Positions 1 to 64,000 of a stretch of DNA of 64,000 nt are shown here, one piece after another (positions within the stretch are counted from its first letter, which is position 1; each line of letters opens with the position of its first letter). The position numbers and the translations under genes are program-made. The stretch spans positions 1,655-65,654 of the forward strand of contig CAIJZX010000014.1 in NCBI GenBank assembly GCA_903825245.1, read 5' to 3'. Source of the stretch: Candidatus Kerfeldbacteria bacterium. GTDB taxonomy: Bacteria; Patescibacteriota; Patescibacteriia; SBBC01; CAIJZX01. The notes under the pieces were generated by a model, which saw nothing but the letters and a program-made list of their open reading frames with translations, did no database searches and was not told where the DNA came from.

Positions 1-1799
1 CCTGCTCCCGGGCCAATGTCGATGAGATAATCAGCGGCCAGCATCGTGTATTCATCGTGTTCTACAACAATCACAGTATTCCCTAAATCGCGTAAGCGAA
101 TGAGTGTTTCGATCAGCTTATCGTTATCGCGTTGGTGGAGACCGATCGACGGTTCATCCAGAATGTAGACCACACCGACCAGTGACGAACCGATTTGCGT
201 CGCCAGGCGAATACGTTGCGCTTCACCCCCAGCCAAGGTCGAAGCAGCGCGATCAAGTGTCAGATAATCAAGTCCGACATCGCTCAAGAAGGTTAATCGA
301 GCGCGAATTTCTTTCAAAATTTGCTTGGCAATCGTCATGTCGCGCGTGGCTAACTGCTTGATACCGGCGATTTTTTTCTCCCCGGCTAAGGCATCAAAAT
401 ATTCACGCGATTGGGCGATGTTCATCGCCGAAACAACGGCAATACTTTTATCGCCAACGGTTACCGCCAACACTTCCGGACGCAAACGCTTTCCCAAACA
501 TATCGGACAAGCAAAGACACGCATGTAACGCTCAATCTCTGCGCGCATGTATTCCGAATCGGTTTCTTTATAGCGCCGCATCAAGTTCGGAATAACGCCT
601 TCGAATGTGGTCATGTATTGCTTAACCTTGCCTTCGCCGCCGGTATTGTTCACGTCGTACGTTTCATCGCCGGTACCGAAGAGAACAAGATTGAGATGTT
701 TTTCCGACATTTTTTCCACCGGTATGCGCGTGGAAAATCCATGCTCGCGGGCAACCGCTTCCAACACCCGGAAATACCACGTTTGATTAGCGCTGGTACG
801 CGACCACGGTCGGATTGCGCCCTCCGCCAAACTGAGGCGTTTATTTGGAATGACGAGATTTTGATCAATCTCCAGTTTTGTCCCGAGACCAGTACAGTCC
901 GGACAAGCACCGTGCGGATTATTGAAGGAAAAGCTCCGCGGTTCAATCGGCGGCATATTTATATTGTCGTAGGGACAGGAAAAATGTTCCGAGAAGAGCA
1001 TGTCCTCGTTCGTATCCTGGCGATTGATGATTACTAAACCGTTGCCTAAGTCGAGCGCGGTTTCAATCGAATCGTAGAGGCGCGTCTTCTTTTCCTTCGT
1101 TTGCTCTTGATCATCAACGCCGATCGTCATTCGATCAACCACAATTTCGACGTTGTGCTTCTTTTGCTTATCGACATTCAAATCTTCTACTTCTTCGAGT
1201 GGTAGAACGTCCTTATCAAATCGCAAACGAACGAAGCCAGCTTTTCGCGCAGAAGCAACTAAGTGTTTGTGCTCGCCACGTTGATCTCGAATGAGCGGCG
1301 CCAAGACCAACACTTTCGTATTTTTCGGCACCGCTAATACTTGGTTCACAATTTGTTCGATCGTTTGCTTCGTCACTGGCCGGCCGCAGATCGGGCAGTG
1401 CGGTATACCGACGCGAGCGTAGAGCAAACGCAGGTAATCATAAATTTCGGTCACCGTTCCGACTGTCGATCGCGGATTATGCGAGGTGGTCTTTTGGTCG
1501 ATGGAAATAGCCGGCGATAAACCGTCGATTTGATCGACGTCCGGTTTATCCATCAACCCCAAGAACTGCCGCGCATATGCCGATAGCGATTCAACGTATC
1601 GTCGTTGCCCTTCAGCGTAGATGGTATCAAAAGCGAGTGACGATTTTCCAGATCCGGATAGACCTGTCATCACCACTAAGGCGTTGCGCGGGATATCGAC
1701 ATCAACGTTTTTTAGGTTGTGCACGCGCGCCCCACGGACGCGAATGAACTCATGCTGTTGAGTTCCGTTTGTTGTCCGCTTTGCTTTTTCCGAGGCCAT
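1..1799 (-). CDS. uvrA: Excinuclease ABC subunit A, N-terminal ~600 aa; the 3' part lies beyond the window start
   Basis: Reverse-strand translation from the ATG at 1797-1799 reads [73 protein letters not shown]..., with the Walker A motif GLSGSGKSS and paired CxxC zinc-finger motifs. It is missing from the ORF track because there is no stop codon inside the window. Confidence 0.9.
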
Positions 1800-1986
1800 A
1801 CTGGTGAAGAAAAAATTGGAAACAAAAGACGCCGCCGAGTATACACCCGATGTCAAGACTGGTCAATGGGTAACCCTCGGCCGACACACGACACACAAAA
1901 TTCGCCAAGAAAACGGCAGATTGTGCTACACTTCACATATGGATCAGCATCGTAGCTATCAGCTCTGGATAAAGGAGCAAGAAACA

Positions 1987-3351
1987 ATGAAAGAGCTCAA
2001 AGCGGCGCGCCCCGAGCTCTTTGAATATGCCGGTGCTTTCACTCATCACGATATTCTCCAATTCATCGGCATTACAAGTATTCCGCCGAATCTGCCCGAC
2101 GGCTACATTCGTTTTCGTCCGGAAGATTTTATCGTTGAAGAAATTGATCCCCAACAGCACGTCCACACGATAGATCTATCGAGTACGACTCCTGTCCAGC
2201 AGGAAGACCAACGCACGCTGTTCTGTGACATGATAAAAATCGGTATTGCCACCCCAGCCGCCTTAGATCGAGTAGCGAATGCGTTTCATCTGGAACCACG
2301 ATTTATTGGTAGTGCTGGGTTAAAAGATGCCGGAGCGATCACCTGCCAACGCATCAGTATCCGCGGTGTCACCATCGAACAGGCGCAAGCAACGGCAATT
2401 GAAAGCATTGTTCTAAAAAATTTCTCCTATGGATCCGGCGCAATCGCTCCCGGCCAACTCGGCGGGAATAGATTTACTCTAACGATCCGAACCGCGTCAC
2501 CCTACAACCAACAACTCCTTGATGAGCAAGTTCGCGAGCTCTCGAAGGGTGTCATGAATTTCTACGGCACCCAACGATTCGGCCATCGTTTTCTCGCCCA
2601 TCATTTCGGTCGCCTACTTTTCCAGGGACATTATGAAACCGTCGTTTCTGATTTTCTCACCTCAACAAACGCTACCGAGCGACGATTTCGATCGGAGATT
2701 CGTGGCCGAGTAAAAGCCTGTTACGGCCAATGGGACGAGGCGGAAAAAATATTCGCCGAATTACCGTATACCTTTCAAAATGAGCTTCGTGCTGTGCGAT
2801 TTCTCAAAGACCATCCGACTGATTGGATCGGGGCAATGATGGCAATTCAAGATCAAACACGAATGTGGATTTATTCATATACGAGTTGGTTAACAAACAT
2901 GTTACTTTCCACATACGCCCTGAAGAAGCAACCGCCGCCAGCGACAATTCCAATTCCTATGAGTCCGGTGGCTACCGATATGGAACCATATCGTCAGTGG
3001 CTTGAACAAGATACTATCCCGAATGATTTTCTCCAGAAACTTCGTCCGTTCGCATTTCTCCGTCCAGGATCGCGCCAACTGCAAAGCGTTATCGTTCCAA
3101 ATTTCCATACGGCCATAGCACACGACCTCGGCGCTTTGTTATCGTTTGATTTACGTCCAGGCGCATATGCCACCACGGTATTAATCAATCTTTTTACGCT
3201 CCACTCAGGACAACCAGCGCCGTCGTGGGTAAAAGATTTACCGATTGACGCACCGAAAATCCTCGGTACTGGGTCGGTCGATGAACTTCGCACGACGTAC
3301 GAAAAGTTTTTTATGAAGAAAACTGTTTCTGAGGTTGAGCTAGAAGCATAA
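1987..3351 (+). CDS. truD: TruD/Pus7-family tRNA pseudouridine synthase (the longest ORF starts at 1804; the ATG at 1987 is preferred)
   Basis: Motifs GLKDAGAITCQ (the TruD catalytic-Asp motif G-x-K-D-x-x-A-x-T) and FYGTQRFG (the NYFGxQRFG signature). The start at 1804 would sit only 5 nt from the divergent uvrA start, whereas the ATG at 1987 is preceded by AAGGAG 9 nt upstream. Confidence 0.6.
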   Translation: MKELKAARPELFEYAGAFTHHDILQFIGITSIPPNLPDGYIRFRPEDFIVEEIDPQQHVHTIDLSSTTPVQQEDQRTLFCDMIKIGIATPAALDRVANAFHLEPRFIGSAGLKDAGAITCQRISIRGVTIEQAQATAIESIVLKNFSYGSGAIAPGQLGGNRFTLTIRTASPYNQQLLDEQVRELSKGVMNFYGTQRFGHRFLAHHFGRLLFQGHYETVVSDFLTSTNATERRFRSEIRGRVKACYGQWDEAEKIFAELPYTFQNELRAVRFLKDHPTDWIGAMMAIQDQTRMWIYSYTSWLTNMLLSTYALKKQPPPATIPIPMSPVATDMEPYRQWLEQDTIPNDFLQKLRPFAFLRPGSRQLQSVIVPNFHTAIAHDLGALLSFDLRPGAYATTVLINLFTLHSGQPAPSWVKDLPIDAPKILGTGSVDELRTTYEKFFMKKTVSEVELEA

Positions 3352-3408
3352 ATGAAAAAGAGCCAGGTGCTTGCGCAGAGCTGGCTCTCGGAAAAGGACG
3401 AACTGCTA

Positions 3409-3975
3409 CTAGGCGTTGGTCGAGACCGGGGTCTCGACGAACTCCATCTCCAGGGTCTCGGTGCCGTCGGGCACGAGCTTCATCCGGCCCGACAGGTTGA
3501 CCGTGACGTTCGGCACGTCTTCGGGACGACGGGTGCGCATGTTCTGCCACACGGTCACGCCACCGAAGCAGGCGTTGAAGAACTCGCGACCGAGCATGAT
3601 CGACTCGTCGGTCAGGAGCGGACGACGTTCGCCGCCCTTGACCATGATCATCTCGGTGACCATGCGCTGCTGCCCCGGCTTGCCGGGCTTGGCTTCGGAC
3701 CGCTTGTGGACCGCGACGATGACCCAGCCCTGCTGTTCGAGCTTCTCGACGAAGCCGACGAGCGACAGGCGCTCGTCCTCGACGACGGGCTTGCCCGTGT
3801 CCAGAACGCCGTAGCGGATGTCGCCGACCTTGACGCCGACGATCTCCGCCTGCTTGGCAATCTCCATCGGCGACGGCATCGAACGCGGGTCGAACTCGTG
3901 CAGACCTTCGGGGTTGTAACCGTATGCCTTGAGACGCATGACCTGCACGGCATCGAAAATCTTGACCGGGTTCAT
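3409..3975 (-). CDS. Hypothetical 188-aa protein in a GC-rich islet (~62 % GC against ~48-50 % in the flanks)
   Basis: A clean ORF whose ATG (3973-3975) is preceded by a perfect AAGGAGG 5 nt upstream, which is atypical for this genome. The overlapping + ORF 3352..4062 is a low-complexity antisense artefact. No family could be recognised. Confidence 0.6.
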   Translation of the reverse strand: MNPVKIFDAVQVMRLKAYGYNPEGLHEFDPRSMPSPMEIAKQAEIVGVKVGDIRYGVLDTGKPVVEDERLSLVGFVEKLEQQGWVIVAVHKRSEAKPGKPGQQRMVTEMIMVKGGERRPLLTDESIMLGREFFNACFGGVTVWQNMRTRRPEDVPNVTVNLSGRMKLVPDGTETLEMEFVETPVSTNA

Positions 3976-4147
3976 CGAAGCCTCCTTCGTAGAGGTGTGC
4001 TACGTGGCACCGACAATCAACTGTCGGCGTTGCTGCGGGAAAAAACCCTAGAAATGTTTTGATGAGCTACCAATTGCTCGACCGAGCAGAATATCACGGC
4101 CATGCCAAAAAGTCAAGACCCATGGCAGAGCATTCCGCTAATCTTAG

Positions 4148-4251
4148 CCCCGTTAGAGGTATTTTGATGTTGTTTTTCATCAATTTCCTGCTTTTTTCAT
4201 ACAAAATATTACTTTCGTCTTGCATCATAATTCTCGTCACCTCTAACGGGG
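4148..4251. repeat. 13-bp inverted repeat (CCCCGTTAGAGGT / ACCTCTAACGGGG) flanking a 78-bp AT-rich spacer that contains the nested hairpin TTGATG...CATCAA
   Basis: Read directly from the sequence at 4148-4160 and 4239-4251. It lies in the 325-bp divergent intergenic region between the islet gene and uvrC. Confidence 0.5.
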
Positions 4252-4299
4252 TTAGCCATCAAATTTTCGTAACCCCAGACATGTTATACTCTACAAATC

Positions 4300-6111
4300 A
4301 TGGCCGATAATCTCAAAATTGCGTTTAGCCTACCGAAAAAACCCGGCGTCTATCTCTACCACAACGACGAGGACGTTGTGATCTATGTCGGCAAAGCGAT
4401 CAACCTCCGATCGCGGGTTTCGTCATACTTCCGAAAATCGGCCAACCTCCCGCTGGCGAAGCAACTGATGGTCGAACAAATCACCCGCATCGAACACATT
4501 ATTGTTCGTTCGGAAACTGAGGCGCTCCTTCTCGAATCGACGTTAATAAAAAAATATCGTCCGAAATATAATGTTCTGCTCAAGGACGATAAGTTTTTTC
4601 AATACATCAAGATTCACCTCAAGGATCGTTTTCCACAAGTCGAAACCGTGCGCAAAGTCACGATCGACGGTAGTCGCTATTTCGGTCCGTATACCTCCGG
4701 ACTTGCCGTTCGACAAACGATGCGCTTACTGAAACGTTTGTTCCCCTATAAAAGTTGTAATAATGACATAAGCGTTCCCTGTTTTGATTACCAGCTCGGT
4801 CGCTGTCTCGGCCATGACGTTGATCCCAGCAACGAACAGCGGTACCGCGAGGTGATAAAAAAACTCATTACCTTTCTCGAGGGCAACACCGGCACCGTGC
4901 TGACGGAATTGAAAAAAGATATGAAGGTTGCGGCGGCGCGACGTGATTTTGAGAGCGCGGCGCTGTATCGCGATCGCCTCCACGCCTTGCGACACATTAT
5001 CGAACAGCAGACGGTGATCACGCCGCGCCGCGATTCGTTTGATGTTCTCGCCCTCGCCAGGCGCGACGACCTTGCGGCAGTGAATTTATTTCAGGTACGC
5101 CAAGGCAAACTCGTGCAACGCGACCAGTTTATGCTCCAGCACGTCCGCGAACAAAGTGACAGCGATGTTCTGGTGGCGTTCATCGAACAGTACTACAGTC
5201 AATCGACGGTTCATCCGCGGCTCATTATTACACCAGTAACGTTGCCAACCGACAGCGGCAACGGCTTGCAACTCAACATCGTTCGCGCTCAGCGCGGATT
5301 AAAGAAAAAATTAGTCAGCATGGGTACGGAAAACGCCGAAGATTATTTGCGGCGCGAACAGGAACGGTGGATGACGGAAGAATCGAAAGCAAAACTCGGA
5401 CTTGAGGAATTAGCGCGCGCGTTGCGATTAGATGAACCGCCGAAAAGGATTGAAATGTACGATATTTCGCATTTCCAGAGTACCAACGTCGTCGGTTCGA
5501 TGGTGGTGTTCGAAAACGGCCTACCAAAAAAATCTGATTACCGAAAATTCACTATTCGCGACACCACGATTCCTGACGATCAACACCGATTAGCCGAGGT
5601 GGTACGACGAAGATTTAGCCACCACACTCATAATGAAGATGAATCGGCCCCCTCCTCAGCGAGGAGGGGTGTAGGGGTGGTCAACGACGCATGGCCCACG
5701 CCCGACCTTCTCCTCCTCGACGGCGGCAAAGGCCAACTCTCTGTCGTCACGAAGAATGTGCCGGGATTACTGCAACATATTCGCGTCGCCGCATTAGCTA
5801 AGGAAAATGAAGAGCTCTTTGTGCCCGGAAAATCATCGCCGATTCGCCTACCGGAAGGATCACAGGAGCTTTTTCTCATCCAACGGATTCGCGATGAAGC
5901 CCATCGATTTGCTATCGGCTTCTATCGGAAAAAACATCGTCGCGAAACAACGAAATCAATTCTCGATGAAATCCCCGGCCTCGGTGCGAAGCAACGACAG
6001 GCTCTCCTCAAAACATTCGGTACGCTCGATGGTATTCGCACGGCTGATGAAGAGCAGATTGCAGAAATTGTCGGAGGTCGATTGGCCAAAACGATTCTAG
6101 CGAGAATATAA
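4300..6111 (+). CDS. uvrC: Excinuclease ABC subunit C
   Basis: N-terminal GIY-YIG motifs (VYLYHNDEDVVIYVGKAINLRSRV), the conserved WPTPDLLLLDGGKGQL motif and a C-terminal HhH region. An extended -10 (TGtTATACT, 4282-4290) ends 9 nt before the ATG, which suggests a leaderless mRNA. Confidence 0.92.
   Translation: MADNLKIAFSLPKKPGVYLYHNDEDVVIYVGKAINLRSRVSSYFRKSANLPLAKQLMVEQITRIEHIIVRSETEALLLESTLIKKYRPKYNVLLKDDKFFQYIKIHLKDRFPQVETVRKVTIDGSRYFGPYTSGLAVRQTMRLLKRLFPYKSCNNDISVPCFDYQLGRCLGHDVDPSNEQRYREVIKKLITFLEGNTGTVLTELKKDMKVAAARRDFESAALYRDRLHALRHIIEQQTVITPRRDSFDVLALARRDDLAAVNLFQVRQGKLVQRDQFMLQHVREQSDSDVLVAFIEQYYSQSTVHPRLIITPVTLPTDSGNGLQLNIVRAQRGLKKKLVSMGTENAEDYLRREQERWMTEESKAKLGLEELARALRLDEPPKRIEMYDISHFQSTNVVGSMVVFENGLPKKSDYRKFTIRDTTIPDDQHRLAEVVRRRFSHHTHNEDESAPSSARRGVGVVNDAWPTPDLLLLDGGKGQLSVVTKNVPGLLQHIRVAALAKENEELFVPGKSSPIRLPEGSQELFLIQRIRDEAHRFAIGFYRKKHRRETTKSILDEIPGLGAKQRQALLKTFGTLDGIRTADEEQIAEIVGGRLAKTILARI
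5646..5680. repeat. GA-rich palindromic element (GGCCCCCTCCTC-AGC-GAGGAGGGGT-GTAGGGG) inserted in-frame inside uvrC
   Basis: Perfect 9-bp stem CCCCTCCTC/GAGGAGGGG at 5649-5669. The same ~38-nt element recurs in intergenic DNA at 27294-27335 and, in extended form, at 32708-32803. Within uvrC it encodes ...ESAPSSARRGVGVV... just before the conserved WPTPDLLLLDGG motif. Confidence 0.7.
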
Positions 6112-6451
6112 AAAACTGCCCTATGTCATCTGGTACGGTGGGGCATCAGAAGAATATGACGGTGGGATCTGGTAGTCCGGATCAAGCGGTGGATACGGAG
6201 TCGCATCGACGGTGTGATGAACATGGAGGTGCACACCCAGCCAAAGAACAATGTAGAATAGCCAGAACACGCACCAGATATCGAGACGATCGCCATGGGT
6301 GCCACGCATGTGATGTCTCCTGTTGAAGGTACTGTCGTGGTGCATAGCGTCCCACAAGTAAAAACTTTCCACATCGTTACAGGGCTTAAGTAACTCGGGT
6401 TGACGGATAGTGATCGACATGGTACAGTAGCACAGCAATAATTTTTTCCAT

Positions 6452-6679
6452 ATGCCCACTTGGTTGAAACACATCCTGCCTGCCGTTCAAATCGGCTTGT
6501 CTGTCGTCGTCATTATTCTCATTCTCGTCCAAAGTAAAGGTTCTGGACTTTCCGGTGTTTTCGGCGGTGAGGGAAATGTCTACCAAACAAAGCGCGGCGC
6601 AGAAAAAGTTATCTTCATCGCCACCATTGTTTTCCTCATTCTCTTCTTCGGAGTGGCCTTTTTGAATGCCTACCGATAA
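6452..6679 (+). CDS. secG: Preprotein translocase subunit SecG
   Basis: The 75-aa product MPTWLKHILPAVQIGLSVVVIILILVQSKGSGLSGVFGGEGNVYQTKRGAEKVIFIATIVFLILFFGVAFL matches the SecG pattern of a TM helix, Q-x-GKG-x-GLS-x-FGG, a (T/S)xRG(A/S)E segment and a second TM helix. Confidence 0.75.
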   Translation: MPTWLKHILPAVQIGLSVVVIILILVQSKGSGLSGVFGGEGNVYQTKRGAEKVIFIATIVFLILFFGVAFLNAYR

Positions 6680-8480
6680 TCTACAACCCCCGCAGCAGCG
6701 GTGGTTCACGCGTCTCCTCAAACGACGGCAACCGAAGACCGCTTCGGCTACATTAGCGCACAATGATGACCGCGCCTTGGTATTAAGTTTGTCGCCAAAA
6801 CGTATTCCGTCACGAAAGCAGCTTCAGTATTTACCGCGGGTATTAACCACACGAGACCGTAACTGGATTCGTTCCTGCGTCATACTGATTATTGCTAGTA
6901 TCCTGACGCTAATCGGTCACACAATATACAAACACGTGGTTATTATTCCTGCCGATGGCGGAACGCTGAATGAAGGCATCGTCGGTACACCACAGTATAT
7001 CAATCCGGTTCTCGCCCGCCCATATACAGCTGATGCGGAATTAACACATCTCGTGTTTCGTGGATTGATGAAAGTGAATGACCAGCTAGCCGTCGTGCCA
7101 GACTTGGTTTCATCCTTAACGGTCAGCGCTGACGGCAAAGTTTACACCGCCATCCTCCGTTCAAATATGCAATGGTCAGACGGAACAGCGCTTACCGCTG
7201 ACGATGTGCAATATACCTACGAGACCATTGCCGATGCTTCCTACCAAAGTCCATTACTGAGTGTCTTTAAAAATGTAAAAGTCACCACGACCGACAAACA
7301 CACGGTCGTCTTCACGTTACCGGCTCCATTATCATCATTTCCGGCATCATTAACACTTGGCATTTTGCCGAAACAAGATTGGCAGGATCAAAGTGCCCAA
7401 GCCTTTCCCCTCGCCGAACTGAACGTTAAGCCGATTGGTAACGGCCCGTACAAATTCCAAAGCGTCACTAAGGACCGCAATGGCAATATTAAGGCCTATA
7501 CCTTCACACGTAACAAATATTACAACGGTGCAAAACCGCACATTGCCAAAATTACTGTTAAGGTTTATTCCGATGAAGCAAGCGCGGTCGATGCCTTAAA
7601 ATCAGATGCCGTTGATTCACTCGGTGGAATTGATTCAACATCGATAGCGGCAGTAAAAAAGTATCGCCAAATTTCCACCTTCGACCTCTCACAATTAACC
7701 GGCGTCTTCTTTAACCAAAAAACCAGCATCATCCTCAAAGCCGCAGAGGTGCGGCAAGCGTTAGCCATGACCGTCGACCGCGCGGCGCTCATCAAAACCT
7801 CCGACAACAATGTTGGCGCGCCGGCGAACGGGCCGCTTCTCTCGGGTCAACCTGGATTCAGTACGCTGGCGCGACATATCGACCTCAATGTGGCACAAGC
7901 CACAGCGCTTCTCGATCAAAATGGTTGGAAGGTCGGCACCACCGGCATTCGCCAAAAAGGCGGCCGTGATCTCGCGTTTACCTTAACCACCGTCAACGAC
8001 CCAAGTTACGTCGCCATGGCACAGGCGTTGGCCAAGTCGTGGCTCGCTATCGGTGCGAAAGTCGATGTTAAAACGGTCGATGTCGATCGCATCATGAAAG
8101 ACGCAATCCAACCCCGCCAATACGACGCCTTGCTGTACGGCGAACTAACCGACGCCGCGGCCGACATGTATCCGCTGTGGGATTCATCGCAGCAGCAAGA
8201 TCCAGGATTTGCTTTAGCGATCGCGACGCTGAAAAATGCTGATACCGATCTCGAAAAAGCCCGCGCCACCACCGACCCGAATGCCTATGCGGCCGACCTC
8301 CTCGATTTCCAAAATATTTTCGCCGACAGCGTCCCCGCTATTATCATCAGCCAAACGCAATACGTCTACGCCCACGAAAAAAATCTCCGCGGGTTCACCA
8401 CCGATCGGTTGGTAGCGCCGATGAACCGCTTTGACGATATTTCGAGTTGGTACACGAACACCACCTGGAGCTGGAAATAG
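6666..8480 (+). CDS. Extracellular solute-binding protein, family 5 (OppA/DppA-like), membrane-anchored
   Basis: An N-terminal TM anchor (WIRSCVILIIASILTLIG) followed by a ~520-aa domain with the characteristic SBP_bac_5 order (QYINPVLARPYTADAELTHLVFRGLMK...NGPYKFQS...). It overlaps the secG stop by 14 nt. Confidence 0.75.
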   Translation: MPTDNLQPPQQRWFTRLLKRRQPKTASATLAHNDDRALVLSLSPKRIPSRKQLQYLPRVLTTRDRNWIRSCVILIIASILTLIGHTIYKHVVIIPADGGTLNEGIVGTPQYINPVLARPYTADAELTHLVFRGLMKVNDQLAVVPDLVSSLTVSADGKVYTAILRSNMQWSDGTALTADDVQYTYETIADASYQSPLLSVFKNVKVTTTDKHTVVFTLPAPLSSFPASLTLGILPKQDWQDQSAQAFPLAELNVKPIGNGPYKFQSVTKDRNGNIKAYTFTRNKYYNGAKPHIAKITVKVYSDEASAVDALKSDAVDSLGGIDSTSIAAVKKYRQISTFDLSQLTGVFFNQKTSIILKAAEVRQALAMTVDRAALIKTSDNNVGAPANGPLLSGQPGFSTLARHIDLNVAQATALLDQNGWKVGTTGIRQKGGRDLAFTLTTVNDPSYVAMAQALAKSWLAIGAKVDVKTVDVDRIMKDAIQPRQYDALLYGELTDAAADMYPLWDSSQQQDPGFALAIATLKNADTDLEKARATTDPNAYAADLLDFQNIFADSVPAIIISQTQYVYAHEKNLRGFTTDRLVAPMNRFDDISSWYTNTTWSWK

Positions 8481-8530
8481 TTCCATCTTTGTAGTAAGAT
8501 ACGTTTCTCAAATAAATGTGACGAACTGAA

Positions 8531-8573
8531 GGACACGTGGCGCCTGCCTGCCGGCAGGGAATTGGCATACGCA
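8531..8573 (+). repeat. Partial duplicate of the tRNA-Leu 5' end (nt 1-12 and 13-25), split by a 17-nt palindromic insert CCTGCCTGCCGGCAGGG
   Basis: GGACACGTGGCG at 8531-8542 matches tRNA positions 1-12 (8906-8917) with one mismatch. After the insert, AATTGGCATACGC at 8560-8572 is identical to tRNA positions 14-26. The fragment ends 11 nt before the GIY-YIG ATG. Confidence 0.7.
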
Positions 8574-8583
8574 CACAACATCA

Positions 8584-8835
8584 ATGTTCTACGTATACGC
8601 AATAAGTAGCCAGAAAAGAAAATATATCTACGTCGGACTGACCATCGACCTGGTTCGTCGTCTCCACGAGCACAACCATGGTTTTGTACATACAACAAGA
8701 TCGTATGCACCCTTTGACATGCTACTTATTGAAACGCTTCCTAACAGAATTCTTGCCCGACAACGAGAAAAGTTTTGGAAAACTGGGCGTGGGAAGGAAA
8801 TCCTTCGAACCCGAAAAATTCTTAACATCAAATAA
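8584..8835 (+). CDS. Small GIY-YIG nuclease-domain protein (UPF0213/YhbQ-like), 83 aa
   Basis: The N-terminus MFYVYAISSQKRKYIYVGLTIDLVRRLHEHN has the canonical GIY..YIG spacing and the R...E..N motif. The gene lies between the partial tRNA-Leu duplicate and the intact tRNA-Leu. Confidence 0.7.
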   Translation: MFYVYAISSQKRKYIYVGLTIDLVRRLHEHNHGFVHTTRSYAPFDMLLIETLPNRILARQREKFWKTGRGKEILRTRKILNIK

Positions 8836-8905
8836 GGGTCAACTTCATCGCGGCTTGCATATTTAGTCGAAAAAACGTAGTATCTCGTAGTTGGTAAATC
8901 AATTT

Positions 8906-8992
8906 GGGCACGTGGCGGAATTGGCATACGCGCTAGCTTCAGGAGCTAGTGGTCGCAAGACCATGAGGGTTCAACTCCCTCCGTGCCCACCA
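8906..8992 (+). tRNA. tRNA-Leu (anticodon CAG), 87 nt including the encoded CCA
   Basis: Manual fold: acceptor GGGCACG/CGTGCCC, anticodon stem CTAGC/GCTAG with loop TTCAGGA (anticodon CAG), a long variable arm GGTCGCAAGACC, T arm GAGGG-TTCAACT-CCCTC, discriminator A and CCA. It is followed by the hairpin CCTGCCT-ACCAGC-AGGCAGG at 9010-9029. Confidence 0.85.
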
Positions 8993-9074
8993 AAAATAAG
9001 TGACTCCTCCCTGCCTACCAGCAGGCAGGTCTCGCCCACCATCTGTTCAGATTTTTCTTTCTACTGTGGTCGAC

Positions 9075-9677
9075 ATGCTCGGTAAGAATTTCAACACATC
9101 GGATATAACATCCCTCGTTTTTGATTTCGGCGGTGTGCTATTCCCCACTGAACCCTACAGCGGCGGTGAAACATCGCCCGACGATCGGAAGAAAATAACC
9201 GGCGCCGTCAAATCAATCTATAAAGATTTCGGCGCGGATATTAGCCGCAGCGCCTTTTCCGTTCCTCAATTTCGACAAGAATTTACGAATCGCGTGGCTG
9301 GACTATCGCCAACTCGAATCAATATCGTCCTGCAAAGTATTTGCGAACCTGATATTGATGTCATAGAATTTCTACAAACAGCGCACGCCAAATACTCACT
9401 CTATGGCCTCGTCAACGCGCCACTCGGCTGGACAGAAATACGGCGAGGATTGCACCATCTCGATGAGTTTTTTCAGCGCATTGTCGTCTCGCACGAAATC
9501 AATGTGAGAAAACCCGATCCAAAAATATTCGAGTATTTCGTGGAGTCAACAAAGTGCGCGCCATCAACAACAGTATTTATCGACGATAAAGAGCAAAATT
9601 GTGTCGTTGCACGACAGTTGGGTTTTCAAATCCTTCACTTCACAAAACCTGACAATCTTTTCGGGTTGCTAAAATAG
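9075..9677 (+). CDS. HAD-superfamily hydrolase (subfamily IA-like)
   Basis: Motif I VFDFGGVLF, a cap region, and motif IV VFIDDKEQN near the C-terminus. The ATG at 9075 is preferred over the longest start at 9000, which would begin inside the tRNA-adjacent hairpin. Confidence 0.65.
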   Translation: MLGKNFNTSDITSLVFDFGGVLFPTEPYSGGETSPDDRKKITGAVKSIYKDFGADISRSAFSVPQFRQEFTNRVAGLSPTRINIVLQSICEPDIDVIEFLQTAHAKYSLYGLVNAPLGWTEIRRGLHHLDEFFQRIVVSHEINVRKPDPKIFEYFVESTKCAPSTTVFIDDKEQNCVVARQLGFQILHFTKPDNLFGLLK

Positions 9678-9685
9678 CGTTTCTT

Positions 9686-9724
9686 TAGGAAAAATAAAAA
9701 CCGGAGTCGCTTAGGCTCCGGGGG
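9686..9724 (-). terminator. Rho-independent terminator for the 9743..10012 gene
   Basis: On the - strand, the hairpin CCGGAGCCTAAGCGACTCCGG is followed by TTTTTATTTTT and sits immediately after the stop codon. Confidence 0.55.
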
Positions 9725-9742
9725 TTGAAACGTGGTTGACGA

Positions 9743-10012
9743 TTATGCCGCTCTGACTTTTGCCGAAGCAGCTGCCTCTGCTCGCTCACGCACCCGTTGA
9801 CGGTGACCTTTGGCACCCTCATTCCTGGGATCACAGTAGAATTCCAGGGCTTCTTTCTGATCCGGTGAATGGCCGAGTACAAGCCCGGCAAAATACCGAT
9901 TGTCGTCGCCAAGCGCCTCTACAACTTGTTCGAGCAAATCGACCATCTGCTTGAGCTGCCTGTTCTCGCGCTGGAGAGCCTCCACATCAACCAATGGTTG
10001 AGCGGATTCCAC
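9743..10012 (-). CDS. Hypothetical small coiled-coil protein (89 aa, GTG start) in a GC-rich patch
   Basis: GTG start preceded by AAGGAGG at a 5-nt spacing. N-terminal heptad-like VEALQRENRQLKQMVDLLEQVVEAL. Local GC is about 58 %. The gene has its own promoter and terminator. Confidence 0.55.
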   Translation of the reverse strand: MESAQPLVDVEALQRENRQLKQMVDLLEQVVEALGDDNRYFAGLVLGHSPDQKEALEFYCDPRNEGAKGHRQRVRERAEAAASAKVRAA

Positions 10013-10056
10013 GGTGGCCTCCTTTTTTAAGGCTCAGGGGAAACACAACCTTTTAT

Positions 10057-10084
10057 ACTCTACTCGTCTCTCAAAAAAGGTCAA
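10057..10084 (-). promoter_or_regulatory. Candidate sigma-70-type promoter for the 9743..10012 gene (TTGACC-N16-TAGAGT on the - strand)
   Basis: Hexamers read on the reverse strand. The TAGAGT -10 matches the one in the rpsF promoter. The leader of ~45 nt carries the SD. Confidence 0.4.
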
Positions 10085-10370
10085 GTATTCCCATGTTACA
10101 GGCTCATGGCTTGACTAAAAGTCCCATTCATGATAGCCTGTCTGCGCTATCAAAACGTCGTGCTCAGCGATTAGCCAAGCGGTTAATCATTGCGCGTGAC
10201 TCCTCGAGTCGGCTCCGGCTGATCGACGAATCCGCATCCGAATCATCCGTTCTAGATTTCTAGAAATCTGATGATCGTTATCACTCATTACGGTTTTCCG
10301 CACGACCAGCAATAGTCGCTCTAGGCGAACCAGAACAACATCGCATCACCTTCGTGATGCACAAACAGCT

Positions 10371-12137
10371 ATGGCTAAACGACCAAAGGCGCGCATGCGC
10401 CGGCCTGACGGACCAAATTATACCCGTCGGCCACAACCGAAACCGAAAGACGGCGAACGCGCTCCCAGCGAGAACGGCAACGTCTTGAAAATTATTCCGC
10501 TCGGCGGCAACGAAGAAACCGGCGGACGAAACTGTTCCGTTATTCAATACGGACGAGAACTCCTGATCGTCGATATGGGCCTCCAATGGCCGGAAGACGA
10601 CATGCCCGGCGTCGATTACATCATTCCTGATGTCAGTTTTTTGCGCGGCAAAGAAAAAGATATCCGCGGCGTGATTATCACCCACGGCCACTACGACCAC
10701 ACCGGCGGCGTCCCGCACATTATTCCGACCCTCGGCAATCCGCCAATCTACGCTTCGGACCTAACCTGCGCGATGCTCCAGAAAAAAATGGAAGACATCG
10801 CGCCGGAAAAGAAATTACGATTGAATAAAGTAAAATCACGCGACCGCATTAAGCTTGGTGCTTTCCGCGTGGAATTCTTTGCGCTCTCGCACAACATTCC
10901 AGGTTCGCTCGGCATCGCCGTCGAAACACCGGCTGGCCGCGTCGTCCACACCGGCGACTTCAAACTCGACTTGCACGCCCACGTCTCGAATCGCACCGAC
11001 ATCGAAACGATCAAACAGATCGGCGACAAAGGCGTCATGTGTTTGATGTGCGACTCGACGAATTCCTACGCGCCAGGACATCAAGTATCCGAAGAAGAAG
11101 TCGAGAAAAACGTTGAACTCATGTTCAGCCAAACAAAAGGCCGCATGATTGTCGCTACCTTTGCTTCGTTACTGTCTCGCGTCCAACAAATTCTCGTGGC
11201 CGCTGAACGACACAATCGCAAAGTCTTGGTTGAAGGCTTCTCCATGAAGACCAACATCGAGATCGGAAAACAACTTGGCTACATTCGTTGTAAACCGAAT
11301 ACTATCATCACCTGGGAAGAAGCACAGAAGATGCCGCCGCACGGGTACCTGATTCTCTGCACCGGCGCACAAGGCGAAGACAACGCCGCCTTGATGCGCA
11401 TCGCCAATCGCGAACATAAATATTTACACATTGAACGTGGCGACCTCGTCGTCTTCTCATCGTCCGTTATTCCGGGCAATGATCGCGCAGTATCACGCCT
11501 CAAGGATGGTCTATTACGCGAAGGCGCCTCGATTATCGACTCGAAAATGCTCGATATTCACGCCGGCGGACATGCGAAGCAGGAAGACATCGCCGATTTG
11601 ATTAAACTCCTGCGACCGAAGTACTTCATGCCAATCGAAGGCAATTATGGCTCGCTCCTCGAGAACAAGCAAATCGCTATCCGCGCCGGCGTACCGGAAA
11701 ATAATAATCTCATCGCCGACAACGGCCAAGTTGTTGAATTCCATTCCGGACAAGGATATGTCACGAGCGTTCGCCATCCGATCGAGTACGTCTTCGTCGA
11801 CGGCCTCGGTATCGGTGACGTTAACGCGCTCGTCTTGCGCGACCGAAAACAACTCGCTGGCGACGGCATGATTGTGGTTATCGCCCAAATTAATACTCGC
11901 GGCGGTAAACCGGGAAAAATCGATGTCATCTCTCGCGGCCTGACGCACATGAAAGAGCAAGGACGATTCATTAGCGGCATGATTGCCGTCGTAAAAAAGT
12001 CCGTGGCCGATAAAGAACCGCGCATGAAACCACAAGAAAAAGATTTGCGCGATAAAATCCGCCGCGACTTGGAAAAGTTTGTCTTCCAGCGCACCCATCG
12101 CCAACCGATGATCGTACCGGTCATCATTGAGGCATAA
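10371..12137 (+). CDS. rnj: Ribonuclease J (metallo-beta-lactamase / beta-CASP)
   Basis: Motif ITHGHYDHTGG, the beta-CASP region and C-terminal domain typical of RNase J, 588 aa. No SD is present. Confidence 0.9.
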   Translation: MAKRPKARMRRPDGPNYTRRPQPKPKDGERAPSENGNVLKIIPLGGNEETGGRNCSVIQYGRELLIVDMGLQWPEDDMPGVDYIIPDVSFLRGKEKDIRGVIITHGHYDHTGGVPHIIPTLGNPPIYASDLTCAMLQKKMEDIAPEKKLRLNKVKSRDRIKLGAFRVEFFALSHNIPGSLGIAVETPAGRVVHTGDFKLDLHAHVSNRTDIETIKQIGDKGVMCLMCDSTNSYAPGHQVSEEEVEKNVELMFSQTKGRMIVATFASLLSRVQQILVAAERHNRKVLVEGFSMKTNIEIGKQLGYIRCKPNTIITWEEAQKMPPHGYLILCTGAQGEDNAALMRIANREHKYLHIERGDLVVFSSSVIPGNDRAVSRLKDGLLREGASIIDSKMLDIHAGGHAKQEDIADLIKLLRPKYFMPIEGNYGSLLENKQIAIRAGVPENNNLIADNGQVVEFHSGQGYVTSVRHPIEYVFVDGLGIGDVNALVLRDRKQLAGDGMIVVIAQINTRGGKPGKIDVISRGLTHMKEQGRFISGMIAVVKKSVADKEPRMKPQEKDLRDKIRRDLEKFVFQRTHRQPMIVPVIIEA

Positions 12138-12183
12138 TGCCGCCAGACTTGATATTTCCCCTATAAACTGATACCTTCAGCCC

Positions 12184-13230
12184 ATGTCACGCATCCTCTC
12201 CGGCATCCGCCCCACCGGCACCCTCCACCTCGGCAATTACCTGGGCGCGATTCAGCAATGGATTGAGCTCCAAACAAAGCACGATGTGTTCTACATGGTG
12301 GCCGATTTACACGCCATTACCACGCCGTACAAACCGGAGGAACTGCAAAACAATATCCGCAACACGGTTTTAGATTACCTGGCGGCGGGACTCGATCCGG
12401 AAAAAGCCACGATCTTTGTTCAGTCGCACGTTCCCGAGCACAGCGAACTCATGTGGTTACTTGGCACGATCACTCCGGTTGGCGAGCTCCAGCGCATGGT
12501 GCAATTCAAAGAGAAGAGTGAACAACACAAGGACTTCAATCAAGCCGGCATTTTGAATTACCCGATTCTGATGGCCGCTGACATCTTGCTCTACAAAGCA
12601 ATGTCGGTGCCGGTTGGTGACGATCAAAACCAGCACGTTGAACTCGCTCGCGACCTAGCCAAGAAATTCAACCGCGAGTATGGCCAAACCTTCCCCGAGC
12701 CGAAAGCAATCCTCACCTCCGGCAAGCGCATTATGGATCTCGCTGATCCGGAACAGAAGATGAGCAAGTCGCTCGGCGGCGGTATTGGTCTCAACGACTC
12801 GCCGGAAGAGATTGCTAAGAAACTAAAGAAAGCGGTGACTAGCTCGGAACCGAAGGTCATTCGCGACGCGATGCATGCGGCGCAAAACAGCCATCGTGCG
12901 ACGATTGATGCTTGGACCGGCGACCCGAATTTATTGAAGCAATTCCACGGCGTCCGTAATTTATTTACCATTCTCTTTGCGGTGGCCGATAGGGATACGG
13001 CGGTCAAATGGCAAACCGCGGCGGAAGACGGCACGCTGAAATTCTCGGAATTCAAACCAGCCCTAGCGAAGGCCATCGCCGATCACTTCGCGCTGTTCCG
13101 CGAACGCCGCGAAGTTTTGGCTAGCGATACTGCCCACCTCGATGAAATTATCGCCGACGGCGCAGTCAAAGCCTCGATTGCCGCCAAACAAACACTCACC
13201 GAAGTTCAACAGAAAATGGGCTTGCGGTAA
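12184..13230 (+). CDS. trpS: Tryptophan--tRNA ligase
   Basis: An N-terminal HIGH-like motif in GIRPTGTLHLGNYLGA and the KMSKS motif, which together define class I TrpRS. Confidence 0.92.
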   Translation: MSRILSGIRPTGTLHLGNYLGAIQQWIELQTKHDVFYMVADLHAITTPYKPEELQNNIRNTVLDYLAAGLDPEKATIFVQSHVPEHSELMWLLGTITPVGELQRMVQFKEKSEQHKDFNQAGILNYPILMAADILLYKAMSVPVGDDQNQHVELARDLAKKFNREYGQTFPEPKAILTSGKRIMDLADPEQKMSKSLGGGIGLNDSPEEIAKKLKKAVTSSEPKVIRDAMHAAQNSHRATIDAWTGDPNLLKQFHGVRNLFTILFAVADRDTAVKWQTAAEDGTLKFSEFKPALAKAIADHFALFRERREVLASDTAHLDEIIADGAVKASIAAKQTLTEVQQKMGLR

Positions 13231-14003
13231 TGGCTGCTGGGACACTACCATCAAATACCCGACGTACACGCTCGATTGTTTTGTTTATTGTTGGCATCTG
13301 CCTCTTCTACGCCGGAACGCTGGCTTACAACCTGTTTCACATTAGTGATGTTTTTGCCTTTGGGAAAAACACCTCCCTTACAACCCAGTCATATAAGCCG
13401 ATTGCCCTAACTTTCGATGATGGCCCGAATGGCCAAGCTACAAGAACTATTGTCGACATCCTCGTCAAGGAACATGTTCCGGCAGCCTTTTTTATGGTCG
13501 GTAAGAATGTCGCCGCTGATCCGGCAACAGTCCAATACGTGGCCAATCATGGGTTCACCATTGGTAACCACACCTGGGATCATTCGTGGCAAGTACCAAC
13601 CATGACTCACAAACAGGTGACCGAGGAATTACAAAAAACAAGTTCGGCTATTCAGGAGACAACCGGTACAGCACCAGTGTATATGCGCTGGCCGCACGGT
13701 ATGCACAATGCTACGGACGACGTAGTAGCAACAGCATTGCAACTCCAACCCGTAGATTGGCAAATTGATCCACAAGATTACGCCACCAACAACGCTGATT
13801 TGCTCGCCGAACGAGTCGTCAGCCAAATACACGGTGGTGACACTATTTTGTTTCATGACGGATTGCAGGACGGACAATTTTCCCAGCTTCTGCAACGACG
13901 TCAAGCGACTATTTCCGCATTGCCAATAATCATCGCCGCTGTACGTGCTCAAGGATACACATTTGTATCAATAGAACAGCTAGCAGCGTTTCATCATCAA
14001 TAA
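13230..14003 (+). CDS. Polysaccharide deacetylase (NodB-homology domain), membrane-anchored
   Basis: N-terminal TM segment, then IALTFDDGPNGQATRTIVDILVKEHVPAAFFMVGKNV...NHTWDHS, which carries the NodB motifs TFDDG and H-x-x-x-H-type metal ligands. Confidence 0.8.
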   Translation: MAAGTLPSNTRRTRSIVLFIVGICLFYAGTLAYNLFHISDVFAFGKNTSLTTQSYKPIALTFDDGPNGQATRTIVDILVKEHVPAAFFMVGKNVAADPATVQYVANHGFTIGNHTWDHSWQVPTMTHKQVTEELQKTSSAIQETTGTAPVYMRWPHGMHNATDDVVATALQLQPVDWQIDPQDYATNNADLLAERVVSQIHGGDTILFHDGLQDGQFSQLLQRRQATISALPIIIAAVRAQGYTFVSIEQLAAFHHQ

Positions 14004-14012
14004 GACTCATAC

Positions 14013-14852
14013 ATGGACAGCGAAACGGTTCGGGAATATTCCTCCTCAACCCTCGGTGACAAACAAGTAACCGTCCGTTATTGGACATACGGAAATCCGC
14101 AAGCACCGGCTATGGTTTTGCTCCACGGATTTCGTGGTAACCACCGCGGGTTAATTCTGCTCGCTCAACTTCTCCCCCAATATCACGTCATCATTCCCGA
14201 TTTACCGGGCTGGGGCAAATCCGACCCGCTGACTGTACGTCACGATTTTTCCAATTATAGTATCTGGCTACAAGAATTTATTTCCACCGTTGCCGGCGAC
14301 AACGTTGTACTTGCCGGCCATTCGTATGGCGCGGTTATGGCTATGCTCTACGCCACAAAACATAACGACGATCTTCAACAGCTCGTGCTGATTGAACCGG
14401 TACTTGGCGACCGGACAATATCAAATCGGCTCGGCCAGCTGTATTACCAAATTGCTGATCGCCTACCACGGCCGGTACAAAATTTTTGGATCAAGAATTC
14501 GGCGTTAAACCGCCTCACCACCGAAATCATGACCGTCACGAAAAATCGCGACATCAAACGCCGGATCGTCACCGATGAACAAGCAAACGTTCCACAGATT
14601 CGTGTCGCCGTTGAACTCGAAGCATTTCATTCTTTTTACGAAACAACGTTGGACGATGTGGCTCAGGCTATTCATATGCCGACACTCGTGATTGCTGGTG
14701 ACCGCGACCAAATGACACCGCTCAGTGCTACACGAAGATTCACCGAAAAACTTCCGCACGGCCGTCTTATTGTCCTTCCAGGCGCCGGGCATTTTGCGCC
14801 TATGGAAATACCGTCGGCTATCGCCCGCGCTATTGAGACGTCGTCAACCTAG
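14013..14852 (+). CDS. Alpha/beta-fold hydrolase
   Basis: Nucleophile elbow GHSYG, an upstream HGFRGN oxyanion-hole region, and Asp/His positions consistent with a catalytic triad near the C-terminus. Confidence 0.75.
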   Translation: MDSETVREYSSSTLGDKQVTVRYWTYGNPQAPAMVLLHGFRGNHRGLILLAQLLPQYHVIIPDLPGWGKSDPLTVRHDFSNYSIWLQEFISTVAGDNVVLAGHSYGAVMAMLYATKHNDDLQQLVLIEPVLGDRTISNRLGQLYYQIADRLPRPVQNFWIKNSALNRLTTEIMTVTKNRDIKRRIVTDEQANVPQIRVAVELEAFHSFYETTLDDVAQAIHMPTLVIAGDRDQMTPLSATRRFTEKLPHGRLIVLPGAGHFAPMEIPSAIARAIETSST

Positions 14853-14854
14853 GG

Positions 14855-14883
14855 TTGACGTTTCCAAAGTAAAGTGGTAGCAT
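14855..14883 (+). promoter_or_regulatory. Candidate promoter TTGACG-N17-TAGCAT with an extended -10 TG
   Basis: Hexamers at 14855-14860 and 14878-14883. The longest-ORF start (GTG at 14874) lies inside this promoter, which argues for the downstream ATG at 14916 as the real start. Confidence 0.45.
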
Positions 14884-14915
14884 CGGGCGCATACACGCCT
14901 ACTTCGCGTGACTCT

Positions 14916-16403
14916 ATGGTTCAAAAAATCACCGTTATCATCCCCGCTTTCAACGAGGAGGAGCTCCTGCCGCGTTGCTTAGCTGCGCTCGTGCCGCAAG
15001 CCGCTGCGCACAACGCAACAGTGCTTGTCGTGGACAACAATTCTACCGATCGAACGGCCGAGATTGCTAAAGCGGCCGGTGTTCGTGTCATCCATGAACC
15101 AAAACAAGGCGTCGTGTTTGCCTTGCAGCGCGGTTTTCAAGAAGCTACCACCGAGCTGGTGGCATTTTCTGATGCTGACACCATTATTGGACCCCACTGG
15201 TTAGCAACGATAGAAAAAACATTAGTCACGCCTGGCACCGTTGCCGTCACTGGTCCAGTACGCTTTGAAAGAATGCGATTCCTATCGTCGATCCGCTGGT
15301 TCTATCGTCATCAACTCCTTGGTAGTAATATGGCTCTCCGACGCGCCGACGGCGTTGCCGTTGGTGGTTTTAATATCAATTATAATCTCGCCAGCGACAT
15401 TGCTTTCGGCTGGGCGCTGAAAGAACGCGGACGCGTCGCCTACGCCAAAGACATGTCCGTCACCACCAGCAGTCGCCGCTTTCAAGCGCAGCCATTTCAA
15501 CAAGCATCGAGGTTTGTACTCAACCATATTTGGATGCTGTTGTTCCATGAACCGCTCTTTTGGCATTTTTCGAACATCCGTCGATCAGCCATAGAGCTCA
15601 ATCGCCAAGCCACGGTACGCTTCTGGTTGTGGACCATCGCCTTTGTCCTTATTGTCATTGGGTACTTAAGTTGGTGGCCGTCGTCATCGGCACTCGGCAC
15701 TATCACCGTTCGTGGCAACACCAAGAATCATGAAATCGCTCTCACGTTTGACGATGGGCCGAATGGTGAAGCTACACGCACAATTGTTGACACGCTCACA
15801 CAGAAACATGTCCCGGCGACGTTTTTTGTCATCGGCCAAAACGTCAAAGCCGATCCAGCCACTACCAAATACATCGCCGACCATGGGTTTGTGATTGGCA
15901 ATCATTCCTGGGACACGTCGTACGATCTGGCTTACGATACGCCGAACGCCATCGCCAGCTTTATTACCCAAACCAGCGACGCAATCACTTCCGCTACTGG
16001 TCAAACGGTAACATATTTCCGGCCGCCGCACGGCATACGTAGTCCACAACTTGTCTACGAAGCAAAAAAACAAAGTTTGCGCATTGTTGATTGGACGGTT
16101 GATGGTCACGACGCTATCAGTATCAGTTCTTCAACAATAATTAACCGTGTTGTTTCGCACGCCCGCTCCGGAAGTATTCTGATGCTTCGTGACGGAACGC
16201 CAGGTGCAACGACCACTGCGGATGTGAAAAGTCGTCAAGCCACAATTCAGGCCCTACCAACAATCATCGACCAGCTTCGCCAACGCGGGTATACTTTTGT
16301 CCCCCTCTCCGTATTACTACAAAAAACAGCACCAATCGACAAAGATGTTACTCTTTCGTTACTGCGGCGCTGGTTTTGGTCCAGGATTATGTCAAAAAGG
16401 TAA
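14916..16403 (+). CDS. Fusion protein: family-2 glycosyltransferase (N-terminal half) plus polysaccharide deacetylase (C-terminal half), with a central TM segment
   Basis: The N-terminal half carries GT2 motifs (TVIIPAFNEE, VVDNNSTDRT, DADT). After a TM helix (WLWTIAFVLIVIGYLSWW), the C-terminal half reads IALTFDDGPNGEATRTIVDTLTQKHVPATFFVIGQNV...NHSWD, a close paralogue of the protein at 13230..14003. Confidence 0.8.
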   Translation: MVQKITVIIPAFNEEELLPRCLAALVPQAAAHNATVLVVDNNSTDRTAEIAKAAGVRVIHEPKQGVVFALQRGFQEATTELVAFSDADTIIGPHWLATIEKTLVTPGTVAVTGPVRFERMRFLSSIRWFYRHQLLGSNMALRRADGVAVGGFNINYNLASDIAFGWALKERGRVAYAKDMSVTTSSRRFQAQPFQQASRFVLNHIWMLLFHEPLFWHFSNIRRSAIELNRQATVRFWLWTIAFVLIVIGYLSWWPSSSALGTITVRGNTKNHEIALTFDDGPNGEATRTIVDTLTQKHVPATFFVIGQNVKADPATTKYIADHGFVIGNHSWDTSYDLAYDTPNAIASFITQTSDAITSATGQTVTYFRPPHGIRSPQLVYEAKKQSLRIVDWTVDGHDAISISSSTIINRVVSHARSGSILMLRDGTPGATTTADVKSRQATIQALPTIIDQLRQRGYTFVPLSVLLQKTAPIDKDVTLSLLRRWFWSRIMSKR

Positions 16404-16419
16404 TACTCTGCATTCAATA

Positions 16420-16460
16420 ATCAACCCGGCCTAATATCGGTCGGGTTGATTCTTTTTCTT
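16420..16460 (+). terminator. Hairpin ATCAACCCG...CGGGTTGAT followed by TCTTTTTCTT, between two convergent genes
   Basis: A 9-bp stem with a 13-nt loop and a T-rich tail on the + strand. It likely terminates the GT2-deacetylase transcript. Confidence 0.45.
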
Positions 16461-16464
16461 GTAG

Positions 16465-18297
16465 TTATTTCAGCGTGATGCTTGCCTTTGTCCACGACAA
16501 ACGGCTCAGCGCATACGTTACATCTCGGTACCAACCTTTTTTACTGCCACCATAACGCCAAACGTACGGCGTCTTCGTGGTATTCTTTATTTTTGTCGCC
16601 AATCCGTATTCGTTGGTATACATTTTGAGGAAGGACATCACCAGCACGCCCTTGCCACCGGCTGCCGTAAAGGTACTGAGTTTTTTCACGGCACCCTTGG
16701 CGGCAATATTATAGACCGTTACTTTCATTGCCGATGCTGTTGTAGGTGCAAACGCCACATAAATTGAGGCCGTCACCGGATTTGCCGCCATCGCGACTTG
16801 CACACCAGTGATACTCACATCTTTCAGCGCTGTCCGCGAAAGGAGTTTACCGTTAACATTATAAACGATCATCTCCGGTTTCTTGGTGGCCGTGCTGATA
16901 AAGACATAGTACGGCGCAGTCACCGCGTCAATGATCGCTTTCTTGGCAATCACCGCCCCGCGATACCCAGGAAACGGATTGAGTACGACGTTCTTTTTAT
17001 TGACCTTGATCGTATACGTGTTGTTCTTGAGTGCGATCGAGGCCAGTGTCGGCGCCACATACACGGTACGTGTTGCCATAGTTTCATTCCCAGCGCGATC
17101 GGTGACCACGTAGGTGAGAACATACTTGCCAACCTTTGCCGTATCCACACTTCCGGATACTTGCATACCGGTTCCACCAACATTATCGGTAATCGTTAAA
17201 CCAGGATCAACAAATGGTTTACCGGGTTGAATGATCTCCGTCGAACCGCCAACCGGAGCAACAACAGGCGGAACTGAATCCGGTTTCGAAACATCAACCA
17301 ATTGCAAACCACCTGTGTCGGCGGCTACATACGCGACATCATTAGCAATAGAAACGTTATGAACTATGCCGGTGCCCGTATACGTTTCAACATAGACTGG
17401 TGATCCGGTCGAAGCAATATCGTAAATTGCTATGCCGCCACCATTTTGGCCTAGAAAAACATAGCCATTAGAAATCGCCACACCCATTCCATAATTCGTG
17501 TAAGGAAATATCGATCGACTCTCAAACGAGACCGCCGGGCTCGCGGGGTTTGAGACATTTATTGCATGTAGACCCGATCCTATATCATTGATGTAAGCGA
17601 CTGAGCCAAAAACTTGAATACTGCTGTAATACGCATACGATATTGGATCTGTGTACGTACTAACAACTGCTAAATTCGGATAGGCGCTGATAATATCGAG
17701 TGTTCGTCCACCAACAACATATACATAGTTTGAAGAAAAAACCACATCTTTTGTGCCGTGCACAGTAATGGAAGATTTTAATACCGGCAAAGCAGTATTT
17801 GATACATCAATAACCTCAAGCACCGGCTGCCCGCTCAACGTCCCGAGAACATAGGCATACGAACCATTGCTGATAACATCTTGTACCTCTAGACCAGATT
17901 GCGAATATGAGCCAAGAAGTGATGGGTTCGTACGATCTGCTAAACTAAAAAGTTCAACCACTGATTTATCGGCTACAAAAAGTATGCCATTATTAATATC
18001 TACTCGTGTTGGCGTATCTGGAAGATTTACTGACCGTATGATACTTGGAGCGGCAGGATTAGCCACGTTGACCACCGCAATGCCGTCATGTGCATTTGCT
18101 ACATATGCATAGTTGTCAGCCACAATAACATCGTATGCATACCCCGGAATATCAATCGTGGATATCGTTTTATTTGTATCGGCATGCGTTGCTAACGGCA
18201 ACACAAAGAACACCGCGGAGGCGAACGTAAAGAGGGGCGATCGGATGCGCATAGGATTGTTCGTTGAGTATGTATTTAACTGCTTGTAGTTTAGCAC
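16465..18297 (-). CDS. Secreted LVIVD-repeat beta-propeller protein with an Ig-like (DUF5011-type) domain
   Basis: Signal peptide (MRIRSPLFTFASAVFFVLPLATHA). Repeated units of the form YAYVAN..GIAVVNVANPAAP / LEVIDVSNTALP, an Ig-like stretch (PGKPFVDPGLTITDNVGG...VGKYVLTYVVTDRAGN) and a C-terminal beta-rich region. The start could be either 18297 or 18252. Confidence 0.7.
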   Translation of the reverse strand: MLNYKQLNTYSTNNPMRIRSPLFTFASAVFFVLPLATHADTNKTISTIDIPGYAYDVIVADNYAYVANAHDGIAVVNVANPAAPSIIRSVNLPDTPTRVDINNGILFVADKSVVELFSLADRTNPSLLGSYSQSGLEVQDVISNGSYAYVLGTLSGQPVLEVIDVSNTALPVLKSSITVHGTKDVVFSSNYVYVVGGRTLDIISAYPNLAVVSTYTDPISYAYYSSIQVFGSVAYINDIGSGLHAINVSNPASPAVSFESRSIFPYTNYGMGVAISNGYVFLGQNGGGIAIYDIASTGSPVYVETYTGTGIVHNVSIANDVAYVAADTGGLQLVDVSKPDSVPPVVAPVGGSTEIIQPGKPFVDPGLTITDNVGGTGMQVSGSVDTAKVGKYVLTYVVTDRAGNETMATRTVYVAPTLASIALKNNTYTIKVNKKNVVLNPFPGYRGAVIAKKAIIDAVTAPYYVFISTATKKPEMIVYNVNGKLLSRTALKDVSITGVQVAMAANPVTASIYVAFAPTTASAMKVTVYNIAAKGAVKKLSTFTAAGGKGVLVMSFLKMYTNEYGLATKIKNTTKTPYVWRYGGSKKGWYRDVTYALSRLSWTKASITLK

Positions 18298-18326
18298 AAA
18301 AAGATGTTATCGTCAATCACACACTG

Positions 18327-19094
18327 CTATTCTACAACACGTACTGTTTCTGTTTCAGCTAATACTTTTTTTAAAAAATGCCCCAGCTGACTACCGGAAC
18401 CGGTGGCCAGGTACTGACGCGTCACCGGTTCATCATTTCTTGCGTCACCATTCATGCGCTGGAGTTGCCGCGCAATCGCCTCGCCCGAATCCAGGACCGC
18501 CGCCGCATTACCGGCATAGTGTTGTATGAGTGATCGTAAAAATGGATAGTGCGTACAGCCTAAGATATACACATCGACACCCTGCCTCGCCAGCGGTTCG
18601 ATCACATCACGCACCGCGGCGTCTGCTTCGGCATCATTGATGTGCCCCTGTTCAACAAGCTCAACCCAACCCGAACACGCTTGATCGAGAACCGATACTC
18701 CGTCGGCAAACTCGTGTTTCAATTCGGCGTACGCCGGCGATGCTAATGTCCGCGCCGTGGCTAACACGGCGATTTTCTTGTTTTGTGATACGGCAACTGC
18801 CGGCTTTATCGCCGGCACAACGCCGATAAATTGGATGAATGGGAATTGTTCACGTAAAAACGTAAGCGCCGTGGTTGATGCCGTGTTACAAGCGACGACA
18901 ATTACCTGCGGTTTGTATGCCAGTAAATGCTGAATAGCGGTTAGAGCAAATTGTTGAACGTCGGCTTCGCTCTTCGTACCATACGGGAAATTTTTTGTAT
19001 CGGCAAGATAGACCGTCGAAACCAATGGCAAAATCCGTCGCACGTCAGCCTCGACACTTAACCCACCGACGCCGGAATCAAAGATGCCGATCAT
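18327..19094 (-). CDS. murI: Glutamate racemase
   Basis: MIGIFDSGVGGLSV at the N-terminus, the VACNTAS motif and GCTHYP, the two catalytic-Cys motifs of MurI. Confidence 0.9.
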   Translation of the reverse strand: MIGIFDSGVGGLSVEADVRRILPLVSTVYLADTKNFPYGTKSEADVQQFALTAIQHLLAYKPQVIVVACNTASTTALTFLREQFPFIQFIGVVPAIKPAVAVSQNKKIAVLATARTLASPAYAELKHEFADGVSVLDQACSGWVELVEQGHINDAEADAAVRDVIEPLARQGVDVYILGCTHYPFLRSLIQHYAGNAAAVLDSGEAIARQLQRMNGDARNDEPVTRQYLATGSGSQLGHFLKKVLAETETVRVVE

Positions 19095-19098
19095 GGTA

Positions 19099-20439
19099 TT
19101 ACCCGCGAATGAGCTTCAATAATTCTTCGCGCCGCTGTACCATTTCTTCTTTGGTCTTTGCTTCAACCGTCAAACGTAATAATGGTTCAGTATTCGACGG
19201 CCGAGCGTTAAACCACCAGGTTGGATATTCGACAGTGATGCCATCAATTTCATCGCGGATTGCGGCGCCGTAGACAGCTTTGATTTTCGCTAGCGTTGCT
19301 TGCACGTCGTCAACTTTTGAATTTACTTCTGCGTCATGGGCATAGACATCAATTTCCTTCACGAGTTCCGATAGCGGCTTTTCTTGGCTAGCCAAGAAAT
19401 CGAGACCGACAACCATCGCGTCTAATCCGGAATCGGCAAAGTAATGATCGCGGAAGAAGAAGTGGCCGGAAATTTCTCCGCCGAACGGCGCATTGTTCTC
19501 GCGCATCGCGGGCTTCATATGCGCATGACCGACAGCTGATCGAATCGGCCGACCACCCGCTTTGGTAATTTCTTCCGGCACCATGTGCGAGCAAATTAAG
19601 TTATAGACGATGGCCGAACCGGGATACAGTGTTAGAAATTGCTTAGCTAATAGCGTTAGCAATACGTCACCGAAAATACGCTCACCACGTTCATCAGTAA
19701 AAAACATGCGGTCGGCATCAGCATCAAATGCAACGCCAACGTCGGCCTTAGCCGCCAACACTGCCGCTTTCAAACCATCAAGTGCTCCCGGCGCTAACGG
19801 ATTTGGATTGCGACCGGGAAATGTACCATCCGGTACCGTGTTAATAGCTGACCACTCGAATGGCAATCGCGCCATGACATCGTTCAGAAATCGCGTTACC
19901 GTTCCGTTGCCCGGATCGACAACAACGCGTATCGGTCGTCCGGTAGAGGGCTGGTGAAAAGATAAAACTTGGTTCAGATAATCAGGTGTAATATCAAAGG
20001 TTTCAAGTTTTCCTTCTTGGTCGGCGACGTGCTCAAATTGCTCGCTACTTACTAATTCTCCTAGCGCGGTGTTTTCTTTCCCCACAATGGGAATGGCTCG
20101 GTCGCGAGTAAACTTAATGCCGTTCCATTCGGGCGGATTATGTGATGCGGTTACCATAGCGCCACCATCGTATCCGTATTTTCCTACGGCAAAATATAAC
20201 GCATCTGACGTGACGACGCCGATATCGGTGACATCAACACCCATACTCCGAATGCCGCGGATAACCGCTGCCTGGAATTCCGGTCCTGAAACGCGAACGT
20301 CACGACCTATAACGACACGCTTAGGCTTTAAAAACGTGACATAGGCTTTTCCAATCATTTCGGCGACTTCCGTGTTAAGGTTTTGCCCCCAAATACCGCG
20401 AATATCGTACGTTTTGAAGATGGATTTGTCGACTTGCAT
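19099..20439 (-). CDS. Alpha-D-phosphohexomutase (phosphoglucomutase/phosphomannomutase or GlmM-like)
   Basis: Phosphoserine loop TASHNPPEWNG, sugar-binding GGEISGH and metal-binding DADADR. Confidence 0.85.
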   Translation of the reverse strand: MQVDKSIFKTYDIRGIWGQNLNTEVAEMIGKAYVTFLKPKRVVIGRDVRVSGPEFQAAVIRGIRSMGVDVTDIGVVTSDALYFAVGKYGYDGGAMVTASHNPPEWNGIKFTRDRAIPIVGKENTALGELVSSEQFEHVADQEGKLETFDITPDYLNQVLSFHQPSTGRPIRVVVDPGNGTVTRFLNDVMARLPFEWSAINTVPDGTFPGRNPNPLAPGALDGLKAAVLAAKADVGVAFDADADRMFFTDERGERIFGDVLLTLLAKQFLTLYPGSAIVYNLICSHMVPEEITKAGGRPIRSAVGHAHMKPAMRENNAPFGGEISGHFFFRDHYFADSGLDAMVVGLDFLASQEKPLSELVKEIDVYAHDAEVNSKVDDVQATLAKIKAVYGAAIRDEIDGITVEYPTWWFNARPSNTEPLLRLTVEAKTKEEMVQRREELLKLIRG

Positions 20440-20608
20440 GGCGAATTCGGACAGTCAATAAGTAGAGGCAGTGTACCGTATTTCCGCCACATCGGAAAGT
20501 TGACCCAGCACCACAATGACTAAAGTTCTGCCCCAGTTCGATTCTATATTATCTCGTAGATAGATATAAAATTCAGGCAAAACAACAATCAATCATTGTG
20601 GTGCTAGG

Positions 20609-20637
20609 TTGAACGGTGAGGAATAAAATGGTATAAT
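20609..20637 (+). promoter_or_regulatory. Consensus promoter TTGAAC-N17-TATAAT (extended -10 TGgTATAAT) ending 6 nt before the lgt ATG, implying a leaderless mRNA
   Basis: Hexamers at 20609-20614 and 20632-20637, lgt ATG at 20644, and no SD. Confidence 0.5.
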
Positions 20638-20643
20638 TCGCAC

Positions 20644-21450
20644 ATGTTTCTTCATACCTGGCATCCACACCCGCTCGCCGCCACGATCGCCAATATCCAA
20701 CTCCACTGGTACGGTGTTCTCTTAGCCGTCGCTGCTTTGGCCGGGATTGGTATGATGGAATGGCTAGGGAAAAAATACCGACTTGATACCAATCGTTTAT
20801 TTGATTTGGCGCTTATCACCCTCGTGGTCGGGTTCATTGGGGCGCGACTGTATCACGTCTTAAACGAACTGACATACTATCAGACCCATTTATCCGATAT
20901 TTTCAAAGTCTGGAATGGTGGCTTAGCGCTTCATGGGGGCATTGTTGCTGGTGGCGCGGCTTTATTCTTTTTCGCGCGACGTTGGAAGTGGAATCCGTGG
21001 TTGATTGCTGATATTACAGTCCCGGCACTAGCGATCGGGCAAGCAATCGGCCGCTGGGGAAATTATTTCAATCAGGAGCTGTTCGGTAAACCAACCTCAC
21101 TGCCGTGGGGAATTCCGATTGATCTCATGAACCGCCAATCGCCATTCTTGACCGAACAGTTTTTCCATCCGACATTTTTGTACGAATCGCTTGGCCTATT
21201 AATCATCACCGTCGGATTGTTCTTGATGCATCGACGCCAGTGGACAACAAAAGGTGTGAAAGCGGGAACGATAACCCTCGCCTACATTATTTCATACTCA
21301 GCATTGCGAATGGCGACAGAATTTTTACGCATCGATCGCACGCCGATCATCGGCGGTATTCGTTTACCAATCCTCGTCAGCGGCCTCTTTATTCTCGCCG
21401 CAATTGTCATCCTTGTTATCCGCAATCGCCACCATGCAAAAACTGTTTGA
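20644..21450 (+). CDS. lgt: Prolipoprotein diacylglyceryl transferase
   Basis: LHWYG, GARLYHV and the GGLALHGG signature. Multi-TM, 268 aa. Confidence 0.9.
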   Translation: MFLHTWHPHPLAATIANIQLHWYGVLLAVAALAGIGMMEWLGKKYRLDTNRLFDLALITLVVGFIGARLYHVLNELTYYQTHLSDIFKVWNGGLALHGGIVAGGAALFFFARRWKWNPWLIADITVPALAIGQAIGRWGNYFNQELFGKPTSLPWGIPIDLMNRQSPFLTEQFFHPTFLYESLGLLIITVGLFLMHRRQWTTKGVKAGTITLAYIISYSALRMATEFLRIDRTPIIGGIRLPILVSGLFILAAIVILVIRNRHHAKTV

Positions 21451-22669
21451 TTCGGAGCTTCAACCGTTTATCGACGCCGAACTTCGCCGCCAGCGTGACG
21501 GTTTAGAAATGATCGCCTCGGAGAATTATGTTTCCGAAGCTGTTTTGGCCGCACTTGGCAGTATTACCACCAATAAATACGCCGAAGGCTATCCGGGAAA
21601 ACGGTACTACGGTGGTTGTGAAAATATCGATGGCATTGAACAGTTGGCGATTGATCGCGCCAAAAAACTTTTCGGCGCCGAACATGTTAACGTTCAACCG
21701 CTCTCCGGCGCGCCGGCAAACATCGCCGTTTATTCGGCGCTGTTGCAGCCTGGCGACACAGTACTTGGTATGGATCTTAGCCACGGTGGCCACCTAACGC
21801 ACGGTCATCCGATAACGTGGATGGCTAAACTGTACAATTTTATTCGATACAAAACAGATTTATCGACCGGACTCATCGATTTCGATCAGGTTCGACAACT
21901 TGCTCAAGAGCACAAACCAAAGCTCATCCTCGTCGGCTACTCCGCTTACTCGCGAGCTATTGATTTCCAAAAATTTAAAGATATTGCCGATGAAATTGGC
22001 GCGCTGACTATGGCCGATGTCGCCCACATTGCCGGATTAATCGCCGCGGGACAAATGGATAATCCGGTGCCGCTGTTTGACGTTGTCACGACCACCACCC
22101 ACAAAACACTCCGCGGTCCGCGCGGCGGCATGATTATGGCCAAACAACAACACGCCGCAGTCATCGATAAAGCAGTCTTCCCCGGCTTCCAGGGCGGTCC
22201 GCACGAAAATAATATTATGGCCAAGGCCGTGGCTTTTTATGAAGCGCTCCAGCCGGAGTTCAGGAACTACGCCATCACCATCATGAAGAATGCGAAGGTG
22301 TTGGAAAACATTTTTCGCGACGCCGGGATTCGCATCTGTTTCAACCAGACCGACAATCACCTACTGCTCTTAGATGTCACCTCGATCGGTCTCAGCGGCA
22401 AGCAAGCGCAAGAACTGCTCGATAGCGTTGGCATCACCGTCAATAAAAACATGATTCCCGACGATCCGCGAAAACCGATGGATCCGTCTGGCATTCGCCT
22501 CGGTACTCCGGCACTCACCACGCGCGGATTCACTCCGACCGACATGCAACGCGTCGGCGTGACCATGGTCTCCGTCCTGAAAGCACCCAGCGACACCAAA
22601 GTTGCGGATACCGCGCGAGCAACCATCCAGGAGCTGACCTCCGCTCATCCGCTCTATCCGCATCTGTAA
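21434..22669 (+). CDS. glyA: Serine hydroxymethyltransferase
   Basis: SENYVSEAVLAALGSITTNKYAEGYPGKRYYGG and the PLP-lysine motif TTTHKTLRGPRGG. The ATG at 21434 overlaps the lgt stop by 17 nt. Confidence 0.92.
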   Translation: MQKLFDSELQPFIDAELRRQRDGLEMIASENYVSEAVLAALGSITTNKYAEGYPGKRYYGGCENIDGIEQLAIDRAKKLFGAEHVNVQPLSGAPANIAVYSALLQPGDTVLGMDLSHGGHLTHGHPITWMAKLYNFIRYKTDLSTGLIDFDQVRQLAQEHKPKLILVGYSAYSRAIDFQKFKDIADEIGALTMADVAHIAGLIAAGQMDNPVPLFDVVTTTTHKTLRGPRGGMIMAKQQHAAVIDKAVFPGFQGGPHENNIMAKAVAFYEALQPEFRNYAITIMKNAKVLENIFRDAGIRICFNQTDNHLLLLDVTSIGLSGKQAQELLDSVGITVNKNMIPDDPRKPMDPSGIRLGTPALTTRGFTPTDMQRVGVTMVSVLKAPSDTKVADTARATIQELTSAHPLYPHL

Positions 22670-22672
22670 TCC

Positions 22673-23479
22673 ATGATCGCTCAACGTCTCGATGGCCGGC
22701 GTGAAGCTGACCGAATTCTTAAACAATTGACGGCTGCCGTGCGACGCGCGCGGCGGCCGATAACATTAGCCACAATTCTTGTCGGCAATCGTTTTGATTC
22801 CGCGTTGTACGTTAAATTAAAACGTCAGGCCGCCGCGCGCGTCGGCATCAATACGGAATACATTCACCTGCCGGAAACGACATCACAAGCGCGACTAGAA
22901 AAAATTATTACCGAACTCAATCGCCGAAAAACTATTCACGGCATTTTGTTGCAATTACCTCTACCGAAACACTTAGATGCTGATGCCGCGATTGCCGTCA
23001 TGGATCCGAAAAAAGATGCTGACGGTTTTCATCAGCGTAATACCTATATCGTGCCACCGCCGGTCGCGGCTGTTTTGCGGCTCATTGCTTTGGGAAAACC
23101 AAAACCGAACAGCTTGGCCACTATTATTGCCAAACCGTCCGTCTTCACCACGCGACTCGCCCATGAATTGGAACAATTACACTACAGCGCAATAATTTTA
23201 CCGCCACATCGATTAATGCGTACCATCACGGCTAAAAGCGATGTTCTCGTAACGGCGCTCGGCGAAGGCTCATTCGTTCTTCCGACAGATGTGAAATCGG
23301 GAGCGATCATTGTTGATGTTGGCATCCGGAAACATGACCTCAAAACTGTCGGCGACGTTACACCGTCGGTTTGGAAAAAGGCCAGCGCGATCAGTCCCGT
23401 TCCAGGCGGCGTCGGTCCGATGACGATTGCGTTTTTACTCTGGAACACGTATCAACTTGCTCGACGCAAAACCGCATAA
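22673..23479 (+). CDS. folD: Bifunctional methylenetetrahydrofolate dehydrogenase/cyclohydrolase
   Basis: GILLQLPLPKHLD and PVPGGVGPMTIAFLLWNT, the conserved FolD motifs. Confidence 0.9.
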   Translation: MIAQRLDGRREADRILKQLTAAVRRARRPITLATILVGNRFDSALYVKLKRQAAARVGINTEYIHLPETTSQARLEKIITELNRRKTIHGILLQLPLPKHLDADAAIAVMDPKKDADGFHQRNTYIVPPPVAAVLRLIALGKPKPNSLATIIAKPSVFTTRLAHELEQLHYSAIILPPHRLMRTITAKSDVLVTALGEGSFVLPTDVKSGAIIVDVGIRKHDLKTVGDVTPSVWKKASAISPVPGGVGPMTIAFLLWNTYQLARRKTA

Positions 23480-23583
23480 GTCCACACTCCTTAGGTGTTT
23501 CCGTACGTGTTCCTGTCTACATGACAAATCGTTAGTACCCGAAGTTATAATGAACAGCAAAACTACGGTTAGGATACATTCCA

Positions 23584-23612
23584 TTGACTCCCTAAAACAG
23601 AAAACCTATACT
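23584..23612 (+). promoter_or_regulatory. Candidate promoter TTGACT-N17-TATACT
   Basis: Hexamers at 23584-23589 and 23607-23612, about 32 nt upstream of the small ORF at 23645. Confidence 0.45.
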
Positions 23613-23644
23613 AGTAATAGATTGTATATACTCACATTACTATC

Positions 23645-23881
23645 ATGGGAATTGAAAATCCAGAAAGCGGATTAGAAGACAAGGGTTTGTGGTTTAATCC
23701 AGAACGCATATTTGAAATGTGGGAATTCAAAGGTTTGCCCGACCATCCTGAGATAACAGAGGCTGAAGCTAAGGACCATGTGACCAAATATATAACCGTC
23801 GGTGATAATGAATATGCCAGCGACGATGATTTGCGTAAGTTTGGGTTTGAGCGTAGAGAAACCCCGACAGAAACGGCATAA
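23645..23881 (+). CDS. Hypothetical acidic 78-aa protein
   Basis: An ORF with a promoter upstream and no SD, in the host style. No recognisable family. Confidence 0.4.
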   Translation: MGIENPESGLEDKGLWFNPERIFEMWEFKGLPDHPEITEAEAKDHVTKYITVGDNEYASDDDLRKFGFERRETPTETA

Positions 23882-23912
23882 GAAAAAAGTCGCGTCCAGC
23901 AGATACGCGACT
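23882..23912 (-). terminator. Terminator (hairpin AGTCGCGT...ACGCGACT followed by T6 on the - strand) for the 23915..24499 gene
   Basis: An 8-bp perfect stem immediately 3' of the - strand stop codon, with an A-run on the + strand equal to a T-run on the - strand. Confidence 0.5.
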
Positions 23913-23914
23913 AG

Positions 23915-24499
23915 TTAGGGTGCCGGACTTTTTGCCATCAGCAGGAAATTGTTGACGATCGTTTTATCGAACGGCACATCAACGATCACCAGGAGATTCC
24001 CCTGACTATCGGGAATTCCATGAATGACTACCTTGACATTGGTCGGCCAACGCTGTTCGCCGATTTGCGTGAGGGTTATCCGTACGCCGTTTTCCCTTTG
24101 AAAAGGGTGACCGTGACTATCAAGCACCTGGAACGCAATGGTCATCGCATGGTGGGTAATAAATCCAGGTATCCACGTCATCCGATGAACCGCAACGGAA
24201 TCAATCGGGAAGCGCGTCAGCAAAAAATGTTCTTCGTCTGACACATACTTGTCGTTCGACTCCGAATGGAGAACCATGGTGGCCCAATATTCCGGCAACC
24301 ACTCGTGTTTACCGAATTGCTTGAGCACCAACTCGACGGTACCGTCCGAAGATTGCAACGCTTTCCCCGACTGGTCGGTGATAATAACACCGATTGTGGT
24401 CGGCACCATTTTGATACGGTGCGCCTTGTGTGCCGAAACCGGTGATACGAAGATTATTAGGCCGCAGAACAACGCGGCCACGAACATCGTGCAACGCAT
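23915..24499 (-). CDS. Secreted hypothetical protein (start chosen at MRCTMFVAALFCGLIIFVSPVSA; the longest ORF reaches 24571)
   Basis: A signal-peptide-like N-terminus. The ATG at 24497-24499 is preceded by GGAGG at a 6-nt spacing. Confidence 0.5.
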   Translation of the reverse strand: MRCTMFVAALFCGLIIFVSPVSAHKAHRIKMVPTTIGVIITDQSGKALQSSDGTVELVLKQFGKHEWLPEYWATMVLHSESNDKYVSDEEHFLLTRFPIDSVAVHRMTWIPGFITHHAMTIAFQVLDSHGHPFQRENGVRITLTQIGEQRWPTNVKVVIHGIPDSQGNLLVIVDVPFDKTIVNNFLLMAKSPAP

Positions 24500-24587
24500 T
24501 GTCTGCCTCCGCTGGTGAAAGGAACAGTACTTCGATGGGCGCATCCTATCCGTCTCTGAGCAGAAAGTCAAATAAAAACGCGGGTCG

Positions 24588-24986
24588 TTAGGCGACTCGC
24601 GTGGTGGGTTCCGAAACGGTGATCAGTGCGGCCAGCGAACTGGCCAGAGTATAGTTGTCGGGGATCCCCAGGATGATGTACGCACTTCGTGCCAGATCAG
24701 CATACTGCCAAACAGCACTTTCGTCGCCGTTCAGAAGTGCCAAGTAGGCACGATCATTAGCGAGCAACAATTCGTAGCGATACCCGCTAATGGTTGCCAG
24801 ATGCCGTTCGTGGATCTCCCTCAAGAGCCTCATCATGATCAGCAGCCGATCCATGGTTCCTCCGTCGTGGAGGTTGAGGGTTGAAGAATACCGGTGAACC
24901 AAGGTGCGGAAATGACCTCCTTTGGTAGTGAAAATCACGACCAAAAACAATACTCCTACGCTACTCCCGAGTTGATTTCGCGTCAA
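24588..24986 (-). CDS. Hypothetical protein (a doubtful gene)
   Basis: The only ORF filling a 418-bp gap. It has no SD or recognisable motif, and its start would overlap the divergent promoter at 24972-25000. Confidence 0.25.
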   Translation of the reverse strand: MTRNQLGSSVGVLFLVVIFTTKGGHFRTLVHRYSSTLNLHDGGTMDRLLIMMRLLREIHERHLATISGYRYELLLANDRAYLALLNGDESAVWQYADLARSAYIILGIPDNYTLASSLAALITVSEPTTRVA

Positions 24987-25000
24987 GAGCGTGGTAGTAT
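24972..25000 (+). promoter_or_regulatory. Candidate promoter TTGATT-N17-TAGTAT (extended TG) giving a leaderless IMPase mRNA
   Basis: The -10 hexamer ends at 25000 and the ATG is at 25009. The longest-ORF start (GTG at 24991) lies inside the promoter. Confidence 0.45.
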
Positions 25001-25008
25001 CGTGGCCT

Positions 25009-25809
25009 ATGACGTTTGGTGAATTTATCGAGAAAAATCTGCTCGTTGTTGGAGAATTAAGCCGCGCAAAATTCGGAAAAGTTTCCTCAACGGTAAAAAC
25101 AGAAGATACTAATCAAGTGCTGACCGAGACTGATCTAGAGATTGGGACAGTATTATTGACTGCGATCTCCGCTTCCTATCCCAACCATAATACTATCGAT
25201 GAAGAGACTGGCAGCATCAATCGTGAGTCGGAATACACATGGGTGGTTGACCCGATTGATGGAACAAGTAATTTTGCGAATGGCATCCCGATGTACGGTA
25301 CGTTATTGGGCTTGTTGTATAAAGACGAGCCGGTGGCGGGCGGTATGATTCTTCCATTTTTCAACGACCTATATGTAGCTGAACGCGGCACAGGCACGTT
25401 GCATAATGGTACAAAAACCCACGTTACAGCAGAAAATAAATTGATAAACGTTTTAGTGGGGTACGGAATTGATAGCCACAAAAATGAAGCTGAAAAAACT
25501 CAGGAAGAAATGCAGACCCTTGGAAGGATTATTGATAAGATTCGGAATCTTCGCACTAGTAACAGCGTTTTTGATGCGGCCATGGTCATAGATGGGCGCT
25601 ATGGTGCGTTCCTTAATCGCAATAGTAAAATTTGGGATAACATTGCTCAGCATATTCTCATTGAAGAGGCCGGCGGTGTCTATACCGATTTTTTCGGGCA
25701 TCCAATGAATTATCAAAATGCATTGAATCGAATACCTGAAAACTTTACCTGGTGCGCTGGTGCCCCTGATATTCATAAACAGTTGCAACACATTATTCAT
25801 TCACAGTAA
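25009..25809 (+). CDS. Inositol monophosphatase family protein (SuhB/IMPase-like)
   Basis: WVVDPIDGTSNFANGIP, the IMPase metal-binding motif, and a downstream GG..TDF region. Confidence 0.8.
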   Translation: MTFGEFIEKNLLVVGELSRAKFGKVSSTVKTEDTNQVLTETDLEIGTVLLTAISASYPNHNTIDEETGSINRESEYTWVVDPIDGTSNFANGIPMYGTLLGLLYKDEPVAGGMILPFFNDLYVAERGTGTLHNGTKTHVTAENKLINVLVGYGIDSHKNEAEKTQEEMQTLGRIIDKIRNLRTSNSVFDAAMVIDGRYGAFLNRNSKIWDNIAQHILIEEAGGVYTDFFGHPMNYQNALNRIPENFTWCAGAPDIHKQLQHIIHSQ

Positions 25810-25811
25810 TT

Positions 25812-26891
25812 ATGTCCTTCCAAATCGGAATTGTCGGCCTCCCGAACGTCGGAAAATCTTCCCTCTTTCAAGTCCTGACGAAGAAACAAGTTGATACATC
25901 TAACTATCCGTTCGCGACAATCGATCCAAACGTGGGCGTCGTGGCCGTACCTGACGAACGACTTGATGTTCTGACGAAAATGGAACATTCGGCCAAGACC
26001 ATCGCCACCACCATTGAATTCGTCGACATTGCCGGATTGGTGAAAAACGCACACAAAGGAGAAGGACTCGGCAATAAGTTTCTCGCCAATATTCGTGAAG
26101 TGGACGCTATAGCTGAGGTTGTCCGTGCGTTTGAAGATGATAATGTCATCCACGTCGCCGGAAAGGTTGATCCGGCCTCGGACACGGCCACGATTGACAT
26201 CGAATTAGCTATGGCTGACTTGAGCACCGTTGAAAAACGCGTTGATGCCCTCTCGAAACAGAAGAAGGCCGGGTTGAATAAGCAACAAGAACTTGAACTC
26301 GGATTGATGGAAAAAATTCAGGCACATCTCGCCGACGGTAAACCAGTTCGAGATTTTGCCATGACTGACGACGATAAATTGCTCATCAAATCATACAATC
26401 TGCTGACCAGTAAACCCTTACTCTACATTCTCAACGTCAGTGAAGCGCAAGTTGCCACCGCTAACCCGGAAACCTACGGCTTACCGGTAGATCGTACGGT
26501 TGTCATCGCGGTGAAAGTTGAGCAGGAGCTGGCAGGATTAAGTGCCGAGGATACAACGGCGTATTTGAAAGAACTCGGACTCAGTGCCTCCGGTCTCGAC
26601 CGACTTATCCAAGCCGCCTACCGTGCCCTCGGGCTCATCACCTTCCTCACCACCGGCGCCGATGAAACGCGCGCTTGGACAACGACCATCGGTACACCGG
26701 CACCAAAGGCGGCGGCAGTTATTCACACCGATTTTGAAAAGCACTTTATCCGAGCAGAGATTGTATCCTACGCCGACCTTGTAGCCGCCGGATCATGGGA
26801 AGCGACAAAAGCTTCGGGGAAGCTCCGGATTGAAGGAAAAACCTATATTGTCCAAGACGGCGACGTCGTTTTCTTCCGAGTTAACGTATAG
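25812..26891 (+). CDS. ychF: Ribosome-binding ATPase YchF
   Basis: G1 motif GIVGLPNVGKSS, followed by NYPFATIDPNVGVV, a coiled-coil insert and a C-terminal TGS domain. Confidence 0.9.
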   Translation: MSFQIGIVGLPNVGKSSLFQVLTKKQVDTSNYPFATIDPNVGVVAVPDERLDVLTKMEHSAKTIATTIEFVDIAGLVKNAHKGEGLGNKFLANIREVDAIAEVVRAFEDDNVIHVAGKVDPASDTATIDIELAMADLSTVEKRVDALSKQKKAGLNKQQELELGLMEKIQAHLADGKPVRDFAMTDDDKLLIKSYNLLTSKPLLYILNVSEAQVATANPETYGLPVDRTVVIAVKVEQELAGLSAEDTTAYLKELGLSASGLDRLIQAAYRALGLITFLTTGADETRAWTTTIGTPAPKAAAVIHTDFEKHFIRAEIVSYADLVAAGSWEATKASGKLRIEGKTYIVQDGDVVFFRVNV

Positions 26892-26927
26892 AATTTTTCC
26901 GTCCACCGTCCAGGGCTTGACGCCGGA

Positions 26928-26956
26928 TTGTTGTTGGTGTCCCAGAGCGTTATACT
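26928..26956 (+). promoter_or_regulatory. Candidate promoter TTGTTG-N17-TATACT downstream of ychF
   Basis: Hexamers at 26928-26933 and 26951-26956. With the terminator at 27230-27254 it brackets a ~300-nt unit for which no convincing CDS was found. Confidence 0.35.
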
Positions 26957-27229
26957 GACAACAGATTTGCCCCTCACATGGGTTCTGCCAGCAGTCCCAC
27001 CCGATATGGAGGTTGTGTGGCTCGACGACGGCAACATCCACCCAGAACACAGCAGTCCAGGCATCACCAAACAACAGTTGACCAGCGCCGGAAAATCAAG
27101 GATTCGGCAAACACTCGTGCAAAACATTTGGGCACAGTGAACCGATGTTTAGTTAATACCAGTCGCGTTGCTCTAGCACTGTTGGCACTGACGCACCTTC
27201 AGTAGATCAACATGCGTCTTTCTTTCGTG

Positions 27230-27254
27230 CCAGTCTCGACGAGACTGGTTTTTA
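27230..27254 (+). terminator. Rho-independent terminator (CCAGTCT-CGACG-AGACTGG followed by TTTTT)
   Basis: A perfect 7-bp stem plus T5 on the + strand, 340 bp after the ychF stop. Nothing upstream of it was confidently annotated. Confidence 0.55.
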
Positions 27255-27293
27255 TTATACGTCATCTTTATCAGGCGAGAGAATCGTTAATTC

Positions 27294-27335
27294 GGCCCCC
27301 TCCTCAAGTGAGGAGGGGTAAGGGGAGGTGAAAAA
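27294..27335. repeat. GA-rich palindromic element GGCCCCCTCCTC-AAGT-GAGGAGGGGT-AAGGGGAGGTG
   Basis: Same family as the copy inside uvrC (5646-5680) and the extended copy at 32708-32803. This one is intergenic, between convergent genes. Confidence 0.7.
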
Positions 27336-27382
27336 TTTCTGTAACACAAAAAACTACTATCTTCGAGGAGAGACTCAACAGG

Positions 27383-28594
27383 TTACGCCACTCGCCACAT
27401 CCGAACCTGTCGACGAACACGAGCATCATCGCGAGCGTAGGTCAGGACGTTTGGGGTAGTAATATGCAGTTTTACCGCCGATGCTTCTGACAACATTGGA
27501 AGTTTTTCAAAACCAAGATTGAGGATTGCCTGTTCAATATCAATCGTCACCGATTCTTCACCGGCAAGAAACTCCGGCCAAATCATCACCACGCGCGCGC
27601 CCGGCTTAAGATGTTTTTTCCACTGCGTAAAACTTTGGAAATACAGCGTGCCGATTTCTTTCGCTTGCGACGCCAGCCAATCGTGCGGTTCATGGCCGCG
27701 CAATGGTTTCCCTAAATACGGCTCCGTCACGATAACGTCCGCTTTCGTCGTTACCTGCCGCGCATCACGCATGGTGATTTCGACATCGGTGCTCAATTCA
27801 GGAAATTCAGAAAATAACCACTTGATGTTTTCCTGGGTTTCTTTCACTGGTCTCGATTCAAGATCGCTGGCTACAATTTTCTTCACGCCCATCAACGCTG
27901 CTTCTTGTACAATCGTCCCCGAACCACAAAACGGATCGAGCAACAAGTCGTCCGGCTTCACTTGAGCGATATTCAACATCATCTGCGCCAACTTCGGCGG
28001 AATCATGCCGCTCTTCGCGTTCGCCGCCGGACGACCGAAATCCCGCAGACCATAGAGTTGGTAATCTTGTACTGCATGTGTCGCGCCGACGATGATTTCA
28101 CTGTCGTTCTTGAAAAAAACAAATTCTTTTCCTTTTTTTATTAGGCCGTTGCGTTGTACTGTCACTGCGGAAAGTTGCTGGTCTTGCGAGGTGACAAATC
28201 GAACCGGCCGATCGGCAGCCACGATTTCTTTTTTTAGGCGCAGAGCGATTTTTTGAATCAACGCGCGGTCGTTTGATGTCCCATTATAGAAACTAACGCC
28301 AAACTCAACGCGGCCGGTTTCGGGAAAATGGCGCTCAATCCACTCCTTCGTCAACTGTTCGTGCAAGGTTTTCGAAACTGATTCTGGCACCGGCCAGTGT
28401 TCAACAACCTGAACCTGCTTAATACTGCCACCTAACCGATTTAATATGCGCTCGGGAAGTGGTTGTTCATGGCGAACAACCGCACCAGCCTCTGACAACG
28501 CCATTACCTCGCCCGACCACAGCGGCGCACGAGCCTCGAGTTCGGCCACGGAAAACTCCGGTTCGCGACCGAGGATAAATAATGTCTCTTCCAT
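27383..28594 (-). CDS. SAM-dependent RNA methyltransferase with an N-terminal THUMP-like domain (Trm11/TrmN/RlmL-like, putative m2G methylase)
   Basis: SAM motif I LLDPFCGSGTIVQEA, a downstream D-L-E and a TEPPYG-like segment (TEPYLGKP), plus a ~150-aa N-terminal RNA-binding region. A TATACT hexamer lies 10 nt upstream of the ATG, which suggests a leaderless mRNA. Confidence 0.7.
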   Translation of the reverse strand: MEETLFILGREPEFSVAELEARAPLWSGEVMALSEAGAVVRHEQPLPERILNRLGGSIKQVQVVEHWPVPESVSKTLHEQLTKEWIERHFPETGRVEFGVSFYNGTSNDRALIQKIALRLKKEIVAADRPVRFVTSQDQQLSAVTVQRNGLIKKGKEFVFFKNDSEIIVGATHAVQDYQLYGLRDFGRPAANAKSGMIPPKLAQMMLNIAQVKPDDLLLDPFCGSGTIVQEAALMGVKKIVASDLESRPVKETQENIKWLFSEFPELSTDVEITMRDARQVTTKADVIVTEPYLGKPLRGHEPHDWLASQAKEIGTLYFQSFTQWKKHLKPGARVVMIWPEFLAGEESVTIDIEQAILNLGFEKLPMLSEASAVKLHITTPNVLTYARDDARVRRQVRMWRVA

Positions 28595-28629
28595 AGGTCA
28601 TCAGTATAGCGGAATAACGGTTTTCCGCC

Positions 28630-28662
28630 AGTCCCGCACCACAAATTTTGTGGTGCGGGACT
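28630..28662. promoter_or_regulatory. 33-bp perfect palindrome AGTCCCGCACCACAAA-T-TTTGTGGTGCGGGACT between divergent promoters
   Basis: The reverse complement of 28630-28645 equals 28647-28662 exactly. It is not followed by a T-tract on either strand. It sits at about -40 to -75 of the rpsF-operon promoter and overlaps the -35 region of the divergent methyltransferase promoter. Confidence 0.5.
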
Positions 28663-28666
28663 AGTC

Positions 28667-28695
28667 TTTACAGGATCTGAGGGGTATGGTAGAGT
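28667..28695 (+). promoter_or_regulatory. Candidate promoter TTTACA-N17-TAGAGT (extended TG) for the rpsF-ssb-rpsR-efp operon, giving a ~130-nt structured leader
   Basis: Hexamers at 28667-28672 and 28690-28695. The leader at 28700-28830 contains the hairpin GCGGGTT-CCAA-ACCCGC. An S6:S18-binding autoregulatory leader is known upstream of rpsF in many bacteria. Confidence 0.4.
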
Positions 28696-28830
28696 GCTCC
28701 CACAACGACGTGCACCCACAAACAGTGGGCGCTCCCAAATGGGACCCATGCGTCAAAACCTTTAGCCCCAAGTATTCGAGGGGCCTATGAGGCGGGTTCC
28801 AAACCCGCTTATTCATTATTGTCCAATCCC

Positions 28831-29337
28831 ATGCAACAGCATTACGACGTCCTCTATATCATCCCCGGCACAAAAGCCGAAGACGAGGTTCCAGCCTTGG
28901 TTGAAAAAGTACATGAACTCCTGAAGGCAAACGGCGCTACGATTGTCAAGCAAGATTTCTGGGGCAAGCGCAAACTGGCTTACGAAATCGATCATATCCG
29001 CTACGGTTACTACGATGCCGTCGAATTCGATATGGAATCGACCACGTTGAATATCCTCGAACAAGCGCTCCGACTCAGTCCAATCGTCCTCCGCTCGCAA
29101 ATCACTCGTCGTAAAGTTTTGACGCCGGAACAAATAGCGGCCAATGCTGAAATCCACGAACGTATCGCCGCTAAACGCGAAGTTGCGAAAGAAAAAGAAG
29201 CGGCTGCGATTATGACCAAGCCTGATGCTAAACCGATTGAGCCAGATGTCGCTCCGGCACCGCAAGCCCCGGTTGAGACGAAGCAACTCGACGAAAAGAT
29301 CGAGGAAATTCTCGGATCTGACAAGGTCGATTTCTAA
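28831..29337 (+). CDS. rpsF: 30S ribosomal protein S6 with an acidic/Lys-rich C-terminal extension
   Basis: MQQHYDVLYIIPG...WGKRKLAYEIDHIRYGYY is the S6 fold signature. The longest ORF starts 12 nt earlier, at 28819. Confidence 0.9.
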   Translation: MQQHYDVLYIIPGTKAEDEVPALVEKVHELLKANGATIVKQDFWGKRKLAYEIDHIRYGYYDAVEFDMESTTLNILEQALRLSPIVLRSQITRRKVLTPEQIAANAEIHERIAAKREVAKEKEAAAIMTKPDAKPIEPDVAPAPQAPVETKQLDEKIEEILGSDKVDF

Positions 29338-29369
29338 TCCTACATATTTTATCATCTTATTCCACGCCT

Positions 29370-29819
29370 ATGGGATTCAGCCTTAATCGCGCCACTATCC
29401 TCGGGAACGTCACTCGCGATCCTGAGACACGTACCACCACCAGCGGTCAGTCCGTCGTTTCCTTTAGTGTCGCCACGTCGCGACGTTGGAAGGATCAAAC
29501 CTCGGGGGAACTCAAGGAAGCCACTGAATTCCACAATTGCGTTGGCTGGGGCAAGCTCGCCCAAACCATCGGCACCTACGTCCACAAAGGAAGCAAGGTT
29601 TATCTTGAAGGACGCATTCAAACTCGTTCGTGGGATGATCCGACCGGCGCGAAGAAGTACCGCACGGAAATTGTGGCTGAAAGCTTGATCCTCCTCGATA
29701 AGAAAGGTGACAACCCAGTCGTTGGCGCGCCAGCAAGTGCTCCAGCCATCGCCACTGATACCGCTCAACCAGCGGCTCCAACCGAAGAAGAAATTAATAT
29801 TGAAGATATTCCGTTTTAA
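29370..29819 (+). CDS. ssb: Single-stranded DNA-binding protein
   Basis: An OB-fold N-terminus (LNRATILGNVTRDPETRTTTSGQSVVSFSVA), a Gly/Pro-rich linker and an acidic tail ending in DIPF. Confidence 0.9.
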   Translation: MGFSLNRATILGNVTRDPETRTTTSGQSVVSFSVATSRRWKDQTSGELKEATEFHNCVGWGKLAQTIGTYVHKGSKVYLEGRIQTRSWDDPTGAKKYRTEIVAESLILLDKKGDNPVVGAPASAPAIATDTAQPAAPTEEEINIEDIPF

Positions 29820-29833
29820 TCCCGACCACCCTT

Positions 29834-30067
29834 ATGCGTCAGAAACAACAACACGCGCCTCTTAAAGAGCGCACCTGCTATCTCTGTGCGAATGCGATCG
29901 ACGAACTCGATTACAAAGATGTTCGCAGTCTGCAACGTTTTACCTCCGCTTCCGGAAAGATTTCCCCGCGTCGGAAGAGCGGTGCCTGTATGAAGCACCA
30001 GCGCATCATCGGCGAAGCGATCAAGCGCGCCCGCATCATGGCCTTGATGCCGTTCACCAACAGCTAA
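29834..30067 (+). CDS. rpsR: 30S ribosomal protein S18
   Basis: CYLCANAIDELDYKDVRSLQRFTSASGKISPRRKSG is the S18 signature. Confidence 0.9.
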   Translation: MRQKQQHAPLKERTCYLCANAIDELDYKDVRSLQRFTSASGKISPRRKSGACMKHQRIIGEAIKRARIMALMPFTNS

Positions 30068-30080
30068 AGCAGATACAGCT

Positions 30081-30644
30081 ATGATGGACATGAACGATAT
30101 TCGAGTTGGAACACTCGTCAAAATTGATAACGCGCCGTACGTTTGTTTGTGGTCGGATTTCATGCGCACCGCACAGCGTAAACCGGTTCGACGAACGAAA
30201 CTGAAGAATCTCATTACCGGCGGCGTGCTCGAACAAACCTTCAAGCATGGCGATAAGATTGAAGAAGCTGATGTTGAGCGGACGAAAGCCAGCTTCCTCT
30301 ACGCCGATGATCAGGGCGCGCACTTCATGGACAACACGTCGTATGAACAAGTGACCGTGCCGAAAGAAATGGTTGAGGAACAACTCCACTTTATGAAAGA
30401 CGGCAACGAATACACCGTCGTCAATTTTGAAGGCAAGCCGATTACGATTGAACTGCCGAAGAAAGTAGAATTCAAAGTCACCGATACCTCCGACGTTGTC
30501 CGCGGTGACACCACCGGTGCCGTCCTCAAAGATGCTACGATCGAAACCGGTTACGTCATGAAAGTTCCGCAGTTCGTGAAGACGGGTGATGTCATTCGCA
30601 TCAACACGGAAACCGAAGAATATACGGAACGCGTAACGGAATAA
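30081..30644 (+). CDS. efp: Elongation factor P
   Basis: A KOW-like N-terminus (IRVGTLVKIDNAPYVCLW...KPVRRTKLKNLITG) and two OB domains, 187 aa. Confidence 0.9.
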   Translation: MMDMNDIRVGTLVKIDNAPYVCLWSDFMRTAQRKPVRRTKLKNLITGGVLEQTFKHGDKIEEADVERTKASFLYADDQGAHFMDNTSYEQVTVPKEMVEEQLHFMKDGNEYTVVNFEGKPITIELPKKVEFKVTDTSDVVRGDTTGAVLKDATIETGYVMKVPQFVKTGDVIRINTETEEYTERVTE

Positions 30645-30655
30645 ATTTTCACACA

Positions 30656-30700
30656 CCACCAAGGTACAGCGGTGGGCTTTCCAGCCCACCGCTTTCAGTA
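30656..30700 (+). terminator. Hairpin AGCGGTGGGC-TTTCC-AGCCCACCGCT after efp, with a weak U-tract
   Basis: A 10-bp perfect stem followed by TTCAGT rather than a full T-run. Confidence 0.4.
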
Positions 30701-30720
30701 ACGTTAAAATCAAAAAATCA

Positions 30721-30749
30721 TTGACAAAAACGTGTTTTTCTGATATACT
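30721..30749 (+). promoter_or_regulatory. Consensus promoter TTGACA-N17-TATACT
   Basis: Hexamers at 30721-30726 and 30744-30749. It drives the hypothetical gene at 30797. Confidence 0.5.
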
Positions 30750-30796
30750 AGTATTGTTCTTAAATTAATTTGAGGAATTCACTAACCGCAAACCAT

Positions 30797-31420
30797 ATGC
30801 CAGAAGGAGCCCCAAGTCACGAAGGAGAGGGTGTTGTTGTACACGATGAGACATACCGCGTAACTGATGTCGCCAAAGCTCGCACTATGGCCGCGGATGA
30901 ACGCACTCCAGAAGGTCGCGTAATACATGAGGGTTCGAATCGGGCTCGTAGCGATGCGGAGGTATTTAAGAAATCTGCCGAAGAACGCAAACGTTTATTT
31001 CCAGATACAGAATTTATTACCGATCATAGCGAAAAAGCAAACGAGCTCACAGCCCAAGCGGAAAACATCGAACACAGTAATGGTTTACATTACGAAGCCG
31101 ATAAAATTGTTGATGCGGTCGGTGAAAACGTTTCTTATGAAGCAATTTTTACGTACGAACAACGCGCCGCTGAAGCTCAACGGGATGTTGAGGCACTCCA
31201 ACGAGTATACGAAGGATTATTCGATAAGCCGGGACGTGAACGAGATGCACAGTCACTCAAGCGCTCTCTCAGCGAGACCCAAGACCAGGAACGTATTTAT
31301 CACTACGCCTTTTCTAAACTTCGCGGTAAAGGGATGGAGCAACTTGCGGGCGGGCATAAATTTTGGGATGAGTACAACGATTTTAAAGCAAAGAAGCTGG
31401 CAACGGTTGAAAAGAAATAA
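30797..31420 (+). CDS. Hypothetical acidic protein (ATG at 30797; the longest ORF begins at a TTG at 30770)
   Basis: A 207-aa ORF downstream of a consensus promoter. No conserved motif was recognised. After its stop the hairpin GCAGCGAGCCTAGACTCGCTGC is followed by TTTT, a likely bidirectional terminator shared with recA. Confidence 0.5.
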   Translation: MPEGAPSHEGEGVVVHDETYRVTDVAKARTMAADERTPEGRVIHEGSNRARSDAEVFKKSAEERKRLFPDTEFITDHSEKANELTAQAENIEHSNGLHYEADKIVDAVGENVSYEAIFTYEQRAAEAQRDVEALQRVYEGLFDKPGRERDAQSLKRSLSETQDQERIYHYAFSKLRGKGMEQLAGGHKFWDEYNDFKAKKLATVEKK

Positions 31421-31475
31421 TATCCTTTCATTCTAAAAAGCAGCGAGCCTAGACTCGCTGCTTTTGTAATTCATT

Positions 31476-32567
31476 TTATTCCGCCTTCTCTTCCGCCGGT
31501 TCGTCAGCAACCGCCGCCGGTTTTGTTCCAGCATCATCTTCCGCTTGGCGGTCTTTCGCTACTTCAAGAACCTTCTTCCGAAGCTCATCGATAATTTTTG
31601 GATTATCTTGCAAATATTGCTTCGAGGCTTCGCGGCCAACGCCGAATTTAATTTCACCGTAGGAAACGGTGTTACCGGATTTCGTCAGCACACCGTAGAG
31701 CAACGCCGTGTCGAGTACATCGGATACCAGTGAAATCCCTTGGTTGTACATGATGTCGAACTCAGCTACGCGGAACGGAGCGGCGACTTTGTTCTTCACA
31801 ATTTTCGCCTTGGTGCGGTTGCCGATAATCTTATCACCGAGTTTCAACTGACCAATGCGGCGAACTTCGATACGAACCGAGCAGTAGAATTTCAAGGCTG
31901 TCCCACCAGTCGTCGTTTCCGGATTACCGAAGAAGACGCCGATCTTCATGCGCGTCTGGTTGATGAAGATAACGATGGTTTTCGTCTTTGACACGATGGC
32001 CGTGAGCTTACGCAATGCTTGCGACATCAATCGCGCTTGCAAGCCCATATGTGAATCGCCCATCTCACCTTCAATTTCCGCTTTTGGCGTTAAGGCCGCG
32101 ACCGAGTCAATGACGACGACGTCAACCGCATTCGAGCGCACCAGTGTTTCCACGATTTCTAACGCTTGTTCACCTGAGTCCGGTTGTGAGATTAAGAGTT
32201 CATCAACATTCACGCCAATCTTTCGCGCGTAGCTTGGATCAAGAGCGTGTTCGGCATCAACGAAGGCGGCGGTTCCGCCGGCGCGCTGTACTTCCGCCAC
32301 AATGTGTTGTGCCAACGTGGTTTTTCCCGACGCTTCCGGTCCGAAGATTTCAATCACCCGACCGCGCGGCACGCCGCCCACGCCGAGCGCTAAATCTAAC
32401 GACAAACATCCCGTGGAGACGACATCGACGTCCATCGCCCGGGCTTCACTAAATTTCATAATCGATCCTTCACCGAAACGCTCTCGGATCTGATCGACCG
32501 CCGTTTGCGCGGCCGCATTTTTTATCTTACCGGCGTCAGCACCGGCGCTTTTTTGGCTCTTGGCCAT
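31476..32567 (-). CDS. recA: Recombinase A
   Basis: Walker [14 protein letters not shown], RecA loops L1 and L2, and an acidic C-terminus. 363 aa. Confidence 0.93.
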
Positions 32568-32707
32568 ATGGTTATTCCTTTCTTACCGCACGTCTTCCCA
32601 CAAATCGGGGACAGTCGGGGTTTAATGAATTAATGATACCCGAAGAATAACCGAATGTCAACAAAAGATATCCACAAGCTTTTTATGTCGTAATAATGCG
32701 GTATTTC

Positions 32708-32803
32708 GGCCCTCTCCTTGGATAAGGGGAGGTGAAGGAGGGGTCACAAAACCACCATTTTTTCACCACCTCCCCTTCACCCCTCCTCGGCTGAGGAGGG
32801 GGC
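32708..32803. repeat. Extended (~95-bp) composite GA-rich palindrome of the same family as 5646-5680 and 27294-27335
   Basis: GGCCCTCTCC..AAGGGGAGGTGAAGGAGGGGTCAC-AAAACCACCATTTTTT-CACCACCTCCCCTTCACCCCTCCTC-GGCT-GAGGAGGGGGCC. It contains the hairpin CCCCTCCTC/GAGGAGGGG and lies immediately upstream of the island promoter. Confidence 0.65.
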
Positions 32804-32814
32804 CGGATTGGGTC

Positions 32815-32843
32815 TTGACAAAATCCCCTACTTGTCCTATACT
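32815..32843 (+). promoter_or_regulatory. Consensus promoter TTGACA-N17-TATACT at the head of the small-gene island
   Basis: Hexamers at 32815-32820 and 32838-32843. It is the only consensus-quality + strand promoter found between here and the terminator at 37727-37750. Confidence 0.5.
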
Positions 32844-32907
32844 GTCCAGTTCTTTAAATCCATAAATTACTTCTACTTCGCCCACGTGAGCAGACGCGGC
32901 GCGAACG

Positions 32908-32965
32908 ACGGGTGCGTTGTCTTGATTACTCTGCTCATGTAGTCACTACGACGCACCCGTTTTTC
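32908..32965 (+). promoter_or_regulatory. Attenuator-like leader hairpin (ACGGGTGCG ...35-nt loop... CGCACCCGT followed by TTTTT), with a possible competing pairing TGAGCAGA/TCTGCTCA
   Basis: A 9-bp stem plus T5, lying between the promoter and the first island ORF. TGAGCAGA at 32887-32894 can pair with TCTGCTCA at 32930-32937, which sits inside the terminator loop. Confidence 0.4.
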
Positions 32966-32995
32966 GTTCAGACTTCATTTACCATAGGAGGATGT

Positions 32996-33205
32996 GTGAC
33001 TGCCCTAGAACGTGACACACGTGTGTCCATCATCATCGGAATCGCTGCCCTCTGTAGCATTACCTTGGTGGTTGGCGGAACTATGGCCAAATGTATCGGT
33101 ATGGCCACCAAGTGCGCAGGCGTGGTGATTGGTGGCGGCATCATCGCTGCCGTTTGTGTCGCCGCCTGGGGCTTGTACAGGTCTTATCAGACCACACGAA
33201 AGTAG
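32996..33205 (+). CDS. Island ORF A: small two-TM, Gly-rich membrane peptide (GTG start, 69 aa; longest ORF from 32912)
   Basis: AGGAGG 4 nt before the GTG. Product ...IIIGIAALCSITLVVGGTMAKCIGMATKCAGVVIGGGIIAAVCVAAWGLYRSYQTTRK, with glycine-zipper-like GxxxG motifs. Confidence 0.45.
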   Translation: MTALERDTRVSIIIGIAALCSITLVVGGTMAKCIGMATKCAGVVIGGGIIAAVCVAAWGLYRSYQTTRK

Positions 33206-33364
33206 CTCGTACCATCTACACAGATGTAAAACGTGAGGGAGGGAGAACAGCCACGTTTTCCTCCCACTCTCACATGAATTGATCACTACTGGTCACATCA
33301 TGCGAGAGGTCTGTACCTTGACTCTCAATAAAGAAAATACTGCGTTCCCGTTTTTCGTTCAACG
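33203..33364. repeat. Type-1 inter-ORF unit, copy 1 (~160 bp), starting at the ORF A stop codon
   Basis: TAGCTCGTACCATC...GTGAGGGAGGGAG..CCTCCCACTCTCAC-ATGAATTGATCACTACTGGTCACATCATGCGAGAGGTCTGTACCTTGACTCTCAATAAAGAAAATACTGCGTTCCCGTTTTTCGTTCAACG. The last ~100 nt are identical to copy 3. Confidence 0.75.
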
Positions 33365-33386
33365 TACTTCAACAAAGGGACACCCA

Positions 33387-33557
33387 ATGCTTCGTTCATT
33401 GGCACTGCTGGCTTGGATATGTCTCGCGTCATTAATCCATGACTGCGAAAGATACGTCTGGCGCTGCAAGGTGAAGAGACTTCGGAAGACACTCAATGGT
33501 CGAAATCATGAGTTGGATGTCTTCTTGAAGAATCTCGAGGAATACTACGCGATGTAG
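33387..33557 (+). CDS. Island ORF B: 56-aa protein with a hydrophobic N-terminus (MLRSLALLAWICLASLIHDCERYVWRCKVKRLRK...)
   Basis: The ATG is preceded by AAAGGGA. The longest ORF (33279) begins inside the repeat, and copy 2 of that repeat carries an in-frame stop, so the upstream part is not coding. Confidence 0.45.
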   Translation: MLRSLALLAWICLASLIHDCERYVWRCKVKRLRKTLNGRNHELDVFLKNLEEYYAM

Positions 33558-33714
33558 TTCGTACCGTCGCCACACGACGTAAACAAGTGAGGGAGGGAGA
33601 ACAGCCACGTTTTCCTCCCACTCTCACATGATTTGGTCACCGTTGGTCACATCATGCGAGAGGTCTGTACCTTGACTCTCAATGAAGAAAATAGCACTCC
33701 CGTTTTTCGTTCAA
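33555..33714. repeat. Type-1 inter-ORF unit, copy 2 (a diverged copy)
   Basis: It starts at the ORF B stop (TAGTTCGTACCGTC...) and shows ~85 % identity to copy 1, including the GTGAGGGAGGGAG hairpin and the CCCGTTTTTCGTTCAACG tail. Confidence 0.75.
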
Positions 33715-33748
33715 CGCTGTGAACCCATACAGCCCTTGGAGGATCATC

Positions 33749-33949
33749 ATGGTTCCTCATCCGCTCAAGCTCAAGCGTGATGAACAGTACCTGCAGAGCA
33801 GTATTGCTCTTCTGATCACGGTTGTCCCCATCGTCGTCATCGTGAGGTATGGCTGGCATGGTTATGCCGTATTATACCTGATCGCCCTCATCATCTTCGC
33901 GATCTACAAGTTCGTCAGGGGCATGATGATCAAGGTCCCGAAGAGCTAG
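33749..33949 (+). CDS. Island ORF C: 66-aa two-TM membrane peptide
   Basis: GGAGGA 5 nt before the ATG. MVPHPLKLKRDEQYLQSSIALLITVVPIVVIVRYGWHGYAVLYLIALIIFAIYKFVRGMMIKVPKS. Confidence 0.5.
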   Translation: MVPHPLKLKRDEQYLQSSIALLITVVPIVVIVRYGWHGYAVLYLIALIIFAIYKFVRGMMIKVPKS

Positions 33950-34120
33950 CCCGCACCATCGCCTCGCGATGAAATTTGTGAGGGAGGATTGAGGAGGGTT
34001 TACCTTTTCTCTTCTCCCTCACCCCTCACATGAATTGATCACTACTGGTCACATCATGCGAGAGGTCTGTACCTTGACTCTCAATAAAGAAAATACTGCG
34101 TTCCCGTTTTTCGTTCCACG
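33947..34120. repeat. Type-1 inter-ORF unit, copy 3
   Basis: It starts at the ORF C stop (TAGCCCGCACCATC...). Its 5' hairpin is the variant GTGAGGGAGGATTGAGGAGGG..CTCCCTCAC, and its 3' ~100 nt are identical to copy 1. Confidence 0.75.
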
Positions 34121-34137
34121 CCAATTCGGAGGTCATC

Positions 34138-34308
34138 ATGAGGATGGGCACGTTCAGCACGATCGAGCGAATTATGGAGGACAACGGACTACCGGTTCCA
34201 AGCGGGCGAGGAAATGAGAAGCTCAACGAAATCGCAAGAATCGTCGAGACTCACGAAATGCCTGAGGATGTCCGACAGCGTCTTCGTAACTTGCTCGCCC
34301 TTCGCTGA
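34138..34308 (+). CDS. Island ORF D: 56-aa hydrophilic protein (MRMGTFSTIERIMEDNGLPVPSGRGNEKLNEIARIVETHEMPEDVRQRLRNLLALR)
   Basis: GGAGG 5 nt before the ATG. It is absent from the ORF track only because it is under 60 aa. It ends just before a shortened leader (CAAGTTTTCGTTCAC). Confidence 0.4.
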   Translation: MRMGTFSTIERIMEDNGLPVPSGRGNEKLNEIARIVETHEMPEDVRQRLRNLLALR

Positions 34309-34366
34309 CTCAACGACAAGCAACGCACAAGTTTTCGTTCACACTTCTCGCTACGGAGGTTACACC

Positions 34367-34615
34367 ATGTCGTCCAATCCGATGACGTCGGAGCAGAAGG
34401 TTACGCAACTCCTGGTAGCGCTCGTGTTGACCATTCTTGGTCTGCCGATCGCCGCGCTTGGTGGTTACGGCATCTACTTTGCCTTCACCAATACCGGTGC
34501 CGATCCCGGCCTCGGATCAGCGGCCATTCTGGTCTTCTGCGTCGGCATCGGCGCTATCGGCATCGCCATCAAGCTGACCAACGATGCGCGTCGGGCGAAG
34601 ACGAGTCCGATCTAG
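34367..34615 (+). CDS. Island ORF E: 82-aa two-TM, Gly-rich membrane peptide
   Basis: GGAGG 7 nt before the ATG. MSSNPMTSEQKVTQLLVALVLTILGLPIAALGGYGIYFAFTNTGADPGLGSAAILVFCVGIGAIGIAIKLTNDARRAKTSPI. Confidence 0.5.
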   Translation: MSSNPMTSEQKVTQLLVALVLTILGLPIAALGGYGIYFAFTNTGADPGLGSAAILVFCVGIGAIGIAIKLTNDARRAKTSPI

Positions 34616-34649
34616 ATGCACCTTGAGATAAGGGGGACCCGCGAGTTCC

Positions 34650-34704
34650 CTTCTCACTCGACTTGAGAACTAATCCAATAGTTGTCCGGTCAAGTGAGAA
34701 AACC
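34650..34704 (+). repeat. Type-2 leader hairpin, copy 1 (TCTCACTCGAC ...loop... GTCAAGTGAGAAAACC)
   Basis: The stem CACTCGAC/GTCAAGTG contains one G-U pair and is followed by GAGAAAA. The motif family recurs upstream of ORFs at 35251, 36142 and 36738. Confidence 0.65.
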
Positions 34705-34745
34705 AAAGTAACATCGTTCCGTCACAATCAAATCTGGAGGATACA

Positions 34746-35105
34746 ATGACCAATCTGGCTTTGGCTGTCACTGTTATTGGCGCCGCCGCTGTCATCGTGG
34801 TTGTCTGGCGCTTCATGCGTCACAAGTTCCGCAACGACGAGATCGCTGTTCCGGACGAACCCACGCCGCCGCAACCGGTCTATAACGATAGGCCCGTGAT
34901 CGAGGCTGAAGAAATCGGTCACGGCGTTTACGAGATCGGGTTCTACGGACGCTTCGATGGGGTCCTGATGGACGTCTTTCCGGAATCCCTCGCCGCCTTC
35001 GTCAAGCAGCACCCCGAGTTGCGGATCATCAGCGTCTGCACCGGACGTGAATCCAGTTACAATGGCTTCACTTCCAGTATGGTTGTGTTGACCGAACTGC
35101 GTTAA
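34746..35105 (+). CDS. Island ORF F: 119-aa protein with an N-terminal TM anchor and a small soluble domain
   Basis: GGAGGA 4 nt before the ATG. MTNLALAVTVIGAAAVIVVVWRFMRHKF... followed by a ~85-aa domain. Confidence 0.55.
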   Translation: MTNLALAVTVIGAAAVIVVVWRFMRHKFRNDEIAVPDEPTPPQPVYNDRPVIEAEEIGHGVYEIGFYGRFDGVLMDVFPESLAAFVKQHPELRIISVCTGRESSYNGFTSSMVVLTELR

Positions 35106-35165
35106 GCACCTTCAACTCGAGCCACCCGGCTCATTGAGAGGATGGATAGCCACATCGTCCTCCTT

Positions 35166-35208
35166 TCACTCGAGTATTGCAAGCAATTGAAATATTCAAG
35201 CGAAACAC
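35166..35208 (+). repeat. Type-2 leader hairpin, copy 2 (a diverged copy: TCACTCGAG...TTCAAGCGAAACAC)
   Basis: It shares TCACTCGAG and the CAAG(T/C)GA(G/A)AAAC tail. A further partial CAACTCGAG...CTCATTGAG lies at 35111-35140. Confidence 0.5.
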
Positions 35209-35250
35209 AGAAAATAGAAACTGCTCTTCACAACACTAGGAGGTTCAAGG

Positions 35251-35484
35251 ATGGACATTCCTGCGTTTCACAGCGTTACGGCTCACAAAGAACATGAATG
35301 TTGTGAATGCCACGAGCGGATTCTTCCGAAGGAGAGGTGCTGGATTCAGTACTGGCCGGATGCTCGTCAGCGTCGGTGGAAGAATGTTTTTACCTGCTCT
35401 CACTGTCGTCCGCAACACGAAGTACCGGCACAGCCTACGCCGGCACCTCAGCCGATCAAGTCTCAGCAGTTGTTGCTTCTGTAG
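35251..35484 (+). CDS. Island ORF G: Cys-rich 77-aa protein (HECCECHERILPKERCW...CSHCRPQH), a zinc-ribbon-like product
   Basis: TAGGAGG 7 nt before the ATG. Two CxxC-like clusters lie about 30 residues apart, followed by a Pro/Gln-rich tail. Confidence 0.55.
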   Translation: MDIPAFHSVTAHKEHECCECHERILPKERCWIQYWPDARQRRWKNVFTCSHCRPQHEVPAQPTPAPQPIKSQQLLLL

Positions 35485-35508
35485 CCCACCTCAACAAGGA
35501 GCTCCAAA

Positions 35509-35967
35509 ATGGAATTCGTCGGGAAGAAGTTCGTGTTGTGGCCATACATGCCGGACATGCCCAGCGTGCAGTATCGCGACCAGCATGGCATTCTCCATTG
35601 GGGTCGACGCATCGAGAGAGAAATCGTCGTCACAATCGAAAATGAATCGACAAATGCGTCAGGACACGGCACCGACCTCGTCGCTCGTGACAAGGACGGC
35701 ATGCTGTATCAGTCGACCTGGGACGAGAGCAATTCCCGTCCCTACCGCGTCTGGTGGTACGTCGAGGGCGGCCGTGTGATCCTGCTCACGAATGCGATCA
35801 ATCTCTACAACGAACGTCCGACCGCATTCATCCGTCCCGATGGCACCCGCGCTGTCCCGGCAATCGCCACGGTCTGCGCCAAACATGACGAGGTATGCTT
35901 GTCGAATGGCGAATGCCCCATGTGCATGATGGAGAAGCATCGCGCCAAGCTGCAAGGTTCCGTCTAG
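35509..35967 (+). CDS. Island ORF H: hypothetical 152-aa protein with a C-terminal Cys cluster (CAKHDEVCLSNGECPMC)
   Basis: AAGGAG 7 nt before the ATG. It lies 24 nt after ORF G and is probably co-transcribed with it. The competing ORFs at 35294..35779 and 35307..35645 lack an RBS. Confidence 0.55.
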   Translation: MEFVGKKFVLWPYMPDMPSVQYRDQHGILHWGRRIEREIVVTIENESTNASGHGTDLVARDKDGMLYQSTWDESNSRPYRVWWYVEGGRVILLTNAINLYNERPTAFIRPDGTRAVPAIATVCAKHDEVCLSNGECPMCMMEKHRAKLQGSV

Positions 35968-36037
35968 ACCTCCTAGCTGTTCTCGCCTGCCGCGCAATTC
36001 TACGTTCACTTCGGTGGATATGGATTGCGCGGCGGGC

Positions 36038-36084
36038 TCTCACTCGAGCGTTTCACAACCGTGGAACGTTCAAGTGAGAAAACG
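36038..36084 (+). repeat. Type-2 leader hairpin, copy 3 (CTCTCACTCGAGCGTT...AACGTTCAAGTGAGAAAACG)
   Basis: A 14-nt stem with one mismatch and one G-U pair, followed by GTCACAAT as in copy 1. Confidence 0.65.
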
Positions 36085-36141
36085 AAAAGAAATACTGTTC
36101 TGTCACAATTCATCGCTTTACGCGAAGAGAGGAGCAGCATA

Positions 36142-36570
36142 ATGAGTTTGCTTGCGGCTTGTTTGTTGATCGCGGCCGTAGTGTTCCTGGTGGTAGCCAT
36201 TTTTCAGGATCGGGCGCGGTTTCGTGAGTTGGAAAAAAGGAGGAATCTGGAGCGGTGCGAATCACGGCACGCGCAAAACTTCCTCGAGCTGGAGATCAAG
36301 ATCCTCCGATATGTTCATGGCCACAAGCGCCTGCCCAAGAACATGGACCTTGTGCGCGGCATGAATATGAACCCGGATTATACCAACCCCTTCAGCGGAA
36401 ATCCGGCCAATGTCAATGACGTGACCGGGCTGGAGGAGATGCGAATCATCCTGCCCCATGATCTGACGTTCGAGATCTTGGCTCCGGAAGGTCCCGGATC
36501 GGAACGATGTGTCATCGCCCTGAATGATGCAAACGGCCAAGTGATGTGTCGGAGGACCATTTACGCGTAA
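36142..36570 (+). CDS. Island ORF: 142-aa protein with an N-terminal signal/anchor (MSLLAACLLIAAVVFLVVAIF) and a soluble domain
   Basis: GAGGAG 8 nt before the ATG. The longest ORF (36025) would begin inside the leader hairpin. Confidence 0.5.
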   Translation: MSLLAACLLIAAVVFLVVAIFQDRARFRELEKRRNLERCESRHAQNFLELEIKILRYVHGHKRLPKNMDLVRGMNMNPDYTNPFSGNPANVNDVTGLEEMRIILPHDLTFEILAPEGPGSERCVIALNDANGQVMCRRTIYA

Positions 36571-36636
36571 ACCGAGATCACAACCAACTGGTTTTCGAGA
36601 GATTTTCCCTGGCTCACGCCAAAAATAATCTCTCAG

Positions 36637-36697
36637 TTTCACTCGAGCGTTTCAGCGCCGCCTGCTCGCGGAACTGGAGCGCTCAAGTGAGAAAAGA
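36637..36697 (+). repeat. Type-2 leader hairpin, copy 4 (TTTCACTCGAGCG ...33-nt loop... CGCTCAAGTGAGAAAAG)
   Basis: The stem CACTCGAGCG/CGCTCAAGTG has one G-U pair, and the GAGAAAA tail is the same as in the other copies. Confidence 0.65.
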
Positions 36698-36737
36698 AAA
36701 TTGTAAAAACCGTTCATTCCAACTGAAGGAGAGTGCT

Positions 36738-37421
36738 ATGTCCACTTGTGCGCAGGAGGAATTCCTAGCCACACACGTCACATGTCGACCATATCGAGTG
36801 TCTGATCGGCGGGAAATTCGTCAGCTGATGTGTAATACCGCAATTATGGGCAATCCGATCGACCTGCAATGCACCGATCGCGAGCTCATTGCCGATTTGT
36901 TCACCCGGTACTACACCGACGTCACGCCGGGATGGATCTGGGTGCTCGAATTTCGCGGACGCCTCGTCGGTTACCTGATGGGTTGTCCGGACACGAAGCT
37001 GTTCCAGAAGTATATGGACGACGTCTACCCCAGTATCCTGCTCGGCGTCCTGCGTCGCGGATCGCTCTTCCGTTCCGGTTCAGCCGGCTTTCTGTGGCGG
37101 ACAATCGGAGACATTCTCGGAAAGGTACTTCGTCGCGAACCGCTCGAGTATTACAATCCGGCGTTTCCGGCTCACGCTCACCTGAATGTTTTGCCCGAAG
37201 GTCGTTCATCTACGTACCAGCTCGCTGCCCGATTTCTGAAGCAGCTCAGACAGCATAATGTGCCTGGGATCATGGTTGAAATCTGGGCCGAGAATGCCCA
37301 CATGGCCACCCTGCTGGAACACCATCGTTTTCAGAAGGTCCATTCCACCACCATGCCCGGCATGCGTCAGTCGAACGGTTATCCGTACCATGTCGCCACC
37401 TACGTCCGATCGCTGTTGTAG
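36738..37421 (+). CDS. Island ORF: GNAT-family N-acetyltransferase-like protein (227 aa)
   Basis: AAGGAG 7 nt before the ATG. A GNAT-like central and C-terminal region (GRLVGYLMG...NVLPEGRSSTYQLAARFLKQLRQHNVPGIMVEIWAENAHMATLLEHHRFQKV). The assignment is by motif resemblance only. Confidence 0.45.
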   Translation: MSTCAQEEFLATHVTCRPYRVSDRREIRQLMCNTAIMGNPIDLQCTDRELIADLFTRYYTDVTPGWIWVLEFRGRLVGYLMGCPDTKLFQKYMDDVYPSILLGVLRRGSLFRSGSAGFLWRTIGDILGKVLRREPLEYYNPAFPAHAHLNVLPEGRSSTYQLAARFLKQLRQHNVPGIMVEIWAENAHMATLLEHHRFQKVHSTTMPGMRQSNGYPYHVATYVRSLL

Positions 37422-37448
37422 CCTCACCCCTCACACAAGGAGCCGCAC

Positions 37449-37730
37449 GTGATCCAGTGGATGCTGTTGCTGGTAATTCTGGCTATGTTCTTCTCGCTCA
37501 TCAACAGCCGCGACAAAGGGTTGGACCAGATCATTTCCGGCTGGGTCATCTGGACTGGCTGGCTGTGGATTCTCATTCCCGGCGCCATGTTCGGCAACGA
37601 GATTCTCCGTTCGATCGGTGCACCGAATATCCGGATCTTCCAGTCCGGGTCGTGGCAGCCGCTCGGTCCGATGGTTCTCGGCGCGATCCTGCTCTTTTCC
37701 TGGCATCGCCGCCAGGCCAAACACAACTAA
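37449..37730 (+). CDS. Island ORF: 93-aa multi-TM membrane protein (GTG start)
   Basis: AAGGAG 6 nt before the GTG. Three hydrophobic helices (MIQWMLLLVILAMFFSLI..., WVIWTGWLWILIPGAMF, LGPMVLGAILLFSW). It is followed immediately by a strong terminator. Confidence 0.55.
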   Translation: MIQWMLLLVILAMFFSLINSRDKGLDQIISGWVIWTGWLWILIPGAMFGNEILRSIGAPNIRIFQSGSWQPLGPMVLGAILLFSWHRRQAKHN

Positions 37731-37750
37731 CCTTCGGGTTAGTTTTTTTT
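37727..37750 (+). terminator. Rho-independent terminator CTAACC-TTCG-GGTTAG followed by T8 at the end of the island; it overlaps the stop of the convergent RodZ-like gene
   Basis: A 6-bp stem with a TTCG tetraloop and eight T residues on the + strand. Confidence 0.6.
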
Positions 37751-38411
37751 ATTCCACGAGCACTTGCCGTATCACAACTCGAGCTGAACTGTGTTTCTTT
37801 ATTGCAGAAATTTTCAATGTATTAAGTCCGGTGTGTAGGTCAATCGTCAAAGTAAATGAACCAGCTGTCGTTTGCACTGCTTCGTCGTTTATTGTAACGG
37901 TCGCATTAGGGTCGGTTTTTCCGGTAATAGTCATTGTTGTTTGCTTCGTAGCAATATCGCGACTTGGTTGTGTGATGAGCAATTGTGGTGGAAGAAAGTT
38001 TTGTATTACTTGCAAGCCGATATAGGCGAACACCGCAACCAGTATTATTCCAGCCGCAATAAAACGAATGTATTTCCGTCCCCAAGAAAAATCGGTATTC
38101 GCACGAGGTGTGAGTAGTGGCCGTGAGGCTGGTCCAGTTTTTGTGACCACGGCATATTCTTGCTCAAAAATGCCGATCGCCATCGCCACATCGGTTTCTA
38201 ATAATTCAGCATAACGACGAACGAATTGTTTGGCATATACCTGGCCAGGCAAATCACGATACCGCGAGGATTCAATCGCCACTAAATACTTCGGCGAGAT
38301 GTGTAATCGCGAAGCAACATCCTCAATCGTCAATCGGCTTTCGTTTCGAAGTGTTTGGAGGCGATCACCGAGCGTCGCCCCATCAACTAGCGGCCGCTTC
38401 GAGAAGGTCAT
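37749..38411 (-). CDS. RodZ-like XRE-family helix-turn-helix membrane protein
   Basis: An N-terminal HTH (LGDRLQTLRNESRLTIEDVASRLHISPKYLVAIE), a single TM helix (IRFIAAGIILVAVFAYIGL) and a C-terminal beta-rich domain. It overlaps the ftsK stop by 4 nt. Confidence 0.7.
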   Translation of the reverse strand: MTFSKRPLVDGATLGDRLQTLRNESRLTIEDVASRLHISPKYLVAIESSRYRDLPGQVYAKQFVRRYAELLETDVAMAIGIFEQEYAVVTKTGPASRPLLTPRANTDFSWGRKYIRFIAAGIILVAVFAYIGLQVIQNFLPPQLLITQPSRDIATKQTTMTITGKTDPNATVTINDEAVQTTAGSFTLTIDLHTGLNTLKISAIKKHSSARVVIRQVLVE

Positions 38412-40768
38412 CCCGTTACGTCGTTGTTATCTTCACTCGGCTCCTCAATAACTTCTTCCGGTTGCGTAGGCGGCACATCATCATCGATTGGCAAATCACG
38501 CGGATCAACCGGCACCCCGGCAGCTGCAGACGTAGAATTAGAACCTGCGTCACGCTCAGTTGAACCTGCGATGGAATCTGTTGAGCCATAAATTTCTCGC
38601 GGTTTTGCGCCCATGCCCGGACCGATAAATCCTTGCTGCTCGAGAAGATCCATAATACGCGCAGCACGCGCATACCCAAGACGTAAATGGCGTTGCAAGA
38701 GCGTCGTCGAGGCTTTTCCGGTTTGCAGAATAATATCTCGCGCCTGACCAAGAAGCTCATCATCACCTAGGTCTTCCAGGCTACCGCCGATTTGTGGCGC
38801 TGGCTTATCGACAATGTCGGTCATGTAATCCGGCTTACCGCGTTGCTTGAGGTATTGCGTGACGCGTTCGACTTCTTTTTCCGAAACGTAGGCACCCTGA
38901 AGTCGCTTTGGTTTTGAGAGTTCAGCTGACATGTAGAGCATGTCACCCTTACCAAGGAGTTTTTCCGCACCCGAGGTATCAAGAATAGTGCGCGAATCAA
39001 TTTGCGAAGCCACACTGAAAGCTGCACGAGCCGTCACGTTAGCTTTTATTAAACCAGTGATGACGTCAACTGATGGTCGTTGGGTCGCTAAGACCAAGTG
39101 AATGCCGACCGCGCGAGCCATTTGCGCTAAACGAACAATCGCCGCTTCAACTTCCTTCGCCGCCACGGTCATTAAATCAGCTAACTCATCAATAATAACC
39201 ACGATGTATGGCATATCGTCGCTCACTTCTTTGCGGTACGAAGAAATATTCCGCTTCCCAGCATTCTGTAATACTTGATAGCGTCGATCCATTTCCGATA
39301 CGACCCAGCGCAAGGCGTTAATGGTCTTCGTGGTGTCGGTAATAACTGGCGTTAGCAAGTGCGGAATATCGTTGTACAGCGATAATTCGACACGCTTCGG
39401 GTCGACAAGAATCAGCTTTAAATCATCCGGCGAATTACTAAAGAGCAAGCTTAAAATTAAACTATTAATTTGCACCGATTTTCCTGAACCGGTTGCACCG
39501 GCGATCAATAAGTGCGGCAACGGTTCGAGATTGGCGACCCATGGTGCACCGGACACATCTTTACCAAGACTGAAGCTCAAATCCGATTTGCGCATGCGGA
39601 ACGCATCGGATGACAAAATCTCGCGGAGATTGACAATAGCCACGCTCTGGTTCGGCACTTCAATACCGACCAGTGACTTGCCCGGAATTGGCGCCTCAAT
39701 ACGAATTGGGTGCGCTGCTAGCGCCAAGGCTAAGTCGTTACTCAGTGAAGCAATTTGTGCTAGACGCACGCCCTCAGCTGGTTTCAGTGTGAACTGCGTA
39801 ACCGTTGGACCAACGTTGACGTCGCCCATTTCAACCGAGATACCAAAAGTTTCTAGCGCCCGTCTGATTTTTTCTTTATTGGCCTCGATGTTACCGCTCG
39901 TTGGTTTGCCGCCCGAAAGATCAAGTAAATCAAATGGGATAACGATGTGCCGTTTCTCCCTCTTCGGTTTCGGCGGTAATGGAACCATTTCTTCTTCGAC
40001 GTGTTCACCGCTAGCGCTTTCCGTTTTTACATCGGAAATTTCCTGTTTGGTAAATTCTGGATCTTGTGCGCCGTTAGCGTCATCAATCACGTCTTGGTCG
40101 TTCGCGTCATGAGCGAGTTTTCGCTGCCACCATCGATTGCGCATCCAAGCCATAAACCACGCCGGGAGATTTGCTTGTTGGCCAAGCCCCTTGAGCGATG
40201 TATTAAACATGATGAGTAAGCCGATCAAGAACAAACCAACCATAATCACGCCGGCGGCAGCCGCGCCAAGGCCCTGGCGCAATGGGTAATCCATCAACAC
40301 GCCGAGATACCCGCCGCCATCGCCGTTGATTGCTCGCGCGACTGAATCGCCGATCGGTAAGAATAACTGCATAATCCCGGCGAGGCTGAATACCGAAATA
40401 CCAAAGCCGATCCACTGCGCGATGGTGATGTGGAATTTTTCCGGAAACAGCAGGTAAATACCGATGACGGCGAGGTAAACCCACAGCACATACCGCTGCC
40501 AGCCGACTAAGGTGCCGAGTCCCCGACCGAGCGCGCCGCCGCCGGTACTAGCGTGGTTAAAGACGCTCAATCCGATAACCGCCGCGGCCAAAAAAAGAAT
40601 GACGATCGTAATCGCCCGACGTGTTTCTGGGGTAAGTTTCGGCATCGGCAATTCAGCTGGTGCGCGCCGTTCCGATTTCTCGTTGCCCCTGGCGCGTGAA
40701 CGCCTGCTGGATCGTGTCGACTGAGCCATAGAAGTGCTAACTATAGCATAAATGCGAAGGTTCGACAA
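38408..40768 (-). CDS. ftsK: DNA translocase FtsK/SpoIIIE
   Basis: N-terminal TM helices, a Pro/charged linker, a motor domain with Walker A GATGSGKSV, and a C-terminal gamma (winged-helix) domain. Confidence 0.9.
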   Translation of the reverse strand: MSNLRIYAIVSTSMAQSTRSSRRSRARGNEKSERRAPAELPMPKLTPETRRAITIVILFLAAAVIGLSVFNHASTGGGALGRGLGTLVGWQRYVLWVYLAVIGIYLLFPEKFHITIAQWIGFGISVFSLAGIMQLFLPIGDSVARAINGDGGGYLGVLMDYPLRQGLGAAAAGVIMVGLFLIGLLIMFNTSLKGLGQQANLPAWFMAWMRNRWWQRKLAHDANDQDVIDDANGAQDPEFTKQEISDVKTESASGEHVEEEMVPLPPKPKREKRHIVIPFDLLDLSGGKPTSGNIEANKEKIRRALETFGISVEMGDVNVGPTVTQFTLKPAEGVRLAQIASLSNDLALALAAHPIRIEAPIPGKSLVGIEVPNQSVAIVNLREILSSDAFRMRKSDLSFSLGKDVSGAPWVANLEPLPHLLIAGATGSGKSVQINSLILSLLFSNSPDDLKLILVDPKRVELSLYNDIPHLLTPVITDTTKTINALRWVVSEMDRRYQVLQNAGKRNISSYRKEVSDDMPYIVVIIDELADLMTVAAKEVEAAIVRLAQMARAVGIHLVLATQRPSVDVITGLIKANVTARAAFSVASQIDSRTILDTSGAEKLLGKGDMLYMSAELSKPKRLQGAYVSEKEVERVTQYLKQRGKPDYMTDIVDKPAPQIGGSLEDLGDDELLGQARDIILQTGKASTTLLQRHLRLGYARAARIMDLLEQQGFIGPGMGAKPREIYGSTDSIAGSTERDAGSNSTSAAAGVPVDPRDLPIDDDVPPTQPEEVIEEPSEDNNDVTG

Positions 40769-40804
40769 CTTCCCGTTAACATACGAACTCTAACCTTATT
40801 TTCC

Positions 40805-43800
40805 TTAATTCACCCAGAAATGCACCACTGGACTCAGCGTCGTATTTCCCGCATAGTCGTATGCTTCTACTTGTAGCGTATGCGATGAGCCCGGGGCAAA
40901 GGCGTTCGTATAAGTTAACTGTAATGTATAAGGTGCGCCAACGTATGTGAAGGGACAGTAGTGAATACTTGGTAACGTACAATCGAAGTAGAACCGCGAA
41001 CTCGCAACACCAACGTTATCTGTGATATTTGCCTTGAATACCGATGGATACGCCGTCGGATTCCCATCCTTGGGAGAGATAATGCTCACTACGGGTGGCG
41101 TTGTGTCTGTTCCACCAAACACCGTAAATGAAACTGAGGCCGAACTTGTTTTTAATCCAGAATTACTTACCGCCACGGCATATCCGGATAGATTAGTCGG
41201 GGTAAGGTAATGTGATACATCAAAAGCCGCAGCATATGGCGCTGTCGTATCGGTTGCGAACGGCGTTGTTTGTCCTTGAAGGTAGAATTCAACTTGCTTA
41301 ATGCCGTCGGGTACACTCGCTGAAGCGGAGAAGTTAAGTACGCCAGCGTAGGGTTGTCCAGCCAGGGGCGATGTAAGGGCAACGGTAGGTGGCGGAAGTG
41401 GGGCCGCGGTGATGTTAACAGTAAGCGACTGACTTTGTTGTCCTCCATCAGTAGCCCAAATCGTTGCGGACTTTGTCTTCCCAAGATCTGCGGCGGTCGG
41501 CGTCCACGTCAAGGTAGCGCTCGTCGAATTAAAGGTTACCCCGGATGGTAAAGCGGTTGCCACATATGTCACGGCAGTTCCATCCGGATCTGTTGCGTGG
41601 ACTTGAACAGAAAAAGGTATGCCGACGTATGCCGTCTGACTTGGTGTTGTATCGAAAACCGGTGGCGGGTTTGCCGATGGCGTGGTGAAGTTCATCACTT
41701 TCATATTTTGACACCAGTAGTTTGCTGTGCCATTACCGTAGCCTGTCCATATAGTCCCGTACATATTATACGTATATGTCGTGTTGGGAGCGACGAGAAA
41801 TGTCACCACCGGCGTCATACCAGAAAACGTTATGGCTGGATTGAGAAGTTGATCGCTGGAAGTTGTACATTTGCCATCGCTTGTACAAGAGCGGACACGA
41901 AAATGTTTTAATTTACCATTAACCGCCGAGTTGTTAATTTCAACTTGATGACCCTTCTCTTGATAAGATGCATGCTGTGTATAGCCATAATTTGTATCTA
42001 GACCATATTCAACTGTTGTATCTGAATTGATGTCGGTCGACCAATTCACCCGACCTTCATAACTAAGACCTGGCGCGGCAGGCATCCATGAAATACCCGA
42101 TATTACTGGAGCACCGAGAGTTGAGGATTCTGACTGAGAGTACCAAGGCAGTAAAACTGCATATCCCGTCGTTTGTTTCGCATCGCAAGACCATGCAACC
42201 GTCGCTTTGTCCCCTGTGAAGAATACTCGTGGAGCTGGCGGGCTTTGCATGCCGGGTGTAGTAATTTCCAAAATTGTACTTTGTGTGCACAATTGATTCT
42301 GAGCAGGTATTGTTGTGTTACAGGACATTATTCTAGTCAAATAGGTTGTACTCGGACTTACGGGAAGTATCATGGAATGGTGTGTTACCGCTCCGGCAGG
42401 ATCTGGGTAAGTATAAGTGCCCATCCCCGGAACCGTTAAATAACTAGTACCAACAGACGGAATATCTGTATCCCAACTCACTTGCACCGCATATGGCCAT
42501 TGGTCCAAAATAAGTTTTACGGCATAATTTGATAGTGCTGGAGGCGGAGGAAGCGCTGGGGTGGTTATTATTTGGTCACTCGTTGAGGAACAGGTTTTCG
42601 GACTACCAGTCGTACATGAGGTTAATTTATAGTGGTACGTGGTGCCGGGTTCTGTCGCGAAGTCCCACCTATGCGACGTCAGCGACTCACTAACATAATA
42701 CGTTGTGCCATACTCGGTTGTGGTTCCGAGGTCAATTTGTTTGTCGGCTGGCCTACTCGTTGTCCAAGTGACCCCTGAATAAGTAAGTGTTGTGTATGAG
42801 GTAATTGCAGAAATTGCCAAGGCTGACTGATTATTAAATGCGATTGGGATTGCCTTGGTGCTAGTGAGACCACCGGGGTCTACAACCATAAACTCCGGAG
42901 CATAAATACCGCTTGCTTGTGTCGCATCTGGCGTCCAGGAAAATGTTTTGTTCGTTGCATTATAGGTCGAGCCAACAGGTTTACTGCTTTCCACAACACT
43001 AATGGTTAAGTCCGAGGCAGCAGTGTTTGCGTCTGAAGCGGTAACGGTAAACGTCGCGGTACTGCCATAGTTTATTCGTGGCGGATCGACATGATTAATA
43101 TATGGCACGCCAAATTGGAGAACCGTAATAATCGGACTTGTGTTATCGGTTTCAAACGGTTCCGAATAACGGTTATCAGGGTCCATCACAATTTTTACAT
43201 GAGTTGGCATGGTTATTCCGGAAGGAACGGTAACAGTATCGACGAGTGAACCACCAGAACCGCCATTCAAGTAATACACAAATCCGTTGTACACCGTGGT
43301 GTTGGTATCTGTGTTGATAATACGATATGGCACATTCTTCGCGCTCGTCCAACCAGCATTATCGACCCACAAATCCAAACCGAGTTTATTGCTCCCTTTA
43401 TCCACCACGGGCTGGCTTCCCGCCATCGCAGCAAATGATGTAAACGAGAAATCTGGTCGACGGTCGAAGGCTTGTTTCACTGCTGCTTGGGCATTGACTA
43501 GGCCGTAGCCGGAATATTGGTTCCACGTTCCGGGGAAGTTTTGCAGCACACCGCTCTCGTCAGTCACATCATGCATTGTTGTGGCGGTTGTTTCCAAAAT
43601 TTGCTTTATATCGTATAGACTTAACGCCGGGTTGACGGATTTTATGAGACCAACGATACCGCTGACAATTGGCGCTGCAAAGCTTGTTCCTTCATCATAG
43701 AAAAAGTATTGATTGCTCCCAGTACCACTCAAGTTTTGCACCGCTCCGCAAGTATCATGATAATAGATTGGCTCAATACACTTTGTTACATCGTCAAGAA

Positions 43801-45451
43801 GTGGTCGTTGATCGTATGATAAAGTTGATGAATAACTTCGCGCAGCAACTCCTAAGATGTCTGCACTCGGTGCCATAATGTCAATTTGTGACCCATAATT
43901 TGAACCTTTCTTTTGCCCCAAAAAATTTGTATACAACCAACGCCCTTTGTCCGGCTGCACACCACCAACAAGAATAACGTTTTCATTCGTTTGTGGCTGT
44001 AGACCTGAACCATCTAGCTGAATATCGTCATTACCAGTCGCTGTGACAAGTGCCGTACCCGCCGCAGCACTATCTTCGAGAGCTACGCTGATGAGGTAGT
44101 TGTCCGATTGTTGACTATACCAGCTCATGTTTATCACATCTGCGCCATTGTTGGTTGCATATCGAATAGCGGCTGCAAGTGTTGTCGACGTATTCACCAC
44201 ACCGTCACTATTCTGTGCCACAACTGGCATCAACGTACAATTTGGACATATACCAGCCATTCCATATGGCTGCACGGTGTCGGTGTTTGCAACAGCAACA
44301 CTCGCCACAATACTTCCGTGGTGAGTCGTATCAGTGGGACCCTGAGTTGGATTATTTTGTAGACTGTTCGTGGCGGTGGCGTAGTCGAAATTCATGCCAT
44401 TGATATCATCAATGTACCCATTGCCATCGTTATCTTTTCCATCGACATCGCCGCCAATGTTAACTGATTTTCCATAGCAATCTAGGTGCGTTGAAAAATC
44501 GGTGCTCGGCCAATAATCCGCACAACCATTATGGTTGATATCTTCTAGGCTATTGAGCCAGATTCTATTCTGAAATTCAGGATGAGAATAGTCTATCCCC
44601 GAATCAACAATGGCAATGATTGTTGCTGGACTACCTTTGGTAATCGCCCAAGCCGACTGAACATTTACAGCACTAAGGTCCCACTGGTTGGGCACGGCGC
44701 TATTTTCGCCCGTACTATCATCAAGGTACCCAATAGTACACGAATACGGATCATTCGGATTGGTACAACCGGTGGCTGTTGCACCGCTTTCGCCACCGCC
44801 AGTTTCCCCTCCGGCTACCGGAGCTGTCGTTTTTACAGAGTCAAGCGTAGAAAAGCCATTGGCGCTCGCCGATTCCACATTTCCCTTATCAGACTTCAAT
44901 TGTTGCACCATCTGCGCCACATCCGCATCCACTTCGGTTGTTGTTAAGACGTACCACTGTCCCATCCCGAGCTTGTCGTAAGTCACGTTCGGATCCTTAG
45001 CATCTTTCCTGGCAAGGATCTTATTCTTGACGTCATCAGCAATTATTACCTTTGGAAAGACTTGTTGGATGTTCTTTTGGTGTAGAGTGAGAGTTTGTTG
45101 GGTGAAGCTCTTGGGGATAGCTTTGACTGACGTATCCGAACTCGGTACCAGTTTTCCGGTTTTTGTATTTTTATAAACCGTTTGCTTTTTTGTTAGCAGT
45201 TTTGAAACAACTTCCGTCGGATTTTTTCCCGCCTTTATCTTAAAAACAACCTGCGCAGGAGCGTAGGTACCAGCGGTAAGGGGTTGAAGTGGTGGAAGTA
45301 CCTGTTGGTTCATAGCGCTCGGCAAAAGAATCGCAGCAAACGCTAAAACAGCGGCACCAGCCGTTAGGCTGATGATACTAAGCGCTCGACGTGTGCCGAG
45401 ACGTTCGGATATTTTTTCACGCAGGGTTGCCACTTGTTCGGTTGCTTTCAT
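40805..45451 (-). CDS. Giant (1548 aa) membrane-anchored/secreted subtilisin-like S8 serine peptidase with multiple Ig/FN3-like beta-domains
   Basis: N-terminal TM anchor. The catalytic triad sits in IVDSGIDYSHPEF (Asp), HGSIVASVAVAN (His) and GTSFAAPIVSGIVG (Ser), and is followed by ~800 aa of Thr/Ser/Gly-rich beta-repeat domains. Confidence 0.85.
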   Translation of the reverse strand: MKATEQVATLREKISERLGTRRALSIISLTAGAAVLAFAAILLPSAMNQQVLPPLQPLTAGTYAPAQVVFKIKAGKNPTEVVSKLLTKKQTVYKNTKTGKLVPSSDTSVKAIPKSFTQQTLTLHQKNIQQVFPKVIIADDVKNKILARKDAKDPNVTYDKLGMGQWYVLTTTEVDADVAQMVQQLKSDKGNVESASANGFSTLDSVKTTAPVAGGETGGGESGATATGCTNPNDPYSCTIGYLDDSTGENSAVPNQWDLSAVNVQSAWAITKGSPATIIAIVDSGIDYSHPEFQNRIWLNSLEDINHNGCADYWPSTDFSTHLDCYGKSVNIGGDVDGKDNDGNGYIDDINGMNFDYATATNSLQNNPTQGPTDTTHHGSIVASVAVANTDTVQPYGMAGICPNCTLMPVVAQNSDGVVNTSTTLAAAIRYATNNGADVINMSWYSQQSDNYLISVALEDSAAAGTALVTATGNDDIQLDGSGLQPQTNENVILVGGVQPDKGRWLYTNFLGQKKGSNYGSQIDIMAPSADILGVAARSYSSTLSYDQRPLLDDVTKCIEPIYYHDTCGAVQNLSGTGSNQYFFYDEGTSFAAPIVSGIVGLIKSVNPALSLYDIKQILETTATTMHDVTDESGVLQNFPGTWNQYSGYGLVNAQAAVKQAFDRRPDFSFTSFAAMAGSQPVVDKGSNKLGLDLWVDNAGWTSAKNVPYRIINTDTNTTVYNGFVYYLNGGSGGSLVDTVTVPSGITMPTHVKIVMDPDNRYSEPFETDNTSPIITVLQFGVPYINHVDPPRINYGSTATFTVTASDANTAASDLTISVVESSKPVGSTYNATNKTFSWTPDATQASGIYAPEFMVVDPGGLTSTKAIPIAFNNQSALAISAITSYTTLTYSGVTWTTSRPADKQIDLGTTTEYGTTYYVSESLTSHRWDFATEPGTTYHYKLTSCTTGSPKTCSSTSDQIITTPALPPPPALSNYAVKLILDQWPYAVQVSWDTDIPSVGTSYLTVPGMGTYTYPDPAGAVTHHSMILPVSPSTTYLTRIMSCNTTIPAQNQLCTQSTILEITTPGMQSPPAPRVFFTGDKATVAWSCDAKQTTGYAVLLPWYSQSESSTLGAPVISGISWMPAAPGLSYEGRVNWSTDINSDTTVEYGLDTNYGYTQHASYQEKGHQVEINNSAVNGKLKHFRVRSCTSDGKCTTSSDQLLNPAITFSGMTPVVTFLVAPNTTYTYNMYGTIWTGYGNGTANYWCQNMKVMNFTTPSANPPPVFDTTPSQTAYVGIPFSVQVHATDPDGTAVTYVATALPSGVTFNSTSATLTWTPTAADLGKTKSATIWATDGGQQSQSLTVNITAAPLPPPTVALTSPLAGQPYAGVLNFSASASVPDGIKQVEFYLQGQTTPFATDTTAPYAAAFDVSHYLTPTNLSGYAVAVSNSGLKTSSASVSFTVFGGTDTTPPVVSIISPKDGNPTAYPSVFKANITDNVGVASSRFYFDCTLPSIHYCPFTYVGAPYTLQLTYTNAFAPGSSHTLQVEAYDYAGNTTLSPVVHFWVN

Positions 45452-45494
45452 CCTTGTTGTGGGTTTCGACGAAAATACTTTTATTTCTCAGAGT

Positions 45495-45523
45495 ATTATA
45501 TCAAAAAAAGTTGTGTTTGTCAA
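45495..45523 (-). promoter_or_regulatory. Perfect-consensus promoter TTGACA-N17-TATAAT (- strand) for the S8 peptidase gene
   Basis: Read on the reverse strand: TTGACAaacacaactttttttgaTATAAT, about 37 nt upstream of the ATG at 45451. Confidence 0.5.
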
Positions 45524-45596
45524 TGTTTTATATATACAAATACTCCCATGGAAGTTCCATGGGAATACATGTTTCTTCAGTCTGAGCGTCGTGTCC

Positions 45597-45650
45597 TCAC
45601 CAGGGCACCTGCTCCTCCTCTGGTTAGGAGGAGCCCGGAGCTATGCTCCG
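45597..45650 (-). terminator. Tandem hairpins after the rpoC stop (CCGGAGC-ATA-GCTCCGG and GCTCCTCCT-AACCA-GAGGAGGAGC)
   Basis: Two perfect stems on the - strand within 60 nt of the rpoC stop, with weak T-tracts. The second is a CT/GA-rich palindrome related to the dispersed family. Confidence 0.4.
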
Positions 45651-45662
45651 GAAAAGGTGGTC

Positions 45663-48600
45663 TTACGCCGCCGCTTCAGCGAGAAGTTCTTCTGCTTCCA
45701 TTCGTCGTTGATGTGATTCGAATCCGGTACCGGCTGGGATGAGTTTTCCGATAATCACGTTTTCTTTCAACCCGCGGAGCGGGTCTATCTTCCCCGAGAC
45801 CGCGGCGTCAATCAGCACGCGCGCAGTTTCTTGGAACGACGCAGCTGAGAGCCAGCTTTCCGTCGAGAGCGATGACTTCGTGACGCCGAGCAGGAGCGAT
45901 TCGATTTCCGGCGGAGCTTTCTTCGCTTTCTTCATCTTGACCATAATGTCCTCAGCCACTGCGCGGTCAACGATTTCACCGACCACCAGGTTGCTGTCGC
46001 CGGCCGACTTGATGTAGGCGCGGGAGAACATTTGGCGAACAATGATTTCGATGTGTTTATCGTTCAGGTATTGGCCTTGCGAGGAGTAGATGAATTGGAT
46101 TTCCTTGATGATATACTTCTGCACCGCTTGTCGGCTCTGCAGGGCGTACAGTTCATGCAAGTTGATCGAACCGTCGGTCAATATTGCGCCTTCATCGACC
46201 AGATCGCCTTGCTTCACGCGGAGCGACGAGTTGCCGATCAGTTCCAAATCGGTCGATGTTTCGTGTTCGAATTCGACGTAGAGTGCCGTCGGCGCCATTT
46301 TCACTTTGCCGTCGCGTTCAGCGGTAATATTCTTCTCGCCGATCGTCATCAGGAGATCGCCAGCTTTGACCGCTTCGCCGTCCTTGACCTTGATATCCGC
46401 TTTAGCCTTGGCCCGTGCTTTCGGCAGATCATAACGGTCACTGCCAGTGGCTTGGTGCATAATCTTGATCAGCTTCTGTTCACCGGTTGTATCAATGCTG
46501 ATGCGGCCAGCAACGGTCGCTAAAAGCGCCGGAGATTTCACAGGACGCGCTTCGAAGAGTTCTTCGACTCGTGGTAAACCTTGGGTGATATCGTCGCCGC
46601 CAGCCACACCGCCAGTGTGGAAGGTTCGCATCGTCAGTTGAGTACCAGGTTCGCCGATGGACTGAGCGGCGATTATACCGACCGCTGTTCCGATCGCCAC
46701 CATATCATTACGCGCCAAGTCGTAGCCATAACACGACCGACAGACGCCGCGCGCGGCTTTACAAGAGAGCACCGAACGAATCGTGGCTTCGGTAATCGTC
46801 GACTTCTTCAGTTTTTCCGTCATCTTCGCCGTTACAATTTCACCGCTCTTTACGAGCACCTTACCCTTCGTGTCGACAAGATCAGCCGCCATTACTCGGC
46901 CGGTGATTCGGGCTAACAGTTCATAGCCCATGTCTTCGCTTTCCTGTTGAGTAATAGTGTGTCCGATGGTGTCGCCACAATTTTCGTGGTTGATAACCAC
47001 GTCTTGCGAGACATCGACTAATCGACGCGTGAGGTAACCAGCATTCGCTGTTTTCAACGCCGTGTCAGTCAACCCTTTACGAGCACCGTGGGTCGAGATG
47101 AAATATTCAAGAACATCGAAGCCTTCTTTGAAGCTTGCTTTGACTGGCAACTCCATGGTTCGGCCTGACGGGCTGGCCACTAAACCTTTCATACCCATCA
47201 TCTGTGTCGTTTGGGCCCACGAGCCTCGAGCTTTCGAGTTAATCATCATGTAGACTGAGCCCAGTTTATTCAGTGCCGCCTTCGATGCGGCTTGAACTTC
47301 TTCTTTGGCCGCCGTCCAGGTAGTGATAACACGAACGTAACGCTCAGCTTCGGTCAATAAACCAGCATCAAACGCTTCTTGAATTTCTTCGATGTGTTTA
47401 TTCGCGGTGGCGATGATTTGCGGCTTCTCTTTCGGTACTTCCAAGTCGCTCATGCCCCAGGAAATTCCTGATTGGGTCACGTACTTGAAACCGAAATTTT
47501 TCACAGCATCGAGAAGCTCAACGGTACGATCTTGTCCTAATTCAACAAACGATCGGGAGACAAGCGATGACAACGCACCTTTGTCCATACTTTCGTTCAT
47601 GTAACCGAATTCTTTCGGCACTAACCGATTGAAAAGGACACGGCCGACGGTGGTTTCGATAAGTTCGTGATCGATGCGAATTTTGACCTTGGTTTGAACA
47701 CCAATATATCCAGATTCATAAGCGAGCGTCGCTTCGTCGGTGCTAGCAAAAACATAGTCCTTGCTGTCAGCAACTTGCGTCATGTAGTAGCAGCCCAACA
47801 CAATGTCCATGTTCGGCGTGACGACTGGCGTACCCGTCGCTGGTTTCAGTAAGTTCTTCGTTGACATCATCAGGTTTTCCGCTTCCCACTTTGCTTGCTC
47901 CGTTAACGGTACGTGGACGGCCATCTGGTCGCCGTCGAAGTCAGCGTTGAATGCCGAACAAACCAATGGGTGAACCTGAATAGCTTTACCTTCAATCAAG
48001 ATTGGGTGGAAAGCCTGAATACCGAGGCGGTGCAACGTAGGGGCGCGGTTGAGGAATACGGTTGCGCCTTTGGTCACTTCTTCAAGAATATCCCACACCT
48101 CGGCATGACCGGCCTCGATATACCGACCAGCAGAGCGAACATTGTGAACGTACTCGCGCTTGATGAGTTGAGAAATAACGAATGGTCGGAATAATTCTAA
48201 TGCCATGCGCTTCGGCAAACCGCACTGGTCAAGTTTCAAGTACGAACCGATAACAATAACTGAGCGGCCAGAGTAGTCGACGCGCTTACCGAGCAAGTTC
48301 TGACGGAAACGACCTTGTTTCCCTTTCAACATGTCGGCAATCGAACGAAGCATACGCTTCTGCCCGGTTGAAGCGGTCACGGTTTTTCCATGACGAGCAC
48401 CATTGTCGATCAAGGCATCAACCGCTTCCTGCAACATGCGCTTTTCATTGCGGACGATGACCTCTGGCGCGTTCAATTCGAGTAAGCGCTTCAAACGATT
48501 ATTACGGTTGATGACGCGGCGATAAAGGTCGTTCAAATCGGAGGTGGCGAATCGTCCACCGTCGAGTTGCACCATCGGACGTAGATCCGGCGGAATAATC

Positions 48601-49538
48601 GGAAGCACGGTCATCACCATCCACTCCGGTCGAATGTTGTTGGCTTTCAAATTCTTGGCTAAACGTAAGCGACGAACAACGCGACGCTGTTTTGATTCAG
48701 TGACATCAATAACTTCCGCTTCCAAGCGCTGAATGAGAACGTCGAGATCCATTTTCGCCAGCAGACCGTGAATTCCTTCAGCACCAATGGACGCTTCAAA
48801 AACATGTCCGTACTTCAGTGACAGATCTTGATACGCCTGCTCGGTTAAAATTTGTAGTGGCGCCAGACTCTTCAATTCCTTGCGGGCGGTATCAACAGCC
48901 TCATCAAGGAGTTCGAGTTTTTCAATTTTCGCTAAGCCAAGATTCTGGATATCAACTTCCAATTTGGCTTTCGATTTTTCATCCGTCGCGGCCAATTGCT
49001 GTTGCTTCAGTTGGTTTGATTGCTGCTGAGCTTCGGCGTCAATCTGTTTCTTCTTGGAGGTAAATTCCCCATCCAATTGATTGAGTGTTTCGGCGCGCAA
49101 CGTATCATTAACCGAGGTAATGATAAAGTTGGCAAAATAAATAACTTTTTCTAAGTCTTGGACGCCCATGTCGAGCATTAAGCCGATTTTCGACGGTACA
49201 CCGCGGAGGAACCAGATGTGCGAGACCGGCGTAGCCAGGTTGATATGACCCATGCGTTCGCGGCGAACCACGGAACGCGTGACTTCAACACCGCACTTGT
49301 CGCAAACAATGCCTTTATAGCGGATGCGCTTGTACTTCCCGCAGAAACATTCCCAATCTTTGGATGGTCCGAAAATTTCTTCGGCAAACAATCCAGACTT
49401 TTCCGGTTTTTGCGTGCGGTAATTAATCGTTTCCGGCTTGGTGACTTCGCCGAATGACCAGCGATGAATATCTTCAGGTGACGCCACCTTCAATCGGATG
49501 GCTTTGAAATCGACGGCGTGAGCTTCTTCGTATGGCAT
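45663..49538 (-). CDS. rpoC: DNA-directed RNA polymerase subunit beta'
   Basis: Zinc-finger CxxC pairs near the N-terminus, the active-site NADFDGDQM motif, and trigger-loop and bridge-helix regions. 1291 aa. Confidence 0.96.
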
Positions 49539-49550
49539 AGGAGTGGTGGG

Positions 49551-52500
49551 TTAGGCTTCGACTTCTGGCGTCACCGGTTCGACGATCTCCGGTGTTTCTT
49601 CTTTCGGCGGCTCTTCAGCGATGAGCACATCCGGTGGAATTTCGTAAATGCGTTTCGGACGCTCCTCCTCTTCCGGGGCAATTTGCGCACCAATCAGATC
49701 AACCTCAAGACCAAGACCTTTCAATTCGCGCACCAAGACGTTGAATGACTCCGGCACATTGAGACGCTTGATTGGCTCGCCCTTGATCACCGATTCATAG
49801 GCCTTCGATCGTCCCGGGACATCGTCCGATTTGATGGTCAGAATTTCTTGCAGTGTTGAGGCCGCTCCGTACGCTTCTAATGCCCAGACTTCCATTTCGC
49901 CGAAACGTTGGCCGCCGAATTGGGCTTTTCCGCCGAGCGGCTGCTGCGTCACGAGTGAGTACGGACCGATCGAGCGTTGGTGGATCTTGTCTTCGACAAG
50001 GTGGTTCAGTTTCAAGACGTACATCACACCGACAGTCACCAGAAGATCGAACGGTTGTCCGGTGCGTCCATTGTACACCGTCATTTTACCGTCGCGCGGC
50101 AATCCGGCTTCAACCAAGAGATCTTTAATCTTCTCTTCCGGTACACCGTCGAGCACAGGCGAAGCGACGCGGAAACCGAGTCGTTTTGCCGCAATACCGA
50201 GGTGTGTTTCCAGAATCTGCCCCAGGTTCATACGGGAAGCCACGCCGAGCGGATTGAGAATAATATCAACCGGCGTTCCATCGGCGAGATACGGCATGTC
50301 TTCAACAGCCACAATACGGGAAATGACGCCTTTATTGCCGTGGCGACCGGCCATCTTGTCGCCGACTTGGATTTTCCGGAGCTGGGCGACGGAGATTTGG
50401 ATTTGCTTGATCACGCCGGCCGGCAACTTATCGCCCTTCTCTCGGGAGAAGACTTTGATGTCGACGACCTTGCCGTGCTCGCCGTGCTCTAAGTACAATG
50501 AGGAATCTTTAACGTCCTTCGCTTTATCGCCGAAAATCGCGCGGAGCAATTTTTCTTCGGCTGATAATTCCGTTTCACCTTTCGGTGTAATTTTTCCGAC
50601 CAAGATATCGCCAGAAGCGACTTGGGCGCCGATGCGCACCACGCCTTCTTCATCGAGATCTTTCAATTTCTCTTCGGAAATATTCGGAATATCGCGGGTC
50701 ACAACCTCCGGTCCAAGCTTCGTGTCGCGGACGTCGATTGTGTAATCTTCAATGTGGATCGAGGTGTAGCGATCTTGGTGGACGACGCGCTCAGAGATCA
50801 GAATAGCGTCTTCGTAGTTGCCGCCTTCCCAGGGGATAAAAGCCACCACCAAGTTTTGACCAAGAGCTAATTCACCGTTATCCGTCGCGGCGCCGTCAGC
50901 GAGTAGCGCTCCCCGCTCGATTTTCTGTCCCGGCATGACAACCGCTTTCTGGTTGATCGACGTTGAAGCATTTGAGCGGAAGAAGTTGCGGAGATGGTAA
51001 ATGCGGATATTGCCGTCTTCTTCTTGCACCTGTATTTCATTGGCCTGAACCTTGATCACCGTACCGGCCTTCTGCGACAGAATAACTTGGCCCGAATCAG
51101 CGGCCGCGCGTCCTTCAACGCCCGTACCGACGATTGGCGCATCCGGTTTGATGCAAGAAACCGCCTGTCGTTGCATGTTCGTTCCCATTAAAGCGCGAAC
51201 AGCATCATCGTGTTCGAGGAACGGGATCAACGAGGTAGCGATAGAAACAATTTGCTTTGGCGATACATCCATATAATCAATGGTCTCGACGCCGGCGATC
51301 GTTGGCTCACCGTGCAATCGGACTTCAGCCGTCGGTTTGAGGAAGTGGCCGTTATCATCAAGTTCTGTCGTAGCTGCCGTCGTGACAAAACGTTCTTCTG
51401 TAAAAGCGTCGAGATAAATAACATCTTTCGTCGATCGCGGCTTAACGGCAATCTTCGGGCGGTCAGTCGATTTCAAGAGTTTCGCTTGTGCGGCGGTAAT
51501 TTTTTCACCGGCCTTCACAATTGCGTCCATATCTTCACGTGCGATTTCTCCGACGGCCGCCTCACCATTGTTCGGCACATCGTGAACCACTTTTCGGAAC
51601 GGCGTTTCGATAAAACCGTAGTCATTAACCCGTGCGTAGCTGGACAAGTGTCCAACGAGACCGATATTCGGTCCTTCCGGCGTAGCGATCGGACAGATGC
51701 GGCCGTAGTGCGTGCGGTGCACGTCGCGAACATCGAATCCGGCGCGTTCGCGTGATAAACCGCCTGGACCCATGGCCGAGAGGCGGCGTTTGTGTTCGAG
51801 TTCGGCTAACGGATTCGTCTGGTCCATGAACTGCGACAATTGCGAGCTCATGAAAAATTCCTTGATCGAACCGATGACCGGTCGAGCATTGATCAGCTGG
51901 TTCGGTGTTAAGGTGTTGATGTCCAAGGTGGACATGCGATCCTTAATGATGCGCTCCATACGCGCTAAACCGACGCGGAATTTATTCTGAACGAGTTCGC
52001 CGATCGCACGGACGCGACGATTGCCGAGGTGGTCGATATCGTCCGGTTCGTGTTGCGAATTGTTCAGTCGGATAATTTCTTTGATGATTTCGATGAGGTC
52101 GCTCTTTTGCAAGACGCGATATTCCGGTGTATTCGGGAAATCAAAATTGAATCGGGTGTTCAACTTGTAGCGACCGACGCGACCGAAATCGTAACGATCG
52201 AAAGAGAAGAACATTTTGTGAATGAGATCACGAGCATTGTCGACCGTAGCGAGATCGCCCGGACGAATACGCTTGTAGACTTCTTTCAAACCTTCGGCTT
52301 CATCGTGCGAGGTGTCCTTGGCAATCGTCGCTTCGAAATACTTCATCTTCGGATTAATATCGACATCTTTGAAGAGGTCGAAAATTTCCGCATCTGTCGC
52401 GTACCCGAATGCCCGGAGGAAAGCAGAGATGGCGACTTTGCGTTTGCGGTCAATCTTCACTGAAATCACGCCGTTGACGTCTGTTTCTAATTCCAGCCAA

Positions 52501-52991
52501 GCGCCGCGGTTCGGAATAATCTTCGCCCCGTAGTAACGGCGACCGCGAACTGCTTCCGCGGTAAAAAACACGCCCGCGGAGCGGATGAGCTGTGAAACAA
52601 CGACGCGTTCGATGCCGTTGACGATAAACGTCCCGCGATCCGTCATCAACGGAAAATCGCCGAGGTAGATTTCTTGTTCTTTAATTTCTCCGGTTTTCTT
52701 GTTGACCAAGCGGACTTGTACCCGCAGCGCCGCTTCGTAGGTCACATTTTTCGCCTTGGCTGCCACTTCGTCGAACTTCGGTTCGTCGAGGTAGTAGTCG
52801 AGGAACGATAACTCCAGGTCGCGTCCGATAAAATCCCGCACTGGCGAGATTTCTTCGAACAACTCCTTTAAACCATCGCGGAAAAACCAGTCGTAGCTTC
52901 GTTGTTGAATCTCAATGAGATTCGGCAACGGCGTTGCCTCATGCAACTTCGTAAAGTACTTCCGCTCGGCCTGTAACATTTGGTCAGACAT
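49551..52991 (-). CDS. rpoB: DNA-directed RNA polymerase subunit beta
   Basis: Conserved beta-subunit blocks (rifampicin-cluster region ...FFGSSQLSQFMDQTNPL..., GEMEVWALEAYGA). 1146 aa. Confidence 0.96.
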   Translation of the reverse strand: MSDQMLQAERKYFTKLHEATPLPNLIEIQQRSYDWFFRDGLKELFEEISPVRDFIGRDLELSFLDYYLDEPKFDEVAAKAKNVTYEAALRVQVRLVNKKTGEIKEQEIYLGDFPLMTDRGTFIVNGIERVVVSQLIRSAGVFFTAEAVRGRRYYGAKIIPNRGAWLELETDVNGVISVKIDRKRKVAISAFLRAFGYATDAEIFDLFKDVDINPKMKYFEATIAKDTSHDEAEGLKEVYKRIRPGDLATVDNARDLIHKMFFSFDRYDFGRVGRYKLNTRFNFDFPNTPEYRVLQKSDLIEIIKEIIRLNNSQHEPDDIDHLGNRRVRAIGELVQNKFRVGLARMERIIKDRMSTLDINTLTPNQLINARPVIGSIKEFFMSSQLSQFMDQTNPLAELEHKRRLSAMGPGGLSRERAGFDVRDVHRTHYGRICPIATPEGPNIGLVGHLSSYARVNDYGFIETPFRKVVHDVPNNGEAAVGEIAREDMDAIVKAGEKITAAQAKLLKSTDRPKIAVKPRSTKDVIYLDAFTEERFVTTAATTELDDNGHFLKPTAEVRLHGEPTIAGVETIDYMDVSPKQIVSIATSLIPFLEHDDAVRALMGTNMQRQAVSCIKPDAPIVGTGVEGRAAADSGQVILSQKAGTVIKVQANEIQVQEEDGNIRIYHLRNFFRSNASTSINQKAVVMPGQKIERGALLADGAATDNGELALGQNLVVAFIPWEGGNYEDAILISERVVHQDRYTSIHIEDYTIDVRDTKLGPEVVTRDIPNISEEKLKDLDEEGVVRIGAQVASGDILVGKITPKGETELSAEEKLLRAIFGDKAKDVKDSSLYLEHGEHGKVVDIKVFSREKGDKLPAGVIKQIQISVAQLRKIQVGDKMAGRHGNKGVISRIVAVEDMPYLADGTPVDIILNPLGVASRMNLGQILETHLGIAAKRLGFRVASPVLDGVPEEKIKDLLVEAGLPRDGKMTVYNGRTGQPFDLLVTVGVMYVLKLNHLVEDKIHQRSIGPYSLVTQQPLGGKAQFGGQRFGEMEVWALEAYGAASTLQEILTIKSDDVPGRSKAYESVIKGEPIKRLNVPESFNVLVRELKGLGLEVDLIGAQIAPEEEERPKRIYEIPPDVLIAEEPPKEETPEIVEPVTPEVEA

Positions 52992-53272
52992 GAAAATACC
53001 CCCATCCTCTCTCGGGCAAGAGAGGGGTTAATGTTGTTGAGATCTCGCCCCGCACCAGAGGCGTGTAGCGCTCAAAGGCGCTGAATATATGCTCAAAATA
53101 TAACTCAAAATACGCTTGATGAGGATACCAACATTTGACGTCTCTGTCAAGGATATTTGGGTTTTTCTGTCAAGTGCCTATTTTTTGGCTAACCTTAGCC
53201 ACGAAAACGTCTTTTCCCTAATCTTAGCCAAAAAATATCCCCATACTCTTCCCGAAGTTATCCACAGTTCAC

Positions 53273-53803
53273 CTACTTCTGACGGCTAATATAATTCTGT
53301 CGATCGAGGATTGCAGTTGTTACCCTTACCCGATCAAGAAACACCTTCCCCTGCAGATGGTCAAATTCATGTTGAATCACCCGTGCCAGCAAGCCCTTCG
53401 CCTCGAGAATAAATACCTCCCCATATTCATTGAGAGCCTCAATAGTTACCATGTTAGGCCGTTGTACAGGTGCAAACAACTGAGCATCTGCTACGCTTCC
53501 GCAACCCTCGTAATCGGTTTCCTGTTTTTTTGAGACATGAATAATGCGAGGATTAATGAAAACGCGTAGATGATCAAGTTGTTTTGGATTCTTGCGGGTT
53601 TCGGTTTTTCGAATTTCCGTTACAAAAATCTGCGCGCTAATGCCAATTTGCGGTGCGGCCATGCCCACAAGTTGATGATAACGCATTGAATCAATCAAAT
53701 CACGGACCATCTTTTTTGTTTTTACTGATTGCACATCTTTCACACGCAAAGCTTTTTTGCGAATTACCGGTTCACCGATTTGTGATGTATGGCGGATGAT
53801 CAT
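53273..53803 (-). CDS. def: Peptide deformylase
   Basis: GMAAPQIG, EGCGSV and QHEFDHLQG, the three PDF motifs. Confidence 0.88.
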   Translation of the reverse strand: MIIRHTSQIGEPVIRKKALRVKDVQSVKTKKMVRDLIDSMRYHQLVGMAAPQIGISAQIFVTEIRKTETRKNPKQLDHLRVFINPRIIHVSKKQETDYEGCGSVADAQLFAPVQRPNMVTIEALNEYGEVFILEAKGLLARVIQHEFDHLQGKVFLDRVRVTTAILDRQNYISRQK

Positions 53804-54345
53804 TTAGTTTTCTTTACTTTCAGTATGCCGAGTTTCAGTAATCCCCGATATACCGTTCTTGAATCCACTACTGCACCCTGCTGAATCATCTGCAAGAATT
53901 TCTTCATCGGTACCACCACAACTTCAATTAATTCAAACCGATCGTGTTTCGGTGGTTGCACAAATATTGCATCAGTCACAAGGTGGTGATACCACCACCC
54001 TTCAGACCAGGCATCGCTGTGACCTTTCCCCAACGGTTGCACGCGGCCGCGATAGCCGGTTTCTTCGAGAACCTCGCGCGCAACAGCTGATCGCGGTTTT
54101 TCACCTGATTCAATTGCTCCGCCGGGAACTTCTAACAGCATCCGCTCAATACCCGGACGGAATTGCTTCACCAGCACCACCCGCTTGTCTGTTGTTACCA
54201 CCAAGGCGCTAACAATATCGGGCGTATTATTGGTGTAAAAATCGCCAACCACGCCGGTCGGCAAACGAAACCGTTTCTTTCTGAGCGAACGGTAACGATT
54301 GATCGTGATTCTTTTATCACTCAGTTTTTTCCAAGCGAGGGTCAT
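53800..54345 (-). CDS. NUDIX hydrolase
   Basis: Nudix box GGAIESGEKPRSAVAREVLEETGY. It overlaps def by 4 nt. Confidence 0.8.
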   Translation of the reverse strand: MTLAWKKLSDKRITINRYRSLRKKRFRLPTGVVGDFYTNNTPDIVSALVVTTDKRVVLVKQFRPGIERMLLEVPGGAIESGEKPRSAVAREVLEETGYRGRVQPLGKGHSDAWSEGWWYHHLVTDAIFVQPPKHDRFELIEVVVVPMKKFLQMIQQGAVVDSRTVYRGLLKLGILKVKKTK

Positions 54346-55085
54346 GTTTTTCGAACAAATACATCCTCCGTAATTCCTAGCTTCTTTACTAACATCCGAG
54401 CCTTCTTCTCCCCGCCGACATACTCAAACACTTTTTGTACATTGCGATCAAACCGCCAATGTTCTAATGTTGATAATCGTTTCACGAGTAACGGGATGTC
54501 TTTCTTATTCGGCGGTTGAAAACCGATCGACATAAAGCGCAAACAGGCAAACAACGTGGCCGGGTGGCCTAAGTAGCCAACCTTTGTTAACCGTAGCTGC
54601 CGTTTTTTCAGATCCTGCTGTGCACCGGGCAAAGCAATAACGTACGGCGAAACGCGCTTCGCAAGATAGTTTTCCAGCGGGATAGCAAAACCGTTGATCG
54701 TGAACGCGGCGTTCTTCAGCAGATTGCGTTGCACGCTTTTATCTGTGCTAGCGTGGATATCCAACACGAAATAATCACGAATCGATTGTGGGTCCGTGAT
54801 GCGCTTCTTTTTTAAGACCAATTGGTTTTTTCTCCGAATTTTTCCAAACACAAATCCGCTTTTTCGTAAGGCGGCAACATACGTCTTGAAATCACCTATT
54901 ACCAGCAAATCGTAATCTCGTTGCGGCAACGCCTTATGAAATAATTCAAAATATAATGCATTGCGTATTGCTCCGCCAATAACATACACGCTTGTTCCTT
55001 TTGGAATAGCCGAAATAATCTCCTGTAAAAAATCAGTGGTCTTGCCCGACCTGGTAAATTTTCTAGCGTTACTACTTTTGTTCAT
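54342..55085 (-). CDS. Pol-beta-superfamily nucleotidyltransferase, CCA-adding/poly(A)-polymerase head-domain-like (minimal, ~247 aa)
   Basis: VYVIGGAIRNALY plus RDYDLLVIGD matches the GGxVRD...DxD head motif of tRNA nucleotidyltransferases. The ATG at 55083-55085 forms an ATGA overlap with the Mur ligase stop. The longest ORF start is 55127. Confidence 0.55.
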   Translation of the reverse strand: MNKSSNARKFTRSGKTTDFLQEIISAIPKGTSVYVIGGAIRNALYFELFHKALPQRDYDLLVIGDFKTYVAALRKSGFVFGKIRRKNQLVLKKKRITDPQSIRDYFVLDIHASTDKSVQRNLLKNAAFTINGFAIPLENYLAKRVSPYVIALPGAQQDLKKRQLRLTKVGYLGHPATLFACLRFMSIGFQPPNKKDIPLLVKRLSTLEHWRFDRNVQKVFEYVGGEKKARMLVKKLGITEDVFVRKT

Positions 55086-56404
55086 GAACCGCGTAAGAAG
55101 TTTGTTACCGTCTGTGCATCGTTCCACTCCACCTGTTTCCCCTTGACCATCATCGATGTTTCCGAGCCCATGCCCGTTACCGCCACGACGTCGCCGGATT
55201 GAGCAATGTTCGTGGCTTTCTTAATTGCTTCGCCGCGATCGAGGATGATTTCGACTTTGTGCTTATCGGCATCCGGCACGCCAGCCGCGATTGCCGCGGC
55301 AATCGCGGCTGGATCCTCATCATACGGATCGTCGGCGGTCAGGATTATTTTGTCGCAGTACTGCGCAGCAATCCTACCAAGTTCCGGTCGTTTCCAGAGG
55401 TCGCGTCCGCCGCCAGCCGCACCGAAGACGCCGATAATTCTTTTTACGCCTTGCTGTTGCAATGATCGATACAGGTGCTCTAACGCGTTTGGTGTTAAAG
55501 CATAATCAACAACCGCCTTCCATCCTTTGCCGGAATCAATTACTTCACCACGACCAGGAATCGGTTGCGCTTTCGCTAATCCGGAAATAATCACCGGCCA
55601 TTCGAGTCCAAGTACTAATCCGACGGCAATGGCTTGCAGGGCATTTTGCACGTTGTACTCGCCGGCCATCGGCAAACTGATGTTGTGGCCGTTGACGACG
55701 AACAGCGATCCAGTAGCGCCACTATCTATCGATGTCGGCGCAATCACCACGGCTTTTTCCTGGCGAACGGCGACCGGCGGATGCGGTTGAAGACTCGTAC
55801 CATAATGCGCTTCCGCCCAAAATTTCAAGAAATATTCGTGCGCCGGGTCATCAAGATTCACAACCGTTGCCTTCGGAATTGCTTTACCGTTCACATTTTT
55901 ATCACCGCCGCGAATTATCGCCTGAAACAGTTGACCTTTCGCTTTTTTGTACACTTCGAATGATCCGTGCGATTCAATGTGCTCCGGCGTCAGATTGGTA
56001 ATGACGGCCACATCAATATCAATACCGGCGTGGCGGTACTGCGCTAACCCTTCTGACGACATTTCGATCACCGCGTACTGACAGCCGGCGGTTACCATCC
56101 GGCGCAGCAGTATCTGCAACGCAAAGCGCCCCGGCATCGTCAGGTGCGTTTCATTGAGCCAGCGCTCCTGGGCAACTTGAAAAACCGCCGATGTTGAAAG
56201 GCCGACCTTAGCGCCGCTGGCGCCCAGTACGTCGGCAATCAACGAAGCCGTAGTTGTTTTTCCGTCCGTACCAGTCACACCAATAACGACCAAATGGCGT
56301 GATGGTCGCCCAAACCACAGGTTAGCGATGATGCTGACTAGGTGATGGTAGTGTTGCCGCGCCGCAGTCGGAGCGAAGCGTTTCAAACGACCAAAAAGCG
56401 TCAT
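55082..56404 (-). CDS. Mur ligase family protein, probably MurE (UDP-MurNAc-tripeptide synthetase)
   Basis: ATP-binding loop VIGVTGTDGKTTTASL and a C-terminal TADDPYDEDP, which resembles the MurE DNPR-type motif. 440 aa. Confidence 0.75.
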   Translation of the reverse strand: MTLFGRLKRFAPTAARQHYHHLVSIIANLWFGRPSRHLVVIGVTGTDGKTTTASLIADVLGASGAKVGLSTSAVFQVAQERWLNETHLTMPGRFALQILLRRMVTAGCQYAVIEMSSEGLAQYRHAGIDIDVAVITNLTPEHIESHGSFEVYKKAKGQLFQAIIRGGDKNVNGKAIPKATVVNLDDPAHEYFLKFWAEAHYGTSLQPHPPVAVRQEKAVVIAPTSIDSGATGSLFVVNGHNISLPMAGEYNVQNALQAIAVGLVLGLEWPVIISGLAKAQPIPGRGEVIDSGKGWKAVVDYALTPNALEHLYRSLQQQGVKRIIGVFGAAGGGRDLWKRPELGRIAAQYCDKIILTADDPYDEDPAAIAAAIAAGVPDADKHKVEIILDRGEAIKKATNIAQSGDVVAVTGMGSETSMMVKGKQVEWNDAQTVTNFLRGS

Positions 56405-56408
56405 AATA

Positions 56409-56663
56409 TTAAGCCAGCGACTCCGGCGTTACCTCCTGAACCTCGCTTAGTTCGATGGTAAACGAAAAATCTTTATTGCGGGTGATATGGTATTGCTGTT
56501 CCTGAAAGACAAACGTGGCGAGTCCGAACCGTTTGGCATTATAAAATAATCCCTCAACCACATCGTGATCCGAGTTCTTTAAATAATTAATGACATCCTT
56601 ATCACCAATGACCTGATGAACGTTGATAAGCTCGTGCCGTCTTTTGTCCCGTTCGAGTGCCAT
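56409..56663 (-). CDS. Hypothetical small protein (a weak call)
   Basis: An ORF with an internal ATG start (MALERDKRRHELINVHQ...) and no recognisable motif. Confidence 0.3.
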   Translation of the reverse strand: MALERDKRRHELINVHQVIGDKDVINYLKNSDHDVVEGLFYNAKRFGLATFVFQEQQYHITRNKDFSFTIELSEVQEVTPESLA

Positions 56664-56719
56664 AATACTCGTATGGTACCAAAAAATGCCCGCGCTGGCC
56701 AGCCGCACCAGGCAGCGGA

Positions 56720-56953
56720 TTATAGCGCTGAACGATGCTCGTCGCTATAGCGAACAAGTGTTAGCGTATGATCTGATTGCCGATGTAACATATACATCTT
56801 GCCGTCCAATGTGACTAACGACTGTCCGTTGTTCTGTGCCTCAGTCGCGTGGCGGCGAATTTCTTCCGGCGGCATTCGGCGAAGCATTTTCGCCTGATCA
56901 GGATGCGCCACGACGACAAATCCGTAAATGATGTGGCGTTTAGAGCCAGCCAT
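56720..56953 (-). CDS. Hypothetical small protein, translationally coupled to the upstream ORF
   Basis: MAGSKRHIIYGFVVVAHPDQAKM... The ATG overlaps the upstream stop (ATGGCTGGCTCTAA). Confidence 0.35.
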   Translation of the reverse strand: MAGSKRHIIYGFVVVAHPDQAKMLRRMPPEEIRRHATEAQNNGQSLVTLDGKMYMLHRQSDHTLTLVRYSDEHRSAL

Positions 56954-57185
56954 GGGAAGCATTAGTGGCCACGACGACGAAGGCGCCATTCTCGCCGTCG
57001 GTTAAAGTAAACTTCCGGTGATCTTTGTCTTCAAATTCAACTTCCTTTTCTGATTCCGCCTGTTTGAATAATTCCAACACCTCGTCTTCGCTCATTTCAT
57101 AGGCTAAGTGCTTCACGCCATGAAAAGCGCGATCGTCATCGCAGGTGACGCGATGGCCATGAATCGTAAGGATGTGGTTGCCCAT
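56940..57185 (-). CDS. Hypothetical acidic small protein
   Basis: MGNHILTIHGHRVTCDDDRAFHGVKHLAYEMSEDEVLELFKQAESEKEVEFEDKDHRKF... Confidence 0.35.
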   Translation of the reverse strand: MGNHILTIHGHRVTCDDDRAFHGVKHLAYEMSEDEVLELFKQAESEKEVEFEDKDHRKFTLTDGENGAFVVVATNASHGWL

Positions 57186-57531
57186 AGTTTTCGTAGGTTA
57201 ATACCTACTGGCAGTGTACCACCATTAGCAATAAAACGCACAAAAATAAGAGCCGTTGATGTGATCGCGGGCAAGGGGGTGTAAGTAGTGGTGGAGAGGG
57301 AGCGGTGAGGCAAAGGGTTGAAATCGGGTTGATTTCGGAACTCACTTTGCTTTACGCATCGACCTGTCCTTACTTACATCAGAAGTATAAACCCATGATC
57401 GTGTTCTGTCAAGGAGTGTTTTTAAAGGGAAAAATATATCTTTTATCAGATACATATATTCCCTGAAATAGTTATCCCCACAACCAAATTTCCCTACAGG
57501 GTCAGGCTATCGTTCGACGTTGCAAGGGGTT

Positions 57532-58077
57532 TTATTTACTCATAGCCAATAACCGCCGGTACACCTCGACCTCGTACCGAGCCCCGACAATCCCCCGATG
57601 CGGTTTCGGTTCTTCTTCGAGACCAAGATGTTTTCCGACGCTCGACAACGACAATTTCGTAATTGCGCCCTTTCGAAAATCTTCCAATAGCACATGGCGC
57701 GCCATAGTCATTAAATCAAACCAATGATAGTCGCCTGACCACGTCAATGCGTGCGCTTGGTAATAGTCGGACAACCATTTGAATTCAAATGCGACGTTGT
57801 ACGCCCACGGACTACACCCGGCACAAAACGTATTGAGTTTTGTAAGTGCCTCCTGAACGGGCACGGCGTCACGCCATTCATTAAACGTAAATCCGGTGTA
57901 CCGATGATACGATAGTTCTTCTTCCGATCGTTGCTTCGGATTACTCACAAAAAATTTCTGATTGAGTTCGTCGATAATACTGCCGTCGATCGGGTTTATT
58001 TTCACTACTCCAGTTTCGCAAATTTCTCCGCCTTCGGCCAGACTGTCGCCGGTTGTTTCAATGTCGATAAACACCAT
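57532..58077 (-). CDS. DEDDh 3'-5' exonuclease (DnaQ/epsilon-like)
   Basis: Exo I motif MVFIDIETTG with Exo II and III regions downstream. The longest ORF start is 58131. Confidence 0.7.
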   Translation of the reverse strand: MVFIDIETTGDSLAEGGEICETGVVKINPIDGSIIDELNQKFFVSNPKQRSEEELSYHRYTGFTFNEWRDAVPVQEALTKLNTFCAGCSPWAYNVAFEFKWLSDYYQAHALTWSGDYHWFDLMTMARHVLLEDFRKGAITKLSLSSVGKHLGLEEEPKPHRGIVGARYEVEVYRRLLAMSK

Positions 58078-58136
58078 CGGCAACGAAAAGAATCCTTCTG
58101 TGCCATTACTGCGATTCGGCGACATGCCCATAATCG

Positions 58137-58844
58137 TTATTTCTGTACCGTCGAGAGCGCTGCCTCAATCTTCGGAATGTCGGTTGGTGCAGTCAGGTCG
58201 AGCCATCGATCTTGAAGGTCAACCACGTCTAATTGTTCTCGTGCGGCCACAATATTTATAGCGTCAGTGATTTCAAATTCTCCGCGTGGTGAAGGCTGAA
58301 GTTTTTCGATGATCGGAAAAATGGCCGGCGTGAATTGGTAAAGGCTGGCATTAATGTGATCACCGACAAACTCCGCCGGCTTTTCGATAATCCGATCCAA
58401 CGTGCCATCGGGTTTCTGTTTGAGAATGCCCATTCCCTGCCATTGCGGCGTTCGGTAACCGCCGATTTTCATGTGGCCGGTATATTGCGCCATATTCTTC
58501 AGATCATTCGCGCTATACAAATTATCACCAGCGATAACCACAAACGGTTTGTCGTTGACCGCGATTTTTACATTCTCCACCGCCGCCGCCGTACCATAGC
58601 GTTCATGGTATCGTTGTTGAATAACCAAACGAATGTCCGGAACCGTGTTATAGCATTCAAAGGCTTCACTGTGGTGGCCGATCAGAATGATGATATCGGT
58701 AAACCCGGCCGTGCGGAGACGCTCAATCGTATAATCTAAAAATGGCCGACCAAGCACCGGCAATAAATGCTTGGGCTTATCTTTCGTTAAATCTTTCATT
58801 CTTGAGCCGCGCCCGGCGGCCATGATAACAACGGTAGTAACCAT
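58137..58844 (-). CDS. Sugar-phosphate nucleotidyltransferase (NTP_transferase family)
   Basis: N-terminal MAAGRGSRM (G-x-G-x-R-x signature) and a VIAGDNLY region. The longest start (58877) would overlap tRNA-Arg, so the ATG at 58844 was chosen. Confidence 0.75.
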   Translation of the reverse strand: MVTTVVIMAAGRGSRMKDLTKDKPKHLLPVLGRPFLDYTIERLRTAGFTDIIILIGHHSEAFECYNTVPDIRLVIQQRYHERYGTAAAVENVKIAVNDKPFVVIAGDNLYSANDLKNMAQYTGHMKIGGYRTPQWQGMGILKQKPDGTLDRIIEKPAEFVGDHINASLYQFTPAIFPIIEKLQPSPRGEFEITDAINIVAAREQLDVVDLQDRWLDLTAPTDIPKIEAALSTVQK

Positions 58845-58868
58845 TGGTGAGGAAATAGTGATAGTGTT

Positions 58869-58943
58869 CCGTAACAAGTGGTGCCCCCCAGAGGAATCGA
58901 ACCTCTATTGCGAGATCCGGAATCTCGTGTCCTATCCGTTGAA
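58869..58943 (-). tRNA. tRNA-Arg (anticodon CCG), 75 nt including the encoded CCA
   Basis: Reverse-strand fold: acceptor GCCTCCC/GGGGGGC (one G-U pair), D arm GTTC-AACGGATA-GGAC, anticodon stem CGAGA/TCTCG with loop TTCCGGA, T arm AGAGG-TTCGATT-CCTCT, then ACCA. Confidence 0.85.
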
Positions 58944-58994
58944 CGAGGGAGGCCTCATCTGCTGTGGAACGGTAGTAGCCTAGCAGGTGTGACC

Positions 58995-60002
58995 TTAAGC
59001 ATCAACCCCGCCGCGAAAACGCTTAGCTAGGCGATAGGTGTGATACCACTGCGGTTGGAGAACGGCGTTCAGAGCTGGCGGAAAAACAACCTCACGCCCA
59101 TTAAACCCGCGCTTAAATCGTGTCACGCCCGCCCACTTGTGTTCCGATGCATTATCTGGAGCAATCCCCCAGAGATCATAATCGTGAACGCCTTTCTCGT
59201 GAGCGCGTTGAATCGTCCGCCATTGCACCAGGTATGGAATCATCATTTCTTTACGGGCATCATCTGAACCGCCGTGCAGGTACGTTGCGGTCTGTCCATG
59301 CCAAAACACCATGTGCGCCACGTGTGCTTGCCCGTCAACTTCGCCAATAGCAAATTCGGCCATCCCTGCACGATGCATGAAGGAAAAAAGTTTTTGATAA
59401 TACTGATCCGAGTGTAGTCGAATGCTTTGGCGCTTGGCGGTGATATGCATCAATCGTAAAAATTCCTGGACATCCTTGTCCGATGAACCCCAGCGCACCA
59501 CTACATTCTTTTTTTCCGCTAACCGAATATTATATCGCGTTTTTTGGTGGACACCGGCTAATATCTCGTCAGATGTTCGCGACGTATCAATGACTAATGT
59601 TTGCCGCGGTTGGAGTGTTGTGCCCTGAATATACCCTTCAACAAAACCATCGACATCAAAAGAAAAAGTATACAAACCGAGATCCGCCTTGACGTACATC
59701 GCATTCGATGTCCGACCAAGTTTCTTTATTTCTTCAAGCAGCATCGTCAACGCTTCCGGCGTCGCCGCCAACGGTCCGCGCGGACAGTACAGGTATGTTT
59801 TTCCCAACATCAGTTCGTGTTCAACCACGAGCGCGCAACCAACAAGCGCGTCGCCCTCAAATACCCCCAGTCGCCAAATTGGCCGGCCAATGGATTCTTG
59901 AAAATCTCCCCACGCCCACGACTGTAAAAATGGTTGGAGTGGTTGGCGATTAATAAACTCCGCCAGTTGTTGTTGATTATCCAGTGGCCGTATGATCATC
60001 AT
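58995..60002 (-). CDS. FemAB-family peptidoglycan interpeptide-bridge aminoacyltransferase (FemX-like)
   Basis: Architecture and motifs resemble FemX/FemA: WAWGDF, YCPRGP, YLHGGS and YDLWGI. The ATG at 60002 abuts the ruvA stop. Confidence 0.7.
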   Translation of the reverse strand: MMIIRPLDNQQQLAEFINRQPLQPFLQSWAWGDFQESIGRPIWRLGVFEGDALVGCALVVEHELMLGKTYLYCPRGPLAATPEALTMLLEEIKKLGRTSNAMYVKADLGLYTFSFDVDGFVEGYIQGTTLQPRQTLVIDTSRTSDEILAGVHQKTRYNIRLAEKKNVVVRWGSSDKDVQEFLRLMHITAKRQSIRLHSDQYYQKLFSFMHRAGMAEFAIGEVDGQAHVAHMVFWHGQTATYLHGGSDDARKEMMIPYLVQWRTIQRAHEKGVHDYDLWGIAPDNASEHKWAGVTRFKRGFNGREVVFPPALNAVLQPQWYHTYRLAKRFRGGVDA

Positions 60003-60003
60003 G

Positions 60004-60561
60004 TTACGAACTAACGTGCTTGAGTGCTTGTTTGACGCGTTGTGGTATCGGCAACTCCGGCGAAGTGGCGTTCGCCGCTTCACGGGCTTCCTTGGCGGTA
60101 TACCCGAGATTTTCTAAGGCGCCGATGACCGTAGCCATAGCACTATCGGTAATTTCAACCTCGCGTACCAGCTTACCCTTGAGATCAACAATAATCCGTT
60201 GTGCTGTTTTTGTGCCGACGCCGGATACCTTCGTTAATACACTGGCTTGACCTTGCTCTATCGCTGCTTCAATATCAGCCACCGATGCCGCCGACAACAC
60301 ACCAAGCGCAACACGAGGACCAACCCCTGAGACGGTCAGGAGTTTTTCAAACATCCGTTGCTCTTGCGCTTCAGCAAAGCCGTAAAGTTCCAGCGCGTCT
60401 TCGCGGACATGCAAGTGTGTCATCAGTGTAGCATCACTACCGAGCGGAAATCGATCAAAAATCCGCGGCAAAACAAACACCCGAAATCCGATACCATGGA
60501 CATCAATCGTTATGGATCGCTCATCTCGCGCCGTAACTCGACCGGCAAGCGATGCTAACAC
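60004..60561 (-). CDS. ruvA: Holliday junction branch-migration protein RuvA
   Basis: An OB-fold N-terminus, a central HhH pair (LLTVSGVGPRVALGVL...LTKVSGVGTKTAQRIIV) and a C-terminal RuvB-binding domain. 185 aa. Confidence 0.88.
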   Translation of the reverse strand: MLASLAGRVTARDERSITIDVHGIGFRVFVLPRIFDRFPLGSDATLMTHLHVREDALELYGFAEAQEQRMFEKLLTVSGVGPRVALGVLSAASVADIEAAIEQGQASVLTKVSGVGTKTAQRIIVDLKGKLVREVEITDSAMATVIGALENLGYTAKEAREAANATSPELPIPQRVKQALKHVSS

Positions 60562-60563
60562 AG

Positions 60564-62201
60564 TTATGTGCTCCCCAACCGCAGACCGTTTGTTACCGTC
60601 AACGGGTAGACACTATAATTTTGAATTCGTACAAACGCCTTTTTCAATGCATTGTACCGGAATACGAAGAGATTCGGCGCACCTTTTTGGTACGTACCGG
60701 TAATAATTTCGACTAGGCCATCGCGATTCAGGTCAAGCGCTGTCAGTGACACCCCATTACGGTAGGCGGTTGATGTTGGCAGGAAGTGCGCCTGCTGTTT
60801 ACCGTTGATGTCGAAGATTTTTATATCCGAGTAGTAGTTCGGGCCACCGACGACCACAATCGAAGCTCGACCCGTGCCGAAAATATCACCAACTGTAAGT
60901 GTCATGCCGCTGGTAAATTGAATCGGGTATGGAGTAAACCGGCGCAAGACGCTAAGTTTATTGTCTGTACCAAATTTCACAATACTGACTGATCGGGCAT
61001 TGGCACGCGCCGTTACAACCATCTCCGCTCGACCGTCACTATCTAAATCACCAGCCGCCACCGTGAAACCTTGGCGGGATGTACGATCATAGACAAAGAG
61101 TTGTGCAAGTTGAGTGAACTTCTTCGTCGTAGTGGAGTACTTCCAAACCCGAAGTTGGGCTGAGGATTTTGCCGGTATTGTCAACAACTCATCGATTCCG
61201 TCTCCGTCCACGTCACCAGTCGCTACCGCTACACCCGTTTTTGACTCCGTTGGATATGGATTGAAGCTCGCCACTAATTTTCCACCCGTGGTAAACACTT
61301 TTACTAGTGGATTCGTACCGGCGCCAGTCCCAGCAATCACATCAGCCACATGATCACCTGTTATATCACCAGACGCAACATTTACCCCATTTCGGTCTTT
61401 CTTATCAAAGGCGAGAATTTCCTTCGTCACTTTCTTTTTTGTCGGATCTATAACGCGAACCAATGGTAAGTTTCCTGGCGCCAGTCCAGCGACAATGACA
61501 TTATTGATAACCTGCACCGGTTCCCCGCCAATTCCTGCCGTGCCACCTGTTACTGGCGTCCCGGGATCTGGTGCCGGTACGACCGGCATGGTACACGACT
61601 GTGTCGTTACCGGCTGATCAAGACCGGATGGGCAGCCATTCGTTGAACTACAGGTTCGATTGGTTTGGCCATCCGTACAAACCGTCCACGCTGAACAGGT
61701 ATAGACTGGCAGACAAGCGGCTACTACCGTGGTTGTTGTTTTCGTGGCTACATTGGATAGCGCTGAAACATTCCCCGCCGCATCACTTGTTTTCAAGGCA
61801 AAGAAGTAAGTCGTTGCCGGTTGCAAACCGGTAATGTCAAACGACTCGGTCGTTCCGGCCATCGACGGCGTTGGTGCCCCAGCGGCCGGTGTCGCTGATG
61901 CAAAATTCACATCGGTTATCGGTGTTGTAGAATACCGAATATCATAACTCGCTGCTTGTCCAACATTCCCATCATCTCCCGGGGCTGTCCAGGTCAACGT
62001 TACTGCGGTAGCTGTTGACGCGACCGAGGCTTCATGAACCGTCCCCGGCACGAATAAAAAGCTTGCTCCTGGGCTCACAAACAGGGCCGTTCCAAGCGCC
62101 AGTGAGGTTAAGCCTAAAGAAACCGCCAGCAAACCAATAGAGACACGATAGACGGTGCTTGTTTGCTGTTCAGTGCTAATGTCGGTGCGACGAGGTTTCA
62201 T
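60564..62201 (-). CDS. Cell-surface protein with an FN3 domain and FG-GAP/VCBS-like repeats (beta-propeller)
   Basis: Signal/anchor, an FN3-like segment (YDIRYSTTPIT), and repeated calcium-binding-like loops GDVDGDGIDEL, GDLDSDGRAEMVV and LDLNRDGLVEI. Confidence 0.65.
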   Translation of the reverse strand: MKPRRTDISTEQQTSTVYRVSIGLLAVSLGLTSLALGTALFVSPGASFLFVPGTVHEASVASTATAVTLTWTAPGDDGNVGQAASYDIRYSTTPITDVNFASATPAAGAPTPSMAGTTESFDITGLQPATTYFFALKTSDAAGNVSALSNVATKTTTTVVAACLPVYTCSAWTVCTDGQTNRTCSSTNGCPSGLDQPVTTQSCTMPVVPAPDPGTPVTGGTAGIGGEPVQVINNVIVAGLAPGNLPLVRVIDPTKKKVTKEILAFDKKDRNGVNVASGDITGDHVADVIAGTGAGTNPLVKVFTTGGKLVASFNPYPTESKTGVAVATGDVDGDGIDELLTIPAKSSAQLRVWKYSTTTKKFTQLAQLFVYDRTSRQGFTVAAGDLDSDGRAEMVVTARANARSVSIVKFGTDNKLSVLRRFTPYPIQFTSGMTLTVGDIFGTGRASIVVVGGPNYYSDIKIFDINGKQQAHFLPTSTAYRNGVSLTALDLNRDGLVEIITGTYQKGAPNLFVFRYNALKKAFVRIQNYSVYPLTVTNGLRLGST

Positions 62202-62295
62202 GGAAATTTACATCTTCAGCATACTGAATTTTACTAGAAAAGGGAAGGGGTTGTCCATAGTCGCAATTGAGACGGTATGATAGGCTGTTATCACT

Positions 62296-64000
62296 ATGCC
62301 CAGCACCACGTTTCAACTTGTTTCGCCATTCTCACCCACCGGTGACCAGCCCCAAGCTATTGAACAATTGCTCTCCGGCATCGCCAAAAAACAGGAGGCG
62401 CAAACCATTTTAGGTGTCACCGGTTCGGGAAAAACGTTTACCATGGCTAACGTCATCGCGAAGTTGAATCGGCCAACGCTGATCATTTCACATAATAAAA
62501 CGTTGGCGGCGCAATTGGCTAGCGAGTTTAAAGACTTCTTCCCGCATAACGCCGTGAATTACTTTGTTTCGTATTACGATTACTACCAGCCAGAGGCCTA
62601 CATGCCACAAAAAGATCTGTATATTGAAAAAGAGTCACAAATCAACGAAGAAATTGATCGCTTACGCAATGCCGCTACACGCGACCTACTCACTCGCCGC
62701 GATGTCATTATTGTCGCTTCAGTTTCGTGCATCTACGGATTAGGAAACCCGACCACCTACCAACAAGCTGCCATCGCTCTGCAACACGGCCAAAAAATTT
62801 CCCGAACAGCGCTCTTACGCCAACTGAATCTCGCCTTGTACCAACGGAATGATTACGACTTCGTACGCGGCACCTATCGCGTTCGCGGTGATAACATCGA
62901 TGTGTCCCCAGCGTACACACAGGATATTTTACGCATTGAACTGGATGATGACGTCATCAGCGGACTTTCCACGGTAGACCCGCTGACCGGACGAGTAACA
63001 GAAAAAATGGATCAGGCCACGGTATTCCCTGGCCGACAGTTTGTTACCCAACAAGATCAGCTACCACAAATAGCCGAAGCGATCCGTGCGGAACTTAAAA
63101 CGCGTGTGGCCGAATTTGAAAAACTTCACAAACCGCTCGAAGCCGAACGAATCGCCCAGCGAACGAATTTCGACTTGGAAATGCTCCTCGCCACTGGTGT
63201 CACCAGTGGTATTGAAAATTACTCACGTTTCTTTGATTTTCGACAGGCCGGTCAGCCGCCGTCAACGCTCCTCGATTACTTCCCGAAGGATTTCTTGCTC
63301 TTCATTGATGAGTCGCATATGACCCTACCGCAGCTGCGGGCGATGTACGAAGGTGACAAGGCTCGAAAAACAACATTAGTAGATTACGGGTTTCGTTTGC
63401 CATCAGCCATGGACAACCGACCACTGAAATTTGAAGAATTTCTCGGTCGTATTAGTCAACGTATTTTTGTGTCCGCTACGCCGTCCGTATACGAAATTGA
63501 ACATTCGCAGCAAGTTGTCGAACAACTCATTCGTCCCACCGGCCTCCTTGATCCACAAATTGACGTCCGACCGACCAAACATCAAATCGACGACGTCCTG
63601 AAGGAAATTCAATCCGTCACCGGCCGCGGACAGCGTGTGCTCATCACCACGCTGACCAAGCGTATGTCCGAAGATCTAACCGAGTACTTACAGGAGCTGA
63701 AAATAAAGGTCCAGTATTTGCATTCCGACGTCGAAACGTTTGAACGTCTAGAAATACTCCGCGATTTGCGCCTTGGTGTCTACGATGTTCTTATTGGTAT
63801 CAATTTACTCCGTGAAGGATTAGATTTGCCAGAGGTTTCGTTAGTGATTATACTCGACGCTGATAAAGAAGGATTCTTACGTTCAGAAACAGCTTTAATG
63901 CAAACCATGGGGCGCGCCGCGCGTCACGTTGAAGGACGGGTCGTTATGTATGCCGACCGTATGACTGGTTCCATGCAACGCGCCATTGATGAAACCATTC
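62296..64000 (+). CDS. uvrB: Excinuclease ABC subunit B (N-terminal ~568 aa; continues beyond the window end)
   Basis: [17 protein letters not shown] (Walker A), DESHMTLPQ (DExH) and helicase motifs through ...[17 protein letters not shown]. No stop codon falls inside the window. Confidence 0.92.

Follow-up and report, generated by a model that had tools for sequence, protein, structure and literature searches.

A 64-kb stretch of DNA, hereafter the window, raises the question of why some of its genes carry strong Shine-Dalgarno (SD) motifs whereas most core genes carry none. An earlier note took the SD as a marker of foreign DNA from a higher-GC, SD-using donor, and several core mRNAs as leaderless. 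Relatives of glyA were Patescibacteria throughout, with a Kerfeldbacteria MAG as best match (80% identity), and by these matches the window is part of the genome of an uncultured, ultra-small Kerfeldbacteria-like bacterium of the Patescibacteria/CPR. We built a gene map with Pfam searches, giving 39 Pfam-supported genes, and called an SD strong when the duplex energy of region -20..-1 against ACCUCCUUU was <= -7.5 kcal/mol. The data comprised the window and ~2.5 Mb of genome fragments. The features discussed are listed in Table 1.

Table 1. Coordinates of SD-led genes, candidate leaderless starts and SD-less operons in the window
Feature	Region	Strand	Details
Orphan gene 3409..3975	3409..4116	-	188 aa, GC3 0.89; SD AAGGAGG 3981-3987, spacing 5
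Orphan gene 9743..10012	9743..10024	-	89 aa, GTG start; SD AAGGAGG 10018-10024, spacing 5
Orphan gene 23915..24499, secreted-type protein	23915..24510	-	194 aa; SD GGAGG 24506-24510, spacing 6
Orphan ORF 24588..24854	24588..24863	-	88 aa; SD GGAGG 24859-24863, spacing 4
Island operon	32815..37744	+	8 ORFs; between recA and rodZ-like HTH_25 gene
Island ORF	32996-33205	+	SD 32986-32991
Island ORF	33749-33949	+	SD 33738-33742
Island ORF	34367-34615	+	SD 34355-34360
Island ORF	34746-35105	+	SD 34736-34740
Island ORF	35509-35967	+	SD 35496-35501
Island ORF	36142-36570	+	SD 36130-36134
Island ORF	36738-37421	+	SD 36726-36731
Island ORF	37449-37730	+	SD 37437-37442
lgt	20632..20646	+	extended -10 TGgTATAAT, hexamer 20632-20637, ends 6 nt before ATG 20644
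uvrC	4285..4302	+	-10 TGtTATACT (4285-4290), ends 9 nt before ATG 4300; no SD
IMPase	24995..25011	+	-10 TGgTAGTAT (24995-25000), ends 8 nt before ATG 25009
RNA methyltransferase (UPF0020)	28592..28608	-	TATACT 28603-28608, ends 8 nt before ATG 28594
ftsK	40727..40745	-	-10 TGcTATAGT (40740-40745), ends 10 nt before ATG 40729
truD, candidate leaderless start	1927..1941	+	TGcTACACT (1927-1932), ends 6 nt before ATG 1939
recA 5' region	32567..32661	-	promoter TTGACA (32656-32661)-17-TATCAT (32633-32638), leader ~59 nt
rpsF-ssb-rpsR-efp operon	28831..30644	+	internal spacers 13-32 nt, G-poor, no SD
S8 protease gene	40805..45500	-	perfect TTGACA-17-TGnTATAAT promoter, leader ~36 nt
ATGA/TAATG-type overlaps	13230, 38411, 53803, 54345, 55085		

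Distribution of SD motifs in the window

A strong SD precedes all 12 orphan ORFs and only one of the 39 Pfam-supported genes (Fisher p = 8e-11). The orphans are four singletons and the ORFs of one 4.9-kb operon, and each of them, every island ORF included, has an AAGGAGG/GGAGG-type SD, as the earlier note had claimed for the genes that it suspected of being acquired, at 4-7 nt from its start. When starts were chosen blind to the SD, a strong SD was still found for 7/12 orphan versus 1/39 Pfam-supported genes with a 'first ATG' rule (p = 5e-5), and for 5/12 versus 2/39 with the most upstream start (p = 0.005). In a motif-first test, 16 of 87 GGAGG occurrences had a start with an ORF of 50 aa or more downstream, compared with 2-8% for permuted 5-mers.

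Positions -1..-15 of conserved starts are depleted in G. The claim that core genes lack an SD held for all but one of the Pfam-supported genes as far as strong SDs are concerned, that one being rpoB; ruvA and the SBP gene (GGAG upstream of each) and recA are further exceptions, and truD is ambiguous. The SD is also absent from four ORFs without a Pfam match inside core operons (30797, 55085, 56663 and 56989), and it therefore tracks atypical composition, not mere missing annotation. Comparison with codon usage, a check proposed in the earlier note, showed the SD-bearing ORFs to be compositionally atypical, with a GC3 of 0.70 versus 0.52 in core genes (p = 3e-6; ranges 0.52-0.89 versus 0.38-0.66) and an AAG/GAG/CAG fraction of 0.64 versus 0.33 (p = 3e-6). 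Among the singletons, the product of 23915..24499 has a signal-like helix at its N-terminus, and 3409..3975 has a promoter (TTGACT 4111-4116/TATTCT 4088-4093) and a leader of ~105 nt containing a conserved hairpin.

Initiation of core genes

Core genes may start without an SD in several ways. Some transcription units have, at their first gene, an (extended) -10 box located 6-10 nt from the ATG and would thereby yield a leaderless or near-leaderless mRNA; this is proposed for lgt, uvrC, the IMPase, the RNA methyltransferase and ftsK, with truD, secG and the 56663 ORF as possible further cases. A -10 hexamer ends 4-11 nt before the start in 5 of 43 core genes against a background of 2.2% (binomial p = 0.0025); these boxes end 6-10 nt upstream of the ATG, several of them at 8-10 nt and not 6-7 nt. 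The motifs quoted in the earlier note for uvrC, lgt and the IMPase were found in place, and the TATACT of the RNA methyltransferase is present one base away, at 28603-28608 instead of 28604-28609. With a -35-like TTGAAC 17 nt upstream of its -10, lgt has canonical leaderless geometry, and its orthologues carry TATACT at d = 6 (L003) and TGcTACACT at d = 7 (L010). The IMPase has a -35 TTGATT at 17 nt from the -10, in uvrC of relative L089 a TGgTATACT ends 6 nt upstream of the ATG, and RNA methyltransferase orthologues in L086, L096 and L010 show TACAAT/TATAAT 6-8 nt before the ATG. The truD start has other candidates, GTG 1804 and ATG 1987 (AAGGAG, spacing 9). The leaderless mRNAs that the earlier note saw implied are supported, short of proof, by the enrichment of -10 boxes and by their conservation across the lgt, uvrC and RNA methyltransferase orthologues; judged from promoter geometry only, these genes are probably leaderless.

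Operon-internal starts lie -17 to +32 nt from the preceding stop, which would be compatible with termination-reinitiation or coupling, and the spacers of the rpsF-ssb-rpsR-efp operon illustrate how genes inside an operon initiate independently of an SD. Where core mRNAs are leadered (S8 protease, uvrA, LVIVD protein, rpsF), the leader would be G-poor and devoid of an SD; the S8 protease gene, with no properly spaced SD in its ~36-nt leader, is predicted to give such a leadered SD-less mRNA. The recA gene has a weak SD, AAGGA at 32576-32580 with a spacing of 8, and this motif (AAGGA/GAGGA) is kept across five lineages.

Recurrence in other Patescibacteria

We examined 80 Patescibacteria loci with 627 conserved genes, conserved and non-conserved being crude classes drawn from matches within the set of fetched loci; ordinary enzymes occur among the SD-led 'non-conserved' ORFs of the relatives. 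Only 8-13% of conserved genes had dG <= -5 (background 16.5%) and 1-2% had dG <= -7.5 (background 3%). A strong SD was found in 17% of non-conserved ORFs in close relatives (p = 4.5e-5) and in 6.7% in the remaining loci (p = 1e-5). SD motifs are thus not equally common in core genes of these loci (1-2% of conserved versus 7-17% of non-conserved), and the SD-less style, far from being peculiar to this genome, holds across the sampled Patescibacteria loci. The same pipeline gave 83% and 26% for an E. coli control and, at recA loci, 11.5% and 1.1% for the closest CPR-like set versus 39.6% and 20.4% for a distant non-CPR mix (p = 7.5e-7). In relative L086 the same dichotomy occurs at the same synteny. 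As the pattern is repeated in related genomes, the dichotomy between SD-less core genes and SD-led orphans is confirmed as real.

Origin and role of the SD-led genes

One possible origin of the SD-led genes is recent horizontal transfer from a GC-richer donor that used SDs, in which case their SD and GC-rich codons would be unameliorated baggage with no particular role in the recipient. Their atypical codon usage with its preference for AAG/GAG/CAG fits such an origin, as does the slight enrichment in GC3 and AAG/GAG/CAG of SD-led non-conserved ORFs in relatives, and gene content at the recA/rodZ-like site differs between the window and L086. However, 3409..3975 has an orthologue at the same truD/uvrC locus in L089 that is 67% identical, a divergence equal to that of the flanking core genes (62-77%), with a GC3 of 0.94 (0.89 in the window), the identical GAAGGAGGCTTCG-ATG, and conservation of the SD together with 45 nt of leader. 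In L086 the recA/rodZ-like site likewise holds the orthologue of 36738..37421, with AAGGAG retained in a leader that is otherwise unalignable, and the island genes of L086 have SDs although their GC3 equals that of the core. The island is a single promoter-to-terminator operon (TTGACA-17-TATACT at 32815-32843; terminator hairpin 37725-37744) with internal repeated elements, and no integrase, flanking tRNA or flanking direct/att-like repeats were found at it. Most of its ORFs lack homologues and are taken as coding from their length, their GC3, TM-like sequence and the SD itself. In searches of 5.8 and 1.84 billion proteins, the SD-led orphans matched only themselves and 1-3 relatives, and IMG/VR, PHROGs and Pfam gave no match; the higher-GC donor thus did not appear in any search. 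The use of the SD as a marker of foreign DNA is likewise not supported as it stands, since two SD-led genes have same-locus counterparts in diverged relatives that still carry the SD. Same-locus orthologues with a kept SD point to long-term residents or a lineage-restricted flexible pool in which the SD is selected. The SD-led genes appear not to be simply unameliorated imports, and recent arrival from a GC-rich donor is only partly supported and, in our judgement, unlikely.

Loss of the anti-SD, leaving non-functional motifs on poorly translated relics or motifs with another use such as RNA structure, is more doubtful still. Roughly half of the 16S genes of Parcubacteria are reported to lack CCTCCT (Tsurumaki et al., 2022; PMC9297842), a loss confined to a uL1-lacking subgroup in a study of 16S 3' ends, not mRNA start regions. 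The window belongs to the same superphylum, for which that loss hints at a weakened SD/anti-SD use by CPR ribosomes, SD-like and G-rich sequence is depleted upstream of conserved genes, and GGAGG/CCTCC hairpins are numerous in the non-coding DNA of the island. Against such a loss stand the precise 4-7 nt spacing, the SDs conserved in orthologues where neighbouring sequence is not, the recA motif of five lineages and the ~3-fold excess of GGAGG before start-plus-ORF over permuted 5-mers. Well-spaced, conserved SDs on some genes, the point of difference from the Parcubacteria case, speak for continued use of the anti-SD in the lineage, and we infer that the ribosome most likely keeps a working one.

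It is very improbable that SD and GC3-rich codons denote very highly expressed native genes under translational selection rather than non-core genes. The presumed highly expressed rpsR, trpS, rpoB and efp do show higher GC3 and favour C-ending two-fold codons, as SD-led genes do, but for Lys/Glu/Gln the highly expressed core uses AAA/GAA/CAA, so that the AAG/GAG/CAG preference of SD-led genes is opposite to that of ribosomal-protein genes. Moreover, ribosomal-protein genes, efp and rpoBC have no proper SD (rpoB only a G-rich GGGGG), and the SD-led genes, orphans as they are, are either missing from relatives or vary among them. Least credible is an artefact of orphan starts picked for their SD, ORFs that are not genes and mis-assigned core starts, since, although the SD-linked start is neither most upstream nor first ATG in 5/12 orphan ORFs and most of these lack homologues, the difference survives SD-blind rules and the motif-first test, many core starts match residue 1 of relatives in homologue alignments, an independent gene caller picks 3409..3975 and the identical uvrC start, and SDs do turn up when E. 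coli or non-CPR loci are put through the pipeline.

Comparison with known systems

Bacteroidota (Flavobacterium johnsoniae) and Cyanobacteria reportedly initiate independently of the SD; both retain the anti-SD and have few genes with an SD. The SD-led minority of Bacteroidota is made up of particular regulatory core genes, rpsU for instance, and bS21/bS18/bS6 sequester the anti-SD there. The window resembles these phyla in its conserved genes without an SD, G-poor upstream regions and SDs on a minority, and differs from Bacteroidota in that this minority comprises lineage-specific orphans of atypical codon usage plus the weak recA SD. In Parcubacteria bS21 is reportedly often absent (PMC9297842). 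A leaderless transcriptome is described for Mycobacterium tuberculosis (Cortes et al., 2013, as cited in PMC12641261). As in leaderless mRNAs of Actinobacteria and Deinococcus-Thermus, a -10 located 6-7 nt before the ATG would make transcription begin at the start codon, here by geometry; AUG is used exclusively at the putative leaderless starts, and leaderless and leadered genes coexist. Unlike those phyla, where leadered genes mostly have an SD, leadered and operon-internal core genes here have none.

The recA/rodZ-like segment is like genomic islands and flexible-genome hot spots in its variable content, atypical GC3 and codons, and orphan genes, and unlike them in its single-operon layout without the mobility features sought above and in at least one gene that a diverged relative also has there. 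Termination-reinitiation, or translational coupling, is said to act on overlapping or adjacent genes. Many core genes here begin -17 to +14 nt from an upstream stop, a likeness in gene spacing that would cover operon-internal genes only.

Altogether, we favour, at a probability of roughly 60%, the explanation that conserved genes in this genome by default initiate without an SD, whereas the SD marks a flexible, atypical pool and is under selection there. The SD-led minority would combine a canonical -35/-10 promoter, a 40-150 nt leader and a strong, correctly spaced SD, and would consist of lineage-restricted orphans for small membrane or secreted proteins, rich in GC3 and AAG/GAG/CAG. As part of the same explanation, the SD would be a correlate of non-core status and not a clock-like mark of recent import.

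Gene Content and the Distribution of Shine-Dalgarno Sequences

The window has a GC content of about 50% that is uniform along its length and carries two tRNAs; no rRNA was found in it with Rfam, nor in 170 fetched loci by motif scans. Searched against GTDB species genomes, the glyA product matched Patescibacteria/CPR only, with a Candidatus Kerfeldbacteria MAG as the best match (80% identity), and an identical UvrC protein is present on ENA metagenome contigs. A Pfam search of all candidate ORFs supported 39 genes, among them uvrA, truD, uvrC, secG, rnj, trpS, murI, glmM, lgt, glyA, folD, ychF, rpsF, ssb, rpsR, efp, recA, ftsK, rpoC, rpoB, def, femAB, ruvA and uvrB, as well as genes for an SBP_bac_5 protein, a HAD hydrolase, an alpha/beta hydrolase, an LVIVD surface protein, an IMPase, a UPF0020 RNA methyltransferase, a rodZ-like HTH_25 protein, an S8 protease of 1548 aa, a Nudix protein, a Mur ligase, an RNase T-like exonuclease, a nucleotidyl transferase, an FG-GAP protein and two polysaccharide deacetylase/GT2 genes. 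The core operons also hold four ORFs without a Pfam match. Many core start codons were confirmed by alignments to relatives that open at residue 1.

We scored the -20 to -1 region of every start against ACCUCCUUU and expressed Shine-Dalgarno (SD) strength as duplex energy (dG, kcal/mol). Nearly all core genes gave a dG weaker than -4, and the exceptions are listed in the table. Twelve ORFs without Pfam match gave -7.5 to -12.2, with AAGGAGG, AGGAGG, GGAGG or AAGGAG at a spacing of 4-7 nt; each complements the core of the 16S 3' tail over 5 nt or more, within 4-9 nt of the start. A strong SD was thus present in 12/12 orphan ORFs versus 1/39 Pfam-supported genes (Fisher p=8e-11). Because the orphan starts might have been picked for their SD, we repeated the test with SD-blind start rules, which gave 7/12 versus 1/39 (p=5e-5) for the first ATG and 5/12 versus 2/39 (p=0.005) for the most upstream start. 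Starting from the motif, a start codon opening at least 50 codons follows GGAGG by 4-10 nt in 16 of 87 cases, compared with 2-8% for permuted 5-mers. The SD is absent from all four ORFs without Pfam match embedded in core operons. The SD dichotomy is genuine, withstands these statistical tests and reaches into relatives. The proposal of the earlier note that core genes lack an SD is borne out, apart from the exceptions in the table, and every motif it quoted was found, with the TATACT of the RNA methyltransferase displaced by a single base.

Features of the window, with genes classed by SD score or promoter geometry
Feature	Class or context	Coordinates (strand)	Sequence element	-10 end to start (nt)	dG (kcal/mol)
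uvrA	leadered, SD-less	ATG 1799 (-)		38	
truD, longest ORF	core exception	GTG 1804 (+)	GAGG		-5.9
truD, alternative start	possibly near-leaderless	ATG 1939	TGcTACACT	6	
truD, alternative start		ATG 1987	AAGGAG, spacing 9		
ORF 3409..3975	SD-led	3409..3975 (-)	TTGACT-17-TATTCT	112 (leader ~105 nt)	
uvrC	near-leaderless			9	
secG	possibly near-leaderless				
tRNA-Leu(CAG)	directly 5' of HAD hydrolase gene, whose GTG 9000 is 8 nt past the tRNA	8906-8992			
ORF 9743..10012	SD-led	9743..10012 (-)		~43-44	
rnj	core	10371-12137			
lgt	near-leaderless		TTGAAC-17-TGgTATAAT	6	
ORF 23915..24499	SD-led	23915..24499 (-)		~43-44	
ORF 24588..24854	SD-led	24588..24854 (-)			
IMPase	near-leaderless			8	
RNA methyltransferase	near-leaderless	28603-28608 (-10)	TATACT	8	
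rpsF	leadered, SD-less			135	
recA	core exception	32576-32580 (-) (weak SD)	AAGGA; perfect TTGACA-17-TATCAT		-5.9
Long hairpin	between divergent recA and island promoters	32704-32809	GA-rich/CT-rich		
Island promoter	SD-led operon	32815-32843 (+)	TTGACA-17-TATACT		
Island, eight ORFs	SD-led	32996-37730 (+)			
~135-nt repeat	island	33228-33361, 33582-33713, 33984-34117; partial copy 32947-32970	GAGGGAGG/CCTCCC hairpin		
Second repeated motif	island	34660-34707, 35164-35215, 36038-36087, 36637-36700	TCTCACTCGAG...CAAGTGAGAAAAC		
GNAT-like protein	island	36738-37421			
Terminator hairpin	island	37725-37744			
ftsK	near-leaderless			10	
S8 protease	leadered, SD-less	40805-45500 (-)	perfect TTGACA-17-TGnTATAAT	43	
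LVIVD protein	leadered, SD-less			35	
56663 ORF	possibly near-leaderless			9	
tRNA-Arg(CCG)	directly 5' of nucleotidyl-transferase gene	58879-58953			
rpoB	core exception		G-rich GGGGG		-9.7
ruvA	core exception		GGAG		-7.0
SBP gene	core exception		GGAG		-6.2
Mur ligase	core exception		GGAG, 16 nt before ATG		-5.9

Promoter Geometry of Core Genes

Promoters of first-in-operon genes were scanned and the genes sorted as near-leaderless or as leadered but SD-less by the distance from the -10 end to the start codon. Using a -10 criterion of five or more matches out of six, A2 and T6 among them, and the hexamer ending 4-11 nt before the start, we found such an element in 5/43 core genes versus 2.2% of random positions (p=0.0025). 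All leaderless candidates start with ATG and have a dG above -3.1 kcal/mol. In relatives the distance peaks at 6 nt, and the geometry is retained in orthologues of three of the genes: lgt has TATACT or TGcTACACT at 6-7 nt in two related loci (L003, L010), the RNA methyltransferase has TACAAT or TATAAT at 6-8 nt in three (L086, L096, L010), and uvrC in L089, a relative that also carries an SD-led orthologue, has TGgTATACT 6 nt before the start. It is not universal, as lgt of the related locus L001 lacks it. From this promoter geometry we infer that some core genes are leaderless. Core genes inside operons begin -17 to +32 nt relative to the previous stop, and G is depleted at positions -1 to -15.

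Several further starts can be described from their surroundings. The uvrA ATG and the start of the longest truD ORF lie 4 nt apart, and truD more likely starts at one of the two downstream ATGs than at GTG 1804. The HAD hydrolase and nucleotidyl-transferase genes may be co-transcribed with the adjoining tRNAs, which would make another SD-less context. The S8 subtilase carries Ig-like domains, has no SD at proper spacing and is probably a strongly transcribed surface protease.

Organization and Composition of the SD-Led Genes

Every SD-led gene is served by a canonical promoter that has a good -35 box and is followed by a true leader, and the island, between recA and the HTH_25 gene, is arranged as a single operon running from its promoter to a terminator hairpin. 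It encodes a GNAT-like protein, a soluble protein of 152 aa and small proteins that each contain between one and three hydrophobic helices. The SD-led genes are near-orphans, with one to three relatives among 5.8 billion proteins in word-indexed searches and, for 3409..3975, four representatives among 1.84 billion in an exhaustive HMMER search. They gave no Pfam or PHROG match, IMG/VR scans of three of them returned no relatives, and neither did a JGI metagenome scan for the 3409..3975 family, whose AlphaFold model has a pLDDT of 49. An overlapping candidate, 3352..4062(+), was rejected as the real gene in place of 3409..3975(-): the latter has a GC3 of 0.89, is called by an independent gene caller and aligns with its orthologue without gaps.

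In the 3409..3975 leader there is a conserved hairpin (CCGACAGTTGATTGTCGG), and CCUCU and GGAGG may form a stem that sequesters the SD; the leader does not fold significantly better than shuffled sequences (z=-1.2). Rfam at permissive thresholds, applied to this leader and the island, gave only sub-threshold miRNA-like hits, owing to the long hairpin upstream of the island. This hairpin is full of GGAGG and CCTCC, with a DNA fold z of -2.85. Within the island, each copy of the ~135-nt repeat opens with a hairpin and is followed by a small two-TM ORF with an SD, a layout that makes the region 32947-34117 look like a tandem cassette array. The ORFs 34746, 35251/35509, 36142 and 36738 have a second repeated motif 40-60 nt ahead of their SDs. 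Its arms are able to pair, and it may act as an internal promoter, as an operator or at the RNA level.

The SD-led ORFs differ from the host core in composition and codon usage, with a GC3 of 0.70 (0.52-0.89) versus 0.52 (0.38-0.66) and an AAG/GAG/CAG fraction of 0.64 versus 0.33 (both p=3e-6). We rejected the possibility that this is native translational bias in exaggerated form, because the presumed highly expressed core genes favour AAA/GAA/CAA.

Recent Import or Long-Term Residence

The earlier note had taken the SD as a marker of foreign DNA and had proposed a GC-richer, SD-using donor. In L089, the orthologue of 3409..3975 (631-1197) lies between truD and uvrC, the locus it also occupies in the window. 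Protein identity is 67%, compared with 77% for the flanking UvrC fragment and 62% for the TruD fragment, so the gene has diverged as much as its neighbours. Its GC3 is 0.94 versus 0.54-0.58 in the L089 flanks, its promoter is preserved (TTGACA-17-TATTAT), and the last 45 nt of the leader, including GAAGGAGGCTTCG-ATG, are nearly identical. Extreme GC3 and a strong SD kept on orphan genes across speciation are the unusual feature of this case.

In the second relative, L086, the gene order is ychF...rpsF-ssb-rpsR-efp-recA-[variable segment]-HTH_25. The variable segment, 3.4 kb long, holds mostly different genes and one in common with the island (71% identical), so that island content is polymorphic between related genomes; the ~135-nt repeat is absent. 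The leader of the shared gene is unalignable, and AAGGAG is retained 5-7 nt before the ATG. The other island genes of L086 carry AGGAGG or AGGAG, its core genes are without SD, and its island and core GC3 are equal. recA has AAGGA or GAGGA 7-9 nt before the ATG in five lineages (the window, L086 and the related loci L092, L004 and L001) and, judged by this motif, does appear to be a core gene that uses an SD-like element.

The retention of the SD in the orthologues of two orphan genes, the only ones with orthologues, indicates that it is kept by selection and that at least some SD-led genes are long-term residents. This speaks against a reading as unameliorated baggage and in favour of a functional anti-SD; the conserved recA element adds to this case. 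No integrase or recombinase, flanking tRNA or att-type repeats were found at the island, which has no Pfam or PHROG matches; the tRNAs lie elsewhere and the repeats are internal rather than flanking. The search for homologues outside the lineage gave only one to four relatives in the 5.8 billion and 1.84 billion proteins. By context, the L089 and L086 orthologues are syntenic and CPR-type, L090 is unclassified, and the relatives P0007-P0009 come without context. As a marker of foreign DNA, SD presence is a useful correlate rather than an established history. No GC-rich donor could be identified in the protein sets, PHROGs, IMG/VR or JGI metagenomes.

SD Use across Patescibacteria

Beyond the window, ORFs were called in 80 glyA-anchored Patescibacteria loci and taken as conserved (hits in at least three other loci, starts set from alignments) or non-conserved (no hit, scored at the most upstream start). 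Conserved genes (n=627) reached dG<=-5 in 8-13% and dG<=-7.5 in 1-2%, at or below the random background of 16.5% and 3%, whereas 17% of non-conserved ORFs in the closest relatives (p=4.5e-5) and 6.7% in the remaining loci (p=1e-5) reached dG<=-7.5; the pattern seen in the window extends to these loci. As a control, 65 annotated E. coli genes gave 83% and 26%. Many loci in a recA-anchored metagenome scan are non-CPR and were taken as internal controls rather than relatives: with the same pipeline, the 17 closest, CPR-like loci gave 11.5% and 1.1%, and the more distant, largely non-CPR loci 39.6% and 20.4% (p=7.5e-7).

Many non-conserved ORFs carry a textbook AAGGAGGT at a spacing of 5-8 nt. Those that are SD-led in relatives are slightly enriched in GC3 (p=4e-4) and AAG/GAG/CAG (p=0.0025), and a few are not orphans but encode ordinary enzymes. 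Three of the loci contain clusters of non-conserved small ORFs (L023, ~15.3-16.2 kb; L038, 6.9-8.3 kb; L016, 17.5-19.5 kb) with paralogue pairs and lipoprotein-like N-termini, each ORF having AAGGAGG(T) and the conserved neighbours having no SD.

Discussion

SD-poor lineages and leaderless mRNAs are phenomena already known from other phyla. In the full texts searched, no paper deals with how CPR mRNAs use the SD or with leaderless starts among them. The one related finding is that the anti-SD motif CCTCCT is missing from about half of Parcubacteria 16S genes, overlapping the group that lacks uL1, and that bS21 is often absent (Tsurumaki et al. 2022, PMC9297842). YchF, whose gene lies in the window, has been described as conserved in CPR and connected with the translation of leaderless mRNAs (PMC12641178).

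In the mechanism that we favour, conserved genes would follow a lineage-wide, SD-independent default via leaderless starts, coupling or G-poor leaders. The anti-SD would be retained and serve a small, flexible pool of genes with atypical composition and, to a weak degree, recA. It is tempting, but at roughly one chance in five unlikely, to extend this to all Patescibacteria, with SD-independent conserved genes (leaderless, coupled or with unstructured leaders) and an anti-SD kept almost only for fast-turnover, lineage-specific, compositionally distinct genes for small membrane or secreted proteins and a few stress genes such as recA. If so, SD strength would set apart a translation channel for the flexible genome with a regulation of its own, and the survival of the anti-SD in an SD-poor lineage would be accounted for. 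Selection acting through that channel would then be what holds GC3 at about 0.9 in one of these genes across speciation.

SD-led starts are taken for granted both by gene callers and in the design of expression vectors. If CPR core genes lack an SD and some of them are leaderless, there would be consequences for how start codons are annotated in thousands of MAGs, for building genetic tools for those few CPR that can be cultivated and for the reading of their reduced ribosomes. A strong SD on orphan, atypical genes is a cheap, testable marker of the flexible genome in Patescibacteria, and its association with orphans offers a handle on why the anti-SD is retained though most genes bypass it.

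What the first reader, a model, noticed from the sequence alone, without database searches (positions are those of the whole stretch)
3352..3990. A 0.6-kb GC-rich islet holding a single SD-bearing gene of unknown function
GC rises to about 62 % exactly over the 188-aa - strand ORF (3409..3975) and returns to about 45 % on both sides, where the intergenic DNA is AT-rich. The gene has a perfect AAGGAGG 5 nt before its ATG, as do the other suspected foreign genes in the window. It is inserted between truD and uvrC. The + strand 236-aa ORF across it is a typical high-GC antisense artefact. The product (MNPVKIFDAVQVMRLKAYGYNPEGLHEF...) has no motif I recognise.
Basis: seen in the sequence. Interest (0 to 1): 0.5.

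Follow-up and report, generated by a model that had tools for sequence, protein, structure and literature searches.

The report
Native CPR gene locked in GC-rich codons
The GC-rich "islet" is real but is not foreign DNA: it is an old orphan gene that sits beside truD in all 12 lineages examined of a group of tiny Patescibacteria and keeps almost only G/C-ending codons in 11 of the 12, in host genomes from 34 % to about 60 % GC, which points to long-lasting selection on its synonymous sites.

Summary
Observation confirmed: the 188-aa minus-strand ORF 3409..3975 has 63.8 % GC (GC3 0.89) in a ~50 % GC genome, a perfect AAGGAGG, and no detectable family. The interpretation (a foreign gene inserted between truD and uvrC) is not supported. 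Homologues at 16-67 % identity lie convergent to truD in all 12 Patescibacteria lineages examined, and between truD and uvrC in at least seven. No relative was found in another phylum, or in any virus or plasmid collection searched. Eleven of the 12 copies are GC-rich: GC3 is 0.85-0.98 in the ten with an intact reading frame, including 0.86 where neighbouring genes have 0.20-0.25. Flanking genes are synonymously saturated between window and L006, yet X keeps GC3 near 0.9. Its silent sites do turn over, mostly by G<->C changes. The bias is codon-specific (GGT/CGT tolerated, GGG avoided) and partly parallels rpoB/rpoC/recA. X also has a near-consensus promoter, the window's strongest SD and an intrinsic terminator. 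Best reading: a native, probably heavily expressed gene under long-term selection for G/C-ending codons and a GC-rich transcript. Protein function and fold remain unknown. One AT-rich copy (L020) shows the trait is dispensable.

The parts
3409..3975 (-). Coding sequence of 'X', a 188-aa (21 kDa, pI 5.8) soluble orphan protein. Conserved motifs: G-x-x-D-(T/S/D)-G at residues 56-61, W143-x-N145, T158.
   Evidence: ORF and translation. GC1/2/3 = 0.65/0.38/0.89. Nine-lineage alignment with invariant G56, D59, G61, G83, W143, N145 and T158. pI and MW. No hit in Pfam, NCBIfam, PHROGs, PADLOC or PDB sequences.
3981..3987 (-). Shine-Dalgarno sequence AAGGAGG, 5 nt before the ATG.
   Evidence: Read directly from the sequence. 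Strongest SD of the 47 window ORFs, 27 of which have none. Strong SDs also precede X in L006, L016, L008, L013, L017, L018, L019 and L012.
3976..4081 (-). 5' leader of about 105 nt, inferred from the promoter position. It starts with a GCTCGGTC-like motif and contains a small hairpin (CCGACA..TGTCGG) and a CACGTAGCAC box shared with L006.
   Evidence: Upstream comparison across lineages. Leaders are 55-176 nt in the lineages where they were extracted; in L019-L021 the promoter-like box lies 195-293 nt before the ATG. Sequence is poorly conserved beyond the closest relatives. No Rfam match. The transcription start is inferred, not mapped.
4088..4116 (-). Promoter of X: TTGACT - 17 nt - (TG)aTATTCT, a near-consensus sigma-70 type with an extended -10.
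   Evidence: Consensus scan. The promoter plus start motif occurs once in the window. TTGAC(A/T)-17-TAxxxT boxes precede X in the window, L006, L016, L008, L013, L017, L018, L012, L019, L020 and L021.
3353..3387 (-). Intrinsic terminator of X: hairpin GAGCCAG-N14-CTGGCTC (3360-3387) followed on the minus strand by TTTTTCATTT. It lies in the 57-nt spacer before the truD stop codon.
   Evidence: Sequence. The stem motif occurs once in the 64-kb window and exactly once in each of the 13 loci that have it, in the X-truD spacer in the loci examined. A 33-nt stretch is identical to L008. The simple terminator scan missed it because its loop limit is 8 nt.
3352..4062 (+). Antisense 236-aa ORF. It is a non-coding by-product of GC3-rich codon use, not a gene.
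   Evidence: dN is about equal to dS. GC pattern 0.84/0.37/0.64. The frame is stop-free only where TTA/CTA/TCA are absent, and has 11 stops in L020. Gene callers mis-annotated the equivalent ORF in L015 and L021.
1984..3351 (+). truD (tRNA pseudouridine-13 synthase, ~470-aa CPR form), the constant convergent neighbour of X. The listed ORF starts at 1804 (GTG); homologues suggest a start near 1984.
   Evidence: PF01142 homologues. X lies convergent and immediately downstream of truD in all 12 lineages.

Best explanation
X is a native, vertically inherited orphan gene of a Patescibacteria (CPR) clade that includes Kerfeldbacteria- and Parcubacteria-labelled MAGs. It is not an insertion. It is a self-contained transcription unit (near-consensus promoter, long leader, perfect SD, 188-aa ORF, intrinsic terminator) held in a conserved convergent pairing with truD.

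Its GC-richness is an actively maintained state of its synonymous sites, and in the 34 % GC host of its UTRs as well. Silent sites keep mutating, but only G- or C-ending codons (plus GGT and CGT) persist.

My inference is that this reflects expression-linked selection with two layers. The first is ordinary translational optimisation toward codons read by G34 or C34 tRNAs. The second is a further preference for a GC-rich transcript, plausibly for mRNA stability or yield. On this reading X is made in large amounts.

Shown: nativeness, synteny, codon statistics and the sequence signals. Inferred: high expression, the RNA-level benefit and everything about the protein's role. The protein is a soluble ~21-kDa alpha/beta protein with conserved G-x-x-D-T-G and W-x-N motifs and an unknown activity. 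A functional link to TruD is possible but untested.
For: (1) Position is conserved. X homologues at 16-67 % identity lie convergent to truD in 12 lineages: window, L006, L016, L008, L013, L014, L017, L018, L019, L012, L020 and L021. Family membership is supported by HMM E-values of 6e-12 to 7e-7 for the weakest members.

(2) The family is confined to Patescibacteria. An exhaustive HMMER search of 1.84 billion representatives gave four weak hits, three of them plausible relatives. Of those three, two are labelled Patescibacteria MAGs and the third lies in the same truD context in an unnamed MAG. Nothing was found in phages, plasmids or viral contigs.

(3) X divergence tracks TruD divergence (Mantel r = 0.35, P = 0.035), and no pair has X clearly closer than TruD; two higher values are judged artefacts of short end-gap-free alignments.

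(4) Flanks are synonymously saturated between window and L006 (pS 0.78-0.83). X still holds GC3 of 0.89/0.94/0.97 in the three close lineages and 0.85-0.98 elsewhere. That includes 0.86 where the neighbours, among them tsf and rpsB, have 0.20-0.25.

(5) Silent sites are not frozen. Codon identity at conserved residues is 70.6 %, against 63.8 % expected at saturation (z = 1.7). In the close trio 26-29 % of silent third positions differ, and 43-85 % of those changes are G<->C. In truD and uvrC the G<->C share is 12-14 %.

(6) The bias is codon-specific. Nc lies below the GC3-expected curve in all nine genes. T-ending codons concentrate in GGT/CGT (46/235 against 34/705, p = 1e-10), and GGG is avoided.

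(7) In the window genome X deviates in the same direction as rpoB, rpoC, recA, ssb and rnj (Spearman 0.46, p = 2e-4).

(8) Expression signals: near-consensus promoters in 11 lineages, the strongest SD in the window and an intrinsic terminator.

(9) In L012 the UTRs have 0.56 GC, against 0.24 just upstream of the promoter and 0.34 for other intergenic DNA.

(10) Selection for higher genic G+C acting independently of species codon usage has been shown experimentally in Caulobacter (PMC4478552).
Against: - No expression data exist, so high expression is inferred from sequence signals only.
- In the 34 % GC host, classic high-expression genes (tsf, rpsB, rpmE) show no G/C-ending preference. Host-wide translational selection therefore cannot be the whole cause there.
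- X prefers GAG, CAG, CTG and CCC, which the window's housekeeping genes do not.
- L020 keeps a perfect TTGACA-17-TATAAT promoter but has GC3 of only 0.335. A strong promoter does not force GC-rich coding, and the two-state pattern (0.86 against 0.34 at similar host GC) sits awkwardly with a simple selection-mutation balance.
- The mRNA is no more structured than its composition predicts (z = -2.0 and -1.1, from only 20 shuffles).
- Below about 50 % TruD identity, X identities are saturated near 25 %, so co-divergence cannot be tested at depth.
Confidence: 0.55

Rival explanations
1. Recent horizontal acquisition: a gene from a high-GC donor, for example an actinobacterium or its phage, inserted between truD and uvrC and not yet ameliorated.
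For: Atypical composition with sharp borders. The codon dialect (GTC, ACC, TCG, GGC/GGT, CGC/CGT, AAG) resembles that of highly expressed genes in high-GC bacteria; this comparison is from my own knowledge and was not tested. The gene is an orphan.
Against: The same gene is at the same place in 12 lineages whose TruD proteins are only 32-71 % identical. Flanking silent sites are saturated between window and L006, yet both copies stay at GC3 0.89-0.94. There is no homologue outside Patescibacteria among 1.84 billion representatives, and none in phages, plasmids or viral contigs. There are no flanking direct repeats, integrase or tRNA.
Confidence: 0.03
2. Recurrent replacement: X is a cassette that moves among CPR lineages and repeatedly lands beside truD, by site-specific or homologous recombination. 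Its composition would then reflect a GC-rich donor pool and not each host.
For: The whole transcription unit, including UTRs, is GC-elevated in the AT-rich host, with a step at the promoter and terminator. The side away from truD varies: uvrC, tsf, a NUDIX gene and others. GC3 is two-state at similar host GC, L012 0.86 against L020 0.34. The terminator hairpin stem is conserved, with 33 nt identical between window and L008. Saccharibacteria, which are CPR bacteria, are naturally competent (PMC10187176, abstract seen).
Against: No pair of lineages has X clearly closer than TruD; two higher values are judged alignment artefacts. P0006 (L012) has no close relative among 5.8 billion clusters. There are no recombinase genes or repeats at the borders. 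The promoter just outside the GC-rich block is itself conserved. The codon-specific GGT/CGT/GGG pattern and its agreement with host housekeeping genes suggest local selection.
Confidence: 0.12
3. GC-biased gene conversion or another local mutational bias at a recombination hotspot drives every free site in this segment toward G/C, without any benefit to expression.
For: GC1 and GC2 are also raised relative to neighbours in the AT-rich host (0.54/0.39 against 0.41-0.47/0.29-0.31), and the UTRs are GC-elevated. Biased gene conversion is a recognised candidate for bacterial GC content (discussed in PMC4478552).
Against: Pure W-to-S drive does not explain the preference for GGT over GGG and the tolerance of CGT, or Nc lying below the GC3 curve. 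The borders coincide with the transcript and not with an arbitrary tract. An effect of 0.2 to 0.86 in GC3 confined to about 700 bp and stable across a clade would be far larger than reported bacterial gBGC effects (my own knowledge).
Confidence: 0.1
4. Antisense-regulatory arrangement (excludon or noncontiguous operon). X is embedded on the opposite strand within the co-directional truD-uvrC-secG array, and its GC-rich mRNA also acts as an antisense partner of read-through transcripts. That role would explain the conserved convergent pairing.
For: The opposite-strand gene between same-strand neighbours is conserved. The terminator is canonical only for X's strand, so truD read-through into X is possible. 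The architecture is documented in S. aureus and elsewhere (PMC7154746).
Against: uvrC has its own -10-like box about 11 nt before its ATG in the window, and similar TATACT boxes lie close to the start of the upstream gene in L016, L008 and L018, so co-transcription across X is not required. In L012, L014 and L020 the gene beyond X is not uvrC. Nothing in this model predicts the GGT/CGT-type codon choice. It could coexist with the best explanation.
Confidence: 0.08
5. The region is really a structured non-coding RNA or an overlapping antisense gene, and the 188-aa ORF is incidental.
For: GC-rich islands in AT-rich genomes are typical of structural RNA genes (my own knowledge). A stop-free antisense frame is present in most lineages.
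Against: There is strong three-base periodicity (0.65/0.38/0.89) in every lineage. The ORF length and protein motifs are conserved at about 25 % identity. An SD is present. There is no Rfam hit. Folding z-scores are unremarkable. The antisense frame has dN about equal to dS and is broken 11 times in L020.
Confidence: 0.02

Closest known systems
Highly expressed bacterial genes with translationally selected codon bias (for example tuf, rpl/rps, major outer-membrane or S-layer genes)
   Same: Strong promoter and SD. Nc below the compositional expectation. Preference for NNC codons, GGT/GGC and CGT/CGC, with avoidance of GGG, AGR and NTA. The direction of bias is shared with rpoB/rpoC/recA in the same genome.
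   Different: The bias is far stronger than in any other gene seen here. It includes G-ending choices that the host's housekeeping genes do not favour. It is kept almost unchanged in hosts from 34 % to about 60 % GC, including one where tsf and rpsB show no such bias. Expression has not been measured.
[quoted passage not shown]
   Same: A benefit of G/C at synonymous sites that is not explained by the species' codon-usage pattern. Here the UTRs are GC-elevated as well.
   Different: That effect was described as genome-wide and weak. Here it would be concentrated on one gene and strong enough to hold GC3 at 0.86 against a background of 0.2. This is an analogy, not a demonstrated mechanism.
Horizontally acquired genomic islet (compositional outlier)
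   Same: Sharp GC step, orphan product and its own expression signals.
   Different: The gene is syntenic in all 12 lineages, no donor exists, there are no mobility genes or repeats, and the composition persists past synonymous saturation of the flanks.
Noncontiguous operon / excludon (S. aureus menE-menC-MW1733-ytkD; PMC7154746)
   Same: A protein-coding gene on the opposite strand between co-directional neighbours, in a conserved convergent arrangement.
   Different: No evidence of co-transcription across X. uvrC appears to have its own promoter. The partner beyond X varies between lineages.

Membership tests
Horizontally acquired genomic island/islet | Base composition and codon usage atypical of the host genome | tested here: met
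   GC 0.638 against 0.499; GC3 0.894 against a mean of 0.545, sd 0.084.
Horizontally acquired genomic island/islet | Patchy distribution: absent from the same site in related genomes | tested here: not met
   Present convergent to truD in all 12 lineages examined. L007 has a rearranged uvrC neighbourhood, and its truD context was not seen.
Horizontally acquired genomic island/islet | Identifiable donor lineage or closer homologues outside the host clade | tested here: not met
   Three plausible relatives among 1.84 billion representatives: two are labelled Patescibacteria MAGs and the third lies in the same truD context in an unnamed MAG. None in phages, plasmids or viral contigs.
Horizontally acquired genomic island/islet | Mobility signatures at the borders (integrase/transposase, tRNA target, direct repeats) | tested here: not met
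   No flanking direct repeats of 12 nt or more that bracket the gene. No tRNA within 4.9 kb. The neighbours are truD and uvrC.
Highly expressed gene under translational codon selection | Codon bias stronger than composition alone predicts | tested here: met
   Nc 27.6-41.5, below the GC3s-expected curve in 9 of 9 genes. GGT/CGT enrichment p = 1e-10 and GGG avoidance.
Highly expressed gene under translational codon selection | Bias in the same direction as reference highly expressed genes of the same genome | tested here: inconclusive
   Window genome: Spearman 0.46, p = 2e-4 against rpoB/rpoC/recA/ssb/rnj, but discordant for GAG, CAG, CTG and CCC. L012: tsf, rpsB and rpmE have GC3 0.20-0.27 against 0.86 for X.
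Highly expressed gene under translational codon selection | Strong transcription and translation initiation signals | tested here: met
   Near-consensus promoters in 11 lineages. Strongest SD of 47 window ORFs. These are consensus matches, not measurements.
Highly expressed gene under translational codon selection | High measured mRNA or protein abundance | not testable with these tools
   No transcriptome or proteome data are available here.
Retropepsin-like aspartic protease (D-T/S-G active-site motif) | Sequence or profile match to aspartic-protease families | tested here: not met
   The D59-T60-G61 motif is conserved (D-S-G in L019, D-D-G in L018), but none of the nine members matches any aspartic-protease Pfam family at E <= 5.
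Retropepsin-like aspartic protease (D-T/S-G active-site motif) | Mainly beta, retropepsin-type fold | tested here: inconclusive
Noncontiguous operon / excludon | Opposite-strand gene between co-directional genes | tested here: met
   truD(+), X(-), uvrC(+), secG(+) in the window and the same layout in L008, L017, L018 and L019.
Noncontiguous operon / excludon | Flanking genes co-transcribed across the embedded gene, with overlapping transcripts that regulate each other | not testable with these tools
   Needs strand-specific RNA-seq. Indirect evidence against: uvrC has its own -10-like box next to its ATG in the window, with similar boxes in L016, L008 and L018.
Structured non-coding RNA (Rfam families) | Match to a covariance model, or more structure than composition predicts | tested here: not met
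   No Rfam match at E <= 1. Folding z = -1.96 (sense) and -1.05 (antisense). Codon periodicity indicates a coding region.

The most novel reading that the evidence does not exclude
A single, vertically inherited gene whose whole transcript is held at about 60-69 % GC by selection acting on the nucleic acid itself, not on the protein or on host-matched translation. This would amount to per-gene composition homeostasis, maintained for as long as it took TruD to diverge to about 35 % identity, in hosts from 34 % to about 60 % GC. The benefit could be an unusually nuclease-resistant or long-lived mRNA. It could also be decoding that relies only on G34/C34 tRNAs, so that X can still be translated when U34 tRNAs or their modifications are limiting. 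The constant neighbour is a tRNA-modification enzyme, which makes that second idea worth testing.
Probability: 0.25. Interest if true: 0.75.

Novelty: new variant of a known kind. Interest (0 to 1): 0.55.

Why it matters
**Practical.** Compositional outliers are routinely read as foreign DNA. This case meets the usual composition-based criteria for horizontal transfer, yet it is ancient and native. Annotation pipelines also mis-call its antisense strand, as seen in two public assemblies here.

**Conceptual.** The force that opposes the universal AT mutational bias in bacteria is still debated: selection on GC, codon selection or biased gene conversion. X offers a rare natural experiment. The same gene is held at GC3 of about 0.9 in genomes from 34 % to about 60 % GC, with one lineage (L020) where the constraint has lapsed. 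Recoding experiments and CPR metatranscriptomes could test directly which force is acting.

**Biological.** X is a conserved, probably abundant CPR-specific protein beside truD. It has no known fold or family, which makes it a reasonable target for structural and functional work on microbial dark matter.

Tried and rejected
- **Family and structure searches for the protein.** Pfam, NCBIfam, PHROGs, PADLOC and PDB sequences were searched with the single sequence and with a nine-lineage profile. Nothing significant came back; the best was a PHROG of unknown function at E = 0.16.
- **Reading the low pS (0.33) as a younger islet.** Rejected. Under X's own codon bias, saturation already predicts 64 % identical codons, against 71 % observed.
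- **Riboswitch-like leader.** Leaders differ in length (55-176 nt where extracted) and sequence, and Rfam finds nothing.
- **Excess mRNA or antisense structure.** Not significant.
- **Antisense ORF as a real gene.** Rejected.
- **Viral, plasmid or phage carriage.** None found. One viral scan failed because the nine-lineage alignment was too divergent.
- **Synteny in reference genomes.** The single genome-contig scan returned only one relative, with a rearranged uvrC neighbourhood.
- **Window markers of high expression.** The window's next-highest GC3 genes have no Pfam identity, and the window holds no ribosomal-protein genes.
- **L020 as a natural experiment linking promoter loss to loss of GC3.** Not borne out, because L020 keeps a perfect consensus promoter.
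- **Population variation among L001-L005.** The contigs are essentially identical to the window and carry no signal.
- **Lower GC3 in codons 2-11.** Only marginal: 0.85 against 0.91, p = 0.05.
- **Literature.** Searches found no description of this gene or phenomenon.
Full report
**1.

The minus-strand ORF 3409..3975 encodes 188 aa. GC is 0.63-0.67 in 200-nt windows across 3401-3900 and 0.385-0.53 on either side. Over the ORF it is 0.638, against 0.499 for the rest of the window. No other 600-nt window in the 64 kb exceeds 0.58.

By codon position, GC is 0.65/0.38/0.89. That periodicity marks a real coding frame written in G/C-ending codons. Against 47 window ORFs (GC3 mean 0.545, sd 0.084) the gene lies about 4 sd out.

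AAGGAGG sits 5 nt before the ATG. It is the strongest Shine-Dalgarno sequence among those 47 ORFs, 27 of which have none. The neighbours are truD (PF01142) and uvrC. The same arrangement was assembled independently from several samples, so it is not a chimera.

**2. The protein is an orphan**

Pfam, NCBIfam, PHROGs, PADLOC and PDB sequences give nothing. The word-indexed search of 5.8 billion clusters found only the protein itself and one 67 % relative. An exhaustive HMMER pass over 1.84 billion representatives added three plausible weak relatives with E between 9e-9 and 6e-4. A nine-lineage profile still matches no Pfam family or solved structure.

The alignment shows a soluble protein of about 21 kDa with invariant G56, D59, G61, G83, W143, N145 and T158. 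The D-T-G triplet recalls aspartic proteases, but no profile or fold evidence supports that. I keep it only as a lead.

**3. The gene is native and old, not inserted**

- The 67 % relative (L006) lies between the uvrC 5' end and the truD 3' end, exactly as in the window.
- The distant relatives (25-33 % identity) are also immediately convergent to truD: L008 between uvrC and truD, L012 between tsf and truD, and L013 and L014 likewise.
- X evolves too fast for sequence searches, so I sampled contexts of TruD homologues at 72, 52, 43, 40, 38 and 36 % identity. Every one has a Pfam-less gene of 180-241 aa convergent and just downstream of truD. A profile HMM confirms the weakest copies (E 1e-9 and 6.5e-7).
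- In at least seven lineages the order is truD -> <- X, uvrC ->. In L008, L016, L018 and L019 uvrA lies on the far side of truD, and in L008, L017 and L018 uvrC is followed by secG and an SBP_bac_5 gene.
- Named MAGs are Candidatus Kerfeldbacteria, Parcubacteria or 'Patescibacteria group'.
- Pairwise X identities follow TruD identities where signal remains (Mantel r = 0.35, P = 0.035), and no pair has X clearly closer than TruD; two higher values are judged artefacts of short end-gap-free alignments.
- No relative occurs in phages, plasmids or viral contigs, and no repeats bracket the gene.

**4. The composition is the surprise**

| Locus | X GC3 | truD GC3 | Locus GC excluding X |
|---|---|---|---|
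| window | 0.89 | 0.46 | 0.50 |
| L006 | 0.94 | 0.54 (C-terminal part) | 0.51 |
| L016 | 0.97 | 0.58 | 0.54 |
| L008 | 0.88 | 0.58 | 0.57 |
| L013 | 0.90 | not measured | 0.54 |
| L017 | 0.98 | 0.66 | 0.56 |
| L018 | 0.92 | 0.50 | 0.55 |
| L019 | 0.85 | 0.64 | 0.53 |
| L021 | 0.88 | 0.47 | 0.46 |
| L012 | 0.86 | 0.25 | 0.34 |
| L020 | 0.34 | 0.24 | 0.33 |

Sources. L014 is not tabulated because its X copy is frameshifted in that assembly. Its X region reaches 0.62-0.73 GC in a contig of about 0.6.

In L012 the neighbours use AAG:AAA at 17:113, while X uses 12:1.

Between window and L006 the flanking genes are synonymously saturated (pS 0.78 and 0.83). Any unconstrained site should therefore have drifted to the host's composition.

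X's low pS (0.33) does not mean it is young. Under its own codon bias, saturation predicts 63.8 % identical codons at conserved residues, and 70.6 % are observed (z = 1.7).

The silent sites are turning over but are confined. In the window/L006/L016 trio, 26-29 % of silent third positions differ, and 43-85 % of those differences are G<->C transversions. In truD and uvrC the share is 12-14 %.

L020 is the one exception. A Parcubacteria MAG at 33 % GC has an X homologue at the same position with GC3 of only 0.335. The GC-rich state is therefore not required for the protein.

**5. What kind of force acts**

The bias is not pure GC pressure:
- Nc is below the GC3-expected curve in all nine genes tested.
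- T-ending codons are concentrated in GGT and CGT (46/235 against 34/705 in other four-fold boxes, p = 1e-10).
- GGG is avoided, taking 10 % of its box against 41 % G-ending elsewhere.
- In the window genome, rpoB, rpoC, recA, ssb and rnj deviate from other genes in the same direction as X. They favour TTC, TAC, CAC, ATC, GTC, CTC, GGC, ACC, TCG and CGC, and avoid GGG, AGR and NTA (Spearman 0.46, p = 2e-4).

X also goes beyond those genes, with GAG, CAG, CTG and CCC. In L012 the transcript's UTRs are GC-elevated: 0.56, against 0.24 upstream of the promoter and 0.34 for other intergenic DNA. In that host, tsf, rpsB and rpmE show no G/C-ending preference.

I therefore see two layers: translational optimisation and an additional preference for a GC-rich transcript. 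The second resembles the experimentally shown selection for genic G+C that acts independently of codon usage in Caulobacter (PMC4478552).

**6. Expression signals**

X is a free-standing unit:
- A TTGAC(A/T)-17-TAxxxT promoter, often with an extended TG, precedes it in 11 lineages. In the window this is 4116..4088, TTGACT-17-TATTCT.
- In L012 the annotated ATG lies inside the -10 box. The true start is the ATG at 8067, after GAGGAGG.
- Leaders are long (55-176 nt where extracted; in L019-L021 the promoter lies 195-293 nt before the ATG) and not conserved, and match no Rfam family.
- The hairpin GAGCCAG..CTGGCTC plus a T-run terminates X. It is unique in the window and occurs exactly once in each of the 13 loci that have it.
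- The mRNA is no more structured than its composition predicts.

**7. The antisense ORF**

The 236-aa plus-strand ORF shows no purifying selection. It is stop-free only because TTA, CTA and TCA are unused, and it has 11 stops in L020. Gene callers chose it over X in L015 and L021, and my own longest-ORF caller did the same.

**8. Verdict**

The best explanation is a native, clade-specific and probably heavily expressed gene whose silent sites and transcript are kept GC-rich by long-term selection.

My confidence is about 0.85 that the gene is native and its composition actively maintained. It is 0.55 for the full expression-linked mechanism.

Rivals, in decreasing order of credibility:
- cassette replacement from an unsampled GC-rich CPR pool (0.12);
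- biased gene conversion (0.10);
- an antisense-regulatory role (0.08), which could coexist with the main reading;
- recent HGT (0.03);
- ncRNA or an antisense gene (0.02).

The protein's function is unknown, and its constant pairing with truD is unexplained. The case is a caution for composition-based HGT calls. It is also a natural system for testing what holds GC up against AT-biased mutation.

Noticed in passing
window 4145-4160 / 4239-4254; L013 1369-1473; L008 13669-13769: An element of about 105 nt bounded by 14-nt inverted arms, ACCCCGTTAGAGG(C/T) ... CCTCTAACGGGGT, with an unconserved AT-rich interior. It lies between X's promoter and uvrC in the window. In L013 it abuts X's -35 box in the opposite orientation. 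In L008 it is about 5 kb away near csrA. There is no Rfam match. It could be an operator pair or a MITE-like element.
   Followed up: partly
window 4275-4302 (upstream of uvrC); also L016, L008 and L018 upstream regions: uvrC has a TGtTATACT -10-like box about 11 nt before its ATG and no SD, and similar TATACT boxes lie close to the start of the upstream gene in the three loci. This suggests leaderless or near-leaderless mRNAs. Of 47 window ORFs, 27 have no recognisable SD, which makes X's long leader and perfect SD stand out.
   Followed up: partly
L012 1-973 (-) and 1417-1593 (-): The 34 % GC Patescibacteria MAG (GCA_028699085.1) carries further GC-rich, Pfam-less genes: part of a 686-aa protein with an E/K-rich N-terminus (GC3 0.63) and a 58-aa protein (GC3 0.78). 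X may belong to a small class of GC-rich orphan genes in that genome.
   Followed up: partly
L015 5482-6996 (+); L021 5545-6258 (+); window 3352-4062 (+): Public gene calls annotate the antisense artefact ORF in place of X in two assemblies. In L015 it runs to the contig end as a 505-aa product. A longest-ORF rule makes the same mistake in the window.
   Followed up: yes
window 3356-3388 and L008 8387-8419 (approximate): The X terminator hairpin with its loop (GAGAGCCAGCTCTGCGCAAGCACCTGGCTCTTT) is identical over 33 nt in the window and L008, although the X proteins are only 29 % identical and TruD 52 %. Such conservation is unusual for a terminator and may mark a protein- or RNA-binding site.
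   Followed up: partly
L014 1240-1892: The X copy in this metagenome contig is split across two reading frames, with the switch lying within about 1430-1450. This is either an assembly error or a pseudogene.
   Followed up: no
window 34214-37726: A cluster of Pfam-less ORFs with the next-highest GC3 in the window (0.62-0.81). Some have odd GC1/GC2 patterns that suggest wrong frames. AAGGAGG also occurs at 36237 (+) and 35159 (-).
   Followed up: no
L012 10411-10890 and 12800-13285; 6798-7184: Two IS200/IS605-type Y1 transposase genes flank rpsB and a methyltransferase gene, and a 23S_rRNA_IVP (Avd-like) gene lies between pyrH and tsf, all in the AT-rich MAG near truD-X.
   Followed up: no

Follow-up and report, generated by a model that had tools for sequence, protein, structure and literature searches.

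A hairpin module inside uvrC of a Candidatus Kerfeldbacteria bacterium, probably the solo end of a DUF559-associated mobile element

Short palindromic elements and Vsr-like nucleases

REP sequences are species-specific, and a 5' GTAG is typical of them. In REP/REPIN-RAYT systems (Bertels & Rainey; Nunvar et al.), these short imperfect palindromes form inverted doublets that fold as a long hairpin; the doublet is the replicative unit, solo copies resemble decaying remnants, and the repeats, set in inverted orientation, enclose a single small gene (PMC3337134). The associated gene encodes an HUH tyrosine transposase. To our knowledge, Rickettsia palindromic elements (RPEs) are confined to Rickettsia and have no associated enzyme. 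RPEs, which are about 150 bp long, are in-frame palindromic repeats in unrelated housekeeping genes (Ogata et al. 2000) and add translated peptide segments to the proteins, apparently where the structure tolerates them (PMC10969869). Classical MITEs, such as Correia, ERIC, RUP and Nezha, are small, non-coding, multicopy and bounded by terminal inverted repeats. Their origin lies in insertion sequences with DDE transposases, and they come with target-site duplications. Bacterial MITEs are mostly intergenic and occasionally form in-frame fusions (PMC10969869). Free-standing Vsr-like EDxHD homing endonucleases (Dassa et al. 2009; I-Bth0305I, Taylor et al. 2011) are encoded by selfish stand-alone genes within or between host genes. 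They are found mainly in phages, exceed 250 aa and carry an extra DNA-binding domain. A hairpin just upstream of the start codon of such a gene has been proposed to mask the ribosome-binding site (PMC2677866).

The window considered here, a 64-kb stretch of contig CAIJZX010000014.1 (assembly GCA_903825245.1, 64,000 nucleotides), contains an element that shares traits with each of these systems. As in REP/REPIN systems, its palindromes form hairpins and inverted doublets, but neither an extragenic bias nor a species-specific repeat was found; the core is nearly identical across phyla, and copies lie in frame inside genes. In place of an HUH transposase, the associated gene encodes a DUF559/Vsr-like PD-(D/E)XK nuclease, and the repeats contain both the ribosome-binding site and the 3' end of that gene. 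In-frame palindromic insertion with predicted translation is a trait shared with RPEs, and all ten uvrC variants examined as DNA keep the frame with no stop codon; compared by description only, the modules differ from RPEs in being about 45-54 nt long, in occurring in many phyla including CPR, and in having a candidate enzyme. Doublets in the window and in other phyla possess the terminal inverted repeats of MITEs. However, each end is itself a hairpin and no parent insertion sequence is seen: in the loci examined, no DDE transposase insertion sequence shares these ends, and only DUF559 was found between them. A Vsr-fold nuclease with the residues E, D, H and D is encoded by full-length relatives, not by the window copies. 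Conserved inverted hairpin bounds and gene-less multicopy derivatives, by contrast, are not described for the free-standing homing endonuclease genes above.

The module in the window and its site in UvrC

The features of the window that bear on the element are listed below, beginning with its host gene.

4300 to 6111, plus strand: uvrC, the host gene, 603 aa, with GIY-YIG, UVR, two RNase H-like and HhH domains
5626 to 5691, plus strand: variable segment of uvrC, codons T443-A464 (THNEDESAPSSARRGVGVVNDA), from the orthologue alignment and empty-site DNA
5644 to 5684, plus strand: solo module in uvrC, an exact match where 0 are expected; repeat family D13. Layout: left edge aTC-GGCC, arm CCCCTCCTC (5649-5657), loop AGC (5658-5660), arm GAGGAGGGG (5661-5669), tail T-GTA-GGGGTGGTC (5670-5682)
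27292 to 27335, plus strand: solo intergenic module, TC-GGCC-CCCTCCTC-AAGT-GAGGAGGGG-T-AA-GGGGAGGTGAAAAA; families D13 and I1
32707 to 32745, plus strand: degenerate fourth module, left half of the doublet, CGGCC-CTCTCCTT-GGAT-AAGGGGAGG-TGAAGGAGGGGT, read directly
32758 to 32806, minus strand: well-preserved module, right half of the doublet, CCGGCC-CCCTCCTC-AGCC-GAGGAGGGG-T-GAA-GGGGAGGTGGTGAAAAAA
32707 to 32806, not stranded: gene-less doublet of tail-to-tail modules, MITE/REPIN-like, a ~100-nt near-palindrome
32661 to 32633, minus strand: promoter-like site facing the recA-like gene at 31476-32567
32815 to 32843, plus strand: promoter-like site facing the small-ORF array

The 21-base pattern GGCCCCCTCCTC-N3-4-GAGGAGGGG has exactly three matches in the window, at 5646-5669(+), 27294-27318(+) and 32780-32804(-). 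In 100 dinucleotide-preserving shuffles, GGCCCCCTCCTC-N(2-6)-GAGGAGGGG had 0 matches, and 0 are expected. The uvrC module is a member of this repeat family, and the ~38-nt element that the first-pass annotation had placed at 5646, 27294 and 32708-32803 is confirmed; what it saw as an extended palindrome at the third position comprises two modules. A G-rich tail, T-(GTA/AA/GAA)-GGGG(T/A)GGT, comes after every exact copy and is common to the window copies together with the left edge (A)ATYC-GGCC; the GGCC prefix is present in all three good copies. All copies have a stem of 9 bp, modules measure about 40-50 nt, and doublets about 100-125 nt. The label 'GA-rich palindrome' suits one arm, which is G/A-rich, and not the other, which is C/T-rich. 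Four of the seven copies originally listed fall outside the family. The ones at 33233, 33587 and 33978 form part of another repeat, a local tandem array (family D1) of 354-402-nt units, where each hairpin comes after a small ORF's stop codon. The hairpin given as 45605 (45612-45633), located between two large ORFs on the minus strand, has only 77% similarity to the core and lacks the tail.

Folded as DNA, the uvrC module gives a 9-bp hairpin (centroid -9.6 kcal/mol, z -1.56, in a G/C-run context) and the intergenic module at 27292-27335 reaches -10.2 kcal/mol (z -2.7). The latter has on either side the 3' ends of two convergent genes, 25812-26891(+) and 27383-28594(-), whose translations read as a YchF-like GTPase and a methyltransferase-like protein, respectively. 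As single-stranded DNA, the doublet folds at -26.6 kcal/mol (z about -3.2), with its degenerate module as one of three hairpins in a fold closed by a GGCC/GGCC stem; its well-preserved module is 84% complementary to the copy at 27289 over 37 nt (family I1). The doublet is flanked by the two divergent promoter-like sites, each with 11 of 12 consensus matches, and its layout is that of gene-less doublets in other phyla and of the ends of DUF559 cassettes. Rfam covariance models at gathering score found only two tRNAs in the window and nothing in eight element-rich loci. A reading as an intrinsic (Rho-independent) terminator was dropped because a G-rich tail, and no T run on either strand, follows the hairpin; a terminator scan of 32500-34400 left the doublet unmarked.

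As noted at the outset, the copy at 5646 keeps the frame of the 603-aa ORF, where it reads ...ESAPSSARRGVGVV... The variable segment stands for the four residues DEDG of 585-aa orthologues, a net gain of 54 nt (18 aa). The empty site reads CAT CAT GAC GAA GAC GGC TGG in L128 and L129, and comparison of filled and empty sites reveals no clean target-site duplication. The insertion site had been taken for an inter-domain linker, but it is an intradomain loop within the C-terminal RNase H-like nuclease domain (UvrC_RNaseH_dom, PF08459, residues 373-539). Against T. maritima UvrC (2NRT), the insert interrupts the match at chain residues 82/83, and the DGG motif of UvrC follows about 10 residues further on. 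In the T. maritima UvrC structure, this motif is reported to carry a catalytic Asp of the 5'-incision site. In an AlphaFold model, the insert falls between helix 427-442 and strand 470-474, with residues 443-463 at pLDDT <50, and the 18 added residues would thus form a disordered, translated loop at a tolerated surface site. Predicted insert peptides include ESAPSSAR and GVGVVNDAWPTPDLLLLDGGK. Programmed translational bypass or splicing of the insert finds no support, since all ten uvrC variants examined as DNA are open and in frame, with no stop codon.

Variation among relatives and association with DUF559 genes

Among close relatives, the insert is polymorphic for presence and absence. No insertion interrupts HH-DEDG-W in the nearest orthologues (P0002-P0004, 84-89% identical) or in most of the other Kerfeldbacteria UvrC proteins, which are 585 aa long; this upholds the earlier description of a dispersed REP/MITE-like member that invaded uvrC in a lineage-specific manner with the frame kept. 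Taxa with an insert are scattered over a neighbour-joining tree of 50 Kerfeldbacteria UvrC proteins; the window, P0006, P0008 and P0021 are each sister to a 585-aa form, and at least 8 gains or losses can be read by eye. Loop length varies in many lineages, and the inserts of L005, which is of a different kind, and of the P0018-P0026 clade have no such hairpin. The orthologue comparison proposed in advance came out in favour of the element: among the more distant orthologues fetched as DNA, every P/S/G-rich insert also has the hairpin. These inserts, set beside that of L005, are therefore not an ordinary shared linker.

The core CCCCTCCTC-N3-GAGGAGGGGT is identical in the window, L001 (79% amino acid identity) and L006 (70%), and yet it is read in different frames, as APSSARRGV in the window and SPPLRGGV in L001, L006 and L007. 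In L007, the stem CCCCCCCTC/GAGGGGGGG carries a compensatory change, T>C plus A>G. It is thus the nucleotides, and not the protein, that are conserved. Different structural variants occupy the same uvrC site in L002, L210, L211 and L212. Variants look genome-specific: the GGCC prefix marks all three good window copies, and both copies in L002 have CCCTCCT with three C. The acidic upstream part (T-x-N-E/D-D) seems to be homologous in the inserts of the window and L001, a likeness that a single old insertion with losses and local gene conversion would fit as well as repeated insertion would. The uvrA gene of L001 is fragmented, but the idea that the element broke it was abandoned because no hairpin lies at the breaks, which are simple stops or frameshifts.

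The family reaches well beyond what can be seen in the window, extending to many phyla and to a DUF559 nuclease gene. A scan of species-representative genomes for CCCCTCCTC-N3-4-GAGGAGGGGT-N2-3-GGGG (23 fixed bases) yielded at least 120 matching stretches or contigs. Among the matches listed, isolates include Sphingomonas, Novosphingobium, Sphingopyxis, Hymenobacter, Solirubrum and Raineya, and metagenome-assembled genomes (MAGs), which make up many of the supporting genomes, include Prevotella, Acidobacteriota, Chloroflexia, Acidimicrobiia and many CPR groups. Gene-less copies lie in frame within, among others, the genes for Sphingomonas IleRS, a Parcubacteria RumA-like methyltransferase, a Patescibacteria epimerase, a threonine-aldolase-like protein and a GT2 glycosyltransferase. 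At the two apical stem positions the pair may be T-A, C-G or G-C, and pairing is kept in 93-100% of distinct modules; the remaining seven pairs are uninformative because the search pattern fixes them. Neither a target-site duplication nor a defined cut site emerged from the flanks. Element edges differ by lineage, being GGCC in the window, CTTAAG in Sphingomonas and AGCT in Hymenobacter. Two Sphingomonas copies have direct CTAAG or CTTAG at their flanks, where duplication is indistinguishable from an extended inverted repeat because these edges are themselves short palindromes. Viruses were rejected as a cross-phylum vector, as only 6 matches occur in 2.9 million viral contigs. A blastn search of the doublet against plasmids gave no match, with a low-complexity filter that may have masked the query. 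The core and tail 16-mers are not mentioned, and hairpin-flanked DUF559 elements were not found, in the literature searched, which is weak evidence of novelty because it covered open-access papers and preprints only.

Among the 120 hairpin loci listed, DUF559 (PF04480, E 5e-38) is the only neighbouring protein cluster that crosses phyla; in 13 of them its gene is no more than about 200 nt away from the hairpin. The association also holds statistically in the reverse direction. When 80 DUF559 loci were picked by protein patterns alone, drawn from a 3-sequence alignment because the 8-sequence alignment A2 was too divergent, 41 had a hairpin within 250 nt and 14 had one on both sides; hairpin density was 1.12 per kb near the gene and 0.015 per kb elsewhere on the same contigs. 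About half of the DUF559 loci lack the exact hairpin, and several of them have analogous hairpins of other sequence. Cassette layout is constant (hairpin, tail, ATG...stop, tail', hairpin, around a DUF559 gene of about 115-145 aa), and DUF559 is the only gene found between such ends. In the phyla examined, the left tail provides the ribosome-binding site of the gene and the right module overlaps the gene end. On a Sphingomonas plasmid, one cassette, with the protein WP_347093239.1, sits precisely between sufB and sufC.

DUF559 proteins usually carry the annotation 'endonuclease domain-containing protein' or, wrongly, that of a very-short-patch repair enzyme. In the PDB, the DUF559 profile finds 3HRL (E 2e-32) and 3R3P (E 5.5e-5), the latter being the catalytic domain of homing endonuclease I-Bth0305I. 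Alignment A2 shows no variation at E, D, H and D, which agrees with the EDxHD catalytic set (PMC3239194). Free-standing homing endonucleases of the Vsr-like type, with hairpins located upstream of their genes, are already known (PMC2677866). Judged from these matches, the DUF559 nuclease is plausibly active and of a mobile kind. We know of no transposase that is a PD-(D/E)XK nuclease of ~115 aa, and homing alone leaves spread to new sites, such as the uvrC codon, unexplained. Neither the 64-kb window nor about 150 kb of related Kerfeldbacteria loci contains a DUF559 gene; tblastn with six DUF559 proteins found there only chance matches or the hairpin-encoded peptide. Any autonomous partner in the source genome is therefore putative, and the window copies may be fossils.

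Origin of the uvrC module

The uvrC module is probably the solo end of a mobile hairpin element whose longest form encloses a DUF559 gene, and the window copies are read as gene-less derivatives of this nuclease-associated element. Each module consists of a 9-bp hairpin (CCCCTCCTC / GAGGAGGGG) followed by the G-rich tail GGGG(T/A)GGT. The full element would be two such modules in inverted orientation, in its longest form around a gene of ~115-145 aa for the Vsr-like DUF559 nuclease, and the gene-less doublet (32707-32806) and solo modules (5646, 27294) would be non-autonomous or decayed derivatives. By nicking or cutting the hairpin ends, the nuclease may have driven copying, homing-like or transposition-like, in the source genome as well. 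One module would then have landed in, or been copied into, the surface loop of the UvrC C-terminal nuclease domain, where it is presumably read through as a disordered 18-residue loop; uvrC would have stayed open because the module length is a multiple of three and holds no stop codon. Repeated hits on this loop might reflect its being one of few tolerated sites in a compact CPR genome. Short of being the favoured position, but a real possibility, is the wider proposal that DUF559 genes and hairpin ends form an unrecognised cross-phylum class of nuclease-driven mobile elements, with the hairpin and tail as recognition site, gene-less progeny, and the UvrC loop as a recurrent landing site. A recognition site of this kind would explain near-identity from Sphingomonas to CPR bacteria.

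Alternative enzymology would separate the gene from the spread of its ends. DUF559 could be a free-standing homing endonuclease that parasitises the spacer of existing doublets, with doublets and solos spread by something else, for instance replication slippage or template switching at hairpins, or a transposase. Gene-less doublets indeed look like intact targets and gene-bearing ones like a split site, Vsr-fold homing endonucleases exist, and only 13 of the 120 hairpin loci listed have the gene. This scenario is nonetheless unlikely. The ribosome-binding site and stop codon of DUF559 lie within the ends in every phylum examined, which points to a long co-evolution of gene and ends as a unit, the neighbours of the hairpin loci listed include no further candidate enzyme, and cross-phylum identity is easier to understand if the ends are the recognition site of an accompanying enzyme. 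It is very improbable that the hairpins are REPs or REPINs mobilised by an IS200-like tyrosine transposase (RAYT) whose gene lies elsewhere in the genome, with an incidental link to DUF559. The 5' GTAG is not conserved in these hairpins, and their core is identical across phyla while REP sequences are species-specific. ORFs adjoining the 120 hairpin loci listed include neither a RAYT-like cluster nor a RAYT gene flanked by repeats, DUF559 being the sole cross-phylum neighbour, and the reverse test is strong for DUF559. The layout does resemble that of REPINs in its short imperfect palindromes, inverted doublets, decaying singlets and small repeat-flanked gene, but REPs are predominantly extragenic (PMC3337134), whereas these elements lie in frame inside genes.

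Two further explanations look to the host. The uvrC hairpin might have been co-opted as a cis-acting mRNA or DNA signal kept by host selection, for instance as a translational pause, an mRNA stabiliser, or a protein-binding site coordinating DNA-repair genes. In keeping with this idea, nucleotides are conserved in different frames with a compensatory stem change, the hairpin recurs at the same uvrC codon across lineages of only 50-89% identity, the recA promoter region, between the recA-like gene and the gene next to it, holds a doublet, and the tail is Shine-Dalgarno-like (GGAGGT). Yet the closest relatives and about half of the Kerfeldbacteria lack the insert, the same module occurs in unrelated genes of other phyla, and the four copies in 64 kb have no gene class in common beyond two repair genes, possibly by chance; co-option is thus quite improbable as the explanation. 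Hardly any credence attaches to an ordinary lineage-specific, low-complexity UvrC linker that resembles intergenic hairpins by chance, even though loop length varies and some inserts (the P0018-P0026 clade, L005) have no hairpin. This reading is refuted by the 24-base exact match to two intergenic copies (0 expected), the identical core in a different frame in orthologues, and the 23-base pattern in at least 120 contigs elsewhere.

In annotation, modules give rise to spurious P/S/G/R-rich segments and spurious N- or C-terminal extensions, and assembly breaks are possible. For bacterial repeats, it is unusual that a 23-base core should be nearly identical across phyla. The RPE phenomenon, in which selfish DNA is translated within housekeeping proteins, would extend to CPR and several other phyla. 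If the proposal is true, REP/RAYT-type repeat systems would have a second enzyme class, a PD-(D/E)XK nuclease. For DUF559, a large family of unknown function, fixed hairpin ends and gene-less copies suggest a testable function, that of a selfish nuclease with a defined DNA substrate.

The element in the window and its uvrC host

Copies in the window belong to a multicopy family of modules of about 40-50 nt, each a hairpin followed by a G-rich tail, found either alone (solo copies) or as doublets of two modules placed tail to tail.

Features of the window discussed here
4300-6111, plus strand: uvrC, 603 aa, with GIY-YIG, UVR, two RNase H-like and HhH domains
5646-5682, plus strand: uvrC copy, GGCC-CCCTCCTC-AGC-GAGGAGGGG-T-GTA-GGGGTGGTC
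27292-27335, plus strand: solo copy between the 3' ends of two convergent genes
32707-32745, plus strand: degenerate fourth copy, tail to tail with the minus-strand copy at 32780-32804

The pattern GGCCCCCTCCTC-N2-6-GAGGAGGGG has three exact matches in the window (G+C about 50%), at 5646 (plus), 27294 (plus) and 32780-32804 (minus), and matches in 0 of 100 dinucleotide-preserving shuffles of it. The left edge, (A)ATYC-GGCC, and the G-rich tail, T-N2-3-GGGG(T/A)GGT, are common to these three good copies. The third and the degenerate copy together form a doublet at 32707-32806, a near-palindrome of about 100 nt that folds as single-stranded DNA into three hairpins with a GGCC closing stem (-26.6 kcal/mol, z about -3.2). 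It is flanked by two divergent promoter-like sites (11/12 consensus matches), one directed at a recA-like gene and the other at an array of small ORFs. Of the seven copies listed in the first-pass annotation, three good ones stand, to which the degenerate copy is added, but those at 33233, 33587, 33978 and 45612 are not family members. The first three are parts of a distinct array of tandem 354-402-nt units with hairpins of their own, and the hairpin at 45612, 77% similar, lacks the tail and lies between two very large minus-strand ORFs.

The window contains other repeats as well. The tandem array (family D1, 32912-34310) comprises three to four units, each with a small ORF of 56-97 aa, probably encoding a membrane protein, then a G-rich/C-rich hairpin, GTGAGGGAGGGAG...CTCCCACTCTCAC, and a conserved stretch that ends with CCCGTTTTTCGTTCA; there is no obvious similarity among the ORFs, but the non-coding parts are 79-93% identical. 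The double hairpin at 45600-45660 is very stable (-20.6 kcal/mol as DNA, z -5.5), and the minus-strand ORFs beside it (1291 and 1548 aa) may, judged by size, be rpoB and rpoC. An inverted repeat pair of 36 nt (30715-30750 and 45494-45529, 81% complementary, AAATCATTGACAAAAACGTGTTTTTCTGATATACTA) resembles one strong promoter (TTGACA...TATACT) placed before each of two distant genes. Downstream of the small-ORF array, the family D4 motif ...TCAAGTGAGAAAAC/G.AAA occurs at 34676-34707, 36056-36087 and 36669-36700 and may be a shared upstream signal.

The best database relatives of the window UvrC are named Candidatus Kerfeldbacteria (CPR/Patescibacteria lineage). The module at 5646 lies in frame inside the 603-aa ORF, as first described, but its placement in an inter-domain linker has to be revised, the site falling within PF08459 (residues 373-539). 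There, the insert divides the match to Thermotoga maritima UvrC (2NRT) between ...RRYSKH and PLPNLLFVDGG, and residues 443-463, with pLDDT below 50 in the AlphaFold model, form part of a loop from helix 427-442 to strand 470-474. The DGG motif, which follows the insert here, reportedly holds a catalytic Asp in the T. maritima structure of Karakas and colleagues from 2007.

Gain, loss and DNA-level conservation of the uvrC insert

The uvrC copy is polymorphic for presence or absence. Among 50 aligned Kerfeldbacteria UvrC proteins, the window's included, 26 have a short HH-DEDG-W junction (most of them 585 aa long), and the window protein and 23 others carry 6-26 extra residues exactly at this junction. 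The orthologues closest to the window protein (P0002-P0004, 84-89% identical) have the short junction, their DNA showing the empty site CAT CAT GAC GAA GAC GGC TGG CCG, which bears out the earlier proposal of a lineage-specific insertion; the 615-aa length of P0002 results from a mis-called start codon. Insert-bearing taxa are scattered on a neighbour-joining tree, where a short form is sister to several of them (window, P0006, P0008, P0021), and at least eight gains or losses are counted when the tree is read by eye. The orthologue P0021 (L006 10001-12439) is annotated at 812 aa, some 200 residues more than the others.

uvrC junction DNA obtained for nine orthologues (L numbers, DNA loci from other genomes)
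L001 (79% amino-acid identity): CT-CCCCTCCTC-TTC-GAGGAGGGGT-TG-GGGGAGGTC
L006 (70% identity): CT-CCCCTCCTC-TCG-GAGGAGGGGT-AT-GGGGAGGAG
L212: CCCCTCCTT-TTG-AAGGAGGGG-C-GGGGGGGAGGTAAAGAAAAA
L211: tails flank the hairpin on both sides, CCACCCCTCCA...GGGGGAGGTGG
L002 and L210 (50% identity): long loop between two arms; nested hairpin in the L210 loop
L007: CCCCCCCTC/GAGGGGGGG, compensatory double change
L005: insert present, without such a hairpin
L004: uvrC without insert

An ordinary protein linker is ruled out by these junctions, because hairpin DNA recurs in the orthologues with a compensatory change in one of them, the hairpin is read in different frames (APSSARRGV in the window vs SPPLRGGV in L001, L006 and L007), and copies look genome-specific, with a GGCC prefix on all three good window copies and a three-C arm in both L002 copies. 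The insert is conserved as DNA and not as protein. Such sequence comparisons favour either repeated insertion or a gene conversion that replaced the insert with other copies of the same genome. In the sub-clade of the window and L001, the hairpin is preceded by an acidic stretch, T-x-N-E/D-D, that seems homologous in the two, and one older insertion followed by losses is therefore possible there. The original reading, a REP- or MITE-like element that invaded uvrC and kept the frame, is supported, with corrections to the site and the copy list.

Intergenic modules also occur in other Kerfeldbacteria contigs (L004 5881-5930; L002/L003 15603-15640; L212 34-102), among them L004, whose uvrC has no insert. 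In L001, uvrA (4593-7579) is split into four ORFs (400, 212, 82 and 250 aa), and it is a single ORF of 971-1001 aa in L002, L004, L005 and L006. The hairpin element was rejected as the cause, the breaks being plain stops or frameshifts without it; the split may mark a pseudogene or a fault in the assembly.

A cross-phylum family bounding a DUF559 gene

The pattern CCCCTCCTC-N3-4-GAGGAGGGGT-N2-3-GGGG, with 23 fixed bases, matched at least 120 stretches in 596 Gb of genomes (one representative per species), for which a rough estimate of chance expectation is at most a few; only 6 of 2.9 million viral contigs contain it. The matches listed include isolates of Sphingomonas, Novosphingobium, Sphingopyxis, Sphingobium, Hymenobacter, Solirubrum and Raineya, and MAGs of Prevotella, Acidobacteriota/Terriglobia, Flavobacteriales, Chloroflexia, Acidimicrobiia, Gammaproteobacteria and many CPR groups (Portnoy-, Morani-, Woese-, Uhr- and Saccharibacteria). 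Among them, neither the core nor the beginning of the tail varies, and the loop and outer flanks are lineage-specific. Longer views share one plan (hairpin A, T, GGGGGTGGTG, spacer, CACCACCCC, hairpin C), which is that of the tail-to-tail doublet at 32707-32806. The Sphingomonas form is a unit of about 125 nt with clear boundaries and CTTAAG at its flanks. In a Flavobacteriales MAG (L022 1300-2100), three to four complete doublets lie head-to-tail at 162-241-nt spacing, some with an extra nested hairpin (GCCTGCCGGCAGGC); the element is therefore able to form local arrays.

Among the hairpin loci listed, modules or doublets also lie in frame inside real genes.

Genes with in-frame copies
Sphingomonas isoleucyl-tRNA synthetase, about 55 extra residues
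Parcubacteria RumA-like methyltransferase
Patescibacteria epimerase
Threonine-aldolase-like protein
GT2 glycosyltransferase

The uvrC copy is therefore one case of a general behaviour, similar to that of Rickettsia palindromic elements (RPE; PMC10969869). The threonine-aldolase-like ORF of L105 has a second, different in-frame tandem duplication besides the hairpin insert, ELPPTRGENTNGD / ELPPARGENTNGD.

Clustering of ORFs around the 120 matches listed gave one real cross-phylum neighbour, a protein of about 115-145 aa belonging to DUF559 (PF04480, E 5e-38), a Vsr-like nuclease family; its gene lies at most about 200 nt from the hairpin in 13 of these matches. In the reverse direction, 80 metagenomic DUF559 loci were selected solely by protein patterns from the domain core and searched within 250 nt for CCCCTCCTC-N3-6-GAGGAGGGG, with at most one mismatch per arm. 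The hairpin was present in 41/80 loci, on both sides in 14/80, and its density was 1.12 per kb near the gene vs 0.015 per kb elsewhere on the same contigs. In its full-length form, the family has a DUF559 gene between two hairpin ends in inverted orientation, in a constant order: hairpin A, GGGG(T/A)GGT tail, 5-15 nt, ATG ... stop, ACCACCCC, hairpin C. The tail also serves as the ribosome-binding site of the DUF559 gene, and many C-termini extend through the right end (...TTPNPSSEEEG). Some subfamilies nest an additional small hairpin between core and tail, and others have the same layout with different hairpin sequences. In this unbiased set, the two apical stem pairs show covariation between T-A, C-G and G-C, with pairing kept in 93-100% of distinct modules; the remaining seven pairs were fixed by the search anchor. 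On a Sphingomonas parapaucimobilis plasmid (NZ_CP155753.1; L213 1351-1836), a cassette lies precisely between the suf operon genes sufB and sufC, with a hairpin at each of its ends, and in L214 a variant cassette lies between two carboxylase subunit genes.

The DUF559 profile matches the PDB entries 3HRL (E 2e-32) and 3R3P (E 5.5e-5), the latter being the I-Bth0305I catalytic domain. This homing endonuclease is grouped in one clade with Vsr and DUF559 in a survey of PD-(D/E)XK nucleases (PMC3424549), and the invariant E, D, H and D of the DUF559 alignment fit the EDxHD catalytic set (PMC3239194).

Proposed mechanism and known parallels

The DUF559 nuclease may recognise the hairpin and tail and nick or cut there, after which repair or replication would copy the hairpin unit. 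Gene-less doublets and solo ends would be passengers of this activity or decay products. Intragenic insertions would persist only where the frame is kept and a tolerated loop is hit, and such loops may be among the few safe sites in compact CPR genomes, which could account for the recurrence at one UvrC loop. Neither the window nor some 150 kb of related loci contained a DUF559 gene. No clean target-site duplication was seen on comparing filled with empty uvrC sites, and the flanks of copies elsewhere are short palindromes in which a duplication and an extended inverted repeat look alike. To our knowledge, no transposition chemistry is known for so small a PD-(D/E)XK protein. There is precedent in free-standing homing endonucleases of the Vsr fold, whose genes have a hairpin ahead of the start codon with a proposed role in masking the ribosome-binding site (PMC2677866). 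In its overall layout the element also resembles REPINs with their RAYT genes (PMC3337134).

No Rfam family matches the element in the window or in eight element-rich loci, and its sequence appears in no paper found by full-text search of open-access papers and preprints. In the DUF559 and Vsr-like literature among such papers and preprints, no description of hairpin-bounded cassettes or gene-less derivatives was found, and an earlier description elsewhere is possible. The element can be regarded as a REPIN- or MITE-like system that uses a different class of enzyme, has a core of unusual conservation and inserts in frame in the manner of RPEs. A cross-phylum hairpin family tied to DUF559 is a more interesting result than the uvrC copy alone, and it is directly testable.
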